64,000 bases of DNA from positions 4,396,372 to 4,460,371 of the forward strand of contig CP070764.1 of NCBI GenBank assembly GCA_020349245.1, in the 5' to 3' direction. This stretch comes from Chloroflexota bacterium (GTDB lineage Bacteria > Chloroflexota > Anaerolineae > Anaerolineales > UBA4823). Positions 1 through 64,000 of this stretch are shown here, one piece after another; the first letter of the stretch is position 1; the number at the start of each line of letters is the position of its first letter. A model generated the notes under the pieces. The model ran no database searches, was not told where the DNA came from, and was given only the letters and a program-made list of their open reading frames with translations. A program made the position numbers and the translations under genes.

Positions 1-288
1 CAGCAGCAAAGTCATCAAAAACCAGCGCGGGGTGGCCCCAGTCGTGGCGATATCGTTTACGTTCACCTGGACGGCGTACCAACCTATCTCGTCTGTGGCA
101 AAGGTGATGGGGTCAGATTTAAAAACCAGCAGGTGGGATCCGAGATCCACCACCGCACAATCCAAACCGATTCCAGGACCGACCAAGATGCGATTATCCA
201 GGAGGGGAGTTTTTGCCAGCAGGCGAGCTAAATACGCTGGGGGTAATTTACCAACAGGAAAAGTTTTGGGAATTGATTTCAAGTTCAA
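1..288 (-). CDS. AIR synthase-related protein (PurM/ThiL/HypE superfamily), 5' part only; gene continues past window start
   Basis: My own minus-strand translation; the ORF is not in the track because it runs off the window. It reads (TTG)NLKSIPKTFPVGKLPPAYLARLLAKTPLLDNRILVGPGIGLDCAVVDLGSHLLVFKSDPITFATDEIGWYAVQVNVNDIATTGATPRWFLMTLLL with no stop to position 1. The G-x-D-x-AV and VNDIA motifs fit the family. The TTG start (288-286) overlaps the TGA stop of the upstream gene (TTGA). Confidence 0.6.
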   Translation of the reverse strand, partial: MNLKSIPKTFPVGKLPPAYLARLLAKTPLLDNRILVGPGIGLDCAVVDLGSHLLVFKSDPITFATDEIGWYAVQVNVNDIATTGATPRWFLMTLLL

Positions 289-485
289 TAACTTGTGATT
301 GTGGAGGTTGTGGGGGTTCTAGTTTCTCTTTGTTCATCATCCAATTCCATGCGCTCACCACATTTGCATGGATAACCTTGTGAGCAATCCCTGCAGCAGT
401 AAGGGCGTTTGGCGACCAGCACCGGTCCCCAGGTGATCTCAGCGCCACAACCATCACACCAGACCACCTTGTCATACCATGTCAT
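285..485 (-). CDS. small Cys-rich protein, metallothionein/zinc-finger-like (66 aa)
   Basis: ORF track entry. It has 9 Cys in 66 aa, arranged CDGCG...YCCRDCSQGYPCKCG. It overlaps the USP gene end by 14 nt and the next gene by 4 nt, so it looks like part of an operon. Confidence 0.55.
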   Translation of the reverse strand: MTWYDKVVWCDGCGAEITWGPVLVAKRPYCCRDCSQGYPCKCGERMELDDEQRETRTPTTSTITSY

Positions 486-1383
486 GGTTTTCTCCTTTCA
501 CAATCAGTACCGAACAACCAGCGTAATGTACCAGTTTTCGAGAAAGACTACCTAATAGCAGGCGCCTCATCTGACTGAGGCCGCGTGACCCGGCAACAAT
601 TAAATTGATTTGGTTTTGTTTTGTATAATCGATGATCTCTGTTGCGGCATCACCCCGCAAAAGGACGCTCTTCGCTTCGATCCCATAATCTCCAAGCATG
701 TTGACAGTCTCCGCCAGGAGTGCATTACCATGACGTTCTTCTTCCTCCGCTTGCCTGGCGAGAATTTCTTCGGTTTCATAAGACGGCATCGGAGCCATAG
801 ATTCTGAACCGGCTGGCCAAGAACGGGCGATTAAGGCCGGTGAAGGGGTCGGGGGCAGAACATGCATGACATGCAATTCAGTTAAATCCGGGATTGGGAA
901 ATGTCCCAGGTAGCGCAGTGCTCGTTGGCTGTGCACTGAGCCATCTGTGACCAGTAAGATACGCCGGATTCCTTCATAAGGTGCCCGCACAACCAGTACA
1001 GGATCATCTGCATACTCAACAATCTGTTGCACCACACCACCAAGTAGGATGCCCAAGGTCGCCCTGCGTCCTTTGGCACCGAGGACGATTAAATCTGGCA
1101 CCTGGCGAGCAGCATACTCGCTGATCTGCTCTGCCGGATAGCCGGTGAGCAGTTCAGTTTTCACTGAGGGTTTTATGCCCTTGAGAATTTCTTTGCTGTC
1201 TGCTAAGGCCTTTTCCAGCCGGGCATGGTCAGATGCATTTCGTGGGACGAGAACTGCCAGGATGGTTATGGTGCTCTCCCGGGGCAGCGGCAGATCACGG
1301 AGCAATTTTGCGGCTGCTTCTGAATGCTCTGATCCGTCTACAGCAAGAATTATGTTCATTTCATGAATTTTACGCGCGGTCAT
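472..1383 (-). CDS. universal stress protein, tandem Usp domains
   Basis: Two Usp-like halves: ILAVDGSEHSEAA ... GAKG, and LLVTDGSVHSQRA ... AGSRGLS ... GSLSRKLVHYAGCSVLIV. Confidence 0.85.
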   Translation of the reverse strand: MTARKIHEMNIILAVDGSEHSEAAAKLLRDLPLPRESTITILAVLVPRNASDHARLEKALADSKEILKGIKPSVKTELLTGYPAEQISEYAARQVPDLIVLGAKGRRATLGILLGGVVQQIVEYADDPVLVVRAPYEGIRRILLVTDGSVHSQRALRYLGHFPIPDLTELHVMHVLPPTPSPALIARSWPAGSESMAPMPSYETEEILARQAEEEERHGNALLAETVNMLGDYGIEAKSVLLRGDAATEIIDYTKQNQINLIVAGSRGLSQMRRLLLGSLSRKLVHYAGCSVLIVKGENHDMV

Positions 1384-2063
1384 CCTGCACCTCCATTCGT
1401 TCGATCTCCAGGTTTTTTCGGGAGCAACATCGGAGTTCTGGCTTTATACTCCAGGTAGGATACTCCAAATCTGATTTCCAGTTCTCGCTCTTCGTAAACT
1501 TTTAGGAACAAGAAGATCACCGGGCAAACAACAATTATTAACCACACGAGGAACAGGGTCGATTGGAGCCATAACCCTAAACCAATCAGAAATGCCAGGG
1601 CGCTCAGAACCATTGGATTGCGAGTCCAGGCATACATCCACTCAGTGGCAACCATCCGCGTCAAGGCGATGGCAAAGGGTGCCCCAAATCCCTTGACGGC
1701 TAAATTCAATACCACGATGAGTAGAAATATCCCACCGGCAACCATCAGCAGCAGACCCAACCAGGCCGGTATGGGTATGGACCAGGAAGGGGAATTCAAG
1801 CCAAATTTAGTGGCAGCGATCACCGAGGCTCCGAAAGATATCGCAACTAAGTAATGCAGGATAGTAGTCACAAAGTCTGCCCGCACAATGGTTGGCTGTT
1901 GATCCAAGGACCAGCGGCCGATCAATACGATGGGAATGATAAACAGAACCCCTCCCAGCGCAATTACAAAGGAAATTGCCAGACTAAATTCCTGGTTGAT
2001 CACCCACAACCAGGTGATCCACGACAATACGAAACCGAAGGTATTAATTAGCGCTCTTAGCAT
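1380..2063 (-). CDS. isoprenylcysteine carboxyl / phospholipid methyltransferase family membrane protein
   Basis: Multi-TM protein with a C-terminal TRNPM...YEERELEIRFGVSYLEYKARTPMLLP signature typical of the ICMT/PEMT family. Confidence 0.75.
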   Translation of the reverse strand: MLRALINTFGFVLSWITWLWVINQEFSLAISFVIALGGVLFIIPIVLIGRWSLDQQPTIVRADFVTTILHYLVAISFGASVIAATKFGLNSPSWSIPIPAWLGLLLMVAGGIFLLIVVLNLAVKGFGAPFAIALTRMVATEWMYAWTRNPMVLSALAFLIGLGLWLQSTLFLVWLIIVVCPVIFLFLKVYEERELEIRFGVSYLEYKARTPMLLPKKPGDRTNGGAG

Positions 2064-2325
2064 CTGTGCGACTCACCACTGATATCAGAAACCTTCAAAT
2101 GAACCGCAGATGATTTAAATAGAAATGCCTGATAGATGCACTGTTAATAGTTCATCAAGCCAGGCATACGCGACCAGCCGTTGAGTTCAAGAGTACTTAG
2201 CATGCCCAGCTGGATCAACTGAGCAGTTCGTTCTTTTAATCTAATATATCAAATTCCCAGGAGGATTTCAAGGGATAATCGTTGGGGGAGAATTGATCAG
2301 TCCTACCGCGTATGGAAATAGGCGC

Positions 2326-2589
2326 TTAATCTTCTTCCCCGGTGATTTTATACACCTTATCGTGATTGCGAACCCTTCGTTCAACTTTCACGGCGATCTC
2401 CTGGCCTTTACCGGCTTCCGTGATGGGTTGGTGCTCGATCTGCATGGATTCCACAACCTGTTGGAAATCGGTCGAACGTCCCAGGAAATGCACATGATCT
2501 CCGATTTTCAAGTTATCAAGAAGATCGATGACTGCAACCCCTATCCGGTTATAAAAATGATTTACTTCTCCAACAAGTTTCCCAGACAT
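2326..2589 (-). CDS. small EF-Tu domain-2-like beta-barrel protein (87 aa)
   Basis: The sequence GEVNHFYNRIGVAVIDLLDNLKIGDHVHF.G...FQQVVESMQIEHQPI resembles the translation-factor domain-2 fold. The overlapping plus-strand ORF 2293-2808 is low-complexity and was rejected. Confidence 0.5.
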   Translation of the reverse strand: MSGKLVGEVNHFYNRIGVAVIDLLDNLKIGDHVHFLGRSTDFQQVVESMQIEHQPITEAGKGQEIAVKVERRVRNHDKVYKITGEED

Positions 2590-2666
2590 TGTAAAGACCT
2601 CGTTTCATCCTTGTCTTGGATTTCCAAAGTGAACAATTTACACATAAGTTGTACTCCCATTCCAAC

Positions 2667-3429
2667 TCATGTGGATTCGTTTAGAAATGCAAACACTGAT
2701 TGGTTGAACATCTGTGGGTTATCCAGATTAGCCATGTGGTTGGCCTGCGGAATGATCTCTAGTCTGGCATTTGGAATGAGTTCTGCAAGCAATTTTCCTT
2801 GGGCGTGAGTCTGAGGGTTGTATTGGGCGATTATGACCAAGGTGGGTGCCTGGATGTTTTGCAGCTGCTCTTTGCTCGAAAAACTGAAGGCTGCACTCAT
2901 CACCCGAATACCTGTCTGGTGATCATATATGCTCATCTCTCCCTTGATAAACTCACCAATATCCTGGTTTGGATAACCATACCGTTTGGCTGACATATTG
3001 ACGAATACATCCTGTGGGATCAGCTTGAGGAAGAGCTTTGCCAGGATAGTTTCTAAACGCTCCTTGACTGAATCTTGGGTGCTAAAAGCTGTCTCGGCCA
3101 GAATCATCCGCTTGACGAGTCCTGGCTGCGTAATCGCTATTTGCTAGCATACCAGAATGCCCACAGACATGTAATTCCTGGATTCCCAATTCATCTAACC
3201 TGTGGACAACGCTTTCACCAAGCTTTTGTACGGTGTATTCTCCCGGGATATCCATATCACCAGCATGTGCTGGCAGGTCGCAGAGAATTACTTGATATCC
3301 ACTGCGCAGGGCTGAAATTTGAGGTTGCCACATTGCCTTGCTGACCAGAGCCCCATGGACCAGCAAAATTGGATAGCCTGAGCCAAAAACTTTCCAAGCG
3401 ATATTTGATTTCCCTTCGATGATCCTTAT
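2667..3429 (-). pseudogene. alpha/beta-fold hydrolase, disrupted (frameshift about 3140-3150; no canonical start codon)
   Basis: ORF 3082-3366 encodes ...PILLVHGALV...HVCGHSGM (nucleophile elbow GHSxG), then runs into nonsense. ORF 2667-3107, in another frame, continues ...QIAITQPGLVKRMILAETAF... to a normal hydrolase C-terminus (IIPQANHMANLDNPQ). The second frame opens directly after a TAG at 3144-3146. Homologous N-terminal coding (IIEGKSNIAWKVFGSGYPILL) extends upstream of 3366, but there is no ATG/GTG/TTG after the in-frame TGA at 3451-3453. Confidence 0.6.
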
Positions 3430-3459
3430 TTGAAAACCAAATCTATTAATTCATCACAC

Positions 3460-3502
3460 AATCAAACCGCCTTCTTGAGCCATGCAGGAAGGCGGTTTGA
3501 TT
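3460..3502 (-). terminator. perfect 15-bp stem hairpin downstream of the radical SAM gene
   Basis: aatcaaaccgccttc (3460-3474) pairs with gaaggcggtttgatt (3488-3502) across a 13-nt loop. The stem end and tail are U-rich on either strand. Confidence 0.5.
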
Positions 3503-3661
3503 TATCTGGGTCGGTGCAGCTACCTGCAGGGATGACAGGTTTTTTGACTCGTACCTGGCTATTTTGATTCTAGCACAGCAATTAACATTATGAATAAGAA
3601 TTGGCACTTGAAAAATAAGTGCAAAGCTCGCCATGGCCTCTATAGGAAAGTATGATCAAGC

Positions 3662-4564
3662 TCAGGAGTCATATAAGCCATATACTTGATCCGGTCCCAA
3701 GAAATTGTTATAACGTGCTCGCAGGGCAATCCTGGCAGAGTAACACAGGTGACAGGCGTCTGCAAAATTCTCCTCCAGAGACAGATCGTAGTTGCGCACC
3801 AGCTCAGCAGGACCACCGCTTAATAGTGGTCCGCAAATTGGATGCTGGTCAGGTTCATAGGTTGCGCAGATTTCTTTCAAGGGTTGGTCGAATAAATTAC
3901 CGATGCTTATTCCCTGGCAGATATGCAGGTTTCCCAACGGATCGAGGTGGATCCGTCCGGGTTCACGTAAATCTTCATATGGGCATTCGACAAATTCTCT
4001 CCAGGGATGTAAATTCGCTTTCCCGACCAGCTTCTCAGCAGCTCTACCGCGATACATCACGCCTGATTCATCCGGTGGCAGCTGCCCTATTGCAGGATCG
4101 GCATTGTCTTTTCCTGGTGGGGCGATGCTGATCGTGCCAATGGGGATTCCCAGCCTTTCTGCCGCTTGACAGGCATTTTTGGCTTGCAGACTGAGTATCT
4201 CATCATAATGAAATAAATCACTGCTCACAGAAAGATCCTGCAGCTTCCCAATGAAGGGATGCAGCCATTCTTCAGCGTCCTCAATGGTGATCGCCCAATA
4301 GCCATTGGATACAATCCCGACTGTGAAGCCTTTATCATTGGCAGATTTAACTGCTTTAACCAGGATCGGGTAGTAAAGAAATGGCTCCCCCCCCTCAAAG
4401 TATATTGATTCAATCGTTCCAGTTGCTTTTGCCTGCGTGAGAACATTTTCGAGTTGCACCATGGAAAACGTCCCGTTTTGCCAGGGACTTCCCCAGACAA
4501 AGCAGTGATCGCATTCGAAATTGCACTGGTAGGTAAGGAGTATGTGCAAGCCTGTTAATTCCAT
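3662..4564 (-). CDS. radical SAM protein
   Basis: N-terminal CNFECDHC (CxxxCxxC) within LLTYQCNFECDHCF, plus the GGEPFLY motif. There are additional C-terminal cysteines. Confidence 0.85.
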   Translation of the reverse strand: MELTGLHILLTYQCNFECDHCFVWGSPWQNGTFSMVQLENVLTQAKATGTIESIYFEGGEPFLYYPILVKAVKSANDKGFTVGIVSNGYWAITIEDAEEWLHPFIGKLQDLSVSSDLFHYDEILSLQAKNACQAAERLGIPIGTISIAPPGKDNADPAIGQLPPDESGVMYRGRAAEKLVGKANLHPWREFVECPYEDLREPGRIHLDPLGNLHICQGISIGNLFDQPLKEICATYEPDQHPICGPLLSGGPAELVRNYDLSLEENFADACHLCYSARIALRARYNNFLGPDQVYGLYDS

Positions 4565-4808
4565 TTATTCCTTCCTTTTAAGCATTTCGCTTGATGTTGC
4601 GAGGTTTCGCACGTTGGTGAACAGCTGCATATCTTTCCAGGATAAAGGTTACCGATTTTCTCCCCTCGAGACAAGTGTCAAACGTCAGGAATTCAGTGGG
4701 GCAAAGGGAGGGTTTCATTTGGCCAAAATTACCAAACTTTTCTCTCCGGGAAATGAAAACGGGTAAAATTGTCAAGATACCACGCCCCAAGGAGGCTATT
4801 ACCACCCG

Positions 4809-5576
4809 ATGAGCACATTTTATACGCCCGAAAGTGCAATGGTGATCGTTGCCCATCCCGATGATATTGAGTTCACCTGTGCCGGGACAGTTGCCCGGTG
4901 GGTTCAAGGAGGTTCGCGAGTTGCCTATGTTGTGTGTACCAGCGGAGAGGTTGGCATCGCGGAGATGGGGATGACGAAGGAAAAGGCGATGAAGATTCGC
5001 GAAGCTGAACAACTCGACGCGGCTGGATTGGTGGGCGTTAAAGATGTTGTCTTTTTAAGAGAACCGGATGGCATGCTTCAGGCCACACTGGAATTGAGAA
5101 AAAAATTGGTACGGGAGATCCGCCGGTTTAAACCAGAGATCGTTGTTTGCGGTGATCCAACGATCGTGTGGGCAGGCAATAGTTATATCAACCATCCTGA
5201 CCACCGGGCAGCGGCAACAGCGGCTCTGGATGCCACCTTCCCTGCGGCTGGGCAGCCAAACCTTTTTGAAGAATTAGCCGAAGAGGGTTTTAGCGCTCAC
5301 AAACCGCGCAAGGTGTATGTTACTGGTTGGAGTGGCAGTGATTTATTTGTCAATATTGAGGATACTATCGATCGAAAAATTGCAGCTTTACGAGCGCACA
5401 AGTCCCAGATGAGAGACTGGGACCCAGAACCGCGGATCAAGGAATGGGCAGCAGAGCGTGGCCAGGGAAAAGAAATGGCTTATGCTGAAGGGTATCGAGT
5501 GGTGACTCTGGTCAGTGATGAGGATTGGGAGAAGTCCAATGGGCGGGTTATCCTCGAAGAACCTCCAACTGCTTGA
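4809..5576 (+). CDS. PIG-L/LmbE family N-acetylglucosaminyl deacetylase
   Basis: AHPDDIEF motif near the N-terminus, plus HPDHR. Confidence 0.85.
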
Positions 5577-5616
5577 TTTATAAATTTTCCCAAAGAGGGA
5601 TAGCGGTGATCAATTC

Positions 5617-6762
5617 CTATAATTCCATGAGGGCAGCTGCCAGCAGGGCAGTCCTGTCTGAAAAGGCAGGGAGATAAATATGTTCGTGGATCGCATGTGC
5701 CCCATCCCCCAAAGCACCTAAACCGTCCAGGGTTGGCACACCGAGTGCTGCAGTAAAATTGCCGTCGCTCCCGCCTCCCGTGGAACCTTCCTGGAGGTCC
5801 ATACCAAGTTGAGAGCCGATCTGCTGGACCTTGACGAACAGGTCTGCGATGGCTTTATTTCGGACCATCGGCGGTCGATTAAAACCGCCCTGTACGTCCA
5901 ATGTAATACCAGGAGACAGGGGCTGTATACTTCTCATTGCGCTTTCAATACGCTGAACTTCCATTTCCGTCCAAGCGCGCACATCAATTCTCGCTTCTGC
6001 GTAAGCAGGAACTACATTACTACGCGTTCCGCCTTTGACCACCCCGACAATTACTGATGTGCCTTTGCCCTGATCTGCGAAATCCTGGATATGCAGAATT
6101 TGCCTGGCAAGCTCGTCGATGGCGCTTATCCCCAGCTCTGGTTGGGTACCAGCGTGAGCGGCTCGCCCGCTGATTTTCAACCGGTAAATACCAACACCCT
6201 TGCGAGCTGTTTTTATTGCTCCCTCTGCTGTGGGAGGCTCAAGCACCAGGACATATTCTGATTGCAGGGCGAGCTCTTCGATGAGGTTTCTCGAAGTGTG
6301 GCTGCCGATCTCCTCGTCTGAGGTGAATAAGATTTCTATCGGCCGGGGGAGAATTTCACCAATTTCCAGAACCCCGCGCAAGGCGAATTCAGCCATCACG
6401 TGGCTGGCTTTCATATCATAAATCCCTGGTCCATATGCTTTGTCTCCATCGATCCGGTAGGGCTGGGTATTGATTGTGCCAAGGGGCCAAACTGTATCGT
6501 AATGCAACAGCAGCAAGCCTGGTTTTTTTTGTTCGTGACGCGGATTTTTGAAGGAGACCCTCAGGTGAATCCCGCTGGTCGGGTTTGGGATCAAAGTTGT
6601 ATCAGTTGCGAGAGGTGAAAAACGATCAGCCACGATCTGAATATAAGAGTCCAAGGAATCTTTATCTGTACTCGGAGATTCGTGAGTGACCAGCTGTTCC
6701 AAGACCTCCAACATCTTACTCTGGTACCCATCAATTTTCGTGTGCAGGTCGCTGTAATTCAT
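5617..6762 (-). CDS. M20 family metallopeptidase (carboxypeptidase G2 / deacylase-like)
   Basis: HYDTVWP, GIYDMKA and TSDEEIGS metal-ligand motifs. Length 381 aa. Confidence 0.8.
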   Translation of the reverse strand: MNYSDLHTKIDGYQSKMLEVLEQLVTHESPSTDKDSLDSYIQIVADRFSPLATDTTLIPNPTSGIHLRVSFKNPRHEQKKPGLLLLHYDTVWPLGTINTQPYRIDGDKAYGPGIYDMKASHVMAEFALRGVLEIGEILPRPIEILFTSDEEIGSHTSRNLIEELALQSEYVLVLEPPTAEGAIKTARKGVGIYRLKISGRAAHAGTQPELGISAIDELARQILHIQDFADQGKGTSVIVGVVKGGTRSNVVPAYAEARIDVRAWTEMEVQRIESAMRSIQPLSPGITLDVQGGFNRPPMVRNKAIADLFVKVQQIGSQLGMDLQEGSTGGGSDGNFTAALGVPTLDGLGALGDGAHAIHEHIYLPAFSDRTALLAAALMEL

Positions 6763-6864
6763 CTTGTTTTATCCCTATAATGTGTGCTCTTTTGATTGGA
6801 AAGAAAAATGCTGTGTGGCAATTAATTACTAAGTATAAGCCTCAGCAAAGCAATGCTATGCACC

Positions 6865-7884
6865 TCAATACCCCCGGTGGAGATCGATTAAGTTATACAA
6901 GTCTTTACCTTCCAGATAGCGGTTCAGGTTTTCCAGGAACAGGTCAACCGCCCGCTGATTGTATAGGCGGGAAACCCCGGCAATGTGGGGTGTTAGGATC
7001 ACATTGGGGAGATTCCATAAGGGATCATCTTCGGGCAGTGGTTCTTCAGGAAAAACATCCAGTGCAGCTCCAGCAATTTTCCCATCCATCAAGGCAACCT
7101 TAAGATCTTCGTGATTAATAATGCCTCCCCTGGAGACATCGATCAGGAAAGCAGTGGGTTTCATCGCCTCAAAATGTTTGTGATCGATCAGGTCTTGGCT
7201 GTTCTTGGTCAGCGGGAGGCTTACCACGACAAAGTCACATTCTTTCACCATGGATTGCAGTGCTTCGGCAGGGTAAAGCCGGTGAAAATAATCTCCATCT
7301 GGATCACCTAACCCTTCAATTGTATAGCCTGGATCTGCTGGATGCATGGCATTTTGTTTGGTGGCCAGCACAACCGTGCCGAAATGGTTCAGCAGCCTGG
7401 CTATCTCGCGACCGATACTACCGTATCCAACGATCCCCACGGTAGATTGACTTAATTCTAGCGGTGCATAATATTCGAGGCGGTCTGCACGCCACACGCC
7501 ACCCTTCTGATCTTCTAGGATCTGCGGCAGGCGGTGTCCCAAGGCCAAGATCATTTCAAGGGCATATTCTGCGACCTGGGGTGCCGAAGCACCGCTCATC
7601 GTCGTGGCAATCAGATCTGGCTTGTCCAAGATCGGTTCGTCCATGAATTGTTCGTTCCCCGCCCGGTAGAATTGGATCCATCTTAATTTTGGTGCAAGGT
7701 CAGGACTTGGAACGACTTTATGGGTGAAAAGAATTTCAACCTTCTGCCAAGCCTCCTGGGGAATATCATCAGTTTTTAGTGCCACGAAATGGTGTATTTT
7801 CAGTTTTTCAGATGCTGCTTGAATTTGGTGAAGTAATTCTGTTGGCAGGTGGAAAGATATTATTATTTCTTTTGGTGAATTCAT
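6865..7884 (-). CDS. D-isomer-specific 2-hydroxyacid dehydrogenase, NAD-binding
   Basis: GIVGYGSIGREIARL Rossmann motif. The catalytic region contains SRGGII, LDVF..EP and LTPHIAG. Confidence 0.85.
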   Translation of the reverse strand: MNSPKEIIISFHLPTELLHQIQAASEKLKIHHFVALKTDDIPQEAWQKVEILFTHKVVPSPDLAPKLRWIQFYRAGNEQFMDEPILDKPDLIATTMSGASAPQVAEYALEMILALGHRLPQILEDQKGGVWRADRLEYYAPLELSQSTVGIVGYGSIGREIARLLNHFGTVVLATKQNAMHPADPGYTIEGLGDPDGDYFHRLYPAEALQSMVKECDFVVVSLPLTKNSQDLIDHKHFEAMKPTAFLIDVSRGGIINHEDLKVALMDGKIAGAALDVFPEEPLPEDDPLWNLPNVILTPHIAGVSRLYNQRAVDLFLENLNRYLEGKDLYNLIDLHRGY

Positions 7885-8025
7885 GCTGGTTACCCGTGTG
7901 ATAACGTGGGATAAATGTGGGATATTTTGGGATAAGGATGCGATTCAGCCCTATTTGGGGAGGCAGGTATATTGGACTGCAGGCAGTGTATCAAAGTCAG
8001 TAATGATTGTCAAATTTCGGGCAGC

Positions 8026-9672
8026 TTATATCTGACCATCGACGATCTCCCCCAGATATCCCAATTCCGCCAGGGCGGCCAGCACTTTTTCCCGCGCGCC
8101 AGGTTTGACGATCACGGTGGTTGGTCCCAGCGGGTCACCCAGAAAGCGAGCAGCGCGGGAAGCACGCAGTTCCTGCAGAATATCTGGAGAACCAAGCCGG
8201 AGGATATAAACCTGCTCCATGCGGGCTTGCCTTCCGTGTTCTTGCCAGTGTACAAGGGCTTTTACCAGACTGGGTGGAACATGATCGGCATATTTACGCA
8301 GCAAGCTTAATAAATGGTCGGTGTGCAATCCGCTAATACTCGCCCGGCTTAATGAGGAAGGTGTCAGGTGGTATTGGTATGTTTCCCGCTTGATCCCATC
8401 CCATTCGCTGAACCTGGCAAGCTGATAACGAACTGAGCGTGGTACTCGGGGAGACACGATGACTCTTCCGTCGGAGTGCACCGAAATTTTATGATCTTCT
8501 CGAGGTAAATTCTCCGGCACCTGACCCTGCAGAAGCGCCTCTGCCCATCGAGAAAAGCGGAAAGCAGTTGGCAAATTCCCCTCCCGGGGAGCTGCAAGAT
8601 CGAGTATCCCCAACCAATGTAAAGGACCGCTGACCACAAATCGGATCAGCTCACCTTCTATTTGATCCCAGTTCTCAAAACCGCGCAGGTATTCTCCATG
8701 TTCCGCATGACGGATGAACCAGGAATCATAATCTCCAGCAGGTCGCTGAAAATCGGGATATTGCTGGTATATTGCGGTGACAAAGGAGGCAATATTCCAC
8801 CACTTCCCCTTTGGAATGTTTGCCATGAACTGCAGGATTGATTCTCGCGCTCGAAGTGGATCGTTGCTCCATTCGCCTTCGAAGAGTATATGGGGCAGGA
8901 AAGCGAGGTCATTGAGCTTAATGCTGCCCAGCCAATTCATCGCTAATTGTGCCAAGGCTGCTCCACGTCCAGCCTCAAGCAAGAAACGCACGGGTTCCGC
9001 TAATGGCTTTTCTTGCTTATCCAGCAAACCGGACTCCGATAACAGCATCTTCATGTACGGAATTGTCAGCGGGAAGCGCCCCGGGTAATCGTTGAGGGGG
9101 ATCTGCTGCTCGGGCAGTTCAAGACGCAGCGCGGCCAGAACTGTGCAGGTATCATCCAGGATTCGATCCGTGGCAGGGATCTGGTAGGCTTTTTCTCCAG
9201 GGGATGCTTCCCGGCCAAACTCTTGTCCGGCAAAATCTTCGTCAGCTTTAAGGAAAGGTATCAGATCTTGAGGAATATAGGCAAACTCCTCTGGACCGCG
9301 TGGGGAGTCAAAAAATGCACGTCCAACCAAGGCGCGATAGAATAAAAACTCAGCGGTCGAAACCGGGTTTAGGTATGGACGGTCGCGGTCCCTGCGCCCA
9401 GAGCCCATCTCGCGGATTTCACCATAGGCCCGGGTGAAGAATGCCCAGGGCAAGCGTCCACCGTTACGGATAAGATCTGCAACGGTAGTTCGGGCTTCAT
9501 CGGGCAGTGTCTCAATCAATTCGTCTACCAGTTGTTGATCAAGCATTAATGGGATTAATTTGTCTATACCCTGGCTGAGCTCGGCAGCTTTGAATTCGAT
9601 TCCCCACAATTCGGCTACAATCTGTAGATAACCCAGGTCATATGTCCCAAGGCTTTGAGCAAGATCGGGCAT
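8026..9672 (-). CDS. conserved hypothetical protein (548 aa); C-terminus possibly XPB/Ssl2-N-terminal-like helicase-associated domain
   Basis: Long clean ORF with protein-like composition. The functional guess comes only from a vague resemblance of the C-terminal ILRLGSPDILQELRASRAARFLG...VKPGAREKVLAALAELGY segment. Confidence 0.35.
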   Translation of the reverse strand: MPDLAQSLGTYDLGYLQIVAELWGIEFKAAELSQGIDKLIPLMLDQQLVDELIETLPDEARTTVADLIRNGGRLPWAFFTRAYGEIREMGSGRRDRDRPYLNPVSTAEFLFYRALVGRAFFDSPRGPEEFAYIPQDLIPFLKADEDFAGQEFGREASPGEKAYQIPATDRILDDTCTVLAALRLELPEQQIPLNDYPGRFPLTIPYMKMLLSESGLLDKQEKPLAEPVRFLLEAGRGAALAQLAMNWLGSIKLNDLAFLPHILFEGEWSNDPLRARESILQFMANIPKGKWWNIASFVTAIYQQYPDFQRPAGDYDSWFIRHAEHGEYLRGFENWDQIEGELIRFVVSGPLHWLGILDLAAPREGNLPTAFRFSRWAEALLQGQVPENLPREDHKISVHSDGRVIVSPRVPRSVRYQLARFSEWDGIKRETYQYHLTPSSLSRASISGLHTDHLLSLLRKYADHVPPSLVKALVHWQEHGRQARMEQVYILRLGSPDILQELRASRAARFLGDPLGPTTVIVKPGAREKVLAALAELGYLGEIVDGQI

Positions 9673-9690
9673 GATTGAATCTTAGTTCAG

Positions 9691-10605
9691 TTAAATGATC
9701 ACTTCTAAAGCAGATGGCAGGACCTTTACGGAAAGCTCCCTTACATCGGTGCCGAATCCAGCGAAGATCTCGCCGTCTGTGTGGATCACGAGGGGTCGGT
9801 CGGAGGTGATTTTCAACTCCCGGAATTTATTGATTCTGACTTGAGAGAAGCGACCATGTGTGCCATTCATCACCTCGGGCAGCAAGCGGAACATCATCGG
9901 ACGGGAGACGTCTTTGATCGCTGCGTAATCCAGCCATCCGTCATCTACCAACGCTTCGGGGGCGATGTGGAAGCCGCCTCCCTCGCGAGGGCCGTTGCAC
10001 AGCACGATCAGCAAGTTCTTTTCTTGCCAGGATTCTTGATCAGATTCGAATTGGATTATCGCCGGGTCATGATTCAACATGATCGTTTTGATGGCTGCAA
10101 TCAAGTACACCAAAAACCCGCTCAAGACCGGCACGTTTCGCGAATGAATAGTAGCCTTTGCATCAAAACCGATGCCCAAGGTATTATCCCAGAATTCCTT
10201 ACGGATGCCGCTTTCGATTTGAGCGATATCAATTGATTTTGGTTTGCCCGTGAATGCCTGGCGCATCGCTTGGGCTGGATCGGTTGCCACGCCGATATTG
10301 CTGGCGAAGTCGTTGCCTGTACCGACTGGAACGATACTCAGACGTGGCCTGCTTTCAGCAGGCACTTGCATGAGACCATTGATCACCTCGTGAGTGGTGC
10401 CATCTCCGCCGACAGAGATCACCTGCTTATAGCCTTCCTCGGCTGCCTGGCGAGCGAGCTCGGTAGCGTGGGTCGGGTAGACGGTGCCGCTCCAATCGGC
10501 TCCACCGAATTCCTCAACGAGCGACCGCAAATCCGCTCCCCATCTCCAGGCGCGTCCTAAATCTGCGTTGGGGTTAATAATTAATTTTGTATTATGTTTG
10601 GGCAT
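9691..10605 (-). CDS. diacylglycerol kinase family lipid kinase (YegS/BmrU-like)
   Basis: NP.A..G N-terminus, GGDGTTHEV motif and GTGNDFA motif. Confidence 0.85.
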   Translation of the reverse strand: MPKHNTKLIINPNADLGRAWRWGADLRSLVEEFGGADWSGTVYPTHATELARQAAEEGYKQVISVGGDGTTHEVINGLMQVPAESRPRLSIVPVGTGNDFASNIGVATDPAQAMRQAFTGKPKSIDIAQIESGIRKEFWDNTLGIGFDAKATIHSRNVPVLSGFLVYLIAAIKTIMLNHDPAIIQFESDQESWQEKNLLIVLCNGPREGGGFHIAPEALVDDGWLDYAAIKDVSRPMMFRLLPEVMNGTHGRFSQVRINKFRELKITSDRPLVIHTDGEIFAGFGTDVRELSVKVLPSALEVII

Positions 10606-10610
10606 AGACC

Positions 10611-11381
10611 TTACGGGTACCTGTGGAGAATTTCTGAGATTGGCAGGACAACCTGGCCTTCGAGTGGATCACCAACAAAGCAGACCTGTTCTGGATGAGT
10701 ACCTGCCAACCAGGCGGTGTAAGCCGCGACCAGTGCATCCAATTCTTCAGCTTCGTAGAGCTCCTCCAGGGGCAATATCCCTTGCAACAGGCGGTGCCTG
10801 GTGATTTCCTCAAAAATATACATCGGATCATGAATTTCTAAATCGCACTTATAGAGGATCAACTGGCGCTGTATGCGACCTTCGAGGGAATGCTTCGGCA
10901 GGGGCAGGTGTTCAAGGAGTACGGAGAAACAGGCGTGAGGGTAGACTTCCAGATATTGGTGGTCACTGTCTTTCTCAGACAAAGTGCGGTAATTCATCTG
11001 GTGCAGTCGCTGGTAAAGAATGAATCCCTGTTGCATCCACCTTGGGCAATCCTTCGCCTCGGCTGAAGTTTGGGGCATGTAAATATTGTGCTGACGCAAC
11101 TGATATTCAACGACCCGGAAATTCACCCACCGTCCTGGTCGAGGAGGCGGTGAAAGGCGGTCGCGCACCTCAACCCGATCCATTAAACCCTGATTTGGTC
11201 TGCGTGGGGAGCTTATAGCGACGACTGCCGAACGCTGCCCGGCTATAAAAGCCAGCACTTCCTCCATATCTCCATGGCCGATCGCCAGCAGGCCGAGATC
11301 TCGATCTAGAGCAGCGTAGGTTAACGGGCGGTCACCAGCAGTAGGATCAATGCCGAGGTATGTCGTGTGGCTATAAAACAT
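10611..11381 (-). CDS. DUF429-like (predicted RNase H-fold) protein
   Basis: YLGIDPTAG...AVVAISSP N-terminus, EVYPHACF and DALVAAYTAW segments resemble DUF429 proteins. Confidence 0.5.
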   Translation of the reverse strand: MFYSHTTYLGIDPTAGDRPLTYAALDRDLGLLAIGHGDMEEVLAFIAGQRSAVVAISSPRRPNQGLMDRVEVRDRLSPPPRPGRWVNFRVVEYQLRQHNIYMPQTSAEAKDCPRWMQQGFILYQRLHQMNYRTLSEKDSDHQYLEVYPHACFSVLLEHLPLPKHSLEGRIQRQLILYKCDLEIHDPMYIFEEITRHRLLQGILPLEELYEAEELDALVAAYTAWLAGTHPEQVCFVGDPLEGQVVLPISEILHRYP

Positions 11382-11559
11382 CGTGGTCGCAATTGCGTCT
11401 TGGAATTGGCTATGTTGAATAGAGTTTAGCGCAAAAGCTCCGAGGATGCAATATGGAAATCAGGATGTCTGTCATCTGGAGATCACGTCACCTATCTTTG
11501 ACTTGTCTGTTAGCCTGGACTATACTTAACAACGAAATCCAGAGATATTACATAAGGAG

Positions 11560-13146
11560 ATGGCGCAAATGGCTGAATCAACTTTCAAATTAACCTACGC
11601 AACCATGTTTAATCCGCCTGAAGAGCTGCACACTCGCTTTGAAGATGTTTTAGCTGGTGTGAAAGCCAACTTGGGGCAGGAACATGGCATGATCATTAAT
11701 GGTGAAGAGCGGTTTGCAGAAGAAAAATTTGAAGATCGATCTCCTGTAAACACAGACCTGGTTCTGGGTGTTTTCCAAAAGGGGACAGCTCAAGATGCGA
11801 ATGATGCTGTGGCTGCAGCTCGCCAAGCATTTCCCGTGTGGAGCAAGATGAAATGGCAAGAACGGGTCAGCCTGCTTCGCAAGGCAGCCGATTTGATCGA
11901 CCAGCGGACCTTTGAAATAGGCGCTGTCATGGCAATGGAAGTAGGCAAAAACCGCATGGAATCCTTAGGTGATGTTGCTGAAACCGCGGATTTAATCCGT
12001 TACGCCTGCTACCAAATGGAGAAGAATGAAGGCTATGTTGTCGAGATGGGTCGGGATCCATTGGTTGGTTACACTTCTACCAACACCTCTATGTTGCGAC
12101 CTTACGGTGTCTGGCTTGTGATCAGTCCCTTTAATTTTCCAGCTGCATTGACCGGAGGTCCCTCTGGTGCTGCCCTGGTTGCTGGAAATACAATCGTCAT
12201 CAAGCCAGCCACGGATACGCCTTTTGTGGTCCGCTTACTGGCAGAGTGCTTCCGGGATGCAGGTCTTCCAGATGGAGTCTTCAATTTCGTCACCGGACCT
12301 GGCAGCACATTGGGCCAGGCTTTAATCGACAACCCGGAGGTGGACGGTGTCACCTTCACTGGTTCCTATGATGTGGGCATGGGGATTTTCCGGAATTTTG
12401 CGCAGCGAAATTATGTGCGACCAACTATCCTGGAATTGGGTGGGAAAAATCCAGCGATTATCTCGCGCCACGCCGATATCGAACGGGCTGCGATCGGTAT
12501 CGTGCGTTCGGCATTTGGCCTGCAGGGACAGAAATGCTCTGCCTGTTCGCGGGTGCTTGTCGAAGAACCACTCTATGATGCTCTGGTCGAACAGGTCGTT
12601 GGGCTGACAAAGAAACTGGTGGTTGGCGATCCCACAGAACGGGAAGTTTATATGGGCCCAGTGATTAACCGCAGCTCCTATAAGGATTTCCAGGATTTCA
12701 CTGAAGAGCTTTCTGGGGCTGGTCGCTTCCTGACCGGTGGAAAGATCCTGACCGAAGGAGATTTTGCCAAGGGTTATTTCTGCCCTCCCACGCTGGTCGC
12801 TGGTCTCCCGCATGACCACCGCTTGTGGAAACATGAGATGTTCCTGCCCATTACCACGGTAACCAAAGTTGCCAATCTGGATGAAGCCATGAAAATGGCC
12901 AACGAGGTCACCTATGGATTAACCGCAGGATTTTATGGTTCAGCAGAGGAAACCAAGTGGTTCTTTGAGAATATCCAAGCGGGAGTAAATTACGCCAACC
13001 GGCCACAAGGCGCTACCACTGGTGCTTGGCCTGGATTCCAGCCATTTGGTGGTTGGAAAGGTTCCGGATCGTCTGGCAAGAACGCTGGTGGTCACTATTA
13101 TCTGCAGCTTTATATGCACGAACAGATCCAAACCCTTGTCGACTAA
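11560..13146 (+). CDS. pruA: L-glutamate gamma-semialdehyde (1-pyrroline-5-carboxylate) dehydrogenase, aldehyde dehydrogenase family
   Basis: LELGGKNP and GQKCSACSR catalytic motifs, 528 aa. The RBS aaggag abuts the ATG at 11560, so the ATG at 11569 may be the true start. Confidence 0.8.
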   Translation: MAQMAESTFKLTYATMFNPPEELHTRFEDVLAGVKANLGQEHGMIINGEERFAEEKFEDRSPVNTDLVLGVFQKGTAQDANDAVAAARQAFPVWSKMKWQERVSLLRKAADLIDQRTFEIGAVMAMEVGKNRMESLGDVAETADLIRYACYQMEKNEGYVVEMGRDPLVGYTSTNTSMLRPYGVWLVISPFNFPAALTGGPSGAALVAGNTIVIKPATDTPFVVRLLAECFRDAGLPDGVFNFVTGPGSTLGQALIDNPEVDGVTFTGSYDVGMGIFRNFAQRNYVRPTILELGGKNPAIISRHADIERAAIGIVRSAFGLQGQKCSACSRVLVEEPLYDALVEQVVGLTKKLVVGDPTEREVYMGPVINRSSYKDFQDFTEELSGAGRFLTGGKILTEGDFAKGYFCPPTLVAGLPHDHRLWKHEMFLPITTVTKVANLDEAMKMANEVTYGLTAGFYGSAEETKWFFENIQAGVNYANRPQGATTGAWPGFQPFGGWKGSGSSGKNAGGHYYLQLYMHEQIQTLVD

Positions 13147-13227
13147 TACTCTGATGGGGAATGGGAAATGATCTGCTGGGGATAAGGTGGATACCATATC
13201 CCCAGCTAACTGCGCGCTGGTCTTTGT

Positions 13228-14139
13228 ATGGTGACTATGGATAAAATTACCTCCCTCTCTGAAGCGATTCGGGAAAATGTTCACTCAGGTGATACGGTTT
13301 ATGCAGCTGGTTTCACCCACCTGATCCCATTTGCCGCTGGACATGAGATCATCCGTCAGGGAATCACTGGTCTGGTCTTAGCCCGAGCGACACCCGATCT
13401 AATCTATGACCAGCTCGTGGCTGCTGGCTGTGCAAAGAAGGTAATCTTTTCTTATATGGGCAATCCGGGTGTGGGTTCGCTGCGGATCGTAAGAGGGGAG
13501 ATCGAAGCAGGCAATCTGGAGTGGGAGGAGTATTCCCATTTTGGCATGATCACCCGGCTGCAAGCCGGGGCAGCTGGCTTGCCTTTTCTGCCCATGAATC
13601 CCACAGCCGCGGACGATCTAGAGGGGGCAAACAATCATTATCGCAAGATAAAAGATCCTTATTCGGATCAAGAGGTTGTCACCGTCCCGGCGCTCAACCC
13701 GGACGTGGCAATTGTCCATGTCCAGAGAGCAGATGCGGAGGGCAACGCGCAGATCTGGGGCATCATCGGTGAACAGAAGGAAGCGGCCTTCGCAGCAAAA
13801 CGGGTGATCCTGACAGCGGAGGAGATCGTCGATCAGGAGGTTATCCGTTCAGATCCGAATAGAACTTTGATCCCAGGTTTCATTGTAAGCGCTGTTTGCC
13901 ACGTCCCCTACGCAGCACATCCATCTTATACTCAGGGTTATTATGATCGGGATAATGCTTTCTACCTGGAGTGGGACTCGATCAGCTCTGATAAGGATTC
14001 TGTGCAGGCATACCTGGACCAATGGGTGTTCGCAGTCGAAGATCGCGCTGAATATTGGCACAAGCTGGGACCCGAGGTCCACGCTCGCCTGAAAGTAGTC
14101 AGCCGGTACAGCGAACCGGTGAACTACGGTCAGTATTGA
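13228..14139 (+). CDS. CoA-transferase subunit A (glutaconate/3-oxoacid CoA-transferase family)
   Basis: Family I CoA-transferase A-like sequence (ITSLSEAI...GDTVYAAGF; AIVHVQRADAEGNAQI), paired with a B subunit downstream. Confidence 0.8.
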   Translation: MVTMDKITSLSEAIRENVHSGDTVYAAGFTHLIPFAAGHEIIRQGITGLVLARATPDLIYDQLVAAGCAKKVIFSYMGNPGVGSLRIVRGEIEAGNLEWEEYSHFGMITRLQAGAAGLPFLPMNPTAADDLEGANNHYRKIKDPYSDQEVVTVPALNPDVAIVHVQRADAEGNAQIWGIIGEQKEAAFAAKRVILTAEEIVDQEVIRSDPNRTLIPGFIVSAVCHVPYAAHPSYTQGYYDRDNAFYLEWDSISSDKDSVQAYLDQWVFAVEDRAEYWHKLGPEVHARLKVVSRYSEPVNYGQY

Positions 14140-14201
14140 ACGGAAAAAGGCGAGAATATCAGCCGAATCAATTTTGGAATTTGCTTCTTGTAAGGAAAAA
14201 G

Positions 14202-14372
14202 ATGGAATCCCAACTGGTGAAGCATTGGAAAATCCAACCGGGTGGTGAGCAGCCATATTCCCCATCTCTTGCCACCAGGCTGGGATATACAACCCGAGAG
14301 GTCAATCAAATTCTTTATGTCAGTGGTCCATTAGAAAATGATTGTGCACCATATCAACATGAGTCTCCCTAA
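14202..14372 (+). CDS. possible 56-aa winged-helix-like small protein between the CoA-transferase subunit genes
   Basis: My own reading: aagga RBS, then ATG at 14202. It encodes MESQLVKHWKIQPGGEQPYSPSLATRLGYTTREVNQILYVSGPLENDCAPYQHESP. The LA..LG....VN..LY pattern is wHTH-like. It fills an otherwise empty 240-bp gap. Confidence 0.3.
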   Translation: MESQLVKHWKIQPGGEQPYSPSLATRLGYTTREVNQILYVSGPLENDCAPYQHESP

Positions 14373-14384
14373 AGAAACTTGAAC

Positions 14385-15149
14385 ATGGACAAATCCTACA
14401 CCTCTGCTGAATTAATGACCATAAATGCCGCTCGATTATTGCGGGATGGTGATGTTGTATTTGTTGGGGTAGGTTTACCCAATCTGGCGTGCAATTTAGC
14501 CAGGCGGACCCATGCACCGCAGTTGGTGATGATATACGAGGCGGGGGTGATCGGTGCTCAACCGGCACGGCTACCCCTCTCGATTGGTGATCCGACCCTT
14601 GTCAGCGGGGCACTGAGTGTCTGCAGCATGTACGACATCTTCAGCTTCTATTTACAGCGCGGTAATATCGATGTTGGTTTCCTGGGCGGCGCACAGATCG
14701 ACCGGTTTGGCAACATCAATGCCACAGTTATCGGGGATTACCAGCAGCCGAAAGTCCGCCTGCCTGGATCCGGTGGTTCGATGGAAATTGCCGCCTGGGC
14801 AAATCGCTGCTACATCATGACCCCGCACCAAAAACGGCGTTTTCCCGAGCAGGTCGATTTTCGCACCTCTGCTGGCTTCCTCGGTGGGTTGGCGCAGCGT
14901 AAGGCAGCCAACTTGCCTGGGCAAGGCCCCCTAGCTGTAGTGACTAACCTGGGTCTGCTGGAACCAGACGAAAACGGTGAGCTGATCCTGACTGCCCTGC
15001 ACCCGGATATTGATGTGGAGCAGGTCCGTGAAAATACAGGTTGGACCCTTAAAGTCGCCCACCAGCTGGAGTTCACCCAGCCACCTACACGGGAGGAGCT
15101 CAACATTCTACGTGAAGACCTCGATCCTGATGGGATATATCTCAAGTAG
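14385..15149 (+). CDS. CoA-transferase subunit B
   Basis: Contains GSGGSMEIA, matching the SENG-like active-site region context of family I CoA-transferase B subunits. The track start at 14379 is TTG; the ATG at 14385 gives MDKSYTS.. Confidence 0.8.
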   Translation: MDKSYTSAELMTINAARLLRDGDVVFVGVGLPNLACNLARRTHAPQLVMIYEAGVIGAQPARLPLSIGDPTLVSGALSVCSMYDIFSFYLQRGNIDVGFLGGAQIDRFGNINATVIGDYQQPKVRLPGSGGSMEIAAWANRCYIMTPHQKRRFPEQVDFRTSAGFLGGLAQRKAANLPGQGPLAVVTNLGLLEPDENGELILTALHPDIDVEQVRENTGWTLKVAHQLEFTQPPTREELNILREDLDPDGIYLK

Positions 15150-15188
15150 GGACGGGGAAATAACCATTCGATAGCTGAGTAAAACCGC

Positions 15189-16109
15189 ATGGAATCACCA
15201 ACCTCTCCACCACGCCACTGGCTACAGAAAATCTTCATTTCTCCGCACGAATCTCGCCTGCGCGCTGGTTGGCGATTGGCAGGACAATCCCTGCTTTTGA
15301 TTTTTGCCTTGAGCCTTTTTAGCTCGCTGGGAAATGGTGTGCTGAGCACGCGGAGCGACATATCTTATGCCGGCTTGCTCCTGTTTTCGACTATGATCTC
15401 CAGCCTGGCAGTCACTGCCTCGATTTTTATCGCCAGGAGATTATTAGACCAGCGGTCATTTGTCTCCTTGGGATTGGAGATCAAGAGTCAGTCTGTTAAG
15501 GATATCTTATTTGGGGTCCTGCTGAGCGGTTTGATGGTCGGGGTGATCTACCTGTTGTTTTGGGCATTTGGCTGGTTGGAGGTCGAATCGCTGGCCTGGC
15601 ATGTGGAGGGCTGGGGGTCCTTATTGTCCTCCGTCCTGGTCATGATCTCCTTTTTTGTACTGGTAGCTTGGCAGGAGGAACTGCTGCTGCGCGGCTACTG
15701 GCTCCAGAATCTCAGCGATGGACTCAGCCGGTCCCTGGGTGTTCTGCTATCATCCGCTTTATTTGCCTTTGCCCATGTGGTTAATCCGAACCTCTCATGG
15801 GAAGCATATCTCGGTATTTTCCTGTCAGGCCTGTTCCTGGCATACGGTTACCTGCGAACAAATCAGCTCTGGTTACCGATAGGTTTGCACATTGGCTGGA
15901 ATTTGTTTGAGGGGACGGTTTTCGGTTTTCCAGTAAGCGGTCAGTACTATTATCAGCTGGTCCGTCAAACGCTTAGCGGACCGGAGATCATCACAGGGGG
16001 CGCTTTTGGACCTGAAGCGGGATTCATCTTGCTACCTGTTTTACTGCTGGGTGTGGCAGGTATATTCTGGTATACGCGCAACCGGAGTCCGGTTCAGGGG
16101 GCGAATTGA
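15189..16109 (+). CDS. CPBP family intramembrane glutamic endopeptidase (CAAX protease-like)
   Basis: EELLLRGY and FAFAH motifs in a multi-TM protein. Confidence 0.85.
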   Translation: MESPTSPPRHWLQKIFISPHESRLRAGWRLAGQSLLLIFALSLFSSLGNGVLSTRSDISYAGLLLFSTMISSLAVTASIFIARRLLDQRSFVSLGLEIKSQSVKDILFGVLLSGLMVGVIYLLFWAFGWLEVESLAWHVEGWGSLLSSVLVMISFFVLVAWQEELLLRGYWLQNLSDGLSRSLGVLLSSALFAFAHVVNPNLSWEAYLGIFLSGLFLAYGYLRTNQLWLPIGLHIGWNLFEGTVFGFPVSGQYYYQLVRQTLSGPEIITGGAFGPEAGFILLPVLLLGVAGIFWYTRNRSPVQGAN

Positions 16110-16162
16110 AGTGCAGCTAAATTCTCCCAGCCACTCAATAATATAAGTTCCTTGAAAGCGAA

Positions 16163-17695
16163 ATGAACTTCTTCTTGGCCTTCATCCCTATTGCATTCAT
16201 CCTGGTTCTGATGGTTGGTTTTCGCTGGGGAGCTGCCCGTTCAGGGGGGATTGGATATCTAAGCGCGCTGCTTATCGCCGTCCTTTTCTTCGGTGCGAGG
16301 GAGAATTTACTGGCTTACGCTCATACAAAAGCGCTTCTGCTCACGATAGATGTGCTTTTCGTAATCTGGGCAGCCTTCCTCCTCTACCGGGTGGCTGATG
16401 AAGCTGGCGCCATAAACACCATCGGCCAGGCTTTACCCCACCTAACCGCAGATAAAGGCATGCAAGCCTTGATCATCGGTTGGGTTTTTGCCTCATTTTT
16501 GCAGGGTGTCGGGGGGTTTGGCGTTCCGGTGGCGGTAATTGCCCCGATACTGGTTGGTCTCGGCTTCTCCCCATTGCAGGCAGTTGTTATCCCTTCGCTT
16601 GGTCATGGTTGGGCAGTTACCTTTGGTTCCCTGGGCTCATCATTCATTGCGCTGATGGCGGCTACGGGTTTACCTGCCGAGGTGCTTGCTCCCCCCGCAG
16701 CATTATTCCTCTCCCTTTCCGGTCCCTTAACTGGTTTCTTTGTTGCCCACGCAGCTGATGGCAGGCAGGCTGTTCGTCGTTTGGCTGTGCCCATCATGGT
16801 ACTGGGAATATCGATGGGCTTGACGCAATATTTTGTAGCCACTTCCGGGTTGTGGAATATTGGCGCATTCTCTGCCGGAATGGTTGGTCTATTGCTCTCC
16901 ATACCCCTTGCACGCCGATATCGGGGAGAAGAAAGGGATAATGGTTCGCTTGACCAACGAGCTTTGATGGTGGCCGTATCAGGATATATCATCCTGATCG
17001 TGATTACTTTGAGTGTGCAGCTGATTCAACCAGTGAATGATTTTCTGGGACAAGTGGTTCTGCGGGTGAATTTTCCAGCTGTCGAAACTACGCTGGGGTA
17101 TTTCACTGAAGCTGGACCAGGCCGTGTAATTGCACCCTTTCGTCACGCAGGGGCTATACTGACCATATCTTCAGTTATTGCCTACCTAATTTACAACAAT
17201 GCAGGTCTTTATCAGCGTGGAGCTGCGCGCAGGATTATTTCCGGCATGGTAAAACGGGTCATGTCCTCCAGTGTGAGCATAGCCTCCATGGTGGCTATGG
17301 CGGTGATCATGCAAAATTCCGGCATGACTGACACCTTGGCGCGCGGTCTGGCGAACAGCATGGGCAGAGCCTATCCTATAGTTGCGCCCTGGATTGGTGC
17401 ATTAGGGGCCTTCATGACTGGAAGTAATACCAATTCGAATGTTATTTTTGGTGCTCTGCAGCTACGCACTGCCCAATTGCTTGGTTATAGTGCCGCGATT
17501 ATATTGGGAGCACAGACTGCTGGCGCAGCCTTGGCTTCGATCCTGGCCCCCACGAAAATTGTGGTCGGTGCGAGTACTGCCGGTATGGCAGGCCGGGAGG
17601 GTGATGTACTGCGCAAGCTTTTGGTATACACGGGTGTGCTTTTGTTGTTCATCAGTTTGCTTGCATTCCTGAGTATCTGGCTAAACCTGTGGTAA
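16163..17695 (+). CDS. lctP: L-lactate permease (LctP family)
   Basis: 510-aa polytopic protein with the LctP-type GALGAFMTGSNTNSNVIFGALQ segment. Confidence 0.8.
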   Translation: MNFFLAFIPIAFILVLMVGFRWGAARSGGIGYLSALLIAVLFFGARENLLAYAHTKALLLTIDVLFVIWAAFLLYRVADEAGAINTIGQALPHLTADKGMQALIIGWVFASFLQGVGGFGVPVAVIAPILVGLGFSPLQAVVIPSLGHGWAVTFGSLGSSFIALMAATGLPAEVLAPPAALFLSLSGPLTGFFVAHAADGRQAVRRLAVPIMVLGISMGLTQYFVATSGLWNIGAFSAGMVGLLLSIPLARRYRGEERDNGSLDQRALMVAVSGYIILIVITLSVQLIQPVNDFLGQVVLRVNFPAVETTLGYFTEAGPGRVIAPFRHAGAILTISSVIAYLIYNNAGLYQRGAARRIISGMVKRVMSSSVSIASMVAMAVIMQNSGMTDTLARGLANSMGRAYPIVAPWIGALGAFMTGSNTNSNVIFGALQLRTAQLLGYSAAIILGAQTAGAALASILAPTKIVVGASTAGMAGREGDVLRKLLVYTGVLLLFISLLAFLSIWLNLW

Positions 17696-17720
17696 GCATA
17701 GCAAGGGGAGTGATCTGCTG

Positions 17721-17903
17721 ATGGAAAAATTCAAATATAATCTCAGTGAGAAAAAGTTTAAGCTGCACTTGGTAGCACTGCTGCTTATGCTGATTCCATC
17801 GGTGCCAATGTTCTTCGCAGCGCAATACTCTGCGACAGGCTTGATCTGGTTTCTGGTTGGAATTGTCGTCCTGGGAAACCTGATCGTGGTTTTTATCCCT
17901 TAG
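17721..17903 (+). CDS. small two-TM membrane protein (60 aa)
   Basis: ORF track entry with two hydrophobic helices. It is tightly packed between lctP and galK. Confidence 0.4.
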   Translation: MEKFKYNLSEKKFKLHLVALLLMLIPSVPMFFAAQYSATGLIWFLVGIVVLGNLIVVFIP

Positions 17904-17905
17904 AG

Positions 17906-19081
17906 ATGGATATCCCAAGATTACGCAGAGATTTCCTCAGGCGAGTTGGTCACGAACCGGAGAAGATCTTTCGCGCGCCGGGTCGGGTAAACCTGCTCGG
18001 CGAACACGTGGATTACAACGGGGGACCGGTACTGCCAGCGGCAATTGACCGGGCGGTTTATCTGGCAGCCAGGTCAAATAAATCCACCATGCTGGAGTTA
18101 TATGCCTTAGATCTCGATGAAGAAACAACAATTGATCTCGAGATACTCGAGGCAAAGCAGGACTCGGCAGGTAAGCCTCTACCAGGTTGGGCGTGTTATC
18201 CGGCTGGTGTTGCCTGGTCTTTGAGCAACGCTGGCCTGCAGCTCAGCGGAATGCAAGCTGTTTATTGTTCAGAGGTACCCATTGGGGCAGGACTGAGTTC
18301 TTCTGCAGCGGTAGAAATGGCATTTGCCGTTACTTGGCAAGCCTTTGGTGATTGGACATTAGAAAGAATGACCTTGGCCAAGCTCTGCCAGCAAGCCGAG
18401 AATGAATATGTCGGTGTTGCCAGTGGCTTAATGGATCAATTTGCCAGTGCGCACGGGGTGGCAGGAAGTGCATTGTATTTTGACACGCGCAGCTTGGACT
18501 GGTATCCGGTGCCTCTACCCCCGGATACAGTCTTGATCGTCGCCGATTCTGGTATCCGCCGCAGTTTGACGAGTTCGGCATATAACGAACGCAGAGCATC
18601 TTGCGAGGAAGCCGTGGCAATTCTCAAGCAACAACTTCCCTGGATAGAGATGCTGGCGGATGTCAACCCAGAAGATTTTGATAATTACCAAGACCACCTT
18701 CCTCCTGAAGTCAGCCTGCGCGCCCAGCATGTGATCGGGGAAATCGAGCGCGTTGGTTCAGCAGTGAGCGCATTGGAAAGTGGAGACTGCGAGAGATTCG
18801 GTATGTTGATGTATGCAGGCCATGCCAGTCTGCGCGATCTCTACCAGGTTAGCACGCCAGAACTGGATATGCTGGTTGAGATTGCCAGCCGTATACCCGG
18901 TTGTATCGGTGCCCGCTTAACCGGCGCGGGTTTCGGGGGGTGTACGATCAATCTTGTTGAGGAACACCAGGCACAAGACTTCATGTATAGGCTCAAGGCA
19001 GGTTACCTTGAAGAAACAGGTAAAGAAACGAACATCTATCTGTGCCAGGCAAGCCAGGGTGCAGGCCAGATCGAGGGGTAA
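17906..19081 (+). CDS. galK: galactokinase
   Basis: GRVNLLGEHVDYNGG signature, GAGLSSSAA (GHMP ATP motif) and GAGFGGC. Confidence 0.92.
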   Translation: MDIPRLRRDFLRRVGHEPEKIFRAPGRVNLLGEHVDYNGGPVLPAAIDRAVYLAARSNKSTMLELYALDLDEETTIDLEILEAKQDSAGKPLPGWACYPAGVAWSLSNAGLQLSGMQAVYCSEVPIGAGLSSSAAVEMAFAVTWQAFGDWTLERMTLAKLCQQAENEYVGVASGLMDQFASAHGVAGSALYFDTRSLDWYPVPLPPDTVLIVADSGIRRSLTSSAYNERRASCEEAVAILKQQLPWIEMLADVNPEDFDNYQDHLPPEVSLRAQHVIGEIERVGSAVSALESGDCERFGMLMYAGHASLRDLYQVSTPELDMLVEIASRIPGCIGARLTGAGFGGCTINLVEEHQAQDFMYRLKAGYLEETGKETNIYLCQASQGAGQIEG

Positions 19082-19149
19082 TTTCAACTTCTTCCACCAC
19101 ACACACCGAGACCAAAACTAATCGGGCAGAATATTAAATCATCCTTATG

Positions 19150-19183
19150 ACATCCATCTGGAAGGAATATGGATGTTTTTTTT
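19150..19183 (+). terminator. rho-independent terminator after galK
   Basis: acatccat (19150-19157) pairs with atggatgt (19169-19176), followed by a run of 8 T. Confidence 0.7.
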
Positions 19184-19184
19184 C

Positions 19185-19213
19185 TTGACAAATTACTGAA
19201 TTTGCGATAAAGT
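19185..19213 (+). promoter_or_regulatory. candidate sigma70-type promoter
   Basis: TTGACA (19185-19190), a 17-nt spacer, then TAAAGT (19208-19213), about 40 nt upstream of the ATG at 19254. Confidence 0.3.
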
Positions 19214-19253
19214 ATTCCATACACCATCCATGTGGATGGTGACAGGAGTTTCG

Positions 19254-19424
19254 ATGAATACAAACTTGAAGATTCTTGAATTATTTGAAAAAGCCCAAAT
19301 TACTTTCGATGAAGCAATAGAATTGCTGCAGGCACTGTCGATTAAGTTTCCATCTTTACCGGTCAATAGGGAACAGGATGGGATTGAGATCAAGCTCTTC
19401 ACCCGGAGGGAAAAAGATGTCTGA
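19254..19424 (+). CDS. small hypothetical protein (56 aa)
   Basis: aggag RBS, then the ATG at 19254: MNTNLKILELFEKAQITFDEAIELLQAL... Its stop overlaps the next gene's start. Confidence 0.4.
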   Translation: MNTNLKILELFEKAQITFDEAIELLQALSIKFPSLPVNREQDGIEIKLFTRREKDV

Positions 19425-19803
19425 AACGGAAAAAATTACCATCAATATGAGCGTAGTTGATCTGGGAAAGATCGATCTCCTGGTTCAGGAAGGGCTTTAT
19501 TCGAACCGCACGGATTTCATCCGGACTGCCATCCGCAACCAGATCAAGTCGAATGAATTCGAATTGCAGCAATCTGTTCGTCGTCATTCATTTGGCATCG
19601 GAGTATTTTATTTCAATCGGGCTGATCTGGAGGCAGTCAAAGCAGAAGGGAAAATGCTCACCATCACCGCAGTTGGTTTGCTGCAGTTCTCCGATGATGT
19701 CTCTCCTGAATTGGCCGCGGAGACGATTGAGAGAATCCGCATCAGAGGTGTTTTCCGGGCGCCAGAAGTTGTTAAGCAGGTCCTTTCAGATCGGATTGAA
19801 TGA
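19417..19803 (+). CDS. ribbon-helix-helix (CopG-like) domain protein
   Basis: ggaggg RBS, then the ATG at 19417. The N-terminus ITINMSVVDLGKIDLLVQEGLYSNRTDFIRTAIRNQI has a typical RHH pattern. Confidence 0.55.
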   Translation: MSETEKITINMSVVDLGKIDLLVQEGLYSNRTDFIRTAIRNQIKSNEFELQQSVRRHSFGIGVFYFNRADLEAVKAEGKMLTITAVGLLQFSDDVSPELAAETIERIRIRGVFRAPEVVKQVLSDRIE

Positions 19804-19814
19804 TCAATTGCTCT

Positions 19815-22244
19815 TCAGTTAGCCTTTAATTTCGCAAGGGTAACTCCATCGCCCCCTTCACCTGACCCGCCCGGTTCGTGGGAGCGGATATGGGGGTGTG
19901 ATGATAACGCTTCCCGAACTGCCTGGCGCAACTTCCCGGTTCCTTTTCCGTGGATGATGCGAACATAAGGCAGTCCTGCCAGGTACGCGGCATCCAAGTA
20001 ATTTTCTAGTTGATCTATCGCGTCATCAGCTCGCTGCCCGCGCAGATCGAGCTCCATACCGGGTGAAGGAGCGTTTAAACCGAGCTGCGAATCACCGCTT
20101 CGCTGAGCTCCTTGAGGAGTTCCATCCCGGTTCCTGCCTGATTCTTCAGCGATTTGATTCCCGGCCAGCTCCACTTCTGAAAGGCGTGTCCTTACTCGAA
20201 GAGAGCCCACCTGGACCTCCAGCTCTTCTTCCCCCAGGGAGGTGACAATGCCTTTGGTGTTGAGTGAGCGCAGCTTCACCCGATCCCCGAGGCGAACAGG
20301 TCGGTCTGGGCGAATTTCTTCATCCTCAATTGGCAGACGTTCGATAGGTTCTTTGAATTCCTGTTCCAATTCGCTGACCTGCTTTTCAACCGTCTCCAGC
20401 GCATCCAGTGGTTGGCGTGCTCTTGCCAGCCCACTGCGCAGCGCAGCTAAATCCTGTTCTAATTCGGCAATCTTTGCTTGAGAATCCTGGCGGGCAAGGT
20501 CTAAAATCTCCAAGCGTTCATCCTCGATTTGCTCAAGGCGTTTAACCAATGTTGAGCGAAGCTCATCAACCTGCTGGCGAGCTCGCTCTGCTTCGATGCG
20601 TGCCTGACGAGCAAGATCTCGCTGGCGGTGAATCTCCTCCAGCAGATTTTCTGCACGCAAATCTTCCGGATTGATCTCAGCCCGGGCGCCATCGACGATT
20701 GACCTCGGCATGCCCAGACGATCGGCGATGGCGAGTGCATTGGACCTACCCGGGAGGCCAATTGTCAGGTGGTAAGTAGGCTGGAGGGTTTCAAGATTAA
20801 ACTCAACGCTCGCATTGGTTACCCCGGGAGTGCTGTGGGCAAAAGCTTTTAATTCTGGATGGTGGGTGGTGACCAGGGTGGTTATGCTGCGTTCCAGGAC
20901 GTGCGTCAACAGGGCACGCGCCAGGGCGGCTCCCTCCTGTGGATCGGTTCCGGCTCCCAGCTCGTCCAATATCACCAGCGACTGCCGGTTTGCTTGGGCC
21001 AGGATGTGTATGATATTGGTGATATGGCCTGAGAAAGTTGACAAGGATTGTTCAATCGATTGTTCATCGCCGATGTCCGCATAGATAGCTTGAAAAACAC
21101 TGATCTCGGAACCTGAACCAGCAGGGATGTGTAAGCCAGATTGGGCCATTAATGCCAACAGCCCAACGGTTTTTAATGTGACCGTTTTTCCACCGGTATT
21201 AGGCCCTGTGATAACCAGGGCAAAGGTGTCTGGATCCAGGTCCACGTCCACGGGGACAACGCTCTCGGGGTCGAGTAAAGGGTGGCGGGCTGCAAAAAGG
21301 CGGACCACGCTGCCAGGATGGTGATTACCTCCGGGGATGGCATGTCCTTTCTTAGGAAAAATAACCAGATTTGGTTCGATAGCATGAATTTGCTCAGCAT
21401 ACTTCGCTTTCGCCAAGGCAAGATCGATCTCAGCAATGATATCAACCAGCGTTTCGATCTCCTGTCTGAAAGCACCCACTTCTGAAGAGAGTGCCAGCAA
21501 GATGCGCCGTTCCTCATCTCGCTCCTCAAGCTGCAGTTCACGATATTGATTGTTCAACTCCACGACCGACAGCGGCTCAATGAACAAAGTGGCACCGGAG
21601 GCAGATTGATCGTGGACAATCCCCCTCACCCGGCCTTTAAAATCTGCCCTGAGAGGTAATACATAACGACCATCTCGCTGAGTGACCAGATTTTCCTGCA
21701 GGTATTGGGTGATATTGGAGTCAGTGATCATGCGCTGCATTTTCGAAAGCAGGCGTTCGTGGACAATGCCTAAATCACGGCGGATGATGGCTAACTTTGC
21801 CGAGGCTGAATCCAACAGTTCTCCGCGATCAGAAATAGCGCGGGAAATGGTGTCAATCAAGCCCGTAGGAAGGGGCATTTGAGAGGCAATCTCGAAAATT
21901 TTTGGATAGCTGTCACCCAAGCGGTCAAAGGCACGCCCCAGGGTTCTACCAGCGATCAGGGTAGATTTTATATCCAAAAAATCTACCGGGGTAAGCACAC
22001 CGGCATGACTGGCCAGATCGATCTGTTGGCGGACATCCCGGGCACCACCGATGGTTAGATCCGGGTGGGTTTTCAGCAGCTGGACAGCTTCTTCGGTTTC
22101 TGCTTGCCAGCGCTGGGCTTCCGCGATATTGGGACTGGGTTGGAGCAATGCTATCTTTTCAGCTGTTGGTGCGAAAGAAGCATAGGCGGCAACCTGCTCC
22201 AATATCTTGGGATATTCAAGGGTATGGAGAGTTTTTGCATCCAT
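19815..22244 (-). CDS. mutS2: endonuclease MutS2 (MutS domain plus C-terminal Smr)
   Basis: GPNTGGKT Walker A, DELGAGTDPQEG, long coiled coil, and a C-terminal Smr domain (LDLRGQRADDA...IIHGKGTGKLR). Confidence 0.92.
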   Translation of the reverse strand: MDAKTLHTLEYPKILEQVAAYASFAPTAEKIALLQPSPNIAEAQRWQAETEEAVQLLKTHPDLTIGGARDVRQQIDLASHAGVLTPVDFLDIKSTLIAGRTLGRAFDRLGDSYPKIFEIASQMPLPTGLIDTISRAISDRGELLDSASAKLAIIRRDLGIVHERLLSKMQRMITDSNITQYLQENLVTQRDGRYVLPLRADFKGRVRGIVHDQSASGATLFIEPLSVVELNNQYRELQLEERDEERRILLALSSEVGAFRQEIETLVDIIAEIDLALAKAKYAEQIHAIEPNLVIFPKKGHAIPGGNHHPGSVVRLFAARHPLLDPESVVPVDVDLDPDTFALVITGPNTGGKTVTLKTVGLLALMAQSGLHIPAGSGSEISVFQAIYADIGDEQSIEQSLSTFSGHITNIIHILAQANRQSLVILDELGAGTDPQEGAALARALLTHVLERSITTLVTTHHPELKAFAHSTPGVTNASVEFNLETLQPTYHLTIGLPGRSNALAIADRLGMPRSIVDGARAEINPEDLRAENLLEEIHRQRDLARQARIEAERARQQVDELRSTLVKRLEQIEDERLEILDLARQDSQAKIAELEQDLAALRSGLARARQPLDALETVEKQVSELEQEFKEPIERLPIEDEEIRPDRPVRLGDRVKLRSLNTKGIVTSLGEEELEVQVGSLRVRTRLSEVELAGNQIAEESGRNRDGTPQGAQRSGDSQLGLNAPSPGMELDLRGQRADDAIDQLENYLDAAYLAGLPYVRIIHGKGTGKLRQAVREALSSHPHIRSHEPGGSGEGGDGVTLAKLKAN

Positions 22245-22486
22245 TGTCGACGCGTATTATACCCGCCACCAGGGGTTAAAAAGTAAAATCGAAATCCCTG
22301 AAAATTAAACCAAGAAAAACACATATTGTTAAATGGACCAACGCAATAAGCGGTTAGAGTTTAAACTGACCAAGCATCGGTCTGCGAATTTGCTGCAGGT
22401 CCTGATTGAGGGGTAAAATTGTTTTATCCCGATCATTTAGTAAGTCGGGAGGACGAACACTTAGAAATCCCATATGGAGGTCAGCC

Positions 22487-23359
22487 ATGATAGATCTTAC
22501 GGATCCGATCCTCGAATTGATCCGTCTTGCAGCAACTGACCTGCCGCCAGATGTGGAGGCGGGTTTGCGAACAGCGGTCGGGCAGGAAGAACCCGGGTCG
22601 GCTGCTCGGGGAGCGCTGGAAACAATCTTGAAAAATGTGGAGATGGCTCGCCAAGATTCAACCCCCATCTGCCAGGATACAGGGACACCCATCTTCTATG
22701 TGAATTATCCAGAAGGATGGAGCACTCGCCTGCTGCGTAGTCAGATTCAGCAGGCTGTAGCTGAGGCAACCCGGCGTGCATTCCTGCGCCCCAATGCTGT
22801 TGATTCGTTAACTGGAAAGAACAGCGGCAACAACCTGGGGGACGAGCATTTTCCCACCATCCATTTTGAAGAGGTTGATGGCCGGATATTGAAAATCGAT
22901 TTGATGCTCAAAGGAGGGGGTTGTGAGAATGTGGGTGCCCAATATTCACTGCCGAATAGCGAATTAGGAGCTGGCAGAGATCTCGCTGGAGTGCGGAAAG
23001 CAGCCCTCGATGCGGTTCAAAAGGCACAGGGCAAGGGTTGTGCTCCCGGGATTCTGGGCGTGGCGATCGGTGGTGATCGGGGATCTTCGTTTCTTGCCTC
23101 CAAGGAAGTGCTCCTGCGCCAGCTGGATGACTCGAATCCTGATCCTGAACTGGATGATCTGGAGAAGCGACTCACCAGAGAAGCAAATCAGTTGGGGATT
23201 GGACCGATGGGATTTGGCGGTAATACGACTGTGCTTGACACAAAAATCACCAGCAAGCATCGCTTACCAGCCAGCTTCTTCGTATCCGTTTCCTATATGT
23301 GCTGGGCATACCGCCGACGTCAGATGATCGTAGAAGAAGGTCAGATTACCTATAACTGA
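22487..23359 (+). CDS. Fe-S type hydro-lyase alpha subunit (class I fumarate hydratase / tartrate dehydratase alpha)
   Basis: CQDTGTP motif. The RBS ggagg at 22476-22480 precedes the ATG at 22487. The track start at 22406 is an upstream TTG. Confidence 0.85.
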   Translation: MIDLTDPILELIRLAATDLPPDVEAGLRTAVGQEEPGSAARGALETILKNVEMARQDSTPICQDTGTPIFYVNYPEGWSTRLLRSQIQQAVAEATRRAFLRPNAVDSLTGKNSGNNLGDEHFPTIHFEEVDGRILKIDLMLKGGGCENVGAQYSLPNSELGAGRDLAGVRKAALDAVQKAQGKGCAPGILGVAIGGDRGSSFLASKEVLLRQLDDSNPDPELDDLEKRLTREANQLGIGPMGFGGNTTVLDTKITSKHRLPASFFVSVSYMCWAYRRRQMIVEEGQITYN

Positions 23360-23369
23360 GAAGGAGAAC

Positions 23370-23996
23370 ATGATGAAGCAAGTTACAATTCCGATCAGTG
23401 ATGAGACAATTCGAAATCTAAAAGTTGGTGACCCGGTGCTGCTATCAGGGGTGATGGTGACTGGTCGGGACGCGGCACACAAATGGATGGTCGAATCATT
23501 TATCAAGGGTACCCAGATCCCGACGCCAGAAGATGAAACTATCTATAAGGAGATTAAACCGCTGCTGGAGCGTGGGGTGATTTATCACTGCGGACCGGTT
23601 GTTGCTGGTCTTGAAAATAAGGATTACAAGTTTGTGGCTGCAGGTCCAACGACCAGCACTCGCGAAGAACCTTACCAAGGCGATGTCATGCGGCATTTCA
23701 ATCTTAAGGGCGTGGTCGGCAAGGGCGGGATGGGAGCCAAAACGCTGGCAGCCTGCCAGGATGTTCCGGGGGTTTATTTTCATGCTGTGGGTGGTGCAGC
23801 GACCCTGATCGCCAAGTCAGTAGAAGAAGTGCTCGGCGTGTACAAGTATGAATTTGGGGTACCAGAAGCGATGTGGATTATCAGGGTGAGGGATTTTCCT
23901 GCCGTGGTGACCATGGATGCACATGGCGCCAGCCTGCATGCGGAGGTTTACAAGAAATCCCGCGCAGTCCTCGAGGATTTACTTGCAGTAGCATGA
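23370..23996 (+). CDS. Fe-S type hydro-lyase beta subunit (class I fumarate hydratase beta)
   Basis: GPTTSTREE and KGGMG motifs, adjacent to the alpha subunit. Confidence 0.85.
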   Translation: MMKQVTIPISDETIRNLKVGDPVLLSGVMVTGRDAAHKWMVESFIKGTQIPTPEDETIYKEIKPLLERGVIYHCGPVVAGLENKDYKFVAAGPTTSTREEPYQGDVMRHFNLKGVVGKGGMGAKTLAACQDVPGVYFHAVGGAATLIAKSVEEVLGVYKYEFGVPEAMWIIRVRDFPAVVTMDAHGASLHAEVYKKSRAVLEDLLAVA

Positions 23997-24063
23997 TAAC
24001 CCTGCCTTTAGTTCGCATCCAGCAATATCTTCCCTATCCAAAGGTTGATCGACCAACAATCAC

Positions 24064-25332
24064 ATGGAAGACAAGCAACCCCTGCTGACCCCCATCATGC
24101 GCTGGTTCATGTTTGCCATGGTGCTGGCGAACATAGCAGGGACGATGTATACCATCTTGTTGCCGATCTACCTCACCGAACTTGGAGCGAGCATAACTCA
24201 GGTTGGCCTGGTTTTCAGCCTCTCTTCTGTGGTTATTTTGATCCTGCAGATATTTGGCGGGTGGCTATCAGATTCAATTGGACGCTTGCGAGCCATCGCT
24301 ATCGGCAGTGTGGGTGGGGTGATTGGATTCACGTTTATGCTTTTAGCAAATTCGTGGCCAACCATGCTGATGGCGATCGCTGTCAATCAAATTCCTTATG
24401 CCTTTGTCGGGCCGTCCTTTGGAGCATTCATTGCCGAAAATTCCACTCAAGAAAACCGGGGCAGAGTATACGGCATCACTGAAACGATCTACCAGATCAC
24501 TGGTGTTGTCGGACCCCCATTAGGTGGGTATATAGCTGGGGTTTACGGTTTTAAGCCGATGCTTTTGGTGGCGACGATTTTCTATACGTTTGCAGCTGGA
24601 TTGCGGATCTGGATGGCGACCACCATGCGCTCTCCAGATGAGCCAACGCCCGAAAAGCTTACCCGGGGGTCTTTTAAAAATAGTTTTGCTTTGATGATCG
24701 GGATGATCCTCAGCGGAGGGGTGGTGACCTGGATCTTTGTCACGGATGGTGTTCGGGATATCGCTTTCCTATTGTCAGATGAGCTGTTGCCGCTGTACCT
24801 GGAGCAGATAGCCGGCATCTCACTCGTTCAGATTGGACTTTTGGGGTCGATCTTCTCAATCTCCATGATGTTTACACCTCTTCTCTCTGGGCGCATATCA
24901 GACAGATATGGCGAGCGGGTGCCAATTTCAGCCGGATTCTTGATGATATTCTTTGCATACTTGATATTTCTGCAGGCCGGTGATTATATTGGCTTTGCAA
25001 TCACTTGGGCAATTTTTGGCGTCAGCGTTGGCTTGCTGAGTCCGGCATACCAATCCCTGATCTCAAAAGTTGTTCCCCAAAAGAACCTGGGTATTTTTAC
25101 CGGGATGTTTCGCAGTAGTATGGGGTTTATCTCACTGCCAGCACCTTATATAGGTGCACAACTATGGGAGCGCTTCAATCCAAGGATTCCTTTTATCCTT
25201 ACGGCTTTATTGGCTGGGATCAGCGTGATTCCTACTTGGTTCAAGTTCAAGCTACCTGAAGAAGGTTCAGCCCTGGGAACTGTGCCGCTAGAGACAGTGG
25301 CAGGGACGGGCGAGAATCCTGCAGATGATTGA
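24064..25332 (+). CDS. MFS transporter
   Basis: About 12 TM helices, with an MFS loop motif GGWLSDSIGRLR between TM2 and TM3 and a second GRISDRYGER. Confidence 0.85.
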   Translation: MEDKQPLLTPIMRWFMFAMVLANIAGTMYTILLPIYLTELGASITQVGLVFSLSSVVILILQIFGGWLSDSIGRLRAIAIGSVGGVIGFTFMLLANSWPTMLMAIAVNQIPYAFVGPSFGAFIAENSTQENRGRVYGITETIYQITGVVGPPLGGYIAGVYGFKPMLLVATIFYTFAAGLRIWMATTMRSPDEPTPEKLTRGSFKNSFALMIGMILSGGVVTWIFVTDGVRDIAFLLSDELLPLYLEQIAGISLVQIGLLGSIFSISMMFTPLLSGRISDRYGERVPISAGFLMIFFAYLIFLQAGDYIGFAITWAIFGVSVGLLSPAYQSLISKVVPQKNLGIFTGMFRSSMGFISLPAPYIGAQLWERFNPRIPFILTALLAGISVIPTWFKFKLPEEGSALGTVPLETVAGTGENPADD

Positions 25333-25410
25333 CTAATTGGTTCAACCAGACGGATATCTTCAATTACCGTTCGGGCAATACAATTCCACCGGGATAATTT
25401 GCCTGGATAT

Positions 25411-26751
25411 TCAATCTCCATCCACGGGCAGCGTTATAACGAATTTCGCTCCCTGACCAGGGAGGCTTTCAACTGTAATCTGTCCATTCTGGCTTTCCAC
25501 CAGCGATTTGGCAATGGCAAGACCTAACCCCGATCCGCCTGCTTCCCTTTGGCGTGATTTATCCCCCCGGTAGAAGCGTTCAAATAAGTGGTCAATTTCC
25601 TCGGCAGGGATTCCTGGTCCGGTATCTTCAATTTCTAGAGATATCTTTCCCCGGAGTTCCTGGGCAGACATCCTGATCATGCCACCTTCAGGTGTGTAGC
25701 GCAGGCTATTGTCAATGATGTTGACCAGAACTTGTGTCATCCGATCTGGGTCGACATTCACCAGAGGAAGAGTCTCAACAGTCTCAATTCGCATGCCGAT
25801 ATTTTTAGATTTGGCCTCATTTTTCTTAGCAGCTGCGGAATGTTCAAGCAAATCGCGCGGCGAGACCTTGTTCCAGTTAAGATGCAGCTCCCCGGCATCG
25901 GAGAGGGAAAGCGTGCGCAGATCTTCCACCAAGCGATTGAGGCGCTTGGTCTCATCATGGATGATAGCAAAAGTCTCCTCGTCTGGTGGTAGCTCCCCTT
26001 CGCTGAGCGCCTCGGTATGGCCCAAAATAACCGTGAGCGGTGTGCGCAGCTCATGAGCGATATCTGCTGTCATCTGCCGGCGAAGATCTCGGGATTGGGC
26101 TAAATCAGCACTCATCTGATTAAATGAGACAGCGAGCTCACCCAGCTCGTCATTCGAACGAATGGGCACCTGTTGCTCAAGATCCCCCTTGGCGACTTTC
26201 TGGGTTGCTACAGTCAGTTCTCTCAAGGTACGGGTGAGGGATCTGGCTAATAAGATTCCCAAGAACACAGATACCAGCACTGCGCCGATAGAAGCAATTA
26301 CCAAGGTATTGTAGAAGCGGGTTAATTGGGTCGGTAAGGGAGGTCGCAGGTCAAAGCGTGTCTCAAGACTGAAGTATGTCCCCACGACCTTTCCATCAAC
26401 AATGAGGGGAACGCCATCTTCAGATCGTAATACCCGCCAAGGAAGATTGGGTAACCGGACCGCAAGGGGACTGTGAAGAATTACCCTGTCGCGAGTATCG
26501 AGGATAACATATCCCCAGTTGTACCTTTGGTTGAAGATGACTTCATTTGCCAAGCGCTCTATGCCTTGCCAGGTACCATTTTGCTGGTAATAATCTTCCA
26601 GTTCCGCGATCAAAGACTCGCGATTCTGATTCTCAAAAAACTCGCGGAATTGATTGCCGGTAAAACGGGCGGTCATGACGACGACCAATGCAATGCCAAC
26701 CAGACTGACCAGAGCAAAAGCAAGTACCAATTTGACTGTCAAAGAGCGCAT
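25411..26751 (-). CDS. sensor histidine kinase (two TM, HAMP, HisKA, HATPase_c)
   Basis: H-box AHELRTPLT, N-box NSLRYTP, G-boxes DTGPGI and GGSGLGLAIAK. Confidence 0.9.
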   Translation of the reverse strand: MRSLTVKLVLAFALVSLVGIALVVVMTARFTGNQFREFFENQNRESLIAELEDYYQQNGTWQGIERLANEVIFNQRYNWGYVILDTRDRVILHSPLAVRLPNLPWRVLRSEDGVPLIVDGKVVGTYFSLETRFDLRPPLPTQLTRFYNTLVIASIGAVLVSVFLGILLARSLTRTLRELTVATQKVAKGDLEQQVPIRSNDELGELAVSFNQMSADLAQSRDLRRQMTADIAHELRTPLTVILGHTEALSEGELPPDEETFAIIHDETKRLNRLVEDLRTLSLSDAGELHLNWNKVSPRDLLEHSAAAKKNEAKSKNIGMRIETVETLPLVNVDPDRMTQVLVNIIDNSLRYTPEGGMIRMSAQELRGKISLEIEDTGPGIPAEEIDHLFERFYRGDKSRQREAGGSGLGLAIAKSLVESQNGQITVESLPGQGAKFVITLPVDGD

Positions 26752-26755
26752 TGAT

Positions 26756-27439
26756 TCACCTCACCGAAAAGCGATAACCTACTCCGTAAACCGTTTCAAT
26801 ATAGCGCGGCTGCCGGGGGTCATCCTCGAGCTTTGCCCGCAAGTTCTTTATGTGGACATCGATCGTGCGGGCGTATCCGATAAATGAGGTGTCCTGAATT
26901 TGATCGAGCAGTTCGAGTCTTGAAAAGGTACGCCCGGGGGCGGACATGAGCGCTGCCAGCAGATCGAATTCCGAGGGGGTCAGATCGAGGACCTTCTCGT
27001 CCGCTGTCACCAAGTGACTTTCGCGATCAAGGGTAATACCCGCAATACGCAAAATCTCTGTTTGGGGGAGGCTTTGACCAGTCCGGCGAAGAACTGCTCT
27101 CACCCGGGAGGTAAGCTCGCGAGGACTGAAAGGTTTGGCAACGTAATCATCAGCGCCCAACTCTAAGCCCAGCACCTTGTCATCTTCCTCGACTTTGGCG
27201 GTCAAAAGGATTATAGGAGTTTCGCGTTCCTTGTGATGCTGGCGCATGAATTCAAAGCCATCCAATTCCGGCATCATAATATCCAGGATAATCAAATCGG
27301 GTTTCTCATGCCTGGCGATAAAGAGAGCTTCCTTACCATTCGAGGCAGTAATCACGCCAAATCCCTGCTGCTCCAAATAGGCTTTTAATAGAGAAAGAAT
27401 GCGTTTTTCATCATCCACAATAAGAATGGTCTTTGCCAT
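26756..27439 (-). CDS. OmpR-family response regulator
   Basis: Receiver (LIVDDE, DLIILDIMMPELDG, KV..DD) plus a wHTH output domain (TVYGVGYRF). Confidence 0.92.
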   Translation of the reverse strand: MAKTILIVDDEKRILSLLKAYLEQQGFGVITASNGKEALFIARHEKPDLIILDIMMPELDGFEFMRQHHKERETPIILLTAKVEEDDKVLGLELGADDYVAKPFSPRELTSRVRAVLRRTGQSLPQTEILRIAGITLDRESHLVTADEKVLDLTPSEFDLLAALMSAPGRTFSRLELLDQIQDTSFIGYARTIDVHIKNLRAKLEDDPRQPRYIETVYGVGYRFSVR

Positions 27440-27492
27440 AATATACGCATCTCCAGACCAGGTGATAGGAAGTGGGTGGATTGTACACCCAA

Positions 27493-27983
27493 TTACTCGG
27501 CTGCCCGTCCTTCTAATATCCCGATTAAAGGATCGATAAAACCTAGGTTGAACCGGAGGCGAGTGTCACTTCTCTCTGCACGGGCAGCTTCCATCGTGGC
27601 TTGCTGCTCGGGCGTCAGATTTCCATGGCCAAAACCCGGACCTCCAAATTGTGGTCCTCCAGCAAATCCTTCTCCACCAGGTCCACCACCTGGATTACCA
27701 CCTCCTGGAAATCCTTCTCCGTTTTCATGAAAAGCCTGAGCAGTCTCCTGCATTTTGGGAGTGAAGTTTCCAAATCCAGGATTTGCAAACCAAAATTGAT
27801 CCCCAGTTCTTCCATTCGCTGGGCTATTTCTTCTCCTGAGAGCTGCATTTCTTGGATGGTGAGAATCTGGTCAGCAGTCATTGTATCTTCGATTTGGTTA
27901 AAGAGGGCTTCCAACTCCACTTCCGCCACGGTATCACTCTCACTCAGACTTCTGGCTGCTTTCCAAAGCGGTAGCAGCTGCAT
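27493..27983 (-). pseudogene. Gly-rich LTXXQ-motif (Spy/CpxP-like) protein, reading frame broken
   Basis: ORF 27615-27983 reads ...MTADQILTIQEMQLSGEEIAQRMEELGINFG, then becomes implausible. ORF 27493-27753 and its upstream extension, in the adjacent frame, read FANPGFGNFTPKMQETAQAFHENGEGFPGGGNPGGGPGGEGFAGGPQFGGPGFGHGNLTPEQQATMEAAR. The two join smoothly with a 1-nt shift around 27784-27800. Confidence 0.45.
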
Positions 27984-28003
27984 CGCTTGTTCGGGAGTTA
28001 CCG

Positions 28004-29587
28004 CTAATTCAGTATTTCAGCGGAGGTATAATCCATCAATCCAACTGTCACCACGCGTAATTGCGGTTCGCCGTCCTCCATTACAAAGACGGCATATTCA
28101 TCTGGGCCAATTTCTCTTACTGCTTCTACGGGTACGAGGACTGCATCCTGGGTCCGTCCACCAATCACGTCCACAGATGCATTTGATCCTACGGGTAATG
28201 CCTTTGGTTTGGAGAAAGAATCGGGTTCTAGCTGCACCCGAGCCAAAACGGAGTCTACATTTGATACGGATTGCAAGCTGGGGCTTACTTCAATAACATG
28301 ACCAGTGTAGATGTCATCAGGCAAGGCATCAAACACCACCTCGACCTCGAATCCTACCGCCACTTTATCCAGATCACTTTCATCAAGGAAAATTTCCAGA
28401 ACCGGTTGCTGGAGATCAGCAATGCTAATGATGGCACCTGTTCCCACAGATTCACCGACACTGGCCTCAATGGACATTATCGTCCCGTCCATCGGAGCGA
28501 GCAGCTCGATCACCGCCTGGTCTTCTTTGGCAACCGCGAGCTTTGCCTGGGCATTTTTAAGATTTGCTTCTGCCAGCGAAACCTCAGCAGGATCAACCCC
28601 TGCTTTTAAGGTCTCATACTTGGCTTGGGCAACAACCAGGTTGGCTTCAGCTAAGGCGATTTCCCCTGGGGTAGGACCATCTTTAACCCGTTCGTATTCT
28701 CGCTCTGCTTCAGCCAACTGGGTTTGGGCAGCTGCTAAGTCGGCGGCACTCAGCTCGAGTTCCAATTCGCTGCCAGTTCCAGTGACAACATTGTAGTAGC
28801 GCAAGGCATTATCATAGGCAGCCTGGACTGCGGAAAGCTTCAGCTGTGCGTTTACCTTGCCTAAATCCTCATCCAGTTTATGGATATAGTCATCAAAACT
28901 TGCTTCCTGGTCCTTGAGCTGTTTCTCGGCTATCACCAGCTCTGCGTAAGCGGCGTCAATGGTCGATTGGCCTGCTGTAGAACGGACAGCATTGTAAGTC
29001 CTCTCAGCCTGTTTCACCGTGTCCTGAGCTTCAGCAATAGCTTGCAAAGCGAGCGCTTGGCTTAAATCACTGTTATATAAATCCTCGAGTGCTTGTTCTG
29101 CAGCCTCAATATCCAAGAGCGCTTGGGCTGTATCAACTTGTACGTTATCGTAGATAGCATCAAGAGTTTCCGGCGCGGTTACGACATTCAGCTCGGCTTC
29201 TGCTAGGGCTAATGCGATTTCTTCCTTTGAACGATTGGTTTGTAATCGAGCGAGCACATCACCGGCTTGTACTTGATCGCCTACCTTGATTAACAAATCA
29301 GCCAGGGTCCCAGATTCGCTAAAACCGAGATTAATTTCACTGGAAGGAATCACTTCTCCTGCACCTGTGGCGAAGACTGTTAATTCTCCGCGCCGGGCAA
29401 CTGCGGTCTGGACTTTAGGCGATTCGGAGACCGGCATGCTGGCAGGAGAATAGAGTCCGTAAAGGTAATAACCAAGAATTATAGTGAATAAGATCGCGCC
29501 TAGAGATATCCACAGAAGCTTGTTCTTCAGGAATTTCTTCAAGTTAGGATAAGACCCAGCCTGCTGATTCAATTCGCCAGTGTTCAT
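28004..29587 (-). CDS. HlyD-family periplasmic adaptor (membrane fusion protein) with very long coiled coil
   Basis: N-terminal TM, a lipoyl-like half (VGDQVQAGDVLARL ... APMDGTIMSI), about 250 aa of Ala/Glu/Leu coiled coil, and a beta-barrel C-terminus. Confidence 0.85.
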   Translation of the reverse strand: MNTGELNQQAGSYPNLKKFLKNKLLWISLGAILFTIILGYYLYGLYSPASMPVSESPKVQTAVARRGELTVFATGAGEVIPSSEINLGFSESGTLADLLIKVGDQVQAGDVLARLQTNRSKEEIALALAEAELNVVTAPETLDAIYDNVQVDTAQALLDIEAAEQALEDLYNSDLSQALALQAIAEAQDTVKQAERTYNAVRSTAGQSTIDAAYAELVIAEKQLKDQEASFDDYIHKLDEDLGKVNAQLKLSAVQAAYDNALRYYNVVTGTGSELELELSAADLAAAQTQLAEAEREYERVKDGPTPGEIALAEANLVVAQAKYETLKAGVDPAEVSLAEANLKNAQAKLAVAKEDQAVIELLAPMDGTIMSIEASVGESVGTGAIISIADLQQPVLEIFLDESDLDKVAVGFEVEVVFDALPDDIYTGHVIEVSPSLQSVSNVDSVLARVQLEPDSFSKPKALPVGSNASVDVIGGRTQDAVLVPVEAVREIGPDEYAVFVMEDGEPQLRVVTVGLMDYTSAEILN

Positions 29588-29792
29588 TTTCTTACTCCTG
29601 AATTGAGGTGCAGATCCTTTTTGCTACCTAAAATCGGCTAAATTTGCGGATTGCTCTGATCATTATATGTGCCCAATATAAAGAGGTGGTTAGCAAGTTG
29701 TGTATAAAATGTGAAGATAATTTTGGAGAATATCCCCCTGAGTAGAAGTCCTGCTAAATGGGAAATCTATCCAAGTTTGATGGTATAAAACA

Positions 29793-29821
29793 CGCCGGTA
29801 AAACCATTCGTTTTACCGGCG
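29793..29821 (-). terminator. rho-independent terminator of the ccm/YHS operon
   Basis: cgccggtaaaac (29793-29804) pairs with gttttaccggcg (29810-29821) across a 5-nt loop. On the minus-strand RNA it is followed by a tgttttat tail. It lies 49 nt after the YHS stop. Confidence 0.65.
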
Positions 29822-29869
29822 CACAAATCCAGAATTTTAATACAAAGATTTACCAAGTTGGTTGGATTA

Positions 29870-30079
29870 TCAATCCGCCTCTTCGCGTATATGATTGGTA
29901 AGGCAGGAATTTTGAGGATCTCGGATAAAATCCTGCTGGCATCCAGGGGTACAGAAAAAAATCCATTTACCATCGTGAAGCACGTGCGGTGTCTCAAAGG
30001 TAAATTTATCTGGTGAACCACAAGCAGTGGTCACTTCGCTGCCGATGATTGGCAAAGGGATGCTGGACTCAGACTTCAT
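29870..30079 (-). CDS. YHS-domain-like small protein (69 aa)
   Basis: ACGSPDKFTFETPHVLHDGKWIFFCTPGCQQDFIRDPQ matches the YHS pattern (C-G ... H-x-G ... FC..C...F..dP). Its ATG overlaps the ccmD stop (ATGA). Confidence 0.55.
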   Translation of the reverse strand: MKSESSIPLPIIGSEVTTACGSPDKFTFETPHVLHDGKWIFFCTPGCQQDFIRDPQNSCLTNHIREEAD

Positions 30080-30252
30080 TGTCCTTCCCCCTGGATCTCT
30101 TCCAGGACTTGAAGGTCTTTCTGCAAATTCCGTTGGCGAACCAACAGGCTGATCAAGTAAATAAACATCAAGCCAAAAATTACCGTATATCCTGCGATCA
30201 TGTAATTCGTTGTGTTAGCGGGTGCTTCTTGCAAGAAAAATGTCAGTAACAT
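30076..30252 (-). CDS. ccmD: CcmD-like haem exporter small subunit (58 aa, absent from ORF track)
   Basis: My own translation: MLLTFFLQEAPANTTNYMIAGYTVIFGLMFIYLISLLVRQRNLQKDLQVLEEIQGEGQ. It has a single TM followed by a basic stretch and sits directly after ccmC, as ccmD does in System I operons. Confidence 0.6.
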   Translation of the reverse strand: MLLTFFLQEAPANTTNYMIAGYTVIFGLMFIYLISLLVRQRNLQKDLQVLEEIQGEGQ

Positions 30253-30265
30253 TTTGTGAATCCTT

Positions 30266-30964
30266 TTATTCCATGGTTTTCAGGCGGAGTTGTTCAACCC
30301 GGTCAGCTTGTTGACCGAGGCGGATGCGATGCCAGAACAAGTCGATGAAAATGAATGTAAAAGTTAATAAGCTGAACATGAAAGTCTGCAGCATCAGGGG
30401 CGTCATATCGAAAGAACCCGTGGCACCTGGGTCCCCGCTGCCTATCACCACGGGGTGAATTGTGCGAAATATCCGGGCAGAGAAGTATGTAATGGGTACA
30501 CTCAGGGATCCCACGATGGCGTAGACTGCGCCGAAGCGCGCCCGTCGATCCGGATCTTCGATCCCCTGGCGCAACATCAGATAAGCGAGATAGATCAAGA
30601 GCATCACCGTGGCTGTAGTTAACCTGGGGTCCCAGGTCCACCACGTATTCCAGATCGGTCGAGCCCAGATTGAACCGGTCACGATATTGATGAAGATAAA
30701 GACAATGCCGATCTCAACAGCTGCCAGACCGACAATATCCCACTTGCGATTCTTCTTGATTAAATAAATGATTCCAGCCACGGCAGCTCCAATGAATCCA
30801 AGCATACCCACCCAACCGGCGGCTACATGGAAATAAAATACTCGCTGGACGTCACCCATCACCGCTTCTTGGGGTGCGTAGAAGAACACCATATATGAGG
30901 CAACCAGAAGCAGGATTATAGTGACGACGTCCAGTATGGAAAGGAGGCGAGGTTTTGATACCAT
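30266..30964 (-). CDS. ccmC: haem exporter protein CcmC
   Basis: Trp-rich WWD motif WARPIWNTWWTWDPRL in a 6-TM protein, following ccmAB. Confidence 0.9.
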   Translation of the reverse strand: MVSKPRLLSILDVVTIILLLVASYMVFFYAPQEAVMGDVQRVFYFHVAAGWVGMLGFIGAAVAGIIYLIKKNRKWDIVGLAAVEIGIVFIFINIVTGSIWARPIWNTWWTWDPRLTTATVMLLIYLAYLMLRQGIEDPDRRARFGAVYAIVGSLSVPITYFSARIFRTIHPVVIGSGDPGATGSFDMTPLMLQTFMFSLLTFTFIFIDLFWHRIRLGQQADRVEQLRLKTME

Positions 30965-31007
30965 AAATTAACTCCAGGAAAGATTTGATAAACACCTACA
31001 ACGTCGC

Positions 31008-31745
31008 TCACTCTTCAACCACGTAATCAAAAACCATGAATGCGACTGCGGAAAATATTATATCGTAGACGATCAGTAAATTTAACCAGGGACGGATGAG
31101 TTCCATTTCACTCCCATCCAGGAAGCCTGTACTGGCCTTAACTGCAGAGAGAATAACTGGCAGCACGACCGGGAATAGCAAGATGGGCAGCAGGATATCG
31201 CGTGTACGGGCTTGAACTGCCATGGCAGCCAGCAGGGTGCCAACGGCGACGTAGCCAATCGAACCGAGCAAGATCACCAGCAACAAACCCAGGGTAAATA
31301 GATTGACGTTGTAAAGAATACTGTAGATTGGCAGGACGATAATCTCAACCATCAACATGAAGACCAGATTACCCAGAGATTTGCCGAAATAAATAGCGCT
31401 GCGGTCGACCGGAGCGAGAAGCAATCCATCGATACAGCCGCGGTCTTTTTCTATTGCCATTGACCGGTTGAGGCCCAGGGTTCCTGCAAAAATAAAAATC
31501 ACCCAGAGAATACCCGCGGTGATGGTCGGCTCTCTCCTTGTTGCTGGATCGAGGTCAAGCGCAAAATTGAAGATCAGGATCACCAGTAACGCAAAGACCA
31601 GCATCGCAGAGAGCAGCTCCCGACTGCGCAGCTCTGCAGAGAGGTCTTTCCAAACCACGGCACCCATGGCACGCAAAAAACCAACCGCCTTATCCGCCGT
31701 CCGCGGTTTCCCTTGTGTAATGGAGGATTCGCGCTGGATGCTCAT
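31008..31745 (-). CDS. ccmB: haem exporter permease CcmB
   Basis: 6-TM ABC-2 type permease between ccmA and ccmC; its start overlaps the ccmA stop. Confidence 0.85.
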   Translation of the reverse strand: MSIQRESSITQGKPRTADKAVGFLRAMGAVVWKDLSAELRSRELLSAMLVFALLVILIFNFALDLDPATRREPTITAGILWVIFIFAGTLGLNRSMAIEKDRGCIDGLLLAPVDRSAIYFGKSLGNLVFMLMVEIIVLPIYSILYNVNLFTLGLLLVILLGSIGYVAVGTLLAAMAVQARTRDILLPILLFPVVLPVILSAVKASTGFLDGSEMELIRPWLNLLIVYDIIFSAVAFMVFDYVVEE

Positions 31746-32443
31746 ATTTTTTTGAGAGCCTCCCGATAGAAACTTAGCAGTTGATCAGTTTTGATCTCCT
31801 CTCTGTTAACTGAGGCGCTGATTACCCCGCGCGAGATGACATCGAAACGGGATGCCAGGTCTGCGGCGCGCGCCAGGTCATGGGAAGTCATGTCAACCGT
31901 GAGGCCTTTAGCGGCAACTTCTCTTAAAACAGTATCCAGCATGGCGCTGGCATCCTGATCTAAGCCGGTGTGGGGTTCATCAAAAAGCATCACGTCAGGA
32001 TCATGCAGTACTGCCCGTCCGATTGCCAGTCGCTGCTGCATCCCACGGGAATAAGTGCGGACCAAGGCCCTGCGGCGGGTTGTCAAGCCGACCAGTTCCA
32101 AGACCTCTGCCACGCGATTGCCCAGATCCTGTACACCGTACATCCGTCCATAAAATCGCAAATTTTCCTCAGCCGTTAGGTCCCCATAGAGGAGAGGTTG
32201 GTGAGAAACGACTCCCAGCCGCCGGCGTACCGCGGCAGCCTGGTCAGGCAGTCGGTATCCAGCGATGATGACCCCTCCCATCGATGGCCGGGAGAGTGAA
32301 GCCAAGATTCGCAGGAATGTGGTTTTTCCTGCGCCATTCGGGCCCAGAAGAGCAACAAATTCTCCTTGTTTTACTTGAAAATCCATCCCGCGCAACACGG
32401 TTTTCAAGCCAAATCGCTTGACAAGCTTGTGAACTTCAATCAT
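31742..32443 (-). CDS. ccmA: haem exporter ATP-binding protein CcmA
   Basis: Walker A GPNGAGKTT, signature YSRGMQQRL, Walker B MLFDEP. Confidence 0.9.
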   Translation of the reverse strand: MIEVHKLVKRFGLKTVLRGMDFQVKQGEFVALLGPNGAGKTTFLRILASLSRPSMGGVIIAGYRLPDQAAAVRRRLGVVSHQPLLYGDLTAEENLRFYGRMYGVQDLGNRVAEVLELVGLTTRRRALVRTYSRGMQQRLAIGRAVLHDPDVMLFDEPHTGLDQDASAMLDTVLREVAAKGLTVDMTSHDLARAADLASRFDVISRGVISASVNREEIKTDQLLSFYREALKKI

Positions 32444-32521
32444 TTCTACTTTGACCTAGATCGCCCACTTGGTAGGTTTCTATACAGTTGGAATTGACAG
32501 AAACCCTTGCTGGCTTCGGGA

Positions 32522-34486
32522 TCACTCCTGTTCCTTATATAAAGACTTGATTCTCGATTTCAGCTCATCGCGTCGCTTGAGGTAAGCATCTTTGGGCAAT
32601 TCTCCCGCCTGGTATTGATCATCAAGAGCCAGTACCGCGTCGAGCAATGTATCCGCATCGTCTTCATCCTGCACGATGAGTGCATCCTTATCGGGTTCGC
32701 TCACCTCTCGCGACTTCTTTCCGTTGCGATTTTGCAGGAACAACCAGCCACCGGCAATGATTAATGCAACACCGAAGGCAAGCAACCCGATGATCAGGTT
32801 TTTGGATGCACCAAGGACAAATCCTGCACCGGTAGATTGGGGGCGTCCAGAAAGGGATATCACCAAATCAGAGCCAGCTTGAACAAGCTCGCTGGAATAC
32901 ATGTGGTAGGCAGTGCCCTGGACATCGCGGGTCCCCATGTCGCTGAGCTGTTCACTTTGGATTTTTATCCCATCCTCCGGTAAAAGGATAATGACTGCAT
33001 CGACCGGCAGGTTGATCAGCTGTTTGAAATCTAACTTGTTTTTGTACGGCAGATCGTATGAATAAATTACCTGGTGCTGACTCGCGCCAGGGCGGACAGG
33101 GGCATAATCACCAAATCCACCATCCTGTATGACATATCTTTCTCCGCTGGTGCCATCCTGGAATTGAAGATTGGTTGCACCTTCTGGCAGGGAGTATGAC
33201 AGGACAGGCTGACCTTCTTCTGCAGCCACAACAGCTTCGTCGCCAGAATTGGATATGATGTACATCTCGACGACTCTCAATGTATCCGGTTCTAGATATT
33301 CAAACAGCAAATGCAAGCGATCAACCGATACGTTTGAGGTATCGCTGGTGGTGTCGTAATAAGCAATGGAGAGGACAATTCTCGCAGTTTCCGGGTCGAC
33401 TACCGCAATATCCGAGCTGTAAGCGATCCCTTCATGTTCAATGCTGGCCAGGAAAGCCCGCCCGGACGGCATGGGGACATCCTCAAAAGTGAAAGAACCA
33501 TCCGCTGCCAGGGGAGAGTCGGCAGAAAAGGTTTGCTCCATCTGGTCAAACCCGTGCAGGGTAACAGACAGATTAGGTGGAAGGTCGACCCCTGAAATAC
33601 TGGTTACATTACCTTCCACGCTGCCAACGCCGGAGGTAATTTCAACTGTTGGAGCTGCTGGTGTGATTTCGCTGGACTGAGATACCGGGGGAGATGGCGT
33701 GATAGCATCACTACTGACTGCGACTTGGGAGGTAAAAGTCAGCGAACGCAGATATGCGCTAAGAGCCCAGCGTTCTTCAGCTGATAGTTTTTCTGAGAAG
33801 GCGGGCATACCTGCAGATTTCCCATCGCTGATCGCCTGGAAGAGATTTTCCGCAGAAAGGTTTGCCATTAATTTTTGGTCTGTAAAGTTTGTGGGCGGTG
33901 CTAATAGATCACCTGCCTGGAGACCTTTCCCATCACCTTCCTCACCGTGACAGGAGACGCAATTTTCCAGGAATAACTGCTCGCCTTGCAGAATTCTTTC
34001 CGCAGGACTGCTTAAAGCATAAAGGTAAGCGACCACATCCCAGCGCTGGCGATCCGTCAGGCTATTGAAAGGCGGCATGCGCCTTTCCAGGTTGCCCTGG
34101 GTAACTATCCGGTACCATTCAGCGGGTGTGGATTGGCGGGCGATTTCATTGGTTCCCAGGGCTGGCGCGGGAACTGGCAGCTGCCCAGCCATTACACCAT
34201 CTCCTAATCCTGTCACACCGTGACAAGGCGCACATTTTTCTGCATAAGTAGCACTACCGGACGACGGGTTCGGGGGGACCATGGGATATAGCGGTCCATT
34301 CATTGGAGGTTGCGTTGGCTGTTCGAATGGTACCTCGGCCCCTGGAGGGGGGGTGATATCCTCTGCAAGCGAGAACGAACAGGCAGTTAATATCAACAGA
34401 AAGAACAGGGAGCAGAAGATGGCTTTTCCCATCGGAAAGCGGGGCTGGTTGATTGTAATAAAAGGAATTTGATTCATGGAATGCAT
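32522..34486 (-). CDS. dihaem cytochrome c lipoprotein fused to beta-sandwich-like domains, a C-terminal TM helix and a short cytoplasmic tail
   Basis: Lipobox LILTAC, CAPCH and CVSCH in two class-I cyt c units, about 330 aa of Ser/Thr/Val-rich extracytoplasmic region, TM helix LIIGLLAFGVALIIAGGWLFL, and tail LALDDQYQAGELPKDAYLKRRDELKSRI. The start may be the internal M (MGKAIF..) at 34432. Confidence 0.75.
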   Translation of the reverse strand: MHSMNQIPFITINQPRFPMGKAIFCSLFFLLILTACSFSLAEDITPPPGAEVPFEQPTQPPMNGPLYPMVPPNPSSGSATYAEKCAPCHGVTGLGDGVMAGQLPVPAPALGTNEIARQSTPAEWYRIVTQGNLERRMPPFNSLTDRQRWDVVAYLYALSSPAERILQGEQLFLENCVSCHGEEGDGKGLQAGDLLAPPTNFTDQKLMANLSAENLFQAISDGKSAGMPAFSEKLSAEERWALSAYLRSLTFTSQVAVSSDAITPSPPVSQSSEITPAAPTVEITSGVGSVEGNVTSISGVDLPPNLSVTLHGFDQMEQTFSADSPLAADGSFTFEDVPMPSGRAFLASIEHEGIAYSSDIAVVDPETARIVLSIAYYDTTSDTSNVSVDRLHLLFEYLEPDTLRVVEMYIISNSGDEAVVAAEEGQPVLSYSLPEGATNLQFQDGTSGERYVIQDGGFGDYAPVRPGASQHQVIYSYDLPYKNKLDFKQLINLPVDAVIILLPEDGIKIQSEQLSDMGTRDVQGTAYHMYSSELVQAGSDLVISLSGRPQSTGAGFVLGASKNLIIGLLAFGVALIIAGGWLFLQNRNGKKSREVSEPDKDALIVQDEDDADTLLDAVLALDDQYQAGELPKDAYLKRRDELKSRIKSLYKEQE

Positions 34487-34501
34487 ATCACCGATAATTT
34501 T

Positions 34502-35122
34502 TTAGCTAGTATTTGTCAGGGCATTACCACACTTGGGGCAGAAGCGATCGGATTTCTGTACAGGGCGCCCACATTGCGGGCAAAATCCTGCAGATTTATC
34601 CTGACGGGCGCGTCGTCTGGCGGCGAGCTGCACTTCAACTTCGTCATCTGCATCGACGATTACGGCATGCGGTTGCTGGTCAGCAAACACATCATCTCTG
34701 TCTCCAGCGGCTGTACGACGTTCCGCGATGGCTGCTTCAATTCGCTCTTCTATCTCAGCATCGGAGATTTCCCCCTGTAACTGATCCAAGTTTCGCAAGA
34801 CCTCAGCTCCTTGCATTAGCAGGCGCTCTCGTTGACCAGGATAATCCTCCTCAGGGATTTTCCCCAGGGTGTTGTCAAAATCCAGTTCTTCAAGAGCTGT
34901 CAGAACACGATCGCGTTCCGCAAGCAGGGTCGAGAGTTCATGTTCCTTTTCATCTTCTTCTGGCGTCAACCCAACTTCCAGCGGGGCAAGCAAGGGTCTT
35001 GAGATATAAAGAGCGGTTAAAATGAGCAGGGCGAGCAGTAGAAAAATCGAGCCAATGTCCATGATAGTTCTTTCTTCAACCAGGGGTATAGTGTTGGCTG
35101 ACGTGTTAGTTGCTGGATTCAA
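34502..35122 (-). CDS. CcmI-like N-terminal module fused to a C-terminal zinc ribbon
   Basis: A TM helix, then LLAERDRVLTALEELDFDNTLGKIPEEDYPGQRERLL. This resembles the CcmI/CycH N-terminal pattern L..L..D...G.I....Y....R. The C-terminus is CPQCGRPVQKSDRFCPKCG. It is located between ccmG and the dihaem gene. Confidence 0.5.
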   Translation of the reverse strand: MNPATNTSANTIPLVEERTIMDIGSIFLLLALLILTALYISRPLLAPLEVGLTPEEDEKEHELSTLLAERDRVLTALEELDFDNTLGKIPEEDYPGQRERLLMQGAEVLRNLDQLQGEISDAEIEERIEAAIAERRTAAGDRDDVFADQQPHAVIVDADDEVEVQLAARRRARQDKSAGFCPQCGRPVQKSDRFCPKCGNALTNTS

Positions 35123-35720
35123 GCAGAGGGTCGATCAAGCTTTGAATCTCAGCCAGAGAAAGGAAAGGAGAAATTTTGAAAGAGGCTAATTTCCCGTCTC
35201 GATCGATAATGTAGGTTTCCGGCACTCCCCGAATTCGGAATGCCTGCGAAATCTTTGTCCTCAGGTCAGGACCGTTAGGGTAAGTGATATCAAATTTTTC
35301 CAGGTATGCTTTTGCTTCGGTTTCAGTGTCAACGTAATCCACGCCTAGGAAGATCACATCACCCCGTGGCTGGTACATCCGCCAGGCAGTCTCCAAATCA
35401 GCAGCCTCCTGTTCGCAAGGTTTGCACCATGAAGCCCAAAAATTCAGCACAACTATTTTCCCGGAGAGGTCCTTTAGGCCAATCTGGTCGCCCTCAAAGG
35501 TGGTCAGGGTAAAATCCGGTACTTTCTCACCAACAGAAACTGGACCTTCCTGGTTGCGCAGGAGGCCAAAAGCCAACAGGGTTAATAAGGCAAATATACC
35601 GACCCAAGCTGCAATCGCGCCAAATGAAAAATTCCTACCAAATAAGGATAATCTGCGTTTTGCCGGTGCGCTGCTTTCACTTCTCTCCAGGTCCGGAGCG
35701 TTTTCTGGCATCTCTGACAT
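35106..35720 (-). CDS. ccmG: thiol:disulfide oxidoreductase CcmG/DsbE (TlpA/ResA-like thioredoxin)
   Basis: N-terminal TM, WASWCKPC active site and GVPETYIID. Confidence 0.88.
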   Translation of the reverse strand: MSEMPENAPDLERSESSAPAKRRLSLFGRNFSFGAIAAWVGIFALLTLLAFGLLRNQEGPVSVGEKVPDFTLTTFEGDQIGLKDLSGKIVVLNFWASWCKPCEQEAADLETAWRMYQPRGDVIFLGVDYVDTETEAKAYLEKFDITYPNGPDLRTKISQAFRIRGVPETYIIDRDGKLASFKISPFLSLAEIQSLIDPLLESSN

Positions 35721-35761
35721 AAATGTACTCCAATAATTTTCCCGGTTTTTCTTTCTGAAAT

Positions 35762-36271
35762 TTACCGGCGCCGTAGTTCGTCTTCAATCCTGGCAACATA
35801 CTCATCTCCCGGCTCTTCAGCGGGCTGACTTTCTTGTGCGAGGATTGGGGAGGCTTGTCTCCAAGATTTCAGGGCACGGTAGAGGATATAAATACCAGCG
35901 ATGAGGACCAAGGGGGGGATGATGTAAACGAGCCAATTCAGACCTCTGGCTGGAGGCGCGGCAAGCACACGATCACCGTATTGGTTTACAAAATAGGTCT
36001 TGATCTGGTCTTCAGTCCATCCCTCAGCTAGCTTTTCGCGAATCAATTCACGCCATTGGGCGCAGGCCTGGGTAGGACAAACGTCCAATGGAATGTTCTC
36101 ACATACCGGGCAGTAAAGTTGTTTTGCTACTGCGTTAACCTCATCATCAGTTGGTCCACTGGCAGGCACTTCCTGGGCAAAAACTGTGCTCACTGATGCG
36201 AGGGAGGCTACTATCGCGATGAGGACAAGCAGGAAAACGAAAATGGGAACTGAACGACTGTTGGGTTTCAT
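35762..36271 (-). CDS. ccmH: cytochrome c-type biogenesis protein CcmH
   Basis: Signal peptide, LYCPVCEN (LRCxxC-type) motif, and a conserved ...QYGDRVLAAPP segment followed by a TM helix. Confidence 0.88.
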   Translation of the reverse strand: MKPNSRSVPIFVFLLVLIAIVASLASVSTVFAQEVPASGPTDDEVNAVAKQLYCPVCENIPLDVCPTQACAQWRELIREKLAEGWTEDQIKTYFVNQYGDRVLAAPPARGLNWLVYIIPPLVLIAGIYILYRALKSWRQASPILAQESQPAEEPGDEYVARIEDELRRR

Positions 36272-38337
36272 GGTTTTGCTGCCACGAAGCTCGTGCTGGT
36301 AGTCTTGACTCGCAACTCTTCAGGATCGCGATCAGGCCAGGCAGCGACAAGCGTGCCGAGAATGAATACAAAGCCTCCCAACCAAAGCCAATTGACGAGC
36401 GGGTTGTGGTAAATTTTGAACGTTGCACCTGCGGTTGAGATAGGCTGCCAGTCAACCAGAAGGATATAGAAATCGTCTTCCCAAGAGCTGCGAACACCGG
36501 GAATCGTCATTGGCTGTTGGGATTCGTAATAGTAATCTCTGCGGGGGTAGAGCTCACCGAGGAACTGATCATTCTTGTTGACACTCATTACTGCTCGGGC
36601 GACATTGCGCCCGTCAGCGGTATCAAAAACCGAAAGCGAATTAAATGTCACAGAATAATCCCCAAGCGTAATCTGCTCACCCTGTGAGATAGTGCCTTGG
36701 GTTTCACTCTGAAATACTTCGATTCCGATGATACCGATTGCCATCAGCACAACGCCCAGATGGATGATATAGCCGCCATACCTGCGCCGGTTACGGCCGG
36801 CTAAATGCCATAATGCAGCTGGAAAACGCTCGCCAGAGCGGCGGTGACGGGCCAGGGCGCCACGCCAGAATTCATACAGGGTTACTGCAGATACGAAGGC
36901 GCACAACCAGAAACCGAGAATCGCTGCCCAGTTGCGCATCCCTCCGACCAGGATAATGACTACGATGACCAATGAGGCGATGAAAGGCTTCCAAATCGCC
37001 TTACCCAAAGTCTTGGTGGAGGAATATCTCCAGGCAGCGAGGGGAGCGACTCCCATGAGAAGCAGCAGACCAGCGAACAGGGGTGCAGTTGCCCTTTCGT
37101 AAAATGGCGGCCCTACGGTGACTTTCTGACCGGTGAATATCTCCGAGATCAGTGGGAAAAGAACTCCCCAGAAGCAAACCACGAGAATACCAATAAAAAG
37201 TAAATTGTTGAGCAGAAACAAAGCTTCCCGGGATAGGAGAGATGACATCTGAGTCTGGGATTTCAACTCATTCCATCGCCGGAGTAATAATGACAGGGAG
37301 ACAATAAATGTCAGACCGATGAAAGCGAAGAAAACAGGACCGATGGCACTCTGTGCAAATGCATGGACTGAGGAAAGCACACCGGAGCGGGTCAAAAAAG
37401 TACCGAAAATTACCAATTCGTATGTCAGGATGATGAGGATCATGTTCCAGTGTTTCAACATGCCGCGTTTTTCCTGGATCATTACCGAATGCAGGAAAGC
37501 TGTGCCTGTTAACCAGGGCATAAATGCCGCGATCTCCACGGGGTCCCATCCCCAATAACCTCCCCAACCCAAGACATCGTACGCCCAACGCCCGCCTAGG
37601 ATTAAGCCGAGAGAGAGAAATAACCAGGCTACCAATGTCCAGCGCCGGGTGATGCGGATCCAGCGATCATCTGTACGACCCGTAACCAGGGCGGCAATCG
37701 CAAATGCATAAGGAATCACAAATGACACAAAACCCAGGTAGAGCATCGGTGGGTGGATGATCATGCCAGGATGGCGGAGAAGCGGGTTCAGCCCGCTTCC
37801 ATCGGCTGCTATATAAGGAACCGAACCGGCTGGCTGTAGCATACCGGTGGTAAACTGCCCGGTGGCTGACTGCCAAATTCGAACAAACGGGTTTTCAATG
37901 AATATACTCAGAGAAAGGAAGAAAGCCAGCGTGACCAGGGAGACAATGATCACCCAGGGTAAAAATTCCTGGTCTCGCTTCCATTTTCGCAGCGTGACAG
38001 CCGAAGCGAAAGCTGCCAACAACCAAGACCAAAAAACCAGCGAGCCTGCCTGACCACCCCATAAAGCTGTGACCTTCAAGTAAAGGGGCATGCTGTTGCT
38101 AGTCACACTGGCGACATACTCTACTTCGTAGGCATTGGTGACCAGGAGATAAATGATGCTCAACGCTGAGACCGTCACCAGCGGGAAGGTCAGCAGCATG
38201 GCGCTGCGCGCACTGGCAATCCAGCGGTGGTCCTTTTTTCGAGCTCCATAGTATGCTGCACTGATTCCAAAAAGAGATATTAAAAACGTGATGATAAGTG
38301 CGCCGTAACCTATATTTGCTACCATAAATATCTCCAA
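36268..38337 (-). CDS. ccmF: cytochrome c haem lyase CcmF
   Basis: 689-aa polytopic protein with the WWD motif WGGYWGWDPVE. Confidence 0.92.
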   Translation of the reverse strand: MEIFMVANIGYGALIITFLISLFGISAAYYGARKKDHRWIASARSAMLLTFPLVTVSALSIIYLLVTNAYEVEYVASVTSNSMPLYLKVTALWGGQAGSLVFWSWLLAAFASAVTLRKWKRDQEFLPWVIIVSLVTLAFFLSLSIFIENPFVRIWQSATGQFTTGMLQPAGSVPYIAADGSGLNPLLRHPGMIIHPPMLYLGFVSFVIPYAFAIAALVTGRTDDRWIRITRRWTLVAWLFLSLGLILGGRWAYDVLGWGGYWGWDPVEIAAFMPWLTGTAFLHSVMIQEKRGMLKHWNMILIILTYELVIFGTFLTRSGVLSSVHAFAQSAIGPVFFAFIGLTFIVSLSLLLRRWNELKSQTQMSSLLSREALFLLNNLLFIGILVVCFWGVLFPLISEIFTGQKVTVGPPFYERATAPLFAGLLLLMGVAPLAAWRYSSTKTLGKAIWKPFIASLVIVVIILVGGMRNWAAILGFWLCAFVSAVTLYEFWRGALARHRRSGERFPAALWHLAGRNRRRYGGYIIHLGVVLMAIGIIGIEVFQSETQGTISQGEQITLGDYSVTFNSLSVFDTADGRNVARAVMSVNKNDQFLGELYPRRDYYYESQQPMTIPGVRSSWEDDFYILLVDWQPISTAGATFKIYHNPLVNWLWLGGFVFILGTLVAAWPDRDPEELRVKTTSTSFVAAKP

Positions 38338-38352
38338 TTTTATTTACATGCA

Positions 38353-38388
38353 ATGCGTGAAACGTATCCCAGCTTACGTTTCACGCAT
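38353..38388 (-). promoter_or_regulatory. perfect 13-bp inverted repeat between ccmE and ccmF
   Basis: atgcgtgaaacgt (38353-38365) pairs with acgtttcacgcat (38376-38388) across a 10-nt loop, inside the 83-bp ccmE-ccmF spacer. There is no U-tract, so it is not a classic terminator. Confidence 0.4.
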
Positions 38389-38420
38389 CATTAGATTCGA
38401 AACTATGTTAGGTCAACACA

Positions 38421-38948
38421 TTAACCTTCAGCTTGCTCCGGCACCACCTCTTCGTATTTTGTGGGGCATTTAAGCAATAATTCGTCCGCGTAGAAAACGC
38501 CATCCTCCGCTAGTTTTCCAGTCATTATGGCTTGGGCTTCATGTCGTAATAGATCAGGCTTGGGTCCAATGTAAACGACCTCCATGCGAGCTCGGTTTGG
38601 GTCGTTTACGGCATCATATAAGACTTTCGCTAATCCACCTTGTGCTTCGATCTCGCTATTATCTCCCGGCACATGGGCGACTGTAAATTTCAAAGTCAAT
38701 GATTGCGGGTCATAAGCAACAGTGTCCCCTATCACGGCGCCAGACACACGCACATCGCGGCCGATATCACTACCTTTTCGCTCGGTTAATTCATCAACGG
38801 TCAGGAAATACTGGGCACTTGCCTGGGTTGAAGTAACAATTAAATAAATAATAGCTGCTACGATCAACAATCCACCTACAATGAACTTTACCCGTCCACC
38901 TGAACCAGTTTGTGTTGGGACGCTGCTATCAGACTCTTGATTTGTCAT
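38421..38948 (-). CDS. ccmE: haem chaperone CcmE, CxxxY variant
   Basis: N-terminal TM plus an OB-fold (RVSGAV...FTV.H; VVYIGPKPDLLRHEAQAIMTGKL..DGVFYADELLLKCPTKYEE). The haem-binding position reads KCPTKY rather than KHxxxY. Confidence 0.85.
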   Translation of the reverse strand: MTNQESDSSVPTQTGSGGRVKFIVGGLLIVAAIIYLIVTSTQASAQYFLTVDELTERKGSDIGRDVRVSGAVIGDTVAYDPQSLTLKFTVAHVPGDNSEIEAQGGLAKVLYDAVNDPNRARMEVVYIGPKPDLLRHEAQAIMTGKLAEDGVFYADELLLKCPTKYEEVVPEQAEG

Positions 38949-39060
38949 AGGTACCTCGTGGATGATGATTTCTTATTTCTCTTCATGGGAGTTAATTTTG
39001 TCACAATTTGATTAACGTAACCTGAGATAATGCGGAATAAAGTATGAGAATGAGATTAAT

Positions 39061-39750
39061 TTATTTCAGATCGATTAAACCCGTGCGGATCGCAAATTTT
39101 ACCAATTCTGTTGAAGAATGTAAATTTAATTTATGCATGATCCGCTCACGGTGTCTGGCAACGGTCTTGGGGCTGATGCCCAGCTGTTCGCCTATTTGGT
39201 TATTTGTATAACCCTCAGCAACCGCTTCTAGAACCTGAAGTTCTCGATGGCTGAGAATATCCAATCCTTTCTCTTCATGTTCATGATTTTCAAAATGTCT
39301 CACCCCGGGTGGTGTCTGGCTTAACAATCGCCGGTAATCCTCCAGCAGCCAGCGAGCCAGCGCAGGTTGCAGATAGACGTTGCCAAGTGCCACACAGCGG
39401 ATCGCTGTAACCAGTTCCTCGGCTGCGACTTGCTTGGTTACATACCCGGAGGCGCCTGCAGAGAGCATCTCAAACAGGTATTGTTTGTCCTCGTGTACGG
39501 TTAAGGCTAATATGTAGCAGTCGGCATCCAACTCCCTCAACCGCCGGGTAGCCTCCAAGCCATCCATCTCCGGCATGGTGATATCCATCACCACCACGTC
39601 TGGATTAGTATTCAATGCTTGTTCGAGCGCTTCCTGTCCGCTGCTGGCTTCAGCGACAACTTCTAAACCATCCTGGGTATCCAGAAAAGACTTCAAACCA
39701 GTGCGGACAATATCATGGTCATCAACGAGCATCAGGCGGATTGTGGTCAT
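39061..39750 (-). CDS. NarL/LuxR-family response regulator
   Basis: Receiver (MLVDDHDIV, DVVVMDITMPEMDG) plus a LuxR HTH (LSHRELQVLEAVAEGYTNNQIGEQLGISPKTV). The likely start is the ATG at 39750 (MTTIRLML); the track start is 39798. Confidence 0.9.
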   Translation of the reverse strand: MTTIRLMLVDDHDIVRTGLKSFLDTQDGLEVVAEASSGQEALEQALNTNPDVVVMDITMPEMDGLEATRRLRELDADCYILALTVHEDKQYLFEMLSAGASGYVTKQVAAEELVTAIRCVALGNVYLQPALARWLLEDYRRLLSQTPPGVRHFENHEHEEKGLDILSHRELQVLEAVAEGYTNNQIGEQLGISPKTVARHRERIMHKLNLHSSTELVKFAIRTGLIDLK

Positions 39751-41269
39751 CGCGCTTCTCCTCGATCTCTGAATATTGAGAACTGAAGGTGGGGACAATC
39801 ACTTCCACAATCGTCCCCCCACCCTCAGGACTGAAAATCTTCAACTGTCCTTGAACCGAGTCAACTCGCTCCCGCATACCTTCCAGACCCCAGCCACGTT
39901 CTTGAGAGTTAGTGGCAGCCTGGCTGTTTATCCCGATACCATGATCGCGGATCACCATTACCACTCGCTCCGAGTTGAAAGCTAATTCGAGATCTGCCTG
40001 GTCGCATTTTGCATGGCGGATAACATTGGTTAAGGCTTCCTGGGCGACACGGAAAAACACGGTCTCCACCAGTGGATCCAGGCGTTGACGTTTTCCATCA
40101 ATTATTAAATTTACCTGTAAACCGGCTCTCTTGTATTCTTCCTCAGCCAAATACTGTAAGGCTGGCACCAAGCCCAGATCATCCAATTGTGCTGGTCGCA
40201 GGTCATGCACCAAGCGGTAGATCCCATCAGACATTTGGCGTGATAGGGATTGTAAATCGTTAATCAGATCCAATGTGGCAGCTTGCTTTGGGAGCAAGTT
40301 TTTCAAGGTTGCCAGATTGAGGCTGAGTGCAGTCAAGAATTGAGCCGTTTCATCATGCAGTTCTCTAGCAATGCGGCTGCGTTCTTCCTCCTGGGCGATA
40401 ACAGTGTGGCGCAGGAGCTCCCGCCGCATTAATTCCCGCTCTTCTAAATCTTTGCGAACCTGCTCAAGTGCTTCCAGCCTTTGCTTTTGGGCAGAGAGGA
40501 GCTGCTCTTCTCGCTCCTGATCAACGACTTGGATGGCCTGGATCAGGTTGAAGGTCACCAAGACAGCCATGGCTGCTCGTACCAATTGGATTGGGAAACT
40601 GAAAATGTCGATGAATACAGCGGAATTGATCCAAGTTGCGGGAAACAAGTTGATTGGCCCAACGAAAATCTGGGTCAATCCATACAATACAAAACCCACA
40701 GCTGCCCAACGGAAGCGCTTGGTCAGATCTTTTCGTCCTTCTTTGGTTACCTGCTGGGCGCGTTTACGCAATCCCAACCCGGCTAAAATGCCTCCCGGGA
40801 CTGCCAGGAAGTAGCGAGCCAATGTATCCGCTGGAGCAAGTTGTAAATCTGGGCGTAGTTGTGTGACGCTGAATAGGACAAAAACATAAATGAGCAGCAT
40901 GCCGCACAAGATCAGCACCGGAACCCCGAAACCTTTTTGAGAATCGGCCAGCATCAGTAAACCAAAATAGATCAATGGAATAAAAGAGACAACCAACAGA
41001 GTGTATCGCAACCAGATCAATTGTTCAGGAAAGGGAACCCCCAACCATACACCCTGGAGGAGCAGCATCTCGAACCACTCATGCATGCCATGCAATATGC
41101 CGAAAACCGCCAGCGGCTGAAGAACGCGTCGATCTGCCAGGCGTGGTGCCCGCATCGTTTCCAAACCAAGGGCGATGCCCATGCTGAAGAAGGCCAATCC
41201 ATAGACGAAGAAGATGAGTACGATGTCCCATTGCATGGTCTTCATCAATCCTTTCAACCTCTGCCACAC
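39722..41269 (-). CDS. membrane sensor histidine kinase (polytopic N-terminus, HisKA_3, HATPase_c)
   Basis: About 6-7 TM helices, a coiled coil, H-box ARELHDETAQ, and ATPase motifs NVIRHA, DHGIGI and GWGLEGMRER. Confidence 0.88.
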   Translation of the reverse strand: MWQRLKGLMKTMQWDIVLIFFVYGLAFFSMGIALGLETMRAPRLADRRVLQPLAVFGILHGMHEWFEMLLLQGVWLGVPFPEQLIWLRYTLLVVSFIPLIYFGLLMLADSQKGFGVPVLILCGMLLIYVFVLFSVTQLRPDLQLAPADTLARYFLAVPGGILAGLGLRKRAQQVTKEGRKDLTKRFRWAAVGFVLYGLTQIFVGPINLFPATWINSAVFIDIFSFPIQLVRAAMAVLVTFNLIQAIQVVDQEREEQLLSAQKQRLEALEQVRKDLEERELMRRELLRHTVIAQEEERSRIARELHDETAQFLTALSLNLATLKNLLPKQAATLDLINDLQSLSRQMSDGIYRLVHDLRPAQLDDLGLVPALQYLAEEEYKRAGLQVNLIIDGKRQRLDPLVETVFFRVAQEALTNVIRHAKCDQADLELAFNSERVVMVIRDHGIGINSQAATNSQERGWGLEGMRERVDSVQGQLKIFSPEGGGTIVEVIVPTFSSQYSEIEEKRDDHNPPDAR

Positions 41270-41512
41270 TCATCGGCAATGAGGTGTGAAATTATTGTAC
41301 AGCAAACTAGAAAAACTATGCCTGTCTTCAATGTGACTTTTGTCACGTAAGCAGCATTACATATTCACTCATCTGGGGTTAAGTATTGGGGTAAAATAAC
41401 TATCCAAAATTGAGTGACCAGCTCAAAAATAACAATATTTCCGATGAATTTTGATGGCAAACTATCCCAATTTCTTCTGGAAGCAAGGGTCGTTGACCTG
41501 CGAGGTGGATGA

Positions 41513-42775
41513 ATGATGAAGCAGATAAAGTTGATCACTCTGCTGGGTATATTGATGATCGTCGCAGCAAGTTTAGCGGCTTGTGCAGGCTCTGAAGGAC
41601 CTGCGGGTGCCAGTGGACCAGCGGGACCACCTGGACCAGAAGGACCTCAGGGTCCCCCAGGCCCGGAAGGTCCAGTAGGCCCAGTTGGACCCGCTGGAGA
41701 AGCAGGTGCTGGGTCTTTGGGTGCAGAGTATGTTGGCAGTACCGTGTGCAGCGGTTGCCACCTGGACACCTATGAGGTGTTTATGAAATCGGGTCATGCA
41801 TATGAGCTCACCCAGGTAGTTAATGGTCAGCCACCAGAATATCCGTTCACTGAAGTAGCTGAATTACCAGAAGGCTATACCTGGGAAGATGTCTCCTATG
41901 TGATCGGTGGTTATAACTGGAAAGCCCGTTTTCTCAACCAGGATGGGTACATAATCACTGACGCGCCAGGCTCATCAGGGAATGAGGAATATCTCAACCA
42001 GTACAACTTTGCTAATCCAATCGTTGGCACTGAGGCGGGCGGGGTTACCTATCACTCCGGTGAAGAGAACCTGCCTTATGACTGCGGTAGTTGCCACACA
42101 ACAGGTTACAGCCTGACGGGAAATCAGGATGATTTGCCTGGTTTGGTAGGTACCTGGGCTGAATCCGGCATCATGTGTGAGGCGTGTCACGGTCCGGGTG
42201 GTCTGCATATGCAGAATCCCCAGGGTGTACAGATGACTATCGATCGGGGTGCCGAGATGTGCGGTCAGTGCCACCGCCGCGGGGAGATCGAGTCCCTCAA
42301 TGCCAGCGAGGGATTCATTCAGCACCATGAACAATATGGGGATCTCTTCCCGGGAAAGCACGCCGTTCTTGATTGTGTCATCTGCCATGATCCGCATTCG
42401 GGTGTGGTCCAGCTCCGGCAGGATGAAGAGGTACCTACCATGCGCACCCAGTGTGAAAATTGCCACCTGGAACAGGCTCAATTCCAGGACTCGCTGATCC
42501 ACCCGGCGGCAGCTGCCTGCATTGACTGCCACATGCCGCGGATGATTAAATCAGCGGTTGGAGATGCTGAAAAATTCACCGGCGATATCCGCACTCACCA
42601 GGTGCGCATCAATCCTCGACAGATTGAGCAGTTCACAGAGGATAGCAGCACCTCCCTGCCTGAGATAGGGTTAAATTTTGCTTGCCGGCACTGCCATGGT
42701 GTTACGGCTTCAGAGAAAACAGACGAGGAGCTGATCGATAAAGCTGTTGGCTACCATACACCGACGGAGCAGTAA
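41513..42775 (+). CDS. octahaem c-type cytochrome lipoprotein with collagen-like N-terminal stalk
   Basis: Lipobox SLAAC, then 14 uninterrupted G-X-Y triplets. Eight CXXCH motifs: CSGCH, CGSCH, CEACH, CGQCH, CVICH, CENCH, CIDCH, CRHCH. The CEACHGPGGLH context is cytochrome c554-family-like. Confidence 0.88.
   Translation: MMKQIKLITLLGILMIVAASLAACAGSEGPAGASGPAGPPGPEGPQGPPGPEGPVGPVGPAGEAGAGSLGAEYVGSTVCSGCHLDTYEVFMKSGHAYELTQVVNGQPPEYPFTEVAELPEGYTWEDVSYVIGGYNWKARFLNQDGYIITDAPGSSGNEEYLNQYNFANPIVGTEAGGVTYHSGEENLPYDCGSCHTTGYSLTGNQDDLPGLVGTWAESGIMCEACHGPGGLHMQNPQGVQMTIDRGAEMCGQCHRRGEIESLNASEGFIQHHEQYGDLFPGKHAVLDCVICHDPHSGVVQLRQDEEVPTMRTQCENCHLEQAQFQDSLIHPAAAACIDCHMPRMIKSAVGDAEKFTGDIRTHQVRINPRQIEQFTEDSSTSLPEIGLNFACRHCHGVTASEKTDEELIDKAVGYHTPTEQ
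41588..41713 (+). repeat. collagen-like (Gly-X-Y)14 coding repeat
   Basis: [42 protein letters not shown], starting 2 residues after the lipobox Cys. Confidence 0.9.
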
Positions 42776-42813
42776 TTTTCTCCCCTTAAGGTGTCCTTTT
42801 GAACCATCAATAA

Positions 42814-42836
42814 CGGGCCGGAGAAATACCGGCCCG
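42814..42836 (+). promoter_or_regulatory. GC-rich hairpin between the octahaem and NapC-like genes
   Basis: cgggccgg pairs with ccggcccg across loop agaaata. The T-tract is weak, so this is a possible attenuator or mRNA-processing/stability element. Its sequence is related to the hairpin at 52224-52248. Confidence 0.4.
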
Positions 42837-42885
42837 CTTGACTATCATATATAATATTGGGGTAATTCCCAAGTGGAGTTATTTT

Positions 42886-44595
42886 ATGAGAAAGTATTGG
42901 CAGAGGATCAAATCCGGTTTAAAGAATTTCTTCTTTCCCCCAGTAGGTTCACCTCGCTGGGTGCGTATTCTGCCTTATGCCGTGTTGGGTGTCTTAACTT
43001 TAATCGTCTTAACCGGTGCGGTATATGGTTGGGAGTATACGAATTCGCCAGAATTCTGTGGTACGGCGTGCCACACGATGCCTCCTGAATTCACCAGCTA
43101 CCTCACTTCCCCACATGCGCGCATTGATTGTGTCGATTGCCATATTGGGAAAGGTTTTCTCGCCACGCGCGTCTCCCGTAAAGCTGGAGACCTCCGGCAC
43201 ATCGTCGCTACCGCGTTCAATACGTACGAATTTCCCATCCGTGCCCGCCAGCTGCAGCCTGCCCGAGAGACCTGCGAGAAGTGCCACTTTCCTGAAAAGT
43301 TCTCGGATGACAGCTTGCGGGAGATCAAGCATTTCCAACCGAATAAAGATAACACCCCGCTGACTACCTACTTGGTGTTGAAGACCGGCGGCGGCAGCAA
43401 GCGCCAGGGACTGGGTCGTGGTATCCATTGGCATATTGAGAACAAGATCGAATATTTTCCTGTTGATCCAGAGGAACAGGAAATCCCATACATACGCGTT
43501 TACGAAGATGATGGCACGGTCACAGAATATATTGATATCGAATCCGATTTCGATCCACAGGATGTTGCACCCGAGGATATGGTTGAGATGGACTGCATCA
43601 CCTGCCACAACCGCATCACGCACTTGGTGAAGACACCCCAGGAAACGGTCAATGAAATGATGAATCGGGGGATAATCGATCCGGAAATCCCCGAGATACG
43701 CAGGATAGCCACCGAAACGTACGGACAGATTTATGAAACAACCCAAGTAGGCTTGGATGGCATTGCCAGTATCTCCAGCTTCTATGAGACCTATTACCCA
43801 GAATATTACGCAGAGAATAAGGATAAGATCGATACAGCGATCACCGCTCTCCAAGAGGCGTATGCACAAAGTGTATACCCGGAACAGAACTCCGATTGGA
43901 CTACCCATCCCAACAATATAGGTCACAGCGACACGTCGGGCTGCTTCCGCTGTCATGGCGGAAAACATCTCAATGCCGATGATGAAGCGATCCGGCTTGA
44001 GTGCAATTTATGTCATTCGATCCCTGTCATCGCTGGACCTGGAGACTTTGTCTCTCAGATCGAGATCAGCCGGGGTCCTGAGCCCGACAACCACAAGAAT
44101 CCCAACTGGATCACCCTGCATCGGGATGTATTTGATCCGACCTGCAGCAATTGTCATTCCACCGACAATCCCGGTGGAATCGACAATACTTCTTTTTGTT
44201 CGAACAGCGCCTGCCACGGGAATGTCTGGGAATACGCGGGCTTTGATGCACCTGGCTTGCGCGAGATACTGCTTGATCAATTGCCGCCAGAACCCACGCC
44301 CATCGCTCCACCTGAAGGCGAGGCACTTACTTTCACGGGCACGATCGGTCCCCTGTTAGAGAGCAGATGCGGTGCCTGCCATGGAAGATCAAACAGCTTG
44401 AAGGGTTTGGATCTGACGTCCTATGCCAGTCTGATCGATGGTGGCGAAAGCGGTCCAGCGATCATAATCAATGATCCTGCCAACAGTTTGATATTAATCG
44501 TCCAGACCGGTGAGCAACCCCATTTCGCCCAGCTCACTTTGGATGAACTCACGCTTTTGGAAGAGTGGATCGCCAACGGTGCACCCGAGGAGTGA
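42886..44595 (+). CDS. membrane-anchored NapC/NirT-like multihaem cytochrome (8 CXXCH plus 1 CX4CH) with a C-terminal PSCyt1-like domain
   Basis: N-terminal TM, then CGTACH, CVDCH, CEKCH (NapC/NirT-like spacing), CITCH, CFRCH, CNLCH, CSNCH, CSNSACH and CGACH. The start is the ATG at 42886 after gtggag; the track start at 42838 is upstream. Confidence 0.85.
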   Translation: MRKYWQRIKSGLKNFFFPPVGSPRWVRILPYAVLGVLTLIVLTGAVYGWEYTNSPEFCGTACHTMPPEFTSYLTSPHARIDCVDCHIGKGFLATRVSRKAGDLRHIVATAFNTYEFPIRARQLQPARETCEKCHFPEKFSDDSLREIKHFQPNKDNTPLTTYLVLKTGGGSKRQGLGRGIHWHIENKIEYFPVDPEEQEIPYIRVYEDDGTVTEYIDIESDFDPQDVAPEDMVEMDCITCHNRITHLVKTPQETVNEMMNRGIIDPEIPEIRRIATETYGQIYETTQVGLDGIASISSFYETYYPEYYAENKDKIDTAITALQEAYAQSVYPEQNSDWTTHPNNIGHSDTSGCFRCHGGKHLNADDEAIRLECNLCHSIPVIAGPGDFVSQIEISRGPEPDNHKNPNWITLHRDVFDPTCSNCHSTDNPGGIDNTSFCSNSACHGNVWEYAGFDAPGLREILLDQLPPEPTPIAPPEGEALTFTGTIGPLLESRCGACHGRSNSLKGLDLTSYASLIDGGESGPAIIINDPANSLILIVQTGEQPHFAQLTLDELTLLEEWIANGAPEE

Positions 44596-44704
44596 ATCAT
44601 ATAAATGAATCAGGATTAATCTTGAAGATATTATAAAAGCCTTATAATATTTTGATGATCAGTGCGTGAGTTCGACGAGTTGGTATACGCCTAAGGAGAT
44701 AAAT

Positions 44705-45190
44705 ATGGAAGAAGAGAAAGACCAACTTAGCCGACGGAACTTTCTGGCGATTGCGACCGGAGCCATTGGAGGATTGATCGGAATTGTGATGGCTATCCCC
44801 GCAGTGGCTTATGTCGTCGGTCCTGCATTACAACGCAGGACAGCAGAAAACTGGGTCCGGCTCGGTCCAACTTCAAAAGTTGAGCTTGGAATCCCCACCC
44901 TTTTCAAAACCATCATAGAAAGTCAAACTGGTTGGATCGTTGCTGAGGAAGAAATCTCAGTTTATGTGTTGACTGAAGATGGGCGGGAATATATTGCCCT
45001 CTCAAACATCTGCACTCACCTCGGTTGCCGGGTTCGTTGGATTACCGACCAGGGACAATATTTCTGTCCTTGTCACAACGCAGCCTTCGATAAAACCGGG
45101 GAAGTCGTAGCAGGACCTCCGCCAAGTCCGCTCGATCGCTACGAGACCAAGGTTGAGGAAGATCAATTGTATATCCTGTTGGGAGGTTGA
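44705..45190 (+). CDS. qcrA: Rieske [2Fe-2S] subunit of a cytochrome bc-type complex, Tat signal
   Basis: SRRNFLAIATGAIGG twin-arginine/TM region, plus CTHLGC and CPCHNAAF cluster boxes. The RBS aaggag at 44693 precedes the ATG at 44705. Confidence 0.9.
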   Translation: MEEEKDQLSRRNFLAIATGAIGGLIGIVMAIPAVAYVVGPALQRRTAENWVRLGPTSKVELGIPTLFKTIIESQTGWIVAEEEISVYVLTEDGREYIALSNICTHLGCRVRWITDQGQYFCPCHNAAFDKTGEVVAGPPPSPLDRYETKVEEDQLYILLGG

Positions 45191-45191
45191 G

Positions 45192-45851
45192 ATGAGTGCT
45201 GGAATTGGTAATTGGCTTGATGAACGCATCGGTTGGCGCAAGGTCTGGGATGCCATTTTTCTGCGCAAGATCCCCAAGGTAAATTGGTTTTACACCCTGG
45301 GCAGCGCGACCCTCTTCGTGGCAATTCTGCAGGGGGTGACAGGTATTTTACTGACCATTTATTATGTCCCCACTCCGGACCACGCCTATGACAGCGTCCA
45401 GTTTATTACTACCCAGGTTGCCGGCGGCTGGTTTGTCCGCGGCGTCCATCACTGGGGGGCCAGCGCCATGGTGCTGCTCTCAGTACTGCACATGCTGCGA
45501 GTCATCCTTTACGGGGCATACAAATTCCCGCGTGAGGTGACGTGGTTCACGGGAGTAGGGCTGTTGCTGGTTGTGATGGGGTTTGGATTTACCGGTTACC
45601 TTCTACCCTGGGATCAGAAAGCGTATTGGGCGACTACGGTTGGGACCCGCATCGCGGGGGTAGCTCCTTTCATTGGTGAACCGATCCTGCGCATCATGCG
45701 CGGTGGGGAGGAGCTGTCCGCAGTTACCTTGGCGCGATTCTTTGGCACCCACGTCTGGGTCTTGCCGACAATCCTTTTGCTGCTGCTCGGAATCCATATG
45801 TACCTAGTGATCCGCCTCGGTATCAGCGCGGTACCAAAGAGGGAGGAGTAG
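45192..45851 (+). CDS. qcrB: cytochrome b6-type subunit (N-terminal four-helix half of cytochrome b)
   Basis: Haem-ligand helices (FVRGVHHWGASAMV..LHMLR; FFGTHVWVLP), TGYLLPWDQKAYWAT, 219 aa. The ATG at 45192 lies 1 nt after the Rieske stop. Confidence 0.9.
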   Translation: MSAGIGNWLDERIGWRKVWDAIFLRKIPKVNWFYTLGSATLFVAILQGVTGILLTIYYVPTPDHAYDSVQFITTQVAGGWFVRGVHHWGASAMVLLSVLHMLRVILYGAYKFPREVTWFTGVGLLLVVMGFGFTGYLLPWDQKAYWATTVGTRIAGVAPFIGEPILRIMRGGEELSAVTLARFFGTHVWVLPTILLLLLGIHMYLVIRLGISAVPKREE

Positions 45852-45854
45852 AAC

Positions 45855-47978
45855 ATGAAAGAGAAAGAGCGAAAGGAGTATCTCGAGAAGTACAATAAAG
45901 AGAAGGAGAAAGGAGTTCCCTTTTTCCCAGATATCCTCTTTAAAGACGCGGTTGTCTCCCTGGTGATATTTATCGCCCTGGTGGCTCTGGCATACTTTGT
46001 TGGTGCACCTCTGGAACCACGCGCCGATCCGGCAGACACCAGTTACACGCCGCGTCCAGAGTGGTATTTCTTATTCCTGTTCCAGCTGCTGAAATACTTC
46101 CCCGGATCCTTGGAAGTGATTGGCGTTGTTATCATCCCCACCTTGGCGATCATCCTTTTGATCGTCCTTCCATTTATCGATCGTTCAGCCAAACGGCATT
46201 TTATGCGCCGACCAGTGATCCTGGGATTAGTAGGATTGAGTACAGCTGGGATTTTACTGCTCACCTACCAATCCTACCGGGAGATCCCCCCACCCCTGGA
46301 AATTGTCGGAGGTGACCTGACAGCGCTCCTGTACACGGAGAACTGCGCTCCTTGTCACGGACCTTCGCTAACCGTACCGCAAGGTGTCAACTTACACGAG
46401 ATTATCGCCCAGGGGCGCCATGAGGATATGCCCGCCTGGAGTGGAGATCTCACGTCGGATGAAATTGATGCTCTGGCAGGCTTTATTATTTCGCCAGGAG
46501 GCAGCCAGCTGTTCACTGAGAATTGCAGCGAATGTCATGATGTGGCTGATCTGGTCGCCAGCGATCCGATAACCTTAAGGGAGTCTATCCGGCTCGGCAC
46601 GGAATTTGGATCCCATGCAGAGGCGGAGGTTCCGGATTGGACGACAACTATCAACCCCGAAGACCAGACAAAGCTGCTCAATTTCCTGGTCGCTCCTGAT
46701 GGACAACGCTTGTTTGCCACCAATTGTGCCCCCTGCCACGGTCAATCAGTTGCCTATGCTGGAGGCGAGGAAGAATTATTGGAAACGATCAGCCAAGGTG
46801 GAATGCACCTGGATATGCCCCCCTGGCGGGATATGCTGGACGATTCCGAATTGGATATTCTCGCTCGCTATGTGGTCAATCCATCGAATACACCGGAAGG
46901 GGTGGAGCTTTTTCAAACCAATTGTGCAAGTTGCCATGGTGAACGAATTCCCTCCGCTGAAGATGTAGAAGTGGCCCGGCAGATCATCGCTGAGGGCGGG
47001 GGTCACGAAACCATGCCAGTGTGGGGGGAAGTCCTCACCCCTGAACAGCTGGATGCCCTGGTTAACTTTACCGTGGCAGCTGCATCGGGTACCTCCGTTG
47101 AAGTTGGCCAGGAACTCTATGTTCAAAATTGTGCCCCCTGTCATGGAGAATTCGGTGAAGGTGGTCCTAACCCCTCCCGGGCAGGCGATATCATCTTCCC
47201 GATCAGCACCGCAGACTACCTCAAGACCAGGGATGATTTCACCTTGCGCTCCGTCATCGCTCAAGGTCAGCCTAATTTCGGCATGTCTCCTTTTGGCAGC
47301 GCTTTTGGAGGTCCTTTGGAAGAGGAGAACATCGATGCAATCGTGGCATATATTCGATCCTGGGAAGCCAATCCTCCAGTCGAATTGCCACCTGAAGTTG
47401 TTATTGATCTGGGTCAACAGGAAACCGTCACCCTGGACACGAAACAAATTTATGACCAGCTTTGCTCACAATGTCATGGGATTAATGGGGAAGGTGGTGT
47501 CGGACCATCGTTTGAAAACGCGCAATTTCAAGCTACCCGAACCGACACCCAGCTATTTAATGCCATCAATATCGGTCACGAAGCGACTTCCATGATCGGT
47601 TGGGGTGAAGTTTTGAGTGCTGAGCAGATCCAGCAGATCGTTCAGCTTATCCGCGAATTTCGAACTTCTCCAGGTGTCAGTCAACCGCCAACTGGTGGGG
47701 TATCATTTTCTTCCGATGTGATGCCCTTATTTGAGGCGAAGTGCGCTGCGTGCCATGGGAATTTTGGTGGTTGGGATGCCAGTACCTATACTACGGTTCT
47801 GGGAACAGGGAATAACGCTCCCGTGATTATCCCCGGTGACCCAGATAATAGCCTGTTGGCGCAGAAAATGGTTGGCACGCAATCGATTGGCAATATCATG
47901 CCGCCAGCGGGTTTGTTACCAGATGATGAGGTTCAGCTTATCCTGGATTGGATAGCAGAAGGAGCACTCGATAATTAA
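45855..47978 (+). CDS. qcrC: cytochrome b subunit IV fused to seven c-type cytochrome domains (QcrC-like, heptahaem)
   Basis: The N-terminus carries the Qo-site PEWY motif (RPEWYFLFLFQLLK) and 3 TM helices. Then CAPCH, CSECH, CAPCH, CASCH, CAPCH, CSQCH, CAACH; the last sits in a PSCyt1-like module. Confidence 0.88.
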   Translation: MKEKERKEYLEKYNKEKEKGVPFFPDILFKDAVVSLVIFIALVALAYFVGAPLEPRADPADTSYTPRPEWYFLFLFQLLKYFPGSLEVIGVVIIPTLAIILLIVLPFIDRSAKRHFMRRPVILGLVGLSTAGILLLTYQSYREIPPPLEIVGGDLTALLYTENCAPCHGPSLTVPQGVNLHEIIAQGRHEDMPAWSGDLTSDEIDALAGFIISPGGSQLFTENCSECHDVADLVASDPITLRESIRLGTEFGSHAEAEVPDWTTTINPEDQTKLLNFLVAPDGQRLFATNCAPCHGQSVAYAGGEEELLETISQGGMHLDMPPWRDMLDDSELDILARYVVNPSNTPEGVELFQTNCASCHGERIPSAEDVEVARQIIAEGGGHETMPVWGEVLTPEQLDALVNFTVAAASGTSVEVGQELYVQNCAPCHGEFGEGGPNPSRAGDIIFPISTADYLKTRDDFTLRSVIAQGQPNFGMSPFGSAFGGPLEEENIDAIVAYIRSWEANPPVELPPEVVIDLGQQETVTLDTKQIYDQLCSQCHGINGEGGVGPSFENAQFQATRTDTQLFNAINIGHEATSMIGWGEVLSAEQIQQIVQLIREFRTSPGVSQPPTGGVSFSSDVMPLFEAKCAACHGNFGGWDASTYTTVLGTGNNAPVIIPGDPDNSLLAQKMVGTQSIGNIMPPAGLLPDDEVQLILDWIAEGALDN

Positions 47979-48053
47979 TCAATTTATAATTGTGATATCA
48001 ACAAATGATTTACAGGTGATAATTTTTCGGTAAGCGATTTAATAGTAAATAGC

Positions 48054-49568
48054 GTGGATTCACATACTAAAATTGGAAACCGGTTCCTCAAGTCAAATTT
48101 ACGCGCGAAGATCACACTTGGCGTGGTTATCCCTTTGACTTTAATCCTGGGTCTCTTCACGCTTATCGAAGCTTCCCGCCATCGGGATGTTGAAATCTAC
48201 AACTTGACCCTCCTTGCTTCGCAATCTGGAAAGGTGATCGAAAGTTCCTTGCGTAATGCAATGATGGAATCCAATTTTTCCGAGATGCAAAGGATTTTGG
48301 ATGCAGTCGGGGACACTGGTGATTTTAACGTCGTTTATTTGTTGGATAGCAATGGAAAAATTATCTTCTCTCCACATGGGCAGGACGTCGGTAAGCGCTT
48401 AGACAACAGCCATCCTACCTGCCAGGAATGCCATAGATTATCCCCAGAAGCCAGACCGAGCAGTGTTGTGGTTGCAGATGATGGTCAACGAGTCTTCCGG
48501 AGCATGTATCCAATTCGGAACTCCCCAGAGTGCATGACATGTCACGATCCCCAGGAACCCATTATTGGGCTGTTGCTGACGGATATCCCTTTTGCAAAGG
48601 TGGAATCGGCTTTGGGAGCAGACCTCCGGGAAAATCTTTTATGGTGGTTAGGAACGATACTGGCAACAGTTGTCGTGGTTAATGTTTCCCTAAGCAAAAT
48701 TGTCATTGAAAGATTGCAAAGATTATCGCAGGCCTTGACTGGATTTGGTCAAGATCGATTGGGTCTCCGCTTGCCAACCGATGCTCCTGACGAGATTGGT
48801 CAGCTATCAGAAGCCTTTAATAACATGAGCCGGCGTATTGAAGAAGAGGTCGCCGAGAATCTTGCCCTATCCGATCATCTATATCATCAGAGCCAACAGC
48901 GTGGTGAGCTGCTCAAACACTTGATCACTGCACAAGAGGACGAACGCAAGCGGGTTGCACGGGAACTCCATGATGATTTGGGCCAGGCCCTGGGGGCACT
49001 TTCCCTGCAAACCGAGGCTGTCGAACGGCTCATCGACAGTAATCCAGAAGGTGCCATCCAGCAGTTGCGCTTAACCCGGGAACTTATCGATGGCACCACT
49101 GAAAGCATGTATGAGCTGATTTTAGATTTACGCCCTTCTGTACTTGATGATCTTGGGTTACTATCTGCGCTGCAAGCTCAGGCAGAAAGGTGTTTAGAAG
49201 GCAGCTCAATTCAATTCGAGCTGAATACAGACGGCCTGACAGAACGGCTTGAGCCAGAACTTGAGACGACCCTATACAGAATTTACCAAGAAACCCTGAA
49301 CAATGCCAGGCGTCATTCTGGTGCAAGGAATATCTCTATCACCATCTCGATCCATAACGGATATCTCGAGAGTGAGATCCGGGATGATGGTCACGGTTTC
49401 GATTTACAAGAATTGGATACCGACCGCGGTCATCACCATGGATGGGGATTAATCGGGATCAAGGAGCGAGTCAGCCAATGGGGAGGACAGATTGAGATTA
49501 TCACAGATCCAGAGAATGGAACCCTTATCAAATTACGTTTTCCCTTGCTGGAGGTAAATGGTGGCTGA
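48054..49568 (+). CDS. sensor histidine kinase with a periplasmic dihaem-c-type (2 x CXXCH) sensor domain, HAMP, HisKA_3, HATPase_c
   Basis: TM1 (aa about 20-40). The extracytoplasmic domain contains CQECH (48420-48434) and CMTCH (48531-48545). Then TM2, HAMP, H-box ARELHDDLGQ, NNARRHS and GWGLIGIKER. Confidence 0.88.
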   Translation: MDSHTKIGNRFLKSNLRAKITLGVVIPLTLILGLFTLIEASRHRDVEIYNLTLLASQSGKVIESSLRNAMMESNFSEMQRILDAVGDTGDFNVVYLLDSNGKIIFSPHGQDVGKRLDNSHPTCQECHRLSPEARPSSVVVADDGQRVFRSMYPIRNSPECMTCHDPQEPIIGLLLTDIPFAKVESALGADLRENLLWWLGTILATVVVVNVSLSKIVIERLQRLSQALTGFGQDRLGLRLPTDAPDEIGQLSEAFNNMSRRIEEEVAENLALSDHLYHQSQQRGELLKHLITAQEDERKRVARELHDDLGQALGALSLQTEAVERLIDSNPEGAIQQLRLTRELIDGTTESMYELILDLRPSVLDDLGLLSALQAQAERCLEGSSIQFELNTDGLTERLEPELETTLYRIYQETLNNARRHSGARNISITISIHNGYLESEIRDDGHGFDLQELDTDRGHHHGWGLIGIKERVSQWGGQIEIITDPENGTLIKLRFPLLEVNGG

Positions 49569-50211
49569 TCAAATAGCCGTACTGATTGCCGATGATCATA
49601 CAATCGTCCGCTCGGGTGTGCGCTTATTGCTGGAAGCTGAAATGGACATTAAAGTTGTAGGTGAGGCATTAAATGGCCAGGAGGCGCTCAAATTGGCGGA
49701 AGAGCTGCAGCCAGATGTCGTGCTTATGGATATCTCCATGCCTGAGATGGATGGACTGGAAGCGACCAGGGAAATCAAGTCTCGTTTTCCCCAAATCAAT
49801 GTACTTATACTGACCATGCACAGGTCTGACGAATACTTTTTTAATGTTTTGAAAGCTGGTGCATCTGGTTATATTCTGAAGGGTGCCAAGACCAGTGAAC
49901 TTATCGAGGCCGTGCATATCGTCCAGCGGGGCGAGGTTTTCCTGTACCCATCGATGACCCAAAAACTGGTTCAGGGATATTTACAGTTGGCAGATTGGGA
50001 AAGTGAGGGGGAAGATCCATTGAGTCCCCGGGAAAAAGAGATTTTCAAGCTTTTAGCTGAAGGTTACAGCAACAAGGAGATCGCTGATAAGCTGGTAATC
50101 AGCCCGAGTACTGTTCATTCACACCGCGGCAATTTGATGGAAAAGCTGGGTCTTCAGAATCGGCGAGATTTGATTCAATATGCCAGAAAGCAAGGTCTCT
50201 TGAAAGAGTAA
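49558..50211 (+). CDS. NarL/LuxR-family response regulator
   Basis: Receiver (LIADDHTIV, DVVLMDISMPEMDG) plus a LuxR HTH (LSPREKEIFKLLAEGYSNKEIADKLVISPSTV). It overlaps the kinase stop. Confidence 0.92.
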   Translation: MVADQIAVLIADDHTIVRSGVRLLLEAEMDIKVVGEALNGQEALKLAEELQPDVVLMDISMPEMDGLEATREIKSRFPQINVLILTMHRSDEYFFNVLKAGASGYILKGAKTSELIEAVHIVQRGEVFLYPSMTQKLVQGYLQLADWESEGEDPLSPREKEIFKLLAEGYSNKEIADKLVISPSTVHSHRGNLMEKLGLQNRRDLIQYARKQGLLKE

Positions 50212-50245
50212 TTTCGGGAAATCTTTACGAAAAAAGCATGTCCAT

Positions 50246-50280
50246 AAGAATCGCCAAATTATTTGGCGATTCTTTTTATT
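50246..50280 (+). terminator. rho-independent terminator after the response regulator
   Basis: aagaatcgccaaa (50246-50258) pairs with tttggcgattctt (50262-50274), followed by tttatt. Confidence 0.7.
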
Positions 50281-50333
50281 CGATTTGGCAAATTCCGTGA
50301 TTCACAAACGCACCATTTTTCACTAATATTATT

Positions 50334-50355
50334 CTAAGGATCCACTAAGGATCCA
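50334..50355. repeat. perfect 11-bp direct tandem repeat (ctaaggatcca x2)
   Basis: Units at 50334-50344 and 50345-50355. Each contains the palindrome GGATCC. The repeat lies about 15-20 nt upstream of the next ORF's start region. Confidence 0.8.
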
Positions 50356-50368
50356 CGTAGGACATGGA

Positions 50369-50710
50369 GTGATGATGGCCAACCGTCAGGTTTACGTGAT
50401 ATGGGTGAACCCACTATTCCATGATAGTTTGCACCAGTTGTTGGCTCATGCTGAAATCGAATGGGTGGGTGCTGCCTCAGATTTCTCAACCGCTGTAGAA
50501 GAGATCTCTCACCTCCATCCTGACACAATTCTCATCGAAGAGATGGCTGGAGCGACGACCACTTCTGCTTTCATGGAAATCGTGGAAAAGTTTCAGTGGG
50601 ATTTGCGGGTGGTGGGTGTCAGTCTCAGGGATAACCAAATGAGTGTTTTCCAGCATGCACAACAGACGGTGGGGCAACCAGAGGATTTGATACGGTTAAT
50701 TATCCAATGA
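50369..50710 (+). CDS. receiver-like (pseudo-receiver) domain protein, 113 aa
   Basis: CheY-like layout (VYVIWVNPLF...VGAASDFSTAVEEI..LHPDTILIEE), but the phospho-acceptor position reads E (LIEE), not D, and the N-terminal acidic pair is missing. The start is one of GTG/ATG/ATG at 50369-50377. Confidence 0.45.
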   Translation: MMMANRQVYVIWVNPLFHDSLHQLLAHAEIEWVGAASDFSTAVEEISHLHPDTILIEEMAGATTTSAFMEIVEKFQWDLRVVGVSLRDNQMSVFQHAQQTVGQPEDLIRLIIQ

Positions 50711-50847
50711 TAAAACACTTATTTTTCCGCATAGCAGATTGTTTTCTACCGTATATTCAACTGGCAAAGGAGGTTATTTATCCACTGGCAGATAATCATA
50801 GCTCAATTTGTTTGCCATCCTGCATGATAGTTAGAGGAGAATAAAAA

Positions 50848-52194
50848 ATGTTTAAAAAATTCATGCTTATTACGGGACTATTGTTGTTTGCCACCATCGT
50901 TTTGGTGGGGTGTGCTGGATCAGAAGGTGCTGAAGGCCCTCCTGGCCCTCAGGGTCCTGCTGGACCAGCTGGCCCTGCAGGTCCACCAGGATCTGGGGGA
51001 ACAGAGCTGACTGAAGATCAGCTTGCTGCGTTAGAAACGGCAGGTAACCTAGGTGGGATCCAATTCCCTGGTTTGGATGAGGTCCGCAGAGGTTGTCCAG
51101 CCTGTCATGTCCTTGTAAATGAGGAGACTGGACAATACACCTTGCCATATGAAGCTCATGAGAGGGCAGAAGCGCGCGGAAAAGAGCATCCAGAAGTCGC
51201 CCCCGATGGTACCTCGCTCGCCGCAACCGAGGATGTAAAGGTGACCACCTGCCTGCAGTGTCATGGGGCAGGAACCGGAGACCGTGCTGGTAAAGGAGTT
51301 ATCGCGCCGTTATCCCTGCGGGATATCGTCCATCCCGCTCATATGTACAGCCAGTGGTTTAAGCTGCACTACGGTGGCAACTGCTTTACCTGCCATAATG
51401 TGGATGGTGAAGGGAATTGGGAGCTTCTCACCGAGAAAGTTGAGGTGAATGAGAAAGGTGTCCCAGATCCTGAAGCGCTGCCAATCCCAGGTGCTGTTCC
51501 CATTGGGGAAGGGGCTACATCAAGCGCACTGTCCGGTTCAGTAGCTGCTGGCGGCCGGTTGTACGACAAATGGTGGACCGAAGCTGGTGTGGATGAGCCC
51601 AGCGGGGATCAGCCTGTGTGGGCAACCCAAACCACAAACACACGCAGCGGTGGGGATACCTGGCGCTGTAAAGAATGTCATGGATGGGATTACATGGGTG
51701 CTGCGGGTGCCTATGGTTCTGGATCTCACTTCACCGGTTTCCCGGGCGTATTCGATGTCCAATCGGAATCCGCTGAGGCGCTTGTGGCAATTCTGGATGG
51801 CAGTGCAAATCCAGATCACGACTTTTCTGCCATGGGAGAAGAAGCTCTCAACAACCTGGTGACATTCCTCAAAACGGGTTTGATTGATATGTCCACTCTG
51901 GTGGATGCCGAGACAAAAGCACCCGTGGGTGGCGATGCCGCGAATGGCGAGGCACTTTATGCTGCCTGTGCCGGCTGTCATGGTGAGGATGGACGAGCAG
52001 TCAACTTCGGTGATGATGAAGAACCGGAATATGTAGCAACAATCGCACTGGACAATCCCTGGGAATTCTTACATAAGGTGAGAGCGGGACAACCTGGCAC
52101 AGCCATGCCCGCCTCCTTGGATCTAGGATGGAGTACAGGTGAATTGCTCGATTTATTAGCTTTCGCCCAAACCTTGCCTGTTGAAGCACCCTAA
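50848..52194 (+). CDS. pentahaem c-type cytochrome lipoprotein with collagen-like stalk
   Basis: Lipobox LVGC, 10 G-X-Y triplets, then CPACH, CLQCH, CFTCH, CKECH, CAGCH. Confidence 0.88.
   Translation: MFKKFMLITGLLLFATIVLVGCAGSEGAEGPPGPQGPAGPAGPAGPPGSGGTELTEDQLAALETAGNLGGIQFPGLDEVRRGCPACHVLVNEETGQYTLPYEAHERAEARGKEHPEVAPDGTSLAATEDVKVTTCLQCHGAGTGDRAGKGVIAPLSLRDIVHPAHMYSQWFKLHYGGNCFTCHNVDGEGNWELLTEKVEVNEKGVPDPEALPIPGAVPIGEGATSSALSGSVAAGGRLYDKWWTEAGVDEPSGDQPVWATQTTNTRSGGDTWRCKECHGWDYMGAAGAYGSGSHFTGFPGVFDVQSESAEALVAILDGSANPDHDFSAMGEEALNNLVTFLKTGLIDMSTLVDAETKAPVGGDAANGEALYAACAGCHGEDGRAVNFGDDEEPEYVATIALDNPWEFLHKVRAGQPGTAMPASLDLGWSTGELLDLLAFAQTLPVEAP
50917..51006 (+). repeat. collagen-like (Gly-X-Y)10 coding repeat
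   Basis: [30 protein letters not shown], starting 2 residues after the lipobox Cys. Confidence 0.9.
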
Positions 52195-52223
52195 AAGGAT
52201 TTTGTAATAAAGTAAGTGTCGAA

Positions 52224-52248
52224 GGGCCGGAGATAACCACTCCGGCCC
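52224..52248 (+). promoter_or_regulatory. GC-rich hairpin after the pentahaem gene
   Basis: gggccggag pairs with ctccggccc across loop ataacca. There is no clear T-tract. It shares the gggccggaga...ccggccc core with 42814-42836. Confidence 0.4.
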
Positions 52249-52280
52249 AATGCAATATATGCTTGCCTTATGAGAATAGT

Positions 52281-52796
52281 ATGAAACGTTTTTGGTGGAT
52301 CGGACTCTTTGTTTTTGTGGTCATTGTCATCGTGATCGGAGCAATTCTGACCCGTATGCAGGTTTATGCCGCGCCTGAACAACCGATCGAGTACAGCCAC
52401 CGGATTCACGTGGAGAAAGACATCCAATGTTTATATTGTCATCCGGGTGCTGTTCAATCAGCAGTCGCTGGTATACCTTCCGTGCAAAAATGCATGGGTT
52501 GCCACAATGTAATTAAAGCCGATAGTCCAGAAATTCAGCAGGTTGCCAGTTATTATGATGAAGGCAAACCGATCCCTTGGATAAAGGTCAATCGTCAACC
52601 AGATTTCATCTATTTCAGTCACCTGCCTCACCTCGGCGCAAGTCTCAATTGTGAAACTTGCCATGGTGAGGTTGGCCAGATGGATGTAACGAAACAATTC
52701 GTCAAGATGGATATGGGTTGGTGTTTGGATTGCCATTTGAACCAACCAGCAGAAAAAGTAGGCCGTCTTGCGGACTGCCTGACTTGTCACAAGTGA
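52281..52796 (+). CDS. actA: alternative complex III subunit ActA (membrane-anchored pentahaem cytochrome c)
   Basis: N-terminal TM plus CLYCH, CMGCH, CETCH, CLDCH, CLTCH in 171 aa. It is the first gene of the act cluster. The track start at 52263 is TTG; the ATG is at 52281. Confidence 0.85.
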   Translation: MKRFWWIGLFVFVVIVIVIGAILTRMQVYAAPEQPIEYSHRIHVEKDIQCLYCHPGAVQSAVAGIPSVQKCMGCHNVIKADSPEIQQVASYYDEGKPIPWIKVNRQPDFIYFSHLPHLGASLNCETCHGEVGQMDVTKQFVKMDMGWCLDCHLNQPAEKVGRLADCLTCHK

Positions 52797-52804
52797 AAAA
52801 ATTT

Positions 52805-55018
52805 ATGACCAAGAAGATATCTCGGCGTGATTTTCTGAAGCTAAGCAGCGGAGCTATGGTGGTTACAGGTATTGCACCCAGCATCCGCAAGCTGGTTCTC
52901 GAACCCTATGTACAACCTCCGGAGGAGATTTTACCCGGGCAGGACACTTGGTATGCTAGTACCTGTCGCCAATGTCCAGCGGGATGTGGAATCATTGTGA
53001 GGGTGATCAATGGGCGAGCGAAGAAAATTGAAGGCAATCCCCTGCATCCGCTCAACCAAGGAAAATTGTGTGCTCGGGGCCAGGCTGGGCTACAAGTACT
53101 CTATCACCCGGATCGTCTTAAGAATGCAGTTCGCCAAGTTGGTGGGCGGGGCTCCCTGCAATATGAACCCCTCTACTGGTCAGAAGCTCTAGACATATTG
53201 ACAGAAAAACTCGAATCCTTGAGCACGCCGAATCGGGTTGCATTCTTGGGTGGTTTATTACCCTCTCATTTATACATATTGAGCACACGTTTACTCAACT
53301 CAATTGGGGCGGAGTCGCCGATTATTTATGACTTGCACTCTGCTCTTGAGGGTCGGTATTCGACCTTGAAATTATCTGAAACCTTATTTGGTTCTCCAGA
53401 ATTACCAATTTATGATCTGGCGAATGCTGAGGTGATCTACTCTTTTGGGGCAAACTTCCTGGAAACCTGGATGTCACCGGTCTCACAAAGTCATGCATAT
53501 GGGAATATGCGCCAAGGTCAATTTGGAGGTCGGGGTTTTCTTGTCCAATTTGAACCACGCTTATCAGCCACGGCGGCTTCTGCAGATGAATGGGTCCCAT
53601 TAAAACCAGGGGTAGAAGGATATGTTGCACTGGCGATTGGACGCATCATTGTAGAAGAACGGCTTGGAAATGTAGGCAGTCACCGACCCTATGCCGGTTT
53701 GTATCAAAACATTGATGTCCGTGAGATGGCGGCAGCGAGTCAGGTTCCGGCCGAAGATCTCAACCGGCTGGCACGAATTTTTGCGAATGCTGACCAGGCA
53801 ATGGCCATTCCTGGGGGCGGGTTATCTGGACAATCGAACGGGCAAGCAAGCATGCTGGCCATTCAAACCTTGAATTTACTGGTTGCTCAATTTGGAAAGG
53901 TGGGAGGAATATTTTTATCCCAACCTGGTCCAACAGCCGCTTATCGCCAAAATCCAAAAGTTGATTCGTTTGGGAATGTAACCGATTTAGTGGATCGCAT
54001 GCAAGCTGGTGAGATCGACCTGCTCCTGGTCCATGGAACGAATCCGGTCTTCGAATTACCCGCCTCGACAGGATTCGCAGAGGCAATTGCCCGGGTTCCA
54101 TATGTCATTTCTTTCAGTTCATTTGTGGATGAAACCACTATGCATGCTGACCTGGTCTTACCGGATCATACCTACCTGGAATCTTGGGGCCACGAAGTCC
54201 CCTCGCCAGGGTCGGGAAAACCCACAGTGAGCAGTCAGCAACCGGTAGTGCGTCCACTGTATGATACCCGCTCATCGGCGGATGTTTTCCTGGCAGTAGC
54301 GAAACGTTTGGGAGGTGAGGCAGCAAAGGCACTACCCTGGACTGATGAGGTTGCTTTCCTGCAAGAATTAGCTGATGAGCTCCATGGCTCCAGCCTTGGG
54401 GCATACGATGCAACGACCTCCAATAGCTTCTGGGCTCTCTGGCGTCAGTACGGTGGATGGTGGACGGAGAAAGAGATTCCTCGTGAACCCGATCTTTCCG
54501 CAATTCCTCAAGATCCACTGCCTATAACCGAACCGGTTTACGATGGAGAAGAGCAAGACTATCCATTCCATCTGCATCTATATCCATCGGTAACGCTGTC
54601 GGATGGGCGGGGTGCGCATTTACCCTGGTTGCAAGGAGCGCCGGATCCGATGACCACCGCAACTTGGGGGACCTGGGTGGAACTCAATCCTGAGACTGCC
54701 AGTAAATTAGGTGTCGATGACAATGATATTGTGCGGGTGATCTCTCCCTATGGAGAATTAGAAGCGCCAGTTGTTGTCTATCCAGGAATTCGTCCTGATG
54801 TGGTTGCAATCCCGGTTGGGCAAGGCCACCAGCAATATGGTCGCTTTGCCCAAAAGCGGGGTAGCAACCCGGTCGCTCTGGTATCTGCGATCACAGATTC
54901 CGAATCTGGCTCCCTTGCCTGGGGAGCTACCAGGGTGCAGATAGAAGCGACTGGACGAAAGGAAATCCTACCAAGATTAGAAAGTTTAGCTGGGGAAGGG
55001 CGTGAATCCATTGGATAA
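52805..55018 (+). CDS. actB: ACIII subunit ActB1 (molybdopterin-oxidoreductase-like, Tat signal), encoded separately from ActB2
   Basis: SRRDFLKLSSGA Tat motif, N-terminal CRQCPAGCG...KLCARG Cys cluster, 737 aa CISM-family-like protein. The start is the ATG at 52805; the track start at 52718 overlaps actA. Confidence 0.8.
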   Translation: MTKKISRRDFLKLSSGAMVVTGIAPSIRKLVLEPYVQPPEEILPGQDTWYASTCRQCPAGCGIIVRVINGRAKKIEGNPLHPLNQGKLCARGQAGLQVLYHPDRLKNAVRQVGGRGSLQYEPLYWSEALDILTEKLESLSTPNRVAFLGGLLPSHLYILSTRLLNSIGAESPIIYDLHSALEGRYSTLKLSETLFGSPELPIYDLANAEVIYSFGANFLETWMSPVSQSHAYGNMRQGQFGGRGFLVQFEPRLSATAASADEWVPLKPGVEGYVALAIGRIIVEERLGNVGSHRPYAGLYQNIDVREMAAASQVPAEDLNRLARIFANADQAMAIPGGGLSGQSNGQASMLAIQTLNLLVAQFGKVGGIFLSQPGPTAAYRQNPKVDSFGNVTDLVDRMQAGEIDLLLVHGTNPVFELPASTGFAEAIARVPYVISFSSFVDETTMHADLVLPDHTYLESWGHEVPSPGSGKPTVSSQQPVVRPLYDTRSSADVFLAVAKRLGGEAAKALPWTDEVAFLQELADELHGSSLGAYDATTSNSFWALWRQYGGWWTEKEIPREPDLSAIPQDPLPITEPVYDGEEQDYPFHLHLYPSVTLSDGRGAHLPWLQGAPDPMTTATWGTWVELNPETASKLGVDDNDIVRVISPYGELEAPVVVYPGIRPDVVAIPVGQGHQQYGRFAQKRGSNPVALVSAITDSESGSLAWGATRVQIEATGRKEILPRLESLAGEGRESIG

Positions 55019-55715
55019 TACAGAACCTCGTTGGGCAATGATCGTTGATTTAGACAGGTGTACTGGATGCCAGGCATGTGTGGTTGCCTGCCAGGCGGAA
55101 AACAATGTACCAACCGTAGGTGAGGCTGAAACGGCAAAAGGCCGCTGGCTCCATTGGATCCATATTGAAAGATATTGGGAAGGCGAGTACCCGAATATCA
55201 AGGCACGATTTATGCCCGTGATGTGTCAACAATGCGGAGAGGCGCCTTGTGAGCCAGTTTGTCCGGTCTTTGCCACCTATCATACGCCGGAAGGATTGAA
55301 TGCCCAGATTTATAACCGCTGTATTGGGACTCGTTTCTGCGGCAGCGCTTGCCCCTACAAAGTGCGAACCTACAACTGGTTTCGCCCAGAGTTTCCGGAG
55401 CCATTGAATGAGCAGCTCAACCCTGATGTATCTGTTCGCTCGCGTGGCTTGATTGAAAAGTGTACATTTTGCATCCAGCGCATACGGCGGGTAGAAATTG
55501 AGGCTCATGCGCAAGGACGTGAACCCGCTGATGGTGAAATCCAACCTGCCTGTGTACAAACCTGTGCTCCCGGTGCATTGGTCTTCGGAGATTTGAATGA
55601 TCCCGAGAGCCGGGTAAGTCAGTTATCTACGAGTCATCGATCCTTCAAACTCCTCGGCGAGCTGGGCACCAGCCCCGGGGTCATCTACCTTAAAGGAGGC
55701 GAAACGAATGTCTGA
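55002..55715 (+). CDS. actB: ACIII subunit ActB2 (4Fe-4S ferredoxin-type, NrfC/PsrB-like)
   Basis: RWAMIVDLDRCTGCQACVVAC, CQQCGEAPCEPVC, CIGTRFCGSACP and CTFCIQR...CVQTC cluster motifs. The GTG start at 55002 overlaps the ActB1 end by 17 nt in another frame. Confidence 0.85.
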   Translation: MNPLDNTEPRWAMIVDLDRCTGCQACVVACQAENNVPTVGEAETAKGRWLHWIHIERYWEGEYPNIKARFMPVMCQQCGEAPCEPVCPVFATYHTPEGLNAQIYNRCIGTRFCGSACPYKVRTYNWFRPEFPEPLNEQLNPDVSVRSRGLIEKCTFCIQRIRRVEIEAHAQGREPADGEIQPACVQTCAPGALVFGDLNDPESRVSQLSTSHRSFKLLGELGTSPGVIYLKGGETNV

Positions 55716-57129
55716 ATCAGAGGTGGTAGCATACCCTGAGGAAAGCAGTTCTGCGGAATTCGAAGATCGCCTGCTCCTCTCTGAACGAACAAGCGAAGAA
55801 ATCAATCGTGCTGTCCTAGAACCGATGTTCAGATCAAGTTGGCGCTTCTGGTTGCTGGTGGCCTTTTTAAGCGTTTTAGTTCTCTGGGGAGTGTTTGCCT
55901 GGGGGTACTTAATCTATTGGGGAATGGGAACCGCGGGCATCAATCGACCTGTTTATTGGGGATTTTTCATTGCTACTTTCGTATTTTGGGTTGGGATCAG
56001 TCACGCCGGAACAATGATCTCCGCGGTTTTACGGCTATTGAAGGCGGATTGGCGCCGGCCAATTACCCGGGGTGCAGAGGCCATGACAGCCTTTGCCCTG
56101 ATGATGGCTGGCTTATTCCCTTTCATTCACTTAGGAAGGGTTTGGAAATTTTATTGGATGATTCCCTATCCCAATAATCGTTTTATGTGGCCGAATTTCC
56201 AATCTCCCTTGATGTGGGATATGGTCGCCATCTTTACTTACCTGATTGGCTCGAGTCTCTATCTCTACCTGGCACTGATCCCAGATCTGGCCATGGCTCG
56301 TGACCACACTTCAAAATGGCGTCAGAAGCTCTACAGAATTTTATCCCTCGGATGGCGAGGTACGGAGGCGGAGTGGCATAAGCTCCAGCGGGCATTAAGC
56401 ATTTTTTCGGTGGCCATTATTCCAATCTTCCTCTCAGTCCACTCGATTGTCTCTTGGGATTTTGCCGTCACCATTCAACCTCGCTGGCACAGCACGATTT
56501 TCGCGCCCTACTTCGTGGTTGGCGCGATTTATTCGGGATTGGCTGCACTGGCTGCCATCCTTGTGATTGTTCGCAAGGGCATGCAGCTTCAGGAATTTCT
56601 ACGGGCTGAGCACTTTAATGCTCTCGGAAAATTAGTCATGGTGGCTGGCATGGCCTGGACCTATTTCTGGTTTGCAGGCTTTATCGTGGAATGGTATGGA
56701 AATGAACCGGTGATTCGTGAATTGATCCATGAAGAAGTATCCGGCGATCTCGCGCCACTCTTTTACCTGCAGATGTCTGCCAATTTGATCCCGATTGTCA
56801 TGCTGGTGTTTAAAAAAGTCCGCGTGACACCCTGGTTATTACTCCTCGCCGCAGTAATGGTCAACATTGGTATGTTTACAGAGCGTGTACTAATCGTTGT
56901 CGGCAGTTTGCAGCGCAACTTTATGCCTTTCAACTGGGGGGATTACAGTCCATCCTGGGTTGAAATAAGCATCGTTGTGATGACATTTGCTGGCTTTGCG
57001 CTTTTGTATACGCTTTTTTCACGTGTTTTCCCCTATGTCCCGGTTTGGGAGATCAAAGAAGGGCGTTTGCGTTATACGATGCGCCGGATTGGCCGCTTAT
57101 TGGTGCCAACCGCAGCTGAGATTGAGTAA
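55708..57129 (+). CDS. actC: ACIII subunit ActC (NrfD/PsrC-like quinol-interacting membrane subunit)
   Basis: 473-aa polytopic NrfD-family protein directly after the Fe-S subunit. Confidence 0.85.
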   Translation: MSESEVVAYPEESSSAEFEDRLLLSERTSEEINRAVLEPMFRSSWRFWLLVAFLSVLVLWGVFAWGYLIYWGMGTAGINRPVYWGFFIATFVFWVGISHAGTMISAVLRLLKADWRRPITRGAEAMTAFALMMAGLFPFIHLGRVWKFYWMIPYPNNRFMWPNFQSPLMWDMVAIFTYLIGSSLYLYLALIPDLAMARDHTSKWRQKLYRILSLGWRGTEAEWHKLQRALSIFSVAIIPIFLSVHSIVSWDFAVTIQPRWHSTIFAPYFVVGAIYSGLAALAAILVIVRKGMQLQEFLRAEHFNALGKLVMVAGMAWTYFWFAGFIVEWYGNEPVIRELIHEEVSGDLAPLFYLQMSANLIPIVMLVFKKVRVTPWLLLLAAVMVNIGMFTERVLIVVGSLQRNFMPFNWGDYSPSWVEISIVVMTFAGFALLYTLFSRVFPYVPVWEIKEGRLRYTMRRIGRLLVPTAAEIE

Positions 57130-57245
57130 TTGTGCATTTTACGGCAGGAGACTACATTGGTAGAAATTCCTGGTATTGCTTGCCAGATGATATGATGAGA
57201 CGAGTATTCAAGAAAAAAATATAACGAAGCGATAGATGAAAATCA

Positions 57246-57773
57246 ATGAGTGAAAAAACAATCTCCCTGGTCGCTCTATTTCAAGAGAGTACTGATACCG
57301 CCAAGGCCATTGATGACCTCCACAATTTAGGGATCCCGGATGAAAATATGGTGGTCATGTCAGATGTACCCTATCCCGAAAAAGCCTTGGGCAGAACAGG
57401 TGAGTGGCTCACCCTGCCATATATCGTGCTTGCTGGAGCTGTGGTGGGCCTGTTGATTGGATTATTTTTGTCTGCGATCACCCCTCATCTCTACCGCCTG
57501 GATGTAGGCGGTCACCCACCGGTTGGATTTCCTCCCGCAGCAGTGATCACTTTTGTTTTTACCATGATGGCGATCATCGTGTCCACATTTCTCGGTGTGC
57601 TCTGGGAGATGGATTTCCCCAGCTTTGGTCCTGTACCGTACAACAAAGCTGTCACTGATGGCAAATTAGGTGTGCTTGTTGAATTCCCAACTGAATTGAA
57701 GGATAGCGTCAACCGGGTGTTCAAGGAAAACCAGGCTGATTTTATCGGGGAACCGGAGATGATATCGCTATGA
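57246..57773 (+). CDS. actD: ACIII subunit ActD (DUF3341-type membrane protein)
   Basis: A soluble N-terminal part (LVALFQESTDTAKAIDDL) followed by two TM helices, at the position expected for ActD after ActC. Confidence 0.7.
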   Translation: MSEKTISLVALFQESTDTAKAIDDLHNLGIPDENMVVMSDVPYPEKALGRTGEWLTLPYIVLAGAVVGLLIGLFLSAITPHLYRLDVGGHPPVGFPPAAVITFVFTMMAIIVSTFLGVLWEMDFPSFGPVPYNKAVTDGKLGVLVEFPTELKDSVNRVFKENQADFIGEPEMISL

Positions 57774-58276
57774 ACTCTCGCTTACAGCGTGGATTGATCT
57801 TCATCCTCGTCCTTACGATACCTTTCTTAATTAGTCTCTTGTTTACTTACGAGGTCTTGAAAATCCCGTTTACCACGGATATGCAGTATCAAGCCTCCAT
57901 AAATTATCAAGAGGGTCCTCGCCTATTGCCACCGGAAGATGCGGTTCCGATACAAGGCCTTGCTATCATCCCCGATGAATTTCCGGAAAATCCAATTACA
58001 GCGGATGATGTCTCCTTGCAGCGGGGAAAAATCCTCTTCGATATTCATTGCCAGATTTGTCACGGAGTAAATGGACATGGAGATGGTCCTTTGGCGCAAT
58101 ATTTTGAGCGTACCCCGGAAAATCTAACCGGCCCACAAATATCGGCAGAATTCGATGGGGCTGTCTACTTAACCATCCGAAATGGATTTGGCCAGATGCC
58201 AGCATTATCTGAAAATCTGACGCCGCATGAAACCTGGGATGTGGTGAATTATCTTCACACGCTACCCGTGAGGTGA
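57770..58276 (+). CDS. actE: ACIII subunit ActE (monohaem cytochrome c)
   Basis: N-terminal TM/signal, a single CQICHG, and a Met ligand region GFGQMPA. Confidence 0.8.
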   Translation: MNSRLQRGLIFILVLTIPFLISLLFTYEVLKIPFTTDMQYQASINYQEGPRLLPPEDAVPIQGLAIIPDEFPENPITADDVSLQRGKILFDIHCQICHGVNGHGDGPLAQYFERTPENLTGPQISAEFDGAVYLTIRNGFGQMPALSENLTPHETWDVVNYLHTLPVR

Positions 58277-58285
58277 AAGGTAAAG

Positions 58286-59332
58286 ATGATAACCAAAATT
58301 GCATTCATGTCTTCAGTCGTTATCTTGTTACTTGCTGCTTGTTCTGCACCGCAGAGTCTACCTTCGGGTCCTACCCCGATCCCAACCCTCATCCCTGCCA
58401 CAGATCTGGGCAGTCCTCTGACTGAAACGGCACAACCTTCTTATCCCATTCAGAGTTACCCAGCCCGGTTGCCCTCAGCAGAGCTCGGTTTTCCACTTTA
58501 CCAGGCTCACTGTGCCAGCTGTCATGGGGATGATGGGAATGGGGTTGTCCCAGGAGCCCGAAATTTTGGTGATTTGGATTATATGCGCGGAGAAACTCCG
58601 GCCTTTTTCTATACCACGGTTGCTGAGGGTCGCGGTGAGATGCAGGGATTTCGTGATGAACTGACTTCAGATGAGCTTTGGGATGTTGTTTTTTACGTGT
58701 GGCGGTTTTCTACCGATACCGAAACACTTAACCTTGGACAAAATATCTATGAGGAGAATTGCCAGGTTTGCCATGGGCTCGATGGAACGGGAGCAGTGCT
58801 TGGCGCTGCTGATTTCTCTGATTTGCGGGTAGTTGATGACCAGGCTCCTCGAGATTTCTACCTCGTAACGACACAAGGGAAAGGTTCAATGCCGGCCTGG
58901 CAGGGGCGCTTATCCCAGGATGAACGCTGGGCAGTGATTGATTATCTGCGCACCTTCTCGTACGACCCGAGTCTCCCGGGGGAAGTTGTAGAACAACCGC
59001 CCCCAACGACTGTTCCAGAGGAGAGTGGCTGTGATCCGAATTATCTTACCCAAACCAATCCCTTTGATTGGAACGATTCGGCTGCCAGCATCGCCGGTCA
59101 AGTAATTTATGACCAGGCGTGTGGCATGTGTCACGGGGTTGATGGTTCCGGAGGTCTTCCGGGTACCCCTGACTATACTGATGCCGCAGTTGCACAGGAT
59201 CTTCGCTCCAATGGTGGTGAAAAACTATGTGTAGTCGCCGAGGGGAAAGAATCAATGCCCGGTTGGAAAGAGACCCTTACAGAGCAACAGATGTGGGAAG
59301 TGCTCACTTACCTGTATTCATTTGGAAAATAG
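58286..59332 (+). CDS. trihaem class-I-type cytochrome c lipoprotein
   Basis: Lipobox LLAAC, a Pro-rich linker, and three cyt c units: CASCHG, CQVCHG, CGMCHG. Confidence 0.88.
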   Translation: MITKIAFMSSVVILLLAACSAPQSLPSGPTPIPTLIPATDLGSPLTETAQPSYPIQSYPARLPSAELGFPLYQAHCASCHGDDGNGVVPGARNFGDLDYMRGETPAFFYTTVAEGRGEMQGFRDELTSDELWDVVFYVWRFSTDTETLNLGQNIYEENCQVCHGLDGTGAVLGAADFSDLRVVDDQAPRDFYLVTTQGKGSMPAWQGRLSQDERWAVIDYLRTFSYDPSLPGEVVEQPPPTTVPEESGCDPNYLTQTNPFDWNDSAASIAGQVIYDQACGMCHGVDGSGGLPGTPDYTDAAVAQDLRSNGGEKLCVVAEGKESMPGWKETLTEQQMWEVLTYLYSFGK

Positions 59333-59680
59333 GTTTTAAAACCGAAACTTAATTTTTGAGCTTCGGCGGTTCTTAATCACCAAAGTCAGCCATAAAATAA
59401 ATTTTGGGTCGCTGGATTCGCATTGCATTGTTCAAATATGCGAGAAGTATATATATACGGTTTTTAAAAAGGACTGTTTTTGCCTTATTCGTCGCTGAAT
59501 ATATGATATACTCCCTAACCTGTTACTCATCTTAGGGTGATAATCATATGCAAAACTACAAAATAGGAATCTGGTATACAGGGAAGTATGCCAGCTACAT
59601 TCGTTTAGACCTTGCGAGAAAGGAGGCTGCCGCTCACCAAATAAAAAATAAAGAAAGACACATCAGTATGACCTCAATTT

Positions 59681-59698
59681 AGTGTATCCGGATACACT
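59681..59698. promoter_or_regulatory. perfect 18-bp palindrome agtgtatccggatacact upstream of hexahaem gene A
   Basis: Self-complementary over 18 nt. It ends 3 nt before the aaggag RBS of the ATG at 59712. An identical copy sits at 61228-61245. Confidence 0.6.
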
Positions 59699-59711
59699 CA
59701 AGGAGAATGCA

Positions 59712-60773
59712 ATGAAACATAAACATCTTTTCATCGGGCTATTACTGCTGATCGCTGCCTTGGCTCTGGCAGCCTGTGCAGGAACGCCCGGCCCTGAAGG
59801 ACCGCAAGGTCCTCCTGGGCCAGAAGGCCCCCCTGGTCCAGCTGGTCCAGCTGGTCCTGCCGGTGCTGCCGGTACCGCAGGGGAGGCTGGCGCAGCTGCA
59901 GAGATGGGCGATCTGTCCTGCACTGAATGCCATAATGATACAACCTTGATCGTCGGCAAGAAAACAGCCTGGAGTGAGTCCCTGCATGGTTCTGGTGAAG
60001 CCTACGTGCGCGGGACCAATGCCAGCTGTGCAGGTTGTCACTCAGGGGGTGGTTTTAGCGCCAGGATTGCAGCTGGGCTGAATCCAGATGAGGTTGCGGA
60101 AGGGGATCCCAACCCAACCCGCCAGGACTGCCGAACCTGTCACCAGATTCACGTCACCTATACCGGCGAGGATTGGGCTTTGGAGTCCACCGATCCGGTG
60201 GATTTCTTCGCGGTCGAAGGCGCGACTTATGATGGCGGTGAAGGTAACCTGTGTGCCAATTGCCACCAACCTCGGCGCGTTTTCCCGGGTGCAGTCGATG
60301 GTGTGGTCACCGGTATCTCTGAGCACTGGGGCCCGCACCATGGCGGACAAGCTCCGATGTTGCTCGGTGTCGCTGGTGCGGGTGATGTTGAAGGCAGCCC
60401 CAGCTCGCATTACAACATGGTGGAAGACACCTGCGTGGCCTGCCATATGGGTCCAGATCGAGTTCATACCTATGAACCAAATGTTGCCGTGTGCCAGGAG
60501 TGCCATTCAGGAGCTGAAAACTTTGATATCAACGGCGTGCAAACCGAGGTCCAGGCTCAGCTAGATGAGCTTGGGGACGCTCTGGTCGCAGCGGGTGTAC
60601 TCAGTGAAAATGGTCCTGAAGGACACCCGACTGTCGAGGAAGCTCCCGAGGGCTTGGCCATCGCTCTTTGGAACTGGATCTACATCGCCCATGAGGACAA
60701 GAGCTTGGGTGTCCACAATTCAGCCTACACCAAAGCTCTGCTCGAGGAGGCTTTCGCCGCCTTAGAGCAGTAA
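59712..60773 (+). CDS. hexahaem c-type cytochrome lipoprotein with collagen-like stalk (paralog A)
   Basis: aaggag [25 protein letters not shown] lipobox, 13 G-X-Y triplets, then CTECH, CAGCH, CRTCH, CANCH, CVACH, CQECH. The C-terminus [17 protein letters not shown] helix motif is like NrfA/HAO-type multihaem proteins. The track start at 59682 is a GTG inside the palindrome. Confidence 0.88.
   Translation: MKHKHLFIGLLLLIAALALAACAGTPGPEGPQGPPGPEGPPGPAGPAGPAGAAGTAGEAGAAAEMGDLSCTECHNDTTLIVGKKTAWSESLHGSGEAYVRGTNASCAGCHSGGGFSARIAAGLNPDEVAEGDPNPTRQDCRTCHQIHVTYTGEDWALESTDPVDFFAVEGATYDGGEGNLCANCHQPRRVFPGAVDGVVTGISEHWGPHHGGQAPMLLGVAGAGDVEGSPSSHYNMVEDTCVACHMGPDRVHTYEPNVAVCQECHSGAENFDINGVQTEVQAQLDELGDALVAAGVLSENGPEGHPTVEEAPEGLAIALWNWIYIAHEDKSLGVHNSAYTKALLEEAFAALEQ
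59781..59897 (+). repeat. collagen-like (Gly-X-Y)13 coding repeat
   Basis: [39 protein letters not shown], including a perfect ggtccagct x2 tandem. Confidence 0.9.
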
Positions 60774-60826
60774 AATATGTGGGTAATTTTGCATAAATAA
60801 CCGCATATTTTTCAATTAAATTGCTG

Positions 60827-60867
60827 CTGTGTGCGTCGCCAGATACGCGGCGCACACAGTCTTTTTT
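60827..60867 (+). terminator. rho-independent terminator after paralog A
   Basis: A 13-bp stem (ctgtgtgcgtcgc / gcggcgcacacag, one G-U pair), then c and a run of 6 T. Confidence 0.8.
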
Positions 60868-61227
60868 AACATTCAAAAGCAATGTCTTTCCAGGATATGC
60901 GAATTATCCAGGACATAGCAAGGCTTGGTTTCTACTTGGTGCTGGGGTGAGAATCCAAGCTGATCGAATCCCCAAAAATGAAATATTTTCCAACTCATGT
61001 TCTCCCAAAATACTGGGAAGCCATACATTTGTCATATAGTGTAATGTGACATAATTCACTAATATCCTTCTCATAATTGGGGTATAAATCATATGCAAAA
61101 TTACCCAATTGAAGCCTGGCAGCACGGGAGGTATGCTGGGAATATTCGTTTATAGATACAACGAGAGAGGAGGACGCCTATCCCTGTAAAGTATTGAAGA
61201 AGGAACGCCCTAAAAAGACTTTATTTT

Positions 61228-61245
61228 AGTGTATCCGGATACACT
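61228..61245. promoter_or_regulatory. second copy of the 18-bp palindrome agtgtatccggatacact
   Basis: Identical sequence and identical spacing to the RBS/ATG of paralog B. Confidence 0.6.
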
Positions 61246-61258
61246 CAAGGAGAATGCA

Positions 61259-62326
61259 ATGAAACATAAACATCTTTTCATCGGGCTATTACTGCTGATC
61301 GCTGCCTTGGCTCTGGCAGCCTGTGCAGGAACGTCCGGACCTGAAGGACCGCAAGGTCCTCCCGGCCCAGAAGGTCCTCCCGGACCAGCTGGACCTGCAG
61401 GGCCTGCTGGCCCTGCCGGTACCGCAGGGGAGGCTGGCGCAGCTGCAGAGATGGGTGATCTCACCTGCACTGAATGTCACAATGACTCGGCAGTTATGGC
61501 TGGCATTTCAAATTCATGGTCAGAATCGTTACATGGCAGTGGGGAAGCCACGGCCTATGCAGGCAGCAGAACTTCCTGCACAGGCTGCCATTCTGGCGGT
61601 GGCTTCAGTGCGGCTGTTGAAGCCGGGGTAAGTCCAGTAGGTGAACAGGAGTCAGCGGCTGCGAACCCAAGCCGCCCAGACTGCCGGGCCTGCCACCAGG
61701 TCCACGTTACCTATACCGGTGAAGACTGGGCTCTGGAAACCACAGAAGCAGTGCCGATGGCTGCCTTCGAAGGCGAGACCTTTGACGGTGGAAAGGGCAA
61801 CCTGTGCGCCAACTGCCACCAGGCTCGCCGCGGCGTTGATGAACCCAATGCTGATGGCGATGTTGAAGTAACCAGCACCCACTGGGGACCCCATCACGGT
61901 CCTCAGAGTGCCATGCTGCTTGGCCTGGCTGGCGCGGGTGAAGTTGAAGGCGCTCCCAGCGCACACGCCACCATGGTGGAAGACACCTGTGTAGCCTGCC
62001 ATATGGGTGATGGCAAGGTTCATACCTTTGAGCCAAATGTAGCTGCCTGTCAGGAATGCCACTCCGGTATGGAAACCTTCGATGACACCGGTTTGCAGAC
62101 CGAAGTCCAGGAAAAACTGGATCAACTGGAAGAGGCACTCGTCGCCCGTGGTTGGTTGGACGAAGAAGGTCATCCAGCAGTAGAAGCCATCCCCGCACCT
62201 GAAGCTTATGCTCTGTGGAACTGGATCTACATCGCCCACGAGGATAAAAGCTTAGGTGTCCACAACCCCACCTACACCAGGGCTCTACTAGATGAGTCGC
62301 TGGCTACATTAGGACTTGGGGAGTAA
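61259..62326 (+). CDS. hexahaem c-type cytochrome lipoprotein with collagen-like stalk (paralog B)
   Basis: Same signal peptide and lipobox as paralog A, 13 G-X-Y triplets, then CTECH, CTGCH, CRACH, CANCH, CVACH, CQECH. The track start at 61229 is upstream, inside the palindrome. Confidence 0.88.
61328..61444 (+). repeat. collagen-like (Gly-X-Y)13 coding repeat
   Basis: [39 protein letters not shown]. Confidence 0.9.
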
Positions 62327-62374
62327 TAAGGACGAATAATTCAGGTTAATTAGCTAACCTCGAATTGCGAGACC

Positions 62375-62421
62375 ACTGCTGTGTGATCTTTACAAACACG
62401 AGATCACACAGCAGTTTTTTT
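62375..62421 (+). terminator. rho-independent terminator after paralog B
   Basis: A 15-bp perfect stem (actgctgtgtgatct / agatcacacagcagt), an 11-nt loop, and a T7 run. Confidence 0.85.
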
Positions 62422-62555
62422 GTATATAATTTTTTTATGGGAAAATTCAAGAATGGAATCAAAATCGAAAGGAGGAAGCTGAACTGGATTAATCTCCATA
62501 GATTGCCCCATAATCTCGATCGTATGTAGATGGTGATACGCTCAAGGAGAATATT

Positions 62556-64000
62556 ATGAAATATAAATATTTTATTGTTGGTTTCCTAGTGCTGTTAGCT
62601 GCCCTCGTTCTGGCAGCGTGCGGTACTGCGGGGCCAACGGCAGAAGCCACGCCATGCCCTGTACCGGAACCCTGCCCGGAATGCCCGCAGGTCAGCTGCC
62701 CGGATTGTCCTGAGTGCCCGGAACCAGTGGTAGCTGTAGTGCCTTTCGAACAGGAGTGGGCTAATTCACCCCACAACGCTGCCGATGCAGAGGCTTTCCG
62801 TCACTGGGATGAAGATGATCCGGCGCAGATTCCCGAATCTTGTGCCAAGTGTCACAGCACACCCGGACATTTGGACTTCCTGGGTGAGGATGGCAGTGAA
62901 GCCGGCGTGGTGGATGCTCCCGCGCCGATCGGGACAACCATTGAATGCGTCGCTTGTCACAATGACACCAACCTGGTCAAAGATAGCGTGGTCTTTCCCT
63001 CGGGGGTGGAGTTAACTGACCTGGGTGACCAGGCCCGCTGCATGGAGTGCCACCAGGGACGATCCTCCAAGTTTACCGTGGATGAAGCTATTGCTGAGGC
63101 AGTCGGCGAAAATCTCGACATGGTCAGCGAGGACCTGGGCTTCATCAATATCCATTACTATGCTGCAGCAGCCACGCGCTATGGTACGGAGGTGATGGGC
63201 GGGTACGAGTATGATGGTCTGGCTTACGACCCGCGCTTTGACCACGTGGAGGGCTACCAATCCTGCATCAACTGCCACGACATGCACACGCTGGAACTTA
63301 AGGTTGAGGAATGCGGTGGCTGCCACGCGGGCGTTTCAACCCTGGAAGATGTGGAACAGATCCGTTTCGCTGGCTCGCTGAATGACTATGATGGTGATGG
63401 TGATGTTGAAGAACCTATTAAGGATGAACTCACCGGGTTGCAAGAATTGCTCTACCTGAACATGCAGGCTTATGCCAGTGAGGTAGCTGGTTCTTCACTG
63501 GTCTATGATGCCGCCAGCTATCCGTATTTCTTCGATGAGGCTGGTGAAAGATATGCTGCCTGGACCGGTCGCCTGGTGAAAGCAGCTTACAATTACCAGG
63601 TCTCTCTCAAAGATCCGGGTGCCTTCGCCCATGGTGGCAAGTACATCATCCAGCTGCTCTATGACTCGATCGCGGACCTGAATGGTCAAGTAGGAACGCC
63701 GGTTGATATGAGTATCCTACACCGCGAGGATCCTGGGCATTTTGCAGCTGCTGGTGAACCCTGGCGCCACTGGGACGAGGACGACCCCAAGGAAGTCCCG
63801 GCCAGCTGCTCGAAGTGCCATTCAGCCGAGGGACTGCCGACCTTTATCACCACCGGCGGAGATACCTACCCGCAACCGGTGGCCAGCGGCTTGAACTGCG
63901 CTACCTGCCACGACGACCTGTCGACTTTCACTCGTTACGTTTCGGAGGAAGTGACCTTTCCCAGCGGGGCTACCGTATCGTTTGAAAATGTGGATGCGAA
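62556..64000 (+). CDS. large multihaem c-type cytochrome lipoprotein with Cys-Pro-rich linker, 5' part (at least 7 CXXCH in window; continues past window end)
   Basis: Not in the ORF track because it has no stop. My own translation from the ATG at 62556 (RBS aaggag) has no stop through 64000. It reads MKYKYFIVGFLVLLAALVLAACGTAGPTAEATPCPVPEPCPECPQVSCPDCPECPEP..., then CAKCH, CVACH, CMECH, CINCH, CGGCH, CSKCH, CATCH. Confidence 0.85.
   Translation, partial: MKYKYFIVGFLVLLAALVLAACGTAGPTAEATPCPVPEPCPECPQVSCPDCPECPEPVVAVVPFEQEWANSPHNAADAEAFRHWDEDDPAQIPESCAKCHSTPGHLDFLGEDGSEAGVVDAPAPIGTTIECVACHNDTNLVKDSVVFPSGVELTDLGDQARCMECHQGRSSKFTVDEAIAEAVGENLDMVSEDLGFINIHYYAAAATRYGTEVMGGYEYDGLAYDPRFDHVEGYQSCINCHDMHTLELKVEECGGCHAGVSTLEDVEQIRFAGSLNDYDGDGDVEEPIKDELTGLQELLYLNMQAYASEVAGSSLVYDAASYPYFFDEAGERYAAWTGRLVKAAYNYQVSLKDPGAFAHGGKYIIQLLYDSIADLNGQVGTPVDMSILHREDPGHFAAAGEPWRHWDEDDPKEVPASCSKCHSAEGLPTFITTGGDTYPQPVASGLNCATCHDDLSTFTRYVSEEVTFPSGATVSFENVDA

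Follow-up and report, generated by a model that had tools for sequence, protein, structure and literature searches.

The window analysed here, a 64-kb stretch of DNA from an Anaerolineales (Chloroflexota) bacterium, contains from position 29870 to its end and beyond a cytochrome island of about 35 kb, in which Ccm genes, three quinol-linked complexes, two sensor systems and membrane-tethered multihaem cytochromes are gathered (Table 1). As read from the last gene in locus L086 of the same organism, the end of the island lies about 715 bp beyond the window, and its flanks carry heterotrophic genes, for lactate permease, aldehyde dehydrogenase and fumarase. A preliminary description had assigned every gene from 29870 onwards to haem attachment, c-type cytochromes, Rieske/cyt b, ACIII or regulation; by Pfam this holds for almost all ORFs, the exceptions being the zinc-ribbon protein and the YHS-like and 113-aa ORFs. 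Its count of 60 CXXCH motifs in 12 ORFs becomes 59 in the same 12 ORFs (5,234 aa), against 0 in the 22 upstream ORFs (8,049 aa), and the enrichment is therefore far beyond chance; the total rises to 62 when the last gene is taken at full length (P0001, 720 aa, 10 motifs).

Table 1. Features of the cytochrome island, with positions in the window
Feature	Position	Strand	Basis or remark
YHS-like 69-aa ORF (tentative)	29870-30079	-	YHS E 0.0026, under Pfam cut-off
CcmD-like 58-aa ORF, single TM (tentative)	30076-30252	-	ORF translation
ccmC	30266-30964	-	Pfam Cytochrom_C_asm 5.6e-30
ccmB	31008-31745	-	Pfam CcmB 8.3e-29
ccmA	31742-32443	-	Pfam ABC_tran 6.2e-30
Dihaem lipoprotein, 654 aa	32522-34486	-	Pfam Cytochrome_CBB3 2.2e-30; lipobox; TM
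TM and C-terminal zinc-ribbon protein, 206 aa	34502-35122	-	Pfam Zn_Ribbon_1 3.5e-8
Thioredoxin-like CcmG/ResA-type protein	35106-35720	-	Pfam AhpC-TSA 5.9e-24
ccmH	35762-36271	-	Pfam CcmH 1e-24
ccmF	36268-38337	-	Pfam CcmF_C 2.7e-58
ccmE	38421-38948	-	Pfam CcmE 1.1e-22
System 1 LuxR/GerE response regulator	39061-39798	-	Pfam
System 1 HisKA_3 kinase, multi-TM N-terminal sensor	39722-41269	-	Pfam; 4 predicted TM
Octahaem lipoprotein, 420 aa	41513-42775	+	8 CXXCH; lipobox; Pfam Collagen 5e-6
NapC/NirT-like membrane-anchored cytochrome, 585 aa	42838-44595	+	Pfam Cytochrom_NNT 8.8e-10, above cut-off
Rieske protein	44666-45190	+	Pfam Rieske
Cyt b, b6-type	45153-45851	+	Pfam Cytochrome_B
Subunit IV fused to seven tandem class-I c domains	45855-47978	+	Pfam Cytochrom_B_C, Cytochrome_CBB3
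System 2 HAMP/HisKA_3 kinase	48054-49568	+	Pfam; dihaem-c extracytoplasmic sensor
System 2 LuxR/GerE regulator	49558-50211	+	Pfam
113-aa ORF, possible degenerate receiver domain	50369-50710	+	Response_reg E 0.0064, 17 bits, under cut-off
Pentahaem lipoprotein, 448 aa	50848-52194	+	CXXCH count; Pfam; lipobox
ActA, pentahaem	52263-52796	+	Pfam
ActB1, Mo-pterin-family subunit with TAT signal	52862-55018	+	Pfam
ActB2, 4-cluster ferredoxin	55002-55715	+	Pfam
ActC, NrfD-type, ~10 TM	55708-57129	+	Pfam; TM prediction
ActD	57246-57773	+	Pfam PF11821 1.5e-19
ActE, monohaem	57770-58276	+	Pfam
Trihaem class-I lipoprotein, 348 aa	58286-59332	+	Pfam Cytochrome_CBB3 x3, 1.4e-41; lipobox
Hexahaem lipoprotein c6a, 353 aa (P0121)	59712-60773	+	Lipobox; 13-triplet collagen-like stalk
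Hexahaem lipoprotein c6b, 355 aa	61259-62326	+	Direct repeats D1-D5; upstream-region alignment
Decahaem lipoprotein, full 720 aa (P0001)	62553-64000, end ~64715 past window	+	100% identity to P0001 in window

The 3' end of the ccm operon is formed by the YHS-like and CcmD-like small ORFs, the latter having no match in the Pfam search. The dihaem lipoprotein of this operon contains two class-I c domains and a stretch of some 300 aa that matches no domain, together with a TM helix at the C-terminus and a charged tail, and a 40% homologue occupies the equivalent ccm-operon position in locus L031; homologues of the zinc-ribbon protein are likewise found inside the ccm operons of loci L017 and L031.

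Two HisKA_3/LuxR pairs are embedded in the island, in agreement with the two-component systems described before. System 1 (39061-41269) is divergent to the first cytochrome operon, and in 36 of 80 loci homologues of its kinase and regulator lie near the decahaem gene; the 80 loci, on which all linkage counts are based, surround homologues of the decahaem gene in Chloroflexota and Acidimicrobiia. The system 2 kinase carries CXXCH motifs at residues 123 and 160, between TM segments at 16 and 194, and the top PDB sequence match of its sensor is the haem-c sensor domain 3b42 (GSU0935) of Geobacter (E 0.016); eight similar dihaem kinases lie near decahaem-gene homologues. A terminator-like hairpin (50246-50274) follows system 2, and BLASTP found no similarity between the 113-aa ORF and the system 2 regulator.

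Quinol-linked modules

The preliminary description recognised two quinol:cytochrome c oxidoreductases, a number to be raised to three quinol-linked modules, the third being the NapC/NirT-like cytochrome, a candidate quinol dehydrogenase judging from its sequence. This ORF has seven CXXCH and two CX3-4CH motifs, rather than the eight CXXCH counted earlier, and one TM helix; it scores 58 bits with the NrfH model, under that model's cut-off, and its gene is found near the decahaem gene in 41 of the 80 loci. The Rieske and cyt b proteins contain the CTHLGC and CPCH boxes, the PEWY motif and four b-haem His, each of the seven repeats fused to subunit IV has a candidate Met ligand, and Rieske/cyt b genes accompany the decahaem gene in 24-25 of the 80 loci. 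Between the end of the bc-type genes (47978) and the start of ActA (52263) lie 4.3 kb, in agreement with the 4 kb given for the two complexes. The "ACIII" is atypical. In particular, no ActF was found by Pfam in the cluster (52263-58276), ActB is split into ActB1 and ActB2, and the FS0 Cys motif is kept. The act gene order is identical in loci L001 and L033; the trihaem lipoprotein, which occupies the expected position of ActF and follows ActE also in L001, L033 and L055, is likely the electron output of the complex.

The best NCBIfam match of ActB1 is QrcB (303 bits, under the cut-off of 440), while its best PDB sequence match is ArrA, ranked above the ActB chains of ACIII. Mean column identity over the whole protein is 78%, the four-Cys FS0 motif is invariant in 30 homologues and a near-invariant Ser is aligned to the Mo-ligand Cys of ArrA. 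These features bear on a reading in which the terminal enzyme is hidden within the island, either as ActB1 itself, which would then be a genuine Mo/W-bisPGD enzyme with a soluble substrate, or as decahaem and hexahaem catalysts of the NrfA/OcwA kind acting on nitrite, hydroxylamine or another small molecule. The FS0 motif is missing in canonical ActB and in QrcB: Cys is absent from these positions in the R. marinus ActB and QrcB is reported without redox cofactors (PMC13059093); the large subunit of the ACIII-like complex could therefore itself be catalytic, and the Ser and the ArrA match point in the same direction. However, the ActC partner, with about 10 TM, falls in the 10-TM group, which has been linked to "catalytic" subunits that are non-standard and devoid of cofactors (PMC6303296), the presence of ActA, ActD and ActE identifies an ACIII-type complex, and the arsenate-binding residues of ArrA are not conserved in ActB1; on balance a hidden enzyme is considered quite improbable.

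Lipid-anchored and multihaem cytochromes

At least seven cytochromes had been proposed as lipoproteins, and seven do show a lipobox by regular-expression match, their lipid anchors thus being predicted. Four of the seven carry a conserved collagen-like stalk, (G-X-Y)9-13, immediately after the anchor Cys: in the octahaem lipoprotein about 13 triplets follow the lipobox, whereas the pentahaem lipoprotein combines about 9 triplets with a C-terminal class-I c domain. The stalks give Pfam Collagen matches and the family profile matches collagens and BclA; Gly is invariant at every third position (53 sequences), and a stalk of 7-23 triplets is present in 108 of 108 full-length family members. Octahaem homologues in eight loci retain the lipobox and 6-15 triplets, while homologues with a plain Sec signal have neither lipobox nor stalk. 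Such stalks are predicted from their repeats to be trimeric triple helices; no report of collagen-like stalks on lipoprotein cytochromes was found in the literature.

The c6a gene forms a separate transcription unit that has a conserved element upstream (59532-59607), the palindrome GTGTATCCGGATACAC ahead of its RBS and a terminator (60826-60860). Its tandem paralogue c6b has identical leader and signal-peptide DNA and a separate terminator before 62400. The hexahaem protein and one half of the decahaem protein are homologues (E 4e-11), the two hexahaem genes being single-module relatives of the decahaem tandem repeat, and the hexahaem family has an invariant His-His pair (H209/H210). The top fold match of the hexahaem model, which is poor (pLDDT 60), is OmhA, the S-layer cytochrome of C. 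ferrireducens.

The decahaem lipoprotein has a lipobox, a hinge-like linker rich in Cys and Pro, and a tandem pair of pentahaem modules. Its AF2 model is confident (pLDDT 86.8) and the top Foldseek PDB match is OcwA (6i5b; E 0.012, prob 1.0), weak by its TM-score normalised to the target (0.33), followed by the NrfA family. OcwA is a surface terminal reductase of the Gram-positive Thermincola, in which HH motifs cap two open, catalytic haems and which slowly reduces nitrite (PMC6703420). Both this activity and the H209/H210 pair would suit hexahaem or decahaem proteins as hidden small-molecule catalysts; against this, the decahaem family has, in addition to its ten CXXCH motifs, ten invariant His, enough in the sequence for all-bis-His ligation, even if the count is not decisive because of the OcwA example. 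The claim that the island contains no terminal oxidase or reductase stands for haem-copper oxidase, bd oxidase and the Nar/Nap/Nir/Nor/Nos families, which have no Pfam match in any island ORF; it is probably wrong in spirit, the last gene being the best candidate for a terminal surface reductase.

Direction and destination of the electrons

The island could also be the mid-section of an ordinary aerobic or denitrifying chain, in which the bc and ACIII-like complexes deliver electrons through class-I domains to an oxidase or N-oxide reductase encoded elsewhere and the multihaem lipoproteins are accessory. Against such a chain it can be said that the oxidase genes often lie directly beside known ACIII and bc operons. 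Here no oxidase or reductase is present in the 64 kb, and no cox, cco, nir or nos operon follows downstream: L086 shows a convergent alpha-amylase gene and then a minus-strand gene, and close relatives have genes for a zinc-ribbon protein, an ABC transporter and a thiolase after the last cytochrome, again with no such operon. A crude scan of 1.48 Mb around 90 related loci (within 10 kb) gave no GHPEVY, CuA or bd motifs; the core module is recurrent in many Chloroflexota and Acidimicrobiia genomes and an oxidase is never adjacent. Moreover, an aerobic or denitrifying chain leaves unexplained why there are stalked multihaem lipoproteins of the c3/c7 type and an OcwA-like decahaem protein, and why these are tightly linked to bc genes across phyla. 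It accords with the candidate Met ligands in the repeats fused to subunit IV, with the Cytochrome_CBB3-type domains shared by ActE, the trihaem lipoprotein and the ccm-operon dihaem protein, and with the ccoP, QcrC and c6-type models that are the top NCBIfam matches of the class-I proteins; A-family oxidases and bc complexes are common in Anaerolineae (PMC8446752), ACIII is generally placed in aerobic chains (PMC10100899), and a terminal oxidase served by the island may lie elsewhere in the 4.5-Mb genome. This reading is regarded as rather doubtful.

Inward flow, in which Fe(II), a cathode or a partner cell would supply surface cytochromes with electrons and the ACIII/Qrc-like and/or bc complex would reduce menaquinone in an uphill branch, is judged unlikely. 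NapC/NirT-type proteins are normally quinol dehydrogenases, the flanks of the island are heterotrophic, Cyc2-like and carbon-fixation genes were not seen in the window, and the end cytochrome has a reductase as its nearest structural match. On the other hand, inward flow is possible because the closest curated family of ActB1 is QrcB and Qrc is a menaquinone reductase, namely an electrogenic cytochrome c3:menaquinone oxidoreductase (PMC6303296). Inward flow has been shown for Qrc and proposed for neutrophilic iron oxidisers, where ACIII and bc complexes are put forward as candidates for reverse flow (PMC5566968); cathodic electron transfer also occurs in A. maritima (PMC5808234), and high-potential class-I haems fit Fe(II) oxidation.

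The island is best explained, with a probability of about 0.5, as a self-contained kit for an extracytoplasmic cytochrome network, most likely serving extracellular electron transfer (EET) in a monoderm Anaerolineales, the monoderm envelope being assumed from the lineage and both the direction of flow and the acceptor being putative. Parts of the gene order recur widely, and no paper characterising this locus was found, so that the earlier proposal withstands both checks set for it, on downstream genes and on known respiratory loci. EET in Anaerolineales has so far been inferred just from the many multihaem cytochromes in their genomes (PMC7399161), and a Chloroflexota isolate performs bidirectional EET via surface cytochromes (PMC5808234). 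Menaquinol would be oxidised by one of the three modules, the choice of which may follow the redox potential of the acceptor, as for ImcH, CbcL and CbcBA of Geobacter. Electrons would then reach lipid-anchored cytochromes raised on trimeric stalks to a height of about 8-11 nm over the membrane, within the wall or across it, and subsequently the OcwA-like decahaem protein, putatively dimerised via its disulfide-bonded Cys/Pro hinge, which would reduce an external acceptor, for example Fe(III) or Mn(IV), humics, or a partner cell. The dihaem sensor kinase may sense the redox state of this compartment and tune expression.

As counterpoints to EET, the bc-linked, ACIII-linked and ccm-operon cytochromes have class-I domains with candidate Met ligands, such His/Met domains usually feed oxidases or N-oxide reductases, and ferric oxides would require lower potentials than theirs; the OcwA and OmhA fold matches are weak as well. 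The quinol-to-surface or periplasmic distribution network proposed earlier is partly supported, by the stalked anchors, the OcwA-like and OmhA-like models and the varied quinol modules of relatives, and is amended in its terminal reductase and its number of quinol modules. In one more distant relative, the same cytochrome is flanked by other quinol modules, one of multihaem and b-type cytochromes and one of multihaem, Fer4 and NrfD proteins.

Content and limits of the cytochrome island

The gene content previously described for the island was borne out by an ORF map and by Pfam scans covering all 30 island ORFs (table). Haem-attachment motifs occur in 12 ORFs, as stated in the preliminary description, and amount to 59 canonical CXXCH motifs instead of 60; in particular, the NapC-like ORF carries seven CXXCH and two CX3-4CH motifs. 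The genes upstream of the island belong to ordinary metabolism, and no CXXCH is found in the 22 upstream ORFs (8,049 aa). A lipobox, defined as the regular expression [LVI..][ASG..][AGS]C within the first 60 residues, is present in seven cytochromes, in agreement with the minimum of seven lipoproteins predicted earlier, and the bc-type and ACIII-like operons are separated by 4.3 kb, close to the 4 kb already noted. Scans of the window found no Rfam families and no tRNAs, and a promoter scan performed no better than on shuffled sequence. The OmpR-type two-component system preceding the island is not obviously tied to it.

Features of the window and of the cytochrome island
Feature	Position	Strand	Remarks
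OmpR-type two-component system with HisKA/HAMP kinase	25411-27439		just upstream of the island, beside an HlyD-family gene
YHS-like (metal-binding) ORF, 69 aa	29870-30079	minus	weak match, under the family cut-off
CcmD-like and YHS-like ORFs	29870-30252		close the ccm operon; both calls under family cut-offs
ccmE, ccmF, ccmH, thioredoxin-like, TM + zinc-ribbon, 654-aa dihaem lipoprotein, ccmA, ccmB, ccmC		minus	System I operon (Pfam)
ccm operon segment with two non-canonical genes	32522-35122		dihaem lipoprotein, TM + zinc-ribbon protein
LuxR-type regulator and HisKA_3 kinase		minus	divergent from the plus-strand genes
Octahaem lipoprotein	41513-42775	plus	followed by the NapC/NirT-like cytochrome
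Rieske, cyt b, subunit IV fused to seven haem domains		plus	after the NapC/NirT-like gene
Subunit IV fusion	45855-47978	plus	
Second kinase	48054-49568	plus	followed by the second regulator
113-aa ORF	50369-50710	plus	between second regulator and pentahaem gene
Pentahaem lipoprotein	50848-52194	plus	
ActA, ActB1, ActB2, ActC, ActD, ActE, trihaem lipoprotein		plus	in this order after the pentahaem gene
ActB1	52862-55018	plus	
ActB2	55002-55715	plus	
Hexahaem lipoproteins	59712-60773, 61259-62326	plus	tandem; followed by the cytochrome cut by the window end
Tandem repeats of 9 nt (and 18 nt) encoding G-X-Y tracts	41615-41646, 50935-50976, 59806-59873, 61353-61416		
76-nt element	59532-59607, 61077-61152		common to both hexahaem upstream regions
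Perfect palindrome	59682-59697, 61229-61244		just 5' of each hexahaem ribosome-binding site
Terminator-like hairpins, strong	60826-60860, ~62340-62400		one after each hexahaem gene
Cys/Pro linker of the decahaem cytochrome	62553-62760		

In the System I operon, CcmA, B, C, E, F, H and a thiol-disulfide oxidoreductase all score above their Pfam cut-offs, and ccmC is followed by the CcmD-like ORF, which encodes a 58-aa single-TM protein devoid of a Pfam match; no CcmI/TPR protein was found. The dihaem lipoprotein contains about 300 aa that match no known domain and a C-terminal TM helix. Among the other loci that carry relatives of the last, decahaem cytochrome (handles L001 onwards), L031 has both non-canonical genes in its ccm operon and L017 has the zinc-ribbon gene there; in L001, L002 and L089, a zinc-ribbon protein is encoded downstream of the decahaem cytochrome. 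The 113-aa ORF was gene-called on an independent contig too (L081); its identification as a clear receiver domain is unsupported, the receiver-domain match being sub-threshold.

The last gene of the window is identical to that of P0001, the full-length 720-aa decahaem lipoprotein, and would therefore end about 715 bp past the window. Downstream of P0001, on two short contigs of the same organism, a convergent alpha-amylase gene and then another minus-strand gene are found, while relatives with 76-81% identity continue on the opposite strand with genes for a zinc-ribbon protein, an ABC transporter and a thiolase; thus, the cox, cco, nir or nos operon that might have followed the last cytochrome is found neither in the same organism nor in these relatives. 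Likewise, no island ORF matches a terminal oxidase or N-oxide reductase family in Pfam, as had been reported.

The quinol-to-surface proposal of the preliminary description is partly supported, with corrections to the absence of a terminal reductase, the number of modules and the type of ACIII. In fact, the last gene is the likely terminal reductase of the island, three quinol modules are present instead of two (NapC/NirT-like, Rieske/cyt b and ACIII-like), and ActA, ActC, ActD and ActE are found in an ACIII variant that has a split ActB and no ActF. The island is read here as a system for extracellular electron transfer (EET) across a monoderm wall, fed by alternative quinol-oxidising modules, because of its anchored and stalked carriers, an OcwA-like end protein, several quinol modules and no linked terminal enzyme; a probability of about 0.5 is given to this reading, since three alternatives remain. 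Quinol would be oxidised by alternative membrane modules serving as entry points, and the electrons would be carried over the wall by anchored, stalked cytochromes to the OcwA-like end protein. Bidirectional EET with surface cytochromes was described in the Chloroflexota isolate Ardenticatena maritima (PMC5808234).

Quinol-linked modules and the putative haem-c sensor kinase

The NapC/NirT-like protein, of 585 aa, has one TM helix (residue 40) and a long extra multihaem extension. It matches PF03264 at 39 bits (cut-off 24.1) and remains under the equivalog cut-offs for NrfH, NapC and TorC; therefore, it is considered a family-level member. Its architecture resembles that of ImcH, namely one TM helix, a NapC-like N-terminus and 7-9 haems. 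As for ImcH, CbcL and CbcBA of Geobacter, several alternative quinol-oxidising modules would lead into one extracellular cytochrome network; in contrast to the Geobacter set, those of the island include Rieske/cyt b and ACIII-like complexes.

In the bc-type module, the Rieske boxes CTHLGC and CPCH are present, the b-haem ligands of cyt b are His 99/100, 113, 200 and 215, and the PEWY motif lies at residue 68 of subunit IV. The Rieske protein, the short b6-type cyt b, the fusion of subunit IV to cytochrome c and the PEWY motif are all as in QcrABC of Bacillus and other Firmicutes, whereas subunit IV carries seven class-I c domains in tandem where QcrC has one. Each of these domains shows an LF..NC..CHG motif and a downstream Met-Pro motif supplying a candidate Met ligand, so that the fusion is a long string of haems, probably of high potential. 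Haem ci is bound by a Cys near the N-terminus of cyt b6 in an FYCLGG-type motif; this Cys is absent from the island cyt b, which differs from b6-type proteins in having Thr at this position (WFYTLGS). The class-I His/Met domains would suit a chain to an oxidase or N-oxide reductase encoded elsewhere, which is one alternative to EET; a crude scan of 1.48 Mb of related loci, run with no positive control, gave nothing credible for the motifs of haem-copper oxidase subunit I, CuA or bd oxidase.

The ACIII-like complex was recognised by matches to PF14522, PF03916, PF11821 (1.5e-19) and PF13442 (ActA, ActC, ActD and ActE); ActA contains five CXXCH motifs and ActC about 10 TM helices by hydropathy. 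With the ACIII of Rhodothermus, Flavobacterium and Chloroflexus/Roseiflexus it shares the pentahaem ActA, a TAT-signal subunit of the Mo-pterin family, a four-cluster ferredoxin, a 10-TM NrfD-type subunit, ActD and the monohaem ActE. It differs from them in that ActB is encoded by two genes, B1 and B2, as in Qrc of Desulfovibrio, in that no second NrfD match corresponding to ActF is found in the island, and in the trihaem lipoprotein placed after ActE here and in the related loci L001 and L033. The best curated match of ActB1 is QrcB, at 303 bits versus an NCBIfam cut-off of 440; Qrc membership is not indicated, as this equivalog score is not reached and ActD and ActE are present beyond the four subunits. 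The Qrc-like features allow an inward electron flow as a further alternative to outward EET.

Among PDB sequences, ActB1 is best matched by ArrA, ahead of the ActB chains of ACIII. Its identification as ArrA was rejected because the arsenate-binding residues are not kept; a near-invariant Ser occupies the position of the Mo-ligand Cys of ArrA. In ACIII and Qrc, the large subunit is expected to lack both Mo/W-bisPGD and FS0. The four-Cys FS0 motif of ActB1 is invariant in 30 homologues, whose mean column identity is 78%, in contrast to R. marinus ActB, which has no Cys at the FS0 positions, and to QrcB, reported to be without redox cofactors (PMC13059093). An origin of ActB from an ArrAB-like fusion that lost its cofactors has been proposed (PMC10100899); on this view, the ACIII-like complex looks like an unfused intermediate between ArrAB and ActB, and it bears on the evolution of ACIII from arsenate-reductase-like enzymes. 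ActB1 may still be catalytic as an active molybdoenzyme; a third alternative to EET is that ActB1 or the NrfA-like cytochromes could be enzymes.

The second kinase carries two CXXCH motifs in its extracytoplasmic domain, and the best PDB sequence matches of this domain are the Geobacter proteins GSU0935 and GSU0582, weak at E 0.016 and 0.64. Near decahaem homologues in other genomes, eight kinases occur whose two CXXCH motifs are spaced by 36 residues. The haem-c motifs, the Geobacter matches and the recurrence of such kinases together make a haem-based redox sensor dedicated to the island network likely. As in the haem-c PAS-like domains of GSU0935 and GSU0582 (3b42, 3b47), an extracytoplasmic sensor with covalently bound haem c is predicted. 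The island sensor, weakly matched (E 0.016), differs in its two CXXCH motifs 36-37 residues apart and in sitting on a HAMP/HisKA_3 kinase, whereas the Geobacter proteins are chemoreceptors.

The decahaem end cytochrome and the stalked carriers

The ten CXXCH motifs of the lipoprotein P0001 are divided over two pentahaem modules in tandem, each about 330 aa long and opened by an RHWDEDD motif. Its family includes at least 6,366 proteins at E <= 1e-20 in a first search and 415 clusters at 50% identity in a representative search (E <= 1e-30), annotated at source only as hypothetical or as cytochrome c3 family; no NCBIfam model fits it, and PDB sequence and profile searches with the decahaem family returned nothing meaningful. 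The AF2 model, confident and built from 60 sequences (pLDDT 86.8, pTM 0.79), finds OcwA as its best PDB fold match in Foldseek (E 0.012, prob 1.0, TMt 0.33), followed by NrfA-family nitrite reductase chains at E > 1; the OcwA match is weak but specific. OcwA is the cell-surface terminal reductase of Thermincola potens, a NrfA-like multihaem protein with a C-terminal helix bundle, able to reduce iron oxides and, slowly, nitrite (PMC6703420). Besides those in the CXXCH motifs, ten His are invariant in the P0001 family and would be enough for bis-His ligation of every haem; the case of OcwA shows that open haems are compatible with such a count.

An identity of the MtrC/OmcA type, marked by a pentahaem fold in domains II/IV and by beta-barrel domains I/III, was rejected for P0001: PF22113 scores 26 bits against a cut-off of 30, the model consists of helices and coil and is nearly devoid of strands, and no MtrC-family chain is among the Foldseek matches.

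The lipobox expression is matched by 104 of 116 decahaem proteins. The linker of this family is rich in Pro and contains CPxCP motifs and, in most cases, an even number of Cys (0, 2, 4, 6, 8...); its composition resembles an antibody hinge and suggests a disulfide-linked dimer. In other family members (among P0001-P0120), EVEVTRVVEV-type repeats or large N-terminal extensions are found instead of the Cys/Pro linker.

In the octahaem, pentahaem and both hexahaem lipoproteins, 9-13 uninterrupted Pro-rich G-X-Y triplets directly follow the lipobox Cys. These stalks were missed by the preliminary description and are the most unexpected feature of the island. The Pfam Collagen and NCBIfam Scl/Lcl models match the tracts, and a PDB search with the family profile gave collagens and BclA, the tract being the only part of the hexahaem family to match. 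Across 53 sequences, Gly is invariant or near-invariant at positions 24, 27, 30, 33, 36, 39, 51, 54 and 57, the X and Y residues being variable; all the 108 full-length hexahaem-family members listed have 7-23 triplets, with modes of 9 and 13, and the lipobox is matched in 110 of 120 hexahaem proteins. The tract is also present in homologous cytochromes of 15 related loci, including Ardenticatenaceae and Acidimicrobiia (L001, L002, L003, L012, L018, L028, L031, L033, L039, L042, L045, L047, L060, L077 and L080). Homologues with an ordinary Sec signal (L052, of Phycisphaerales, and L061) have neither lipobox nor tract; thus, anchor and stalk go together.

The tandem repeats of the underlying DNA could, by slippage, alter the stalk length, which fits the spread of 7-23 triplets. 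Collagen rises about 0.29 nm per residue; the 27-39 residues of the island tracts would give stalks of about 8-11 nm if folded in the predicted triple helix. Uninterrupted Pro-rich G-X-Y tracts are likewise found in Scl1/Scl2 of Streptococcus, BclA of Bacillus and Lcl of Legionella; in contrast, the tract described here is short (7-23 triplets) and lies between a lipoprotein anchor and a multihaem domain, and a separate trimerisation domain is not evident in the stalked cytochromes. The searchable literature yielded no description of multihaem cytochromes with collagen-like tracts.

A broader proposal, put forward tentatively and with less assurance than EET itself, is that multihaem cytochromes of monoderms (Chloroflexota and some Actinomycetota) would be lipid-anchored and raised on rigid stalks, formed either by a collagen triple helix (trimers of 5-8-haem units, ~8-11 nm) or by a disulfide Cys/Pro hinge (decahaem dimers), with a length tuned by 9-nt slippage, and fed by an intermediate ArrAB-like ACIII with FS0. 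If true, such a stalked conduit would carry electrons through a cell wall in a way not described before, and the collagen-stalked cytochromes, if real, would be a new structural idea that could also serve engineered electroactive surfaces.

The island is placed with the EET cytochrome clusters of Gram-positive type; its collagen-stalked lipoprotein cytochromes and its split ACIII with FS0 are the parts most worth pursuing. As in Thermincola potens/ferriacetica (ImdcA, PdcA, CwcA, OcwA) and Carboxydothermus ferrireducens (OmhA, SmhA-C), a multihaem relay would lead from the membrane to the surface of a monoderm, and the end protein would likewise combine an NrfA-like pentahaem module with C-terminal helices, OcwA and OmhA being the top fold matches. 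In contrast to those systems, the island end cytochromes have no detectable sequence similarity to any solved structure, the ten haems form a tandem 2x5 repeat where OcwA has nine, lipoproteins with collagen-like or Cys/Pro stalks serve as the carriers, and the quinol side includes Rieske/cyt b and ACIII-like complexes.

Recurrence in related genomes and the hexahaem pair

Sediments, aquifers, activated sludge and anode biofilms all harbour abundant Anaerolineales. To our knowledge, their multihaem cytochromes were noted before with no mechanism described, and we know of only one or two Firmicutes for which the electron crossing of a monoderm wall is understood. The island offers a complete, testable parts list, comprising three quinol-linked entry modules, stalked carriers, a widespread candidate terminal reductase and a putative haem-based redox sensor. 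The richness of Anaerolineales genomes in large multihaem cytochromes was reported, and EET was deduced from that only (PMC7399161).

The nearest species representatives are Anaerolineales MAGs. The 80 loci with a relative of the last cytochrome are mostly from Chloroflexota, eight are from Actinomycetota or Acidimicrobiia, and the small remainder is spread over Phycisphaerales, Trueperaceae, Myxococcota and other groups. When the island proteins were compared with these loci by tblastn, the NapC-like cytochrome was found within 10 kb in 41 of the 80, a HisKA_3 kinase with a LuxR regulator in about 36, Rieske and cyt b in 24-25, the subunit IV-heptahaem fusion in 18 and ccm genes in 14; the ACIII-like complex was present only in the closest relatives (L001, L033 and L055). 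In the more distant L090, a collagen-bearing octahaem cytochrome, a NapC-like protein and a kinase with its regulator surround the same cytochrome, together with a multihaem cytochrome paired with a b-type cytochrome and another with Fer4 and NrfD proteins; no terminal enzyme was found around it. The preliminary description had considered that the gene order might be that of a common, already characterised respiratory locus; it is partly recurrent, and no characterisation was found in the literature. From its recurrence across the 80 loci the module is common yet, as far as found, uncharacterised.

The hexahaem genes are tandem paralogues with identical leader and signal-peptide DNA. Their shared 76-nt element and the palindrome GTGTATCCGGATACAC may serve the LuxR-type regulators as operators or as control sites in the 5'-UTR. 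Over 213 aa, the hexahaem protein aligns with one half of its decahaem counterpart at 28% identity (E 4e-11); thus, the three genes constitute one family, built of a single or a doubled module. For the hexahaem protein, AF2 gave a poor model (pLDDT 60.5), so that its top fold match, OmhA, the S-layer undecahaem cytochrome of C. ferrireducens (E 0.013), is a hint only. An invariant His-His pair of the hexahaem family is reminiscent of OcwA, in which HH motifs lie over the two open haems.

L081 and L088, public contigs assembled from short reads of the same organism, break inside the second hexahaem gene; therefore, the near-identical tandem duplication collapses or fragments assemblies, and the hexahaem copy number may be under-counted in MAGs.

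Follow-up and report, generated by a model that had tools for sequence, protein, structure and literature searches.

Collagen-like Gly-X-Y stalks between the lipid anchor and the haem domain of multihaem cytochromes in a Chloroflexota genome and beyond

Introduction

Why should a cytochrome encoded at the head of a Rieske/cytochrome b gene cluster carry a collagen-like repeat between its lipid anchor and its haems? The question is raised by the 64,000-nucleotide stretch of a Chloroflexota genome analysed here (hereafter the window), in which a first-pass annotation, made from the letters alone, had picked out a run of 14 Gly-X-Y triplets in an octahaem lipoprotein. The annotation had noted the same architecture on other, non-paralogous haem domains nearby, and proposed that the run is a portable module under selection and not a low-complexity accident. 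We have examined the segment in its protein and operon, in the other cytochromes of the window, in homologues of three haem-domain families and in metagenomes, and we have weighed the roles that such a segment might play.

The octahaem lipoprotein and its operon

The open reading frame at 41513-42775 (+ strand) translates into an octahaem c-type cytochrome lipoprotein of 420 aa. Its N terminus, MMKQIKLITLLGILMIVAASLAAC, starts with a basic n-region, which is followed by a hydrophobic h-region and a lipobox of the pattern [LVI][ASTVI][GAS]C, as in lipoprotein (SPase II) signal peptides. According to the translation and the lipobox scan, this signal peptide (41513..41584, +) ends in L-A-A-C, and Cys24 (41582-41584) is the predicted lipid-modified N terminus of the mature protein. 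After Ala25, the first glycine of the stalk is residue 26, and the stalk itself (41588..41713, +) has exactly the sequence that had been annotated: 14 uninterrupted triplets, i.e., 42 residues, between the lipobox Cys-Ala and the haem domain. The antisense strand of this stretch is also readable as G-X-Y. When the window was shuffled (100 mononucleotide shuffles, any frame), the longest G-X-Y run was 3.75 triplets on average and at most 5, so the 14-triplet run is not a chance product.

The resemblance to collagen is not limited to the periodicity. The Pfam Collagen model (PF01391) scores the octahaem stalk at 26.6 bits, slightly below its gathering cut-off of 27.2, and the precomputed Pfam list for the protein includes PF01391.24. 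A profile of the stalk family matches solved collagen chains in the PDB with E-values of 4e-6 to 6e-4. Taken together with the homologue and codon data described below, these matches mark the stretch between the lipobox Cys and the haem domain as a true (Gly-X-Y)n module of the collagen type. The NCBIfam models of Scl1, Scl2 and Lcl also match it, at 16-26 bits against cut-offs of 325-500, and these matches reflect composition only. They are nevertheless one of the two observations that might speak for a role in adhesion or ligand binding (to a mineral, to a sheath or S-layer component or to another cell), as for streptococcal Scl and Legionella Lcl, the other being that some carriers of the stalk are MtrC/OmcA-type surface cytochromes. 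Scores so far under the cut-offs do not help this explanation, and the stalk lies next to the membrane, between lipid anchor and globular domain, where it is the least exposed part of the protein. We consider adhesion a very improbable role.

The octahaem domain (41714..42775, +) belongs to the OcwA/MccA/NrfA-type superfamily, as judged from its matches to PDB sequences and Pfam. The closest is OcwA (6i5b; E 8e-20 with the single sequence, 2e-24 with the profile), followed by MccA (4rkm; E 3e-13) and the octahaem nitrite reductases (about 1e-3). Cytochrome_C7, Paired_CXXCH_1 and Cytochrome_C554 are matched within it, and all eight CXXCH motifs, the number given in the first-pass annotation, are invariant in an alignment of 38 sequences. 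PF22113 is matched only in part (33.8 bits), and the ten-haem architecture of MtrC/MtrF domains II/IV is not present. An AlphaFold2 monomer modelled without haems from the same alignment was, as could be anticipated for such a model, poor overall (mean pLDDT 55.9, pTM 0.34), with pLDDT mostly below 50 in the stalk. The best Foldseek hits of this poor model in the PDB were MccA and the undecahaem cytochrome of C. ferrireducens, at a TM-score of only 0.23-0.28. No coiled coil or other trimerisation or nucleation domain adjoining the stalk was recognised in the Pfam scan.

Downstream, and all on the + strand, follow a NapC/NirT/NrfH-like membrane-anchored multihaem cytochrome of 585 aa (42838..44595; Pfam PF03264, NCBIfam NrfH), a Rieske [2Fe-2S] subunit (44666..45190; PF00355), an N-terminal, b6-like cytochrome b subunit (45153..45851; PF00033, 167 bits) and a fusion of a C-terminal, subunit IV-like cytochrome b part with about six monohaem c domains (45855..47978; PF00032 and six PF13442 stretches). 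From the octahaem gene onwards these genes are separated by 62 and 70 nt, overlap by 38 nt and are separated by 3 nt, and a histidine kinase gene lies 5' of the octahaem gene in divergent orientation. Translation, Pfam and spacing bear out the lead position that had been assigned to the octahaem gene in a Rieske/cytochrome b operon; gene spacing is the sole basis for calling the cluster an operon, and a promoter and terminator scan gave counts no better than those of shuffled sequence. The NrfH-like gene recurs beside octahaem homologues at four loci (L002, L010, L012 and L016). Genes of the System I Ccm machinery are found a short way upstream.

Other stalked cytochromes in the window

The lipobox scan predicted seven lipoproteins in the window; all seven are cytochromes and four of them are stalked. 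Besides the octahaem protein, these are a pentahaem lipoprotein (50848..52194, +), the first gene of an Alternative Complex III (ACIII) operon as identified by Pfam and by the ACIII genes themselves, and two hexahaem lipoproteins, A (59712..60773, +) and its tandem paralogue B (61259..62326, +), both recognised by the G-X-Y run scan and Pfam and, for A, by 75 stalked homologues. The pentahaem stalk has 10 triplets directly after Cys-Ala (50917-51006, +; PF01391 19.7 bits). Each hexahaem stalk has 13 directly after the lipobox Cys (A, 59781-59897, + strand, 28.8 bits; B, 61328-61444, + strand, 30.0 bits), with PF01391 scores above the cut-off in both cases, and the 5' modules of A and B are identical or nearly so. 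A heterotrimer of A and B as a general feature was considered and is unsupported, since two homologues (L203 and L204) are single-copy and no tandem pair appeared in 100 loci.

The octa-, penta- and hexahaem domains have no significant BLASTP similarity across families (every E at least 0.011). The same architecture thus occurs on three types of haem domain that are not detectably homologous to each other, in agreement with what the first-pass annotation had read from the window. The three remaining lipoprotein cytochromes have no stalk, and neighbouring ones use Pro-rich linkers that are not G-X-Y.

Conservation of the stalk among homologues

A way to see what is preserved in the stalk is to compare proteins collected by their haem domain only. 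The best matches of such searches included 223 stalked lipoproteins (88 octahaem, 75 hexahaem and 60 pentahaem). A register break, defined as a second G-X-Y run in a different register, was found in none of the 223, and in all three families the stalk changes length by whole triplets only. The number of triplets is 10-21 in the octahaem family (median 13), 7-15 in the hexahaem family (median 9) and 8-13 in the pentahaem family, where 52 of the 60 stalks have 9 or 10; stalk length is constrained and narrow within each family. Hypervariable orthologs with a frame-broken periodicity, the pattern that the first-pass annotation had set against its own proposal, were not found.

The composition is equally characteristic. 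In these 223 homologues proline occupies the X position in 59-73% of triplets, glycine is nearly absent from X and Y (0-4%), and Ala, Glu, Gln and Pro make up most of Y. Aromatic residues are absent, Lys and Arg are almost absent, and the stalks are acidic. Pro-rich bacterial collagens are composed in the same way. The stalks are probably without hydroxyproline; no 2OG-oxygenase or prolyl hydroxylase appeared among the ORFs of the window scanned against Pfam, a scan that left aside several ORFs, including those at about 26.7-30 kb.

The stalk is also coupled to the lipid anchor. A lipobox Cys, detected in the 223 stalked homologues, precedes it nearly everywhere, most losses of the stalk coincide with loss of this Cys, and in a stalkless octahaem subclade the Cys is gone and the N terminus is of the SPase-I type ('ASAQE'). 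An LxxC-A-G junction, with the run starting at Cys+2, was seen in 191 of the 223. Lipoprotein sorting signals of other phyla lie at the same position, Cys+2, and the stalk could conceivably act as a signal for sorting, export or maturation, or as a protease-resistant or wall-interacting segment (serving surface exposure, retention or hand-over to Ccm), with geometry being secondary. The strong association with one class of substrate, the c-type cytochromes, and the Ccm genes just upstream would fit such a role. Known signals, on the other hand, are a few residues long and the stalks 24-120, three lipoprotein cytochromes of the window mature without any stalk, at least 13 non-haem proteins carry one (see below), and the sequences differ widely between clades with only the periodicity kept. 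A signalling role is therefore improbable.

Representatives with 37-58% identity in the haem domain illustrate this divergence: their stalks are wholly different (GKDGAQG..., GPKGDKGDPG..., GVDGMDG...), each being an unbroken run of 6-41 triplets after the lipobox Cys. The comparison of haem-domain phylogeny and stalk presence that the first-pass annotation had proposed was made with 182 single-domain octahaem homologues. Their neighbour-joining tree has a stalkless root and a single large clade of stalked proteins, and it requires a minimum of nine changes of state. Relatives carry collagen-like, Pro-rich or no linkers, all three of the outcomes that it had envisaged. One of these cases is a family of about 490 aa related to the pentahaem protein over the C-terminal 55-70% of the domain only, which has Pro/Thr/Glu-rich linkers of similar length. 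Since such a linker would suffice as a flexible tether, the strict phasing of glycine points to an additional structural constraint. A stalked hexahaem lipoprotein is also present in a Cyclobacteriaceae MAG (L040).

Some apparent absences have their origin in annotation. Stalkless hexahaem homologues of about 288 aa looked at first sight like frequent losses. In one of them (P0313, on two contigs) this is a gene-call artefact, the upstream DNA encoding lipobox and stalk in frame, and the other 41, which share its length and start, were left out of the loss count. At another locus (L081) the JGI gene call splits the stalked ORF, and the N terminus of P0102 resembles a stalk read out of frame. 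Gene callers thus mis-split at least some stalked ORFs, and the module may therefore be under-counted in protein databases.

Codon and DNA-level evidence

The constraint on the stalk lies with the protein. Among 13 homologues the invariant core GPEGPQGP is spelt in 12 different ways in the DNA. Its third codon positions are close to random, five of the six fourfold-degenerate sites having an entropy of 1.8-1.96 bits, and all four Gly codons, as well as all four Pro codons, are in about equal use. Between the stalks of hexahaem A and B there are 13 synonymous and 2 non-synonymous differences (dN 0.022, dS 0.45). The stalk is under purifying selection at the protein level. Tandem Repeats Finder (TRF) gave the four stalks of the window scores of 32-65 (36 for the octahaem one) over short 9- and 18-nt arrays, with no clean DNA repeat; given these weak scores and the complete mixing of synonymous codons, an origin by microsatellite-type slippage was rejected. 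A recent transfer of the stalk between octahaem and hexahaem genes was rejected as well, because in the 14-aa motif that they have in common only 4 of 14 third positions are identical with A and 7 of 14 with B.

These data bear on two alternatives. The first takes the stalk to be low-complexity, hypervariable junk, or an artefact of annotation or assembly, with no selected role. The mishandling of the region by gene callers (L081, P0102) and the G-X-Y reading of the antisense strand could be cited in its favour. They stand against the conservation, codon and length evidence and against an ORF that stays open both in the window and in dozens of independent assemblies; the homologue data effectively refute this alternative, to which we assign a negligible probability.

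The second alternative is far more serious. The stalk might be a monomeric, extended, flexible, Gly/Pro-rich entropic tether with a polyproline II-like conformation, giving the haem domain on its lipid anchor access to its partners, in which the three-residue period is only the legacy of the expansion of a 9-nt repeat. Flexible linkers are familiar from tethered cytochromes such as cytochrome c_y and ActE, and Pro-rich, non-G-X-Y linkers are used by neighbouring lipoprotein cytochromes of the window and by the 490-aa family. The shortness of the stalks, their lack of Lys and Arg and the low AlphaFold2 confidence are all compatible with a tether. What a tether does not need is a glycine at every third residue, yet the register is never broken and glycine is kept out of X and Y. 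Neither is there a recent DNA repeat to be inherited from, with TRF scores weak and synonymous sites saturated. The period persists through complete turnover of the sequence, and length is narrow within each family. We regard the flexible tether as rather unlikely, with a chance that is still appreciable.

Spread of the stalk beyond the window

The metagenomes were scanned with a DNA pattern for Cys-Ala-(GXY)n that is blind to the domain that follows. Among the matches listed there were at least 99 proteins of this kind with a signal peptide, 83 of the 99 being c-type cytochromes (CXXCH) and at least 13 non-haem proteins. The stalked cytochromes among these matches span at least five haem-domain types, including MtrC/OmcA-type decahaems with stalks of 6-10 triplets (e.g., L088, PF22113 181 bits). 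The stalk is a module reused on unrelated, mostly multihaem, domains. The suggestion of a portable module under selection is supported by this spread, together with the unbroken register, the whole-triplet lengths and the codon turnover.

The same periodicity sits unremarked in two model proteins. In OmcA and UndA of Shewanella (PDB 4lmh and 3ucp) the lipobox Cys is directly followed by GGSDGKDGEDGKPGVVGVN, i.e., six G-X-Y triplets. Our literature searches found no discussion of this run as collagen-like, and no paper describing a collagen-like stalk on lipoprotein multihaem cytochromes. So short a run in OmcA and UndA would also suit a flexible tether.

A possible role as a spacer

We infer the folding of the stalk into a triple helix, its trimeric state, its role as a spacer or ruler and the partners in electron transfer from the features described above. 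Three lipid-anchored chains, brought close together on the outside of the cytoplasmic membrane, would wind their stalks into a triple helix. With a rise of about 0.29 nm per residue, the octahaem stalks would form a stiff rod with a length of about 11-12 nm and a width of about 1.5 nm, and those of the pentahaem and most hexahaem proteins would form rods of about 8 nm. Such a rod would trimerise the cytochrome and set the height of the haem domain, and the stalk is probably a rod that holds the octahaem domain about 10 nm above the membrane. The neighbouring genes encode quinol-oxidising complexes, the NrfH-like plus Rieske/cytochrome b complex and ACIII, which are the candidate partners; at that height the haem domain could swap electrons with their tall extracytoplasmic haem arms. 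It might also make contact with partners farther out, in the wall zone of Anaerolineales-type Chloroflexota. A rationale based purely on spanning a monoderm wall was weakened as too narrow by the stalks in the Cyclobacteriaceae MAG and on MtrC/OmcA-type proteins.

Several observations speak against a triple helix. The AlphaFold2 monomer has pLDDT values mostly below 50 across the stalk. An isolated triple helix of this kind would have only marginal stability (cf. Pro-Pro-Gly peptides), and these stalks are short (8-15 triplets), probably free of hydroxyproline and almost devoid of Lys and Arg, with no 2OG-oxygenase among the window ORFs scanned. No adjacent coiled coil or trimerisation domain was identified by Pfam, although lipid anchoring or contacts between haem domains might replace one. 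OmcA and UndA, with their six triplets, are handled as monomers, so short G-X-Y tails are possible without an obvious triple helix. The nearest solved relative, OcwA, is a mixture of monomer and dimer with no trimer (PMC6703420). All considered, a trimerising collagen triple helix acting as a fixed-length spacer between lipid anchor and haem domain is the reading we lean towards, with a probability slightly above even.

If the stalks are triple helices, they would provide a rule, readable from sequence, by which large redox proteins are placed at a fixed distance above the membrane, with a rigid trimeric spacer instead of a floppy tether. The main carriers of the stalk are the Chloroflexota, which are abundant and hard to culture. 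The exit of electrons from Rieske/cytochrome b and ACIII, the width of the wall zone and the relation of stalk length to the height of the partner would become testable, and a large natural set of very short collagens, free of hydroxyproline and poor in Lys and Arg, would be available for biophysical work on minimal triple helices and for their design. In its broadest form, the proposal is that short, hydroxyproline-free collagen helices are a widespread and unrecognised respiratory device. Lipid-anchored octa-, hexa- and pentahaem cytochromes and MtrC/OmcA-type decahaems would then be rigid trimeric 'lollipops' of defined height, with three haem chains atop one rod serving as a ruler for electron-transfer distance in the extracytoplasmic space of Chloroflexota and other phyla, and the short tails of OmcA and UndA would represent a degenerate or minimal form of this device. 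This generalisation is tentative and we would place it somewhat below an even chance.

Comparison with known systems

Among bacterial proteins, the stalks are most reminiscent of the collagen-like 'lollipop' proteins (Scl1/Scl2 of Streptococcus, BclA of Bacillus and Lcl of Legionella; PF01391), with which they share an uninterrupted (Gly-X-Y)n run, no evident hydroxylation system, a preference for Pro at X, the combination of stalk and globular domain and changes of length by whole triplets. Those proteins, however, are adhesins or spore-surface components with much longer stalks, an LPXTG or exosporium anchor and a globular domain that is often N-terminal, whereas the cytochromes have a short (8-21 triplets), acidic stalk at lipoprotein position +2 and a multihaem redox cargo.

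The order of N-terminal membrane or lipid anchor, spacer and cytochrome, serving a quinol-oxidising complex, is that of cytochrome c_y of Rhodobacter, the lipoprotein cytochrome c551 of Bacillus and ActE, and here too it is encoded together with a quinol:acceptor oxidoreductase (the Rieske/cytochrome b and ACIII operons). The known linkers of those tethered cytochromes are Ala/Pro-rich and flexible with no three-residue period, and the proteins are monomeric with one or two haems. In contrast, the linker described here is strictly G-X-Y and the cargo has 5-10 haems, so that this is an analogy and not a membership.

In the haem domain the sequence relative is OcwA of Thermincola potens (PDB 6i5b), a terminal cell-surface reductase of a Gram-positive bacterium with nine haems, a cleaved signal peptide and no collagen-like segment (PMC6703420), unlike the octahaem protein with its eight haems, predicted lipid anchor and stalk. 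OmcA and UndA resemble it in being lipoprotein multihaem cytochromes with a G-X-Y run directly after the lipobox Cys, but the run is shorter, Pro-poor and Asp/Lys-rich, the fold of the haem domain is unrelated and the organism is a diderm.

Short collagen stalks between an anchor and a globular domain are also found in eukaryotes, in collectins, ficolins, C1q, class A scavenger receptors and ColQ-tailed acetylcholinesterase. Their stalks, of 11-60 triplets (about 11 in H-ficolin), trimerise and space the globular domains. They differ in having hydroxyproline, nucleating neck coiled coils or Cys knots and immune or synaptic roles, and the likeness is one of analogy, with no homology implied.

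A conserved stalk on four cytochrome lipoproteins

The octahaem gene (41513-42775, + strand) encodes a protein of 420 aa whose N-terminus, MMKQIKLITLLGILMIVAASLAAC, is a typical lipoprotein signal peptide with the lipobox LAAC. Translation confirmed the run of 14 collagen-like triplets that the first-pass annotation had placed here. A single Ala follows the lipobox Cys, then come 14 unbroken Gly-X-Y triplets at exactly 41588-41713 (+), and the remainder of the protein carries eight CXXCH motifs. A six-frame scan of the window revealed three further + strand runs, each right behind a lipobox Cys: 10 triplets after Cys-Ala in a pentahaem protein of 448 aa (50917-51006) and 13 triplets in each member of a tandem hexahaem pair, A (59781-59897) and B (61328-61444). 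The same architecture is thus present on eight-, five- and six-haem types, as had been claimed. The longest run in any frame in 100 shuffles of the window was 5 triplets. Pfam Collagen scores were 26.6, 19.7, 28.8 and 30.0 bits for the octahaem, pentahaem, hexahaem A and hexahaem B proteins (cut-off 27.2), and the octahaem family profile matches real collagen chains across the stalk (E 4e-6 to 6e-4). The antisense of the stalk DNA (59786-59857 and 61333-61413, both - strand) likewise reads as Gly-X-Y runs, a trivial consequence of its GGN-CCN repeats, but one that can lead ORF finders and pattern scans astray.

Homologue searches used the haem domains only, to avoid collagen-driven matches. 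The octahaem family comprised 2865 proteins at E <= 1e-5; 88 of the best 120 (64-84% identity) have at least six triplets behind a recognisable lipobox Cys, in unbroken stalks of 10-21 triplets (median 13) with a nearly invariant 16-residue core. A subclade of about 12 proteins of ~390 aa has neither Cys nor stalk, its signal peptide ending in ASAQEAPFGAEYVG. Stalked lipoproteins numbered 75 in the hexahaem family (7-15 triplets) and 60 in the pentahaem family (8-13 triplets, 9 or 10 in 52 of them). A related family of ~490 aa, matching only the C-terminal 55-70% of the pentahaem domain, has a Pro/Thr/Glu-rich non-periodic linker after the lipobox Cys. Far from being hypervariable junk with a broken frame, the alternative that the annotation had set against a conserved module, the run showed no register break in the 223 stalked proteins of the three families, and it begins one residue past the Cys in 191 of them. 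In these proteins Pro occupies X in 59-73% of triplets and Y is mainly Ala, Glu, Gln or Pro; hardly any Gly stands at either position, and Lys and Arg are rare. The single imperfection seen, in an Anaerolineales homologue (61% identity, locus L003), is a Gly-to-Ser change that keeps the register.

Among the best 120 hexahaem matches, 42 are apparently stalkless proteins of ~288 aa that start at an internal Met just past the stalk. True stalk loss was rejected for the one case read at the DNA level, a gene-caller split whose upstream DNA encodes signal peptide, lipobox and 13 triplets, all in frame. Split stalked ORFs were located on two JGI metagenome contigs, at L081 3834-4867 (a 55-aa ORF plus a 288-aa protein from the internal Met) and L082 640-1634 (a 42-aa ORF plus a protein of the same kind, also 288 aa). 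Given the frequency of the truncated form, the stalk may be undercounted in protein databases. In another homologous protein, P0102, the N-terminus looks like an out-of-frame reading of it.

Selection on the peptide

Tandem Repeats Finder detected only weak 9-nt arrays in the octahaem stalk (score 36, 78% matches). Across 26 octahaem stalks the four Gly codons and the four Pro codons are each used about equally, and 13 homologues spell the invariant peptide GPEGPQGP in 12 different ways at the DNA level, with a third-position entropy of 1.8-1.96 bits at five of its six fourfold-degenerate sites. In the hexahaem pair, the stalks differ by 13 synonymous and 2 non-synonymous changes (dS 0.45, dN 0.022), and the haem domains have dS ~2.8 and dN 0.26. 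Judged by these codon patterns, the stalk is under strong purifying selection, in agreement with the earlier proposal of a selected feature and not a low-complexity accident.

The octahaem and hexahaem stalks of the window share a 14-residue motif, in which the third positions are identical in 4 of 14 codons (octahaem versus hexahaem A) or 7 of 14 (versus hexahaem B); recent DNA transfer between them is therefore ruled out as the source of the likeness. Between hexahaem A and B, a stretch of ~110 nt that spans the Shine-Dalgarno region and the signal peptide (59682-59790 and 61229-61337) is 100% identical, and synonymous divergence climbs along the gene from 0 in the signal peptide, through the stalk, to the haem domain. 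This gradient indicates that homogenisation of the 5' module postdates the divergence of the haem domains, and points to gene conversion or recombination of that module. Hexahaem homologues in two other contigs are single-copy.

Genomic context

By the sources of its closest homologues, the window belongs with Anaerolineales-type Chloroflexota. Five closely spaced genes begin with the octahaem gene, the other four encoding a NapC/NirT/NrfH-like membrane multihaem cytochrome (585 aa), a Rieske protein, a cytochrome b, and a cytochrome b C-terminal part fused to ~6 monohaem c domains. The NrfH-like neighbour also adjoins octahaem homologues in four other loci, and the full Rieske/cytochrome b set recurs in one. 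The opposite strand upstream encodes a NarL-type two-component system and, in a complete cluster, the System I machinery of cytochrome c maturation (CcmABC, CcmE, CcmF, CcmH and a thioredoxin-like protein); downstream, before the pentahaem gene, there is a second two-component system. The pentahaem gene heads an Alternative Complex III (ACIII) operon (ActA, split ActB, ActC of the NrfD family, ActD and ActE), beyond which come, in order, a trihaem lipoprotein, the hexahaem pair and a heptahaem lipoprotein. ActB consists of two overlapping genes (52718-55018 and 55002-55715) instead of a single fusion, with a molybdopterin-oxidoreductase-like and a 4Fe-4S part. A sensor histidine kinase of the HAMP/HisKA_3 type (48054-49568), encoded between the bc-type operon and the ACIII operon, has two CXXCH motifs (CQECH, CMTCH), presumably extracytoplasmic, between its N-terminal hydrophobic segment and HAMP. 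Its sequence suggests a haem-c-based redox sensor that may regulate both operons.

All seven lipoproteins predicted in the window are c-type cytochromes, four with a collagen-like stalk and three with a Pro-rich non-periodic linker. Such linkers are found in the trihaem lipoprotein (58286-59332, +) and in a dihaem lipoprotein within the ccm cluster (32522-34486, -), reading SAPQSLPSGPTPIPTLIP... and SFSLAEDITPPPGAEVPFEQPTQPP..., so that collagen-like and Pro-rich spacers coexist in one genome. The heptahaem lipoprotein (62556-64000, its ORF running past the window end), with a haem part distantly related to hexahaem B (E 1e-8), has an unusual Cys/Pro-rich linker behind the lipobox Cys, GTAGPTAEATPCPVPEPCPECPQVSCPDCPECPEPVV; this is a third kind of spacer, possibly disulfide- or metal-bonded.

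Distribution of the module

Searched exhaustively with HMMER, a set of 50%-identity representatives yielded 2072 relatives. Among the best 150 of these, 26 carry runs of at least six triplets (6-41), nearly all just past the lipobox Cys and before the first haem motif. Their sequences bear no relation to the stalk of the window (e.g. GKDGAQGPAGANGKDG..., GPKGDKGDPGPVGPKGDKGDPG..., GVDGMDGTVGTDG...). Following the annotation's suggestion, stalk presence was mapped on a haem-domain phylogeny: of the 182 single-domain octahaem homologues placed in a neighbour-joining tree, the 108 with a stalk form essentially one large clade, with a stalkless root and at least nine state changes, most nested losses coinciding with loss of the lipobox Cys. 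In species-representative genomes, stalked homologues occur in MAGs of Anaerolineales, Anaerolineaceae, Caldilineaceae, Promineifilaceae and Ardenticatenaceae; no run of at least seven triplets was found on the homologues from Methanoperedens, Gemmatimonadota or Planctomycetota. The homologues read from other phyla have an ordinary signal peptide, a linker rich in Pro and Ala, or additional domains. Collagen-like, Pro-rich and linkerless forms, the three options named in the annotation, all exist among the relatives.

Two loci deserve separate mention. In the Caldilineaceae MAG contig CALNXY010000003.1 (L011 10275-13000), giant collagen-like reading frames lie ~1.2 kb downstream of a stalked octahaem gene, with runs of 61, 38, 37, 139 and 20 triplets, some parted by Cys-flanked Asp-rich modules (C-WDMNHNGQADADEDINGDGKVDTWD-C), Ca-binding by appearance; several distant octahaem homologues (P0161, P0177, P0189, P0202, P0210, P0216) have a similar module, 'CWDLNGNG', after the stalk. 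In a Cyclobacteriaceae MAG (Bacteroidota; JAAUQL010000126.1, L040 3931-4974), a hexahaem lipoprotein sharing 36% identity with hexahaem A has a stalk of 12 triplets counted from the Gly preceding the lipobox Cys (GCE GPE GPM GPA GAD GTN GTD GTN GVD GKD GVD GNV), and its gene adjoins an octahaem-like gene that lacks a stalk. The module thus also occurs outside Chloroflexota and outside monoderm envelopes.

A domain-blind DNA pattern (Cys-Ala-Gxx-Gxx-Gxx-GPx-GPx-GP) scanned against a metagenome collection matched at least 120 loci and at least 117 unique proteins, a sample that favours the same lineages, the pattern being derived from the window. Among the 117 proteins listed, 99 have a signal-peptide-like hydrophobic stretch ahead of the Cys; 83 of these 99 (84%) have a downstream CXXCH (43 hexahaem-type, 21 octahaem-type, 5 pentahaem-type, 4 with at least nine haems and 10 others). 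Thirteen of the matches listed lack a haem motif, and those scanned by Pfam gave a beta-propeller, cupin or metallo-beta-lactamase fold or no match. Two of the four listed proteins with at least nine haems were scanned as well, and both belong to the MtrC/OmcA family (PF22113, 181 and 157 bits; PF22112 in one). The portability first proposed from three haem types thus extends, among the matches listed, to MtrC/OmcA-family and some haem-less proteins.

Bacterial surface proteins with collagen-like repeats and tethered cytochromes are each known already, and automated Pfam annotation flags PF01391 on many of the stalked proteins; this is therefore not a categorically new kind of protein. A full-text literature search found no paper that describes the two in combination, namely a collagen-type stalk at lipoprotein residue +2 that carries multihaem cytochromes of several unrelated families and is widespread in Chloroflexota-rich metagenomes.

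Rod or tether

These observations establish the stalk as a selected, length-constrained and anchor-coupled module. Selection preserves Gly at every third residue and Pro at X, the requirement of a collagen triple helix and not of a flexible tether, which favours a homotrimeric triple-helical rod, a reading that we consider moderately probable. Three lipidated N-termini held together on the membrane would provide a high local concentration. At ~0.29 nm per residue, the standard collagen geometry, rods of 13-14 triplets would measure ~11-12 nm and those of 9-10 triplets ~8 nm. Such a rod would fix how high the haem domain stands relative to the tall extracytoplasmic haem arms of the neighbouring quinol-oxidising complexes, and would cluster three haem chains. 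Against the rod, the stalks are short, without Lys and Arg and probably without hydroxyproline, and no trimerisation domain was recognised. The main rival is an extended monomeric tether. It would not need the preserved Gly phasing and Pro at X, and neighbouring and related lipoprotein cytochromes use flexible Pro-rich tethers, so this solution was available; we regard it as rather unlikely.

Relation to known surface cytochromes

Among solved structures, the octahaem domain is by sequence closest to OcwA of Thermincola potens (6i5b; E 8e-20 with a single sequence, 2e-24 with a profile), followed by MccA (3e-13), the S-layer undecahaem cytochrome of Carboxydothermus ferrireducens (2e-10) and octahaem nitrite reductases (~1e-3). 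The quality of the AlphaFold2 monomer model was too low to support conclusions on the fold. OcwA is the cell-surface nonahaem reductase of Gram-positive T. potens, groups structurally with NrfA, MccA and cytochrome c554, and is a monomer/dimer mixture (PMC6703420); not being a trimer, it speaks against the triple-helical rod. The deposited sequences of Shewanella OmcA and UndA contain GGSDGKDGEDGKPG(V/P)VG(V/L)(N/D), i.e., six Gly-X-Y triplets, at residues 23-41 of 4lmh_A and 29-47 of 3ucp_A (deposited PDB sequence numbering). In the native proteins this tail sits just after the lipobox Cys. Both are handled as monomers, again a point against the rod. The tail is a short version of the stalk-type periodic tail, carried by model cytochromes of extracellular electron transfer.

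Follow-up and report, generated by a model that had tools for sequence, protein, structure and literature searches.

The genes for a Rieske protein, a b6-type cytochrome b and a subunit IV fused to a chain of haem domains form, with the gene for a membrane-anchored nonahaem cytochrome, a real cluster that is conserved in Anaerolineales. We consider it probable (about 60%) that the first three genes (C, D and E) encode a Q-cycle menaquinol oxidase that feeds a tethered haem network, and that the nonahaem cytochrome (B) is likely a separate quinol site of the NrfH type. The complex probably connects the quinone pool with cytochromes that are tethered on the far side of the membrane. Profile matches and sequence matches to PDB entries bear out the initial annotation in its main point, an elaborated Rieske/cytochrome b complex of the b6 type to which a long haem chain is fused.

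Layout and conservation of the gene cluster

The ORF listing of the window (the whole 64-kb stretch of DNA that was analysed) contains five open reading frames, A to E, at 41513-47978, all on the plus strand, as the initial annotation had claimed. These genes and the elements around them are as follows.

39061..41269, minus strand: upstream two-component system, polytopic HisKA_3 kinase and NarL-type regulator, divergently transcribed (Pfam)
41513..42775, plus strand: A, octahaem lipoprotein with a collagen-like stalk (8 CXXCH, lipobox, OcwA match)
42814..42836, plus strand: GC-rich hairpin with an 8-bp stem, CGGGCCGG/CCGGCCCG, within the 110-nt A-B spacer
42886..44595, plus strand: B, membrane-anchored nonahaem cytochrome c (PF03264, TIGR03153, PSCyt1, NrfH 2j7a)
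44705..45190, plus strand: C, Rieske [2Fe-2S] protein with an uncleaved Tat signal/anchor (PF00355, Tat motif; alternative GTG at 44666)
45192..45851, plus strand: D, four-helix cytochrome b6-type protein with haems bL and bH (PF00033, spinach b6)
45855..46301, plus strand: N-terminal part of E, subunit IV with the PEWY Qo motif (PF00032, three TM helices)
46302..47978, plus strand: C-terminal part of E, seven monohaem c domains (six PF13442 and PSCyt1; 7 CXXCH)
48054..50211, plus strand: downstream two-component system, HisKA_3 kinase and NarL/GerE-type regulator (Pfam)

The motif scan gave 24 c-haem motifs for the cluster, namely 22 CXXCH, one CX3CH and one CX4CH; the total agrees with the 23 CXXCH plus one CX4CH counted earlier, but one CX3CH (CGTACH) had been mislabelled as CXXCH. 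There are 22 CXXCH in the 2,076 codons of the five genes versus 66 in the 127,996 codons of the window in six frames, a concentration that is not due to chance. The likely starts are ATG 42886 for B, ATG 44705 for C and ATG 45192 for D, with GGAG ribosome-binding sites ahead of both B and C (8 nt from the ATG in C). With these starts the genes are separated by 110 nt (A-B), 109 nt (B-C), 1 nt (C-D) and 3 nt (D-E), so that the description "tightly spaced" holds for C-D-E but not for the two first gaps. The A-B spacer (42776-42885) has a minimum free energy of -31.6 kcal/mol (z = -2.27 versus shuffles). Its hairpin lacks a T-tract and was not called by a consensus scan for intrinsic terminators; it is possibly a terminator, an attenuator or a processing element.

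The conserved unit is B-C-D-E, which we found in 16 related loci, 13 retrieved through E and three independently through B, with synteny kept down to about 58-60% E identity; in one of them (L023) no more than 16 nt separate B from C. These loci confirm the linkage of a NapC-like cytochrome to the Rieske/b genes, whereas a five-gene unit is not upheld, because A is variable and often displaced or absent. Two distant loci (~51% identity) carry C-D-E without B and without any neighbouring cytochromes, and in the P0066 locus a two-component system sits between B and C-D-E. B is therefore an associated module and not an obligatory core subunit; the core needs no B, and the fused chain must itself hold the acceptor of the Rieske protein. 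Among scored candidates from Anaerolineales metagenomes, 2,737 matches were E-like and 5,580 B-like. The architecture is not described in any paper found in the literature searched. The earlier epithet "unusual" calls for a qualification: the architecture is very common in these metagenomes, and multihaem Rieske/b clusters as such are already known.

The downstream kinase has CXXCH motifs at residues 123 and 160, between two TM helices, in what is an extracytoplasmic sensor domain. Its two-component system follows E in six related loci at 52-84% identity, and more distant pairs (~30% kinase identity) follow E in three others; it is also the system that stands between B and C in the P0066 locus. 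It is a probable redox-responsive regulator of the cluster. The haem-c sensor kinase belongs to the same cytochrome island, which spans 32 kb; the ccm genes and an ACIII-like operon also lie there, as do the genes of four multihaem lipoproteins with collagen-like stalks. The upstream two-component system is kept 5' of the cluster in eight loci and lies downstream in two. In relatives, B is preceded by split CbcL-like modules made up of a nonahaem c and a dihaem b.

The Rieske/cytochrome b core and its fused haem chain

Gene C matches PF00355 (E=1.1e-12), UCR_Fe-S_N (E=4.9e-5), the b6f PetC models (E ~1e-20) and b6f-type Rieske proteins in the PDB (E=4e-16). The Tat signal noted earlier is present as SRRNFLA, together with the boxes CTHLGC and CPCHNAAF. 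In high-potential Rieske proteins, a Ser and a Tyr raise the potential. Box II of C has neither residue, and C thus fits the menaquinol class of Rieske proteins, which has a low potential of about 150 mV (PMC4122944). Gene D agrees with the split b6-style cytochrome b of the initial annotation: it matches PF00033 (E=4.5e-49) and spinach b6 (E=1e-52), and each of the four haem His has its counterpart in the latter. It scores 230 bits on the NCBIfam model for cytochrome b6 and 214 bits on that for ExtP, both under the cut-off. Spinach Cys35, which binds haem cn/ci, is replaced by Thr, as it is in the D N-termini of all relatives compared.

The N-terminal part of E, with three hydrophobic helices, matches PF00032 (E=2.5e-11) and, in the PDB, b6f subunit IV (~1e-7) and the C-terminal halves of cytochrome b (~1e-12). 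P68-E69-W70-Y71 is invariant in 46 homologues. The seven domains that follow, already noted in the initial annotation, comprise six of class I (d1-d6, the six PF13442 stretches) and a seventh (d7) of the PSCyt1 type that is 36% identical to the C-terminal domain of B (E=7e-19). Each Cys and His of the seven CXXCH is invariant in the same 46 homologues. A Met is conserved in d1, d3, d4, d5, d6 and d7, and d2 has an invariant His254 in place of a Met; these residues are candidate haem ligands. Among known structures, the domains resemble single c552-type proteins of class I. The C-terminus of subunit IV lies outside the membrane in Bacillus QcrC and, by analogy, the seven c domains of E would sit on the outer face.

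The haem chain of the E family is modular and varies from 2 to 10 domains, as expected of a spacer or a wire rather than of a catalytic site. In short members the domain beside subunit IV resembles d5 and not d1, which makes the order of electron transfer along the seven-haem chain uncertain. The structure models (pLDDT 56 and 65) are too poor to define a continuous haem path or a contact between B and E.

The order of the parts is compatible with their topology, and C-D-E would make up the core of a menaquinol oxidoreductase of the b6-type Rieske/cytochrome b kind, in which quinol would be oxidised at the Qo site (PEWY) of E. One electron would pass through haems bL and bH to a quinone in a proton-motive Q cycle, and the other through the low-potential-type Rieske cluster to the c haem domains of E on the outer face. 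The fused chain would take the place of cytochrome f/c1 and of soluble cytochrome c, and would pass electrons on to tethered multihaem lipoproteins, A among them, and from there to an acceptor on the cell surface or further out.

The acceptor may instead be an ordinary membrane enzyme, because class-I domains with His/Met ligation usually belong to carriers for oxidases and nitrogen-oxide reductases. C-D-E would then be an ordinary complex III of a single-membrane bacterium, its fused c domains replacing soluble cytochrome c and feeding haem-copper oxidases or nitrogen-oxide reductases of that membrane, and B and A would be neighbours that serve other pathways. The mostly His/Met domains of E do resemble c552, CcoP and QcrC carriers, and the two loci with C-D-E alone fit this account. 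In Gram-positive bacteria such as Bacillus, every c cytochrome is tethered or fused. Bacillus and Actinobacteria manage with one or two c domains; it is hard to account for seven to ten, in variable copy number, by carrier replacement alone. The literature treats the bc complexes of Anaerolineae/Thermofonsia as components of aerobic respiration (PMC5826079). We nevertheless regard this reading as rather unlikely, given the B-C-D-E synteny recovered independently from B, the abundance of low-potential-type multihaem lipoproteins and the absence of any oxidase gene within the 64-kb window.

Electrons could also run the other way: an external donor, such as Fe(II), a cathode or a partner cell, would feed them through surface cytochromes to E, and the core, operating in reverse at the expense of the proton-motive force, would use part of them to reduce menaquinone, a mode that has reportedly been put forward for the Acidithiobacillus ferrooxidans PetI bc1 complex. 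High-potential-type His/Met domains, as suggested by the ligand conservation in E, would suit Fe(II)-level donors, and the second quinol:cytochrome c complex of the island (ACIII-like) could serve as the downhill branch. According to work cited in PMC7399161, one isolate of the Chloroflexi carries out both cathodic and anodic electron transfer. The sequence carries no signal of direction, the low-potential-type Rieske box and menaquinone would make the uphill step large, and the window contains no Cyc2-type or other known iron oxidase, which leaves electron uptake very improbable.

The two multihaem cytochromes upstream

Both multihaem proteins reported upstream of the core are present, one of them NapC/NirT-like. 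Gene B, identical to a 569-residue called gene in the database (P0121), encodes one hydrophobic N-terminal TM helix, an NrfH/NapC-like module, a non-haem insert, further haems and a C-terminal PSCyt1 haem domain (E=2.8e-6). Its motifs are seven CXXCH, CGTACH (CX3CH) and CSNSACH (CX4CH), and all 48 homologues keep every Cys and His of the nine. The N-terminus matches NapC/NirT PF03264 (E=7.9e-10), NrfH TIGR03153 (E=1e-15, under the trusted cut-off) and Desulfovibrio vulgaris NrfH 2j7a (E=3.7e-8), in whose alignment CX3CH-T-M of B falls on CXXCH-I-M. Eleven conserved non-motif His for nine haems point to bis-His ligation.

Like NrfH, NapC, CymA and ImcH, B has an N-terminal TM helix. Haem 1 lies near the membrane (~11 residues from the helix), with a Met two residues past the motif His; the first three haems are spaced as in NrfH; and a basic pair, R99/K100, coincides with Lys82 of NrfH. 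The 48 homologues all keep Met66 and the stretch R99-K100-A101-G102-D103. In ImcH, extra haems are appended to the quinol-dehydrogenase module, as they are in B. Unlike the NrfH/NapC family, B has an insert of ~100 residues ahead of the fourth haem and nine haems with a PSCyt1 end domain, and it scores under the family cut-offs (NrfH 58<134; NapC 19<311). Quinol activity is not assured, because the first motif is CX3CH, unlike that of NrfH, the NrfH score is below cut-off and Asp89 of NrfH is replaced by His. The "second quinol entry point" proposed earlier is consistent with the conserved NrfH-like residues, and these features suggest that B is most likely a second, non-Q-cycle link from the quinone pool to the same external cytochrome network. 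B is a conserved companion of C-D-E that may associate with them physically, a single-helix nonahaem cytochrome, probably mostly bis-His, with an NrfH/NapC-type quinol-dehydrogenase module.

B lies directly upstream of the Rieske gene, and anammox b6-type complexes have, instead of cytochrome f, a hexa- or octahaem cytochrome with a TM anchor (PMC12954380); B could accordingly be imagined as the cytochrome f/c1 equivalent that accepts from the Rieske protein, with the E chain as a downstream relay. The occurrence of C-D-E without B argues that it is not. Regulators can separate B from C-D-E, short family members have a c domain right after subunit IV (compare Bacillus QcrC), and the probable bis-His haems of B would lie uphill of the Rieske cluster, which makes this the least probable reading that we weighed.

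Gene A has eight CXXCH in the motif scan and a lipobox (LAAC), behind which 14 G-X-Y triplets run without a break (Pfam Collagen, E=5e-6). Residues 60-283 match OcwA of Thermincola potens (PDB 6I5B, E=2.8e-20), the ~220 aligned residues spanning at least the first four haem motifs of A. OcwA, the cell-surface terminal reductase of that organism, is likewise a multihaem cytochrome exposed outside the membrane of a single-membrane bacterium (PMC6703420). Unlike OcwA, A has eight haems and not nine, is shorter (420 versus 526 residues) and is a lipoprotein whose collagen-like stalk has 14 triplets. A adjoins B in six loci, chiefly the closest relatives plus L023; other genes displace it in two, and it is absent from five of the related loci compared. 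In the window, the hairpin and the gap stand between A and B. A is an OcwA-like accessory cytochrome outside the conserved core.

Comparison with known Rieske/cytochrome b systems

A Rieske/b complex decorated with multihaem cytochromes is a theme already known from Geobacter, anammox bacteria and Methanoperedens; the Anaerolineales variant is undescribed. In Methanoperedens, a Rieske/cytochrome b cluster is co-expressed with two pentahaem cytochromes and is proposed to deliver electrons to the pseudoperiplasm (PMC4683180). As in our cluster, the core is grouped with extra multihaem cytochromes in a cell lacking an outer membrane (PMC4683180), which Anaerolineales are also thought to lack (PMC7399161). 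Methanoperedens differs in being archaeal and in having separate cytochromes, with no NrfH-like module or fused class-I chain reported.

The anammox complexes of Kuenenia (Kuste4569-4574 and Kustd1480-1485; PMC12954380) share a b6-like cytochrome b with subunit IV and a multihaem c in place of cytochrome f. Unlike them, our cluster has no NAD(P) oxidoreductase subunit or HAO-like octahaem and no haem cn Cys in D, subunit IV has three TM helices and not five, and the haem chain is fused in E rather than carried by a separate anchored cytochrome.

The Geobacter extKLMNOPQS genes encode a Rieske protein (ExtO), a b6-like protein (ExtP), a subunit-IV-like protein (ExtQ) and 5-, 12-, 10- and 4-haem cytochromes, the last with two CXXCH in an earlier count (PMC2825233, PMC5877670). 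Both systems place a split b6-type core among multihaem cytochromes, including a lipoprotein, in a cytochrome-rich organism, and the function is unproven in both. D and E fall short of the Ext cut-offs (214<290 on ExtP and 23.7<150 on ExtQ). The Ext cytochromes are separate proteins, unlike the chain fused to subunit IV, and Ext includes a porin and a rhodanese; our cluster has no porin, in keeping with the presumed lack of an outer membrane.

The Bacillus QcrC-type complex shares the gene order (Rieske, four-helix b6, subunit IV), a class-I cytochrome c fused to the C-terminus of subunit IV, a menaquinol-type Rieske box and a single-membrane host. The Anaerolineales complex differs from it in having seven haem domains (2-10 in the family) and not one, a PSCyt1-type terminal domain in E, a Thr in D rather than the Cys for haem ci, and a conserved NrfH-like nonahaem partner gene.

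The Rieske/cytochrome b locus and its haem motifs

The ORF listing reproduced the five plus-strand ORFs that the initial annotation had described as a Rieske/cytochrome b operon.

Genes of the locus (coordinates in the window, strand, product)
41513-42775, + strand: A, octahaem lipoprotein
42886-44595, + strand: B, membrane-anchored NrfH/NapC-like nonahaem cytochrome
44705-45190, + strand: C, Rieske protein
45192-45851, + strand: D, cytochrome b6
45855-47978, + strand: E, subunit IV with seven haem domains (d1 to d7, N- to C-terminal)

The motif count gave eight CXXCH in A, seven in B, none in C or D and seven in E, and B carries in addition CGTACH (CX3CH) and CSNSACH (CX4CH). The total is therefore 24 c-haem motifs, as expected from the 23 CXXCH and one CX4CH proposed initially, except that one motif counted as CXXCH is CX3CH. 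The CXXCH density, 22 in the 2,076 codons of the five genes against 66 in 127,996 six-frame codons of the window, is far beyond chance, and the motif Cys and His residues are all invariant in 48 homologues of B and 46 of E (63-85% identity). Ribosome-binding sites and homologue N-termini point to ATG 42886, ATG 44705 and ATG 45192 as the likely starts of B, C and D, and the first agrees with a 569-aa called gene in the database. The spacers measure 110 nt (A-B), 109 nt (B-C), 1 nt (C-D) and 3 nt (D-E), and the A-B spacer contains an 8-bp GC hairpin without a T-tract. Scans of 41000-48500 for consensus promoters and terminators, compared with shuffles (6 vs 7.3; 9 vs 6.9), were uninformative on operon structure. 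A TTGAAG-15 nt-TATAAT element seen by eye in the B-C spacer was given no weight.

The core subunits and the accompanying cytochromes

The Rieske protein C contains both cluster boxes (CTHLGC and CPCHNAAF), has a Tat motif (SRRNFLA) with a hydrophobic helix as N-terminal anchor, and matches PF00355 (E=1.1e-12) and b6f-type Rieske proteins in the PDB (E=4e-16). The potential class of Rieske proteins follows a rule based on a Ser and a Tyr after box II. Both are absent from this position in the C sequence, which suggests that C belongs to the low-potential, menaquinol-type class (potential classes as in PMC4122944). D is a four-helix cytochrome b6 (spinach b6, E=1e-52), in which the His ligands of haems bL and bH align at b6 positions 86, 100, 187 and 202, and 14 residues lie between the helix-D His, the same as in b6. 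Cys35 of b6, which binds haem cn/ci, is not kept in D: the b6 FYC aligns to FYT, and Thr occupies this position in all related loci. Cytochrome b is split, with D (219 aa) and the first 149 aa of E encoded by separate ORFs 3 nt apart.

The N-terminus of E is a subunit IV with three hydrophobic helices (PF00032, E=2.5e-11), and its Qo motif, P68-E69-W70-Y71, is invariant in 46 E sequences. Six class I haem domains (PF13442) follow, and then a terminal PSCyt1 domain. A candidate Met ligand, in MPxW-like motifs, is kept in six of the seven domains; d2 has none and carries an invariant His instead. The last domain of E is 36% identical to the PSCyt1 domain that forms the C-terminus of B (E=7e-19).

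In B, a single TM helix precedes an NrfH/NapC-like module. The PF03264 match (E=7.9e-10, 39.2 bits, Pfam cut-off 24.1) spans just profile positions 13-100 of 174, the NrfH equivalog TIGR03153 scores 58 bits (E=1e-15) against a cut-off of 134, and NapC/NirT scores 19 bits against 311. When B is compared with the NrfH structure 2j7a (E=3.7e-8), the first three haems alone align. The first motif of B, the CX3CH motif in CGTACH-T-M, aligns with the NrfH CXXCH-I-M with the Met kept, R99/K100 are invariant at the position of NrfH Lys82, and NrfH Asp89 is replaced by His. Eleven further conserved His in B would fit mostly bis-His haems.

The AlphaFold2 models of E (46-sequence alignment; pLDDT 64.8, pTM 0.40) and of B (48-sequence alignment; pLDDT 55.8, pTM 0.29) were of low confidence. 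Foldseek searches with the E model matched nothing beyond individual class-I cytochrome c domains and dihaem QcrC/CcoP chains, and those with the B model returned noise alone (best E=1.1). Because both models are weak, we make no claim on domain packing or haem-to-haem distances.

A is a lipoprotein with a lipobox (LAAC), 14 G-X-Y triplets and an octahaem domain. Residues 60-283 of A aligned to residues 3-223 of OcwA (6I5B) with E=2.8e-20, which covers the N-terminal part of its haem domain alone. OcwA is the cell-surface terminal reductase of Thermincola potens (PDB 6I5B; PMC6703420), and the resemblance, over the first 220 residues of the haem domain, is one of sequence. Four multihaem lipoproteins of the window (41513-42775, 50848-52194, 59682-60773 and 61229-62326) carry 11-14 unbroken G-X-Y triplets, mostly G-P-X, directly after the lipobox Cys. 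This collagen-like stalk would be ~10-12 nm long if extended or triple-helical, and the same stalk is found in relatives (L007:953-2185, L010:12579-13592, L013:12665-13726 and L022:646-1887). A triple-helical stalk, if formed, would make the cytochromes trimeric; a literature search turned up no report of cytochromes with collagen-like stalks. Two of the four, 59682-60773 and 61229-62326, are hexahaem paralogues arranged in tandem and identical at 262 of 369 aligned positions; their signal and stalk regions hardly differ. The pair looks like a recent duplication.

Conservation, haem number and genomic surroundings

E-like proteins (~705 aa) gave 2,737 matches at E<=1e-10 among the scored candidates; the top 120 were 54-100% identical to the query, and those with a named source came from Anaerolineales. 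B-like proteins (~565 aa) are as common (5,580 matches). The closest relatives are Anaerolineales MAGs with ~80% protein identity. Of 21 genome loci retrieved with E as query, 13 had the order B-Rieske-b6-E, as did three loci retrieved independently through B; one of these three has a 16-nt B-C gap and another lacks any A. In one relative, a kinase and a regulator gene, in that order, stand between B and Rieske-b6-E. A adjoins B in six loci (L002-L005, L015 and L023), lies ~5 kb away in L007 and L022, and is absent from L006, L010, L011, L013 and L024. Two loci at ~51% identity, L016 and L018, contain Rieske-b6-E with seven haems, without B and without nearby cytochromes. They lie on high-GC contigs labelled Saprospiraceae and Actinomycetota, labels explained either by mis-binning or by the core having spread horizontally beyond Chloroflexota. 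The synteny pattern indicates that C-D-E is a self-sufficient core, that B is a module whose linkage to it is strong but not obligatory, and that A is a variable accessory. B might instead be the equivalent of cytochrome f, a role for which its usual place beside the Rieske gene could be cited; we ranked this as the least probable of our readings because C-D-E occurs without B.

To survey haem number, subunit IV alone was searched against 1.84 billion representatives and the motifs were then counted. Full-length relatives have 2, 3, 4, 6, 7 and 8 haems. The 120 closest homologues of E have seven haems in 116 cases, eight in two, ten in one and six in one. Haem number in the E family spans 2-10.

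Forms of the E family
Two-haem form: subunit IV with d5 and d7 (domain mapping)
Three-haem form: the two-haem layout with d6 added (domain mapping)
Six- and seven-haem forms: a block of four small paralogous domains, d1-d4, that follows subunit IV and precedes d5
Eight- and ten-haem forms: repeats of d7 or of d4/d6

The best-conserved domains are d5 and d7; d1, d3 and d4 are mutually 38-44% identical, and d2 is more divergent. Since subunit IV is followed by d5 in the shortest form and by the d1-d4 block in the longer ones, either d1 or d5 may receive the Rieske electrons in the seven-haem form. Two MAG 'chromosome' records each contain a 100-N scaffold gap that immediately precedes the c-domain repeats in the E homologue (L014:9900-9999 and L019:9899-9998), and both lack the genes upstream of the gap. 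Internal domain repeats of E seem to break assemblies, and domain copy number taken from short-read MAGs may be unreliable.

The window begins with roughly 25 kb of housekeeping genes, and a cytochrome island extends from about 30 kb onward.

Features around the locus (coordinates, strand where assigned, description)
30266-38948, - strand: system I ccm cluster (ccmA/B/C-like, thioredoxin-like, CcmH, CcmF, CcmE)
32522-34486, - strand: 654-aa protein within the ccm cluster, a pair of class-I cytochrome c domains followed by a large C-terminal part without assignment
48054-49568: HisKA_3 sensor kinase directly after E, two CXXCH (aa 123 and 160), extracytoplasmic between two TM helices
52263-59332: ACIII-like operon (pentahaem ActA, Tat-ActB, NrfD-like ActC, ActD, monohaem ActE, trihaem class-I lipoprotein)

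The ccm cluster also contains a zinc-ribbon protein, and a divergent two-component system lies upstream of A. The kinase after E, which has weak Tll0287-like and single-Cache matches, is probably a c-haem redox sensor; both CXXCH are kept in the kinases after E in L008 and L011, and the downstream kinase/regulator pair travels with the Rieske/b cluster. A 113-aa ORF without a Pfam match (50369-50710) separates the downstream regulator from the multihaem lipoprotein that follows; it is 71-79% identical in L002-L004 and L014 and 45% identical in L019. In the ACIII-like operon, ActB is split into molybdopterin-like and 4Fe-4S genes, and a second NrfD-like gene (ActF) was not seen in 52263-59332. 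Its position beside the Rieske/b cluster suggests two quinol:cytochrome c complexes in one island.

In the more distant relatives within Anaerolineales, B is directly preceded by two pairs, each of a nonahaem c and a dihaem b (Ni_hydr_CYTB) (L013:2745-7052, L010:2723-7057, L007:2479-7013 and L022:2150-6912), with NrfC/NrfD-like genes further upstream. These pairs reproduce the Geobacter CbcL design in split form, and the second dihaem b subunit ends in a PSCyt1 haem domain, as do B and E. Porin-cytochrome genes are not expected in Anaerolineales, which are thought to be without an outer membrane (PMC7399161).

Proposed electron route and comparison with known systems

The best-supported reading of these sequences is a Q-cycle menaquinol oxidase that would feed tethered cytochromes on the outer face. 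In the high-potential branch, electrons would pass from the Rieske cluster to the haem chain that is fused to subunit IV and then to the tethered cytochromes; B would provide an additional, NrfH-type connection of the quinone pool to the same network. The identities, topology and linkage of the parts are observed, and from them we infer the direction of electron flow, the partners, the potentials and the acceptor. The same parts could make up a plain complex III with tethered carriers, which we consider rather unlikely, or could operate in reverse for electron uptake, which we consider very unlikely.

In sediments, digesters and activated sludge, few bacteria are more abundant than Anaerolineales, which have repeatedly been suspected of extracellular or interspecies electron transfer; we know of no described path by which electrons from their quinone pool reach the outside. 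The CymA/ImcH-type routes of model Gram-negative electrogens are not thought to be proton-motive. If the Rieske/b core drives the chain, the menaquinol oxidase route would be proton-motive via the Q cycle, and energy-yield estimates for Anaerolineales would change. The variable number of fused haems (2-10) and the collagen-like stalks provide a natural series on the matching of haem wires to envelope thickness, and the large, well conserved family makes heterologous expression, structure determination and metatranscriptomic tests feasible.

Fusions of subunit IV to cytochrome c are already established in the Bacillus type and the 'PEWY-cyt c' clade (PMC4122944), and multihaem-decorated Rieske/b clusters are known from Geobacter ext (PMC2825233, PMC5877670), anammox bacteria (PMC12954380) and Methanoperedens (PMC4683180). 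That multihaem cytochromes can accept electrons from Rieske proteins is an idea of Dibrova 2013, as relayed by a citing paper. The Anaerolineae papers found mention only a 'bc complex' (PMC5826079). In the library searched, we found no account of the architecture in Chloroflexi/Anaerolineae, and an earlier mention elsewhere may exist; the architecture is widespread yet uncharacterised.

Membership in three known systems was considered and rejected. The Bacillus QcrC is subunit IV with exactly one class-I domain, whereas E has seven. For Geobacter ExtOPQ, the scores were 214 bits against 290 for ExtP and 23.7 bits against 150 for ExtQ (NCBIfam equivalog cut-offs). For the anammox type, neither an NAD(P) oxidoreductase nor an HAO-like octahaem protein was found among the genes between 39 and 52 kb of the window, and the anammox subunit IV has five helices, in contrast to the three hydrophobic helices in E. 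Cytochrome b6f and the Firmicute b6c subtype share the split cytochrome b with the locus but not the haem-cn Cys. The locus thus falls outside each named family, because of the absent haem-cn Cys, the additional c domains, the sub-cut-off ExtP and ExtQ scores and the lack of NAD(P) and HAO components.

A more elaborate and clearly unlikely arrangement is that B-C-D-E assemble into a single supercomplex that has two quinol sites and two external haem wires, which differ in potential. The Rieske cluster would feed the His/Met class-I chain on subunit IV, the bis-His chain of B would be fed by menaquinol directly or by the outer-side haem bL, and the homologous PSCyt1 ends of B and E would join both wires at a common partner. 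The cell would then switch or bifurcate between energy-conserving and non-conserving routes by the potential of the external acceptor. Such a supercomplex, if true, would represent, in a single-membrane bacterium, a fused equivalent of the ImcH/CbcL/CbcBA system, whose parts are separate in Geobacter.
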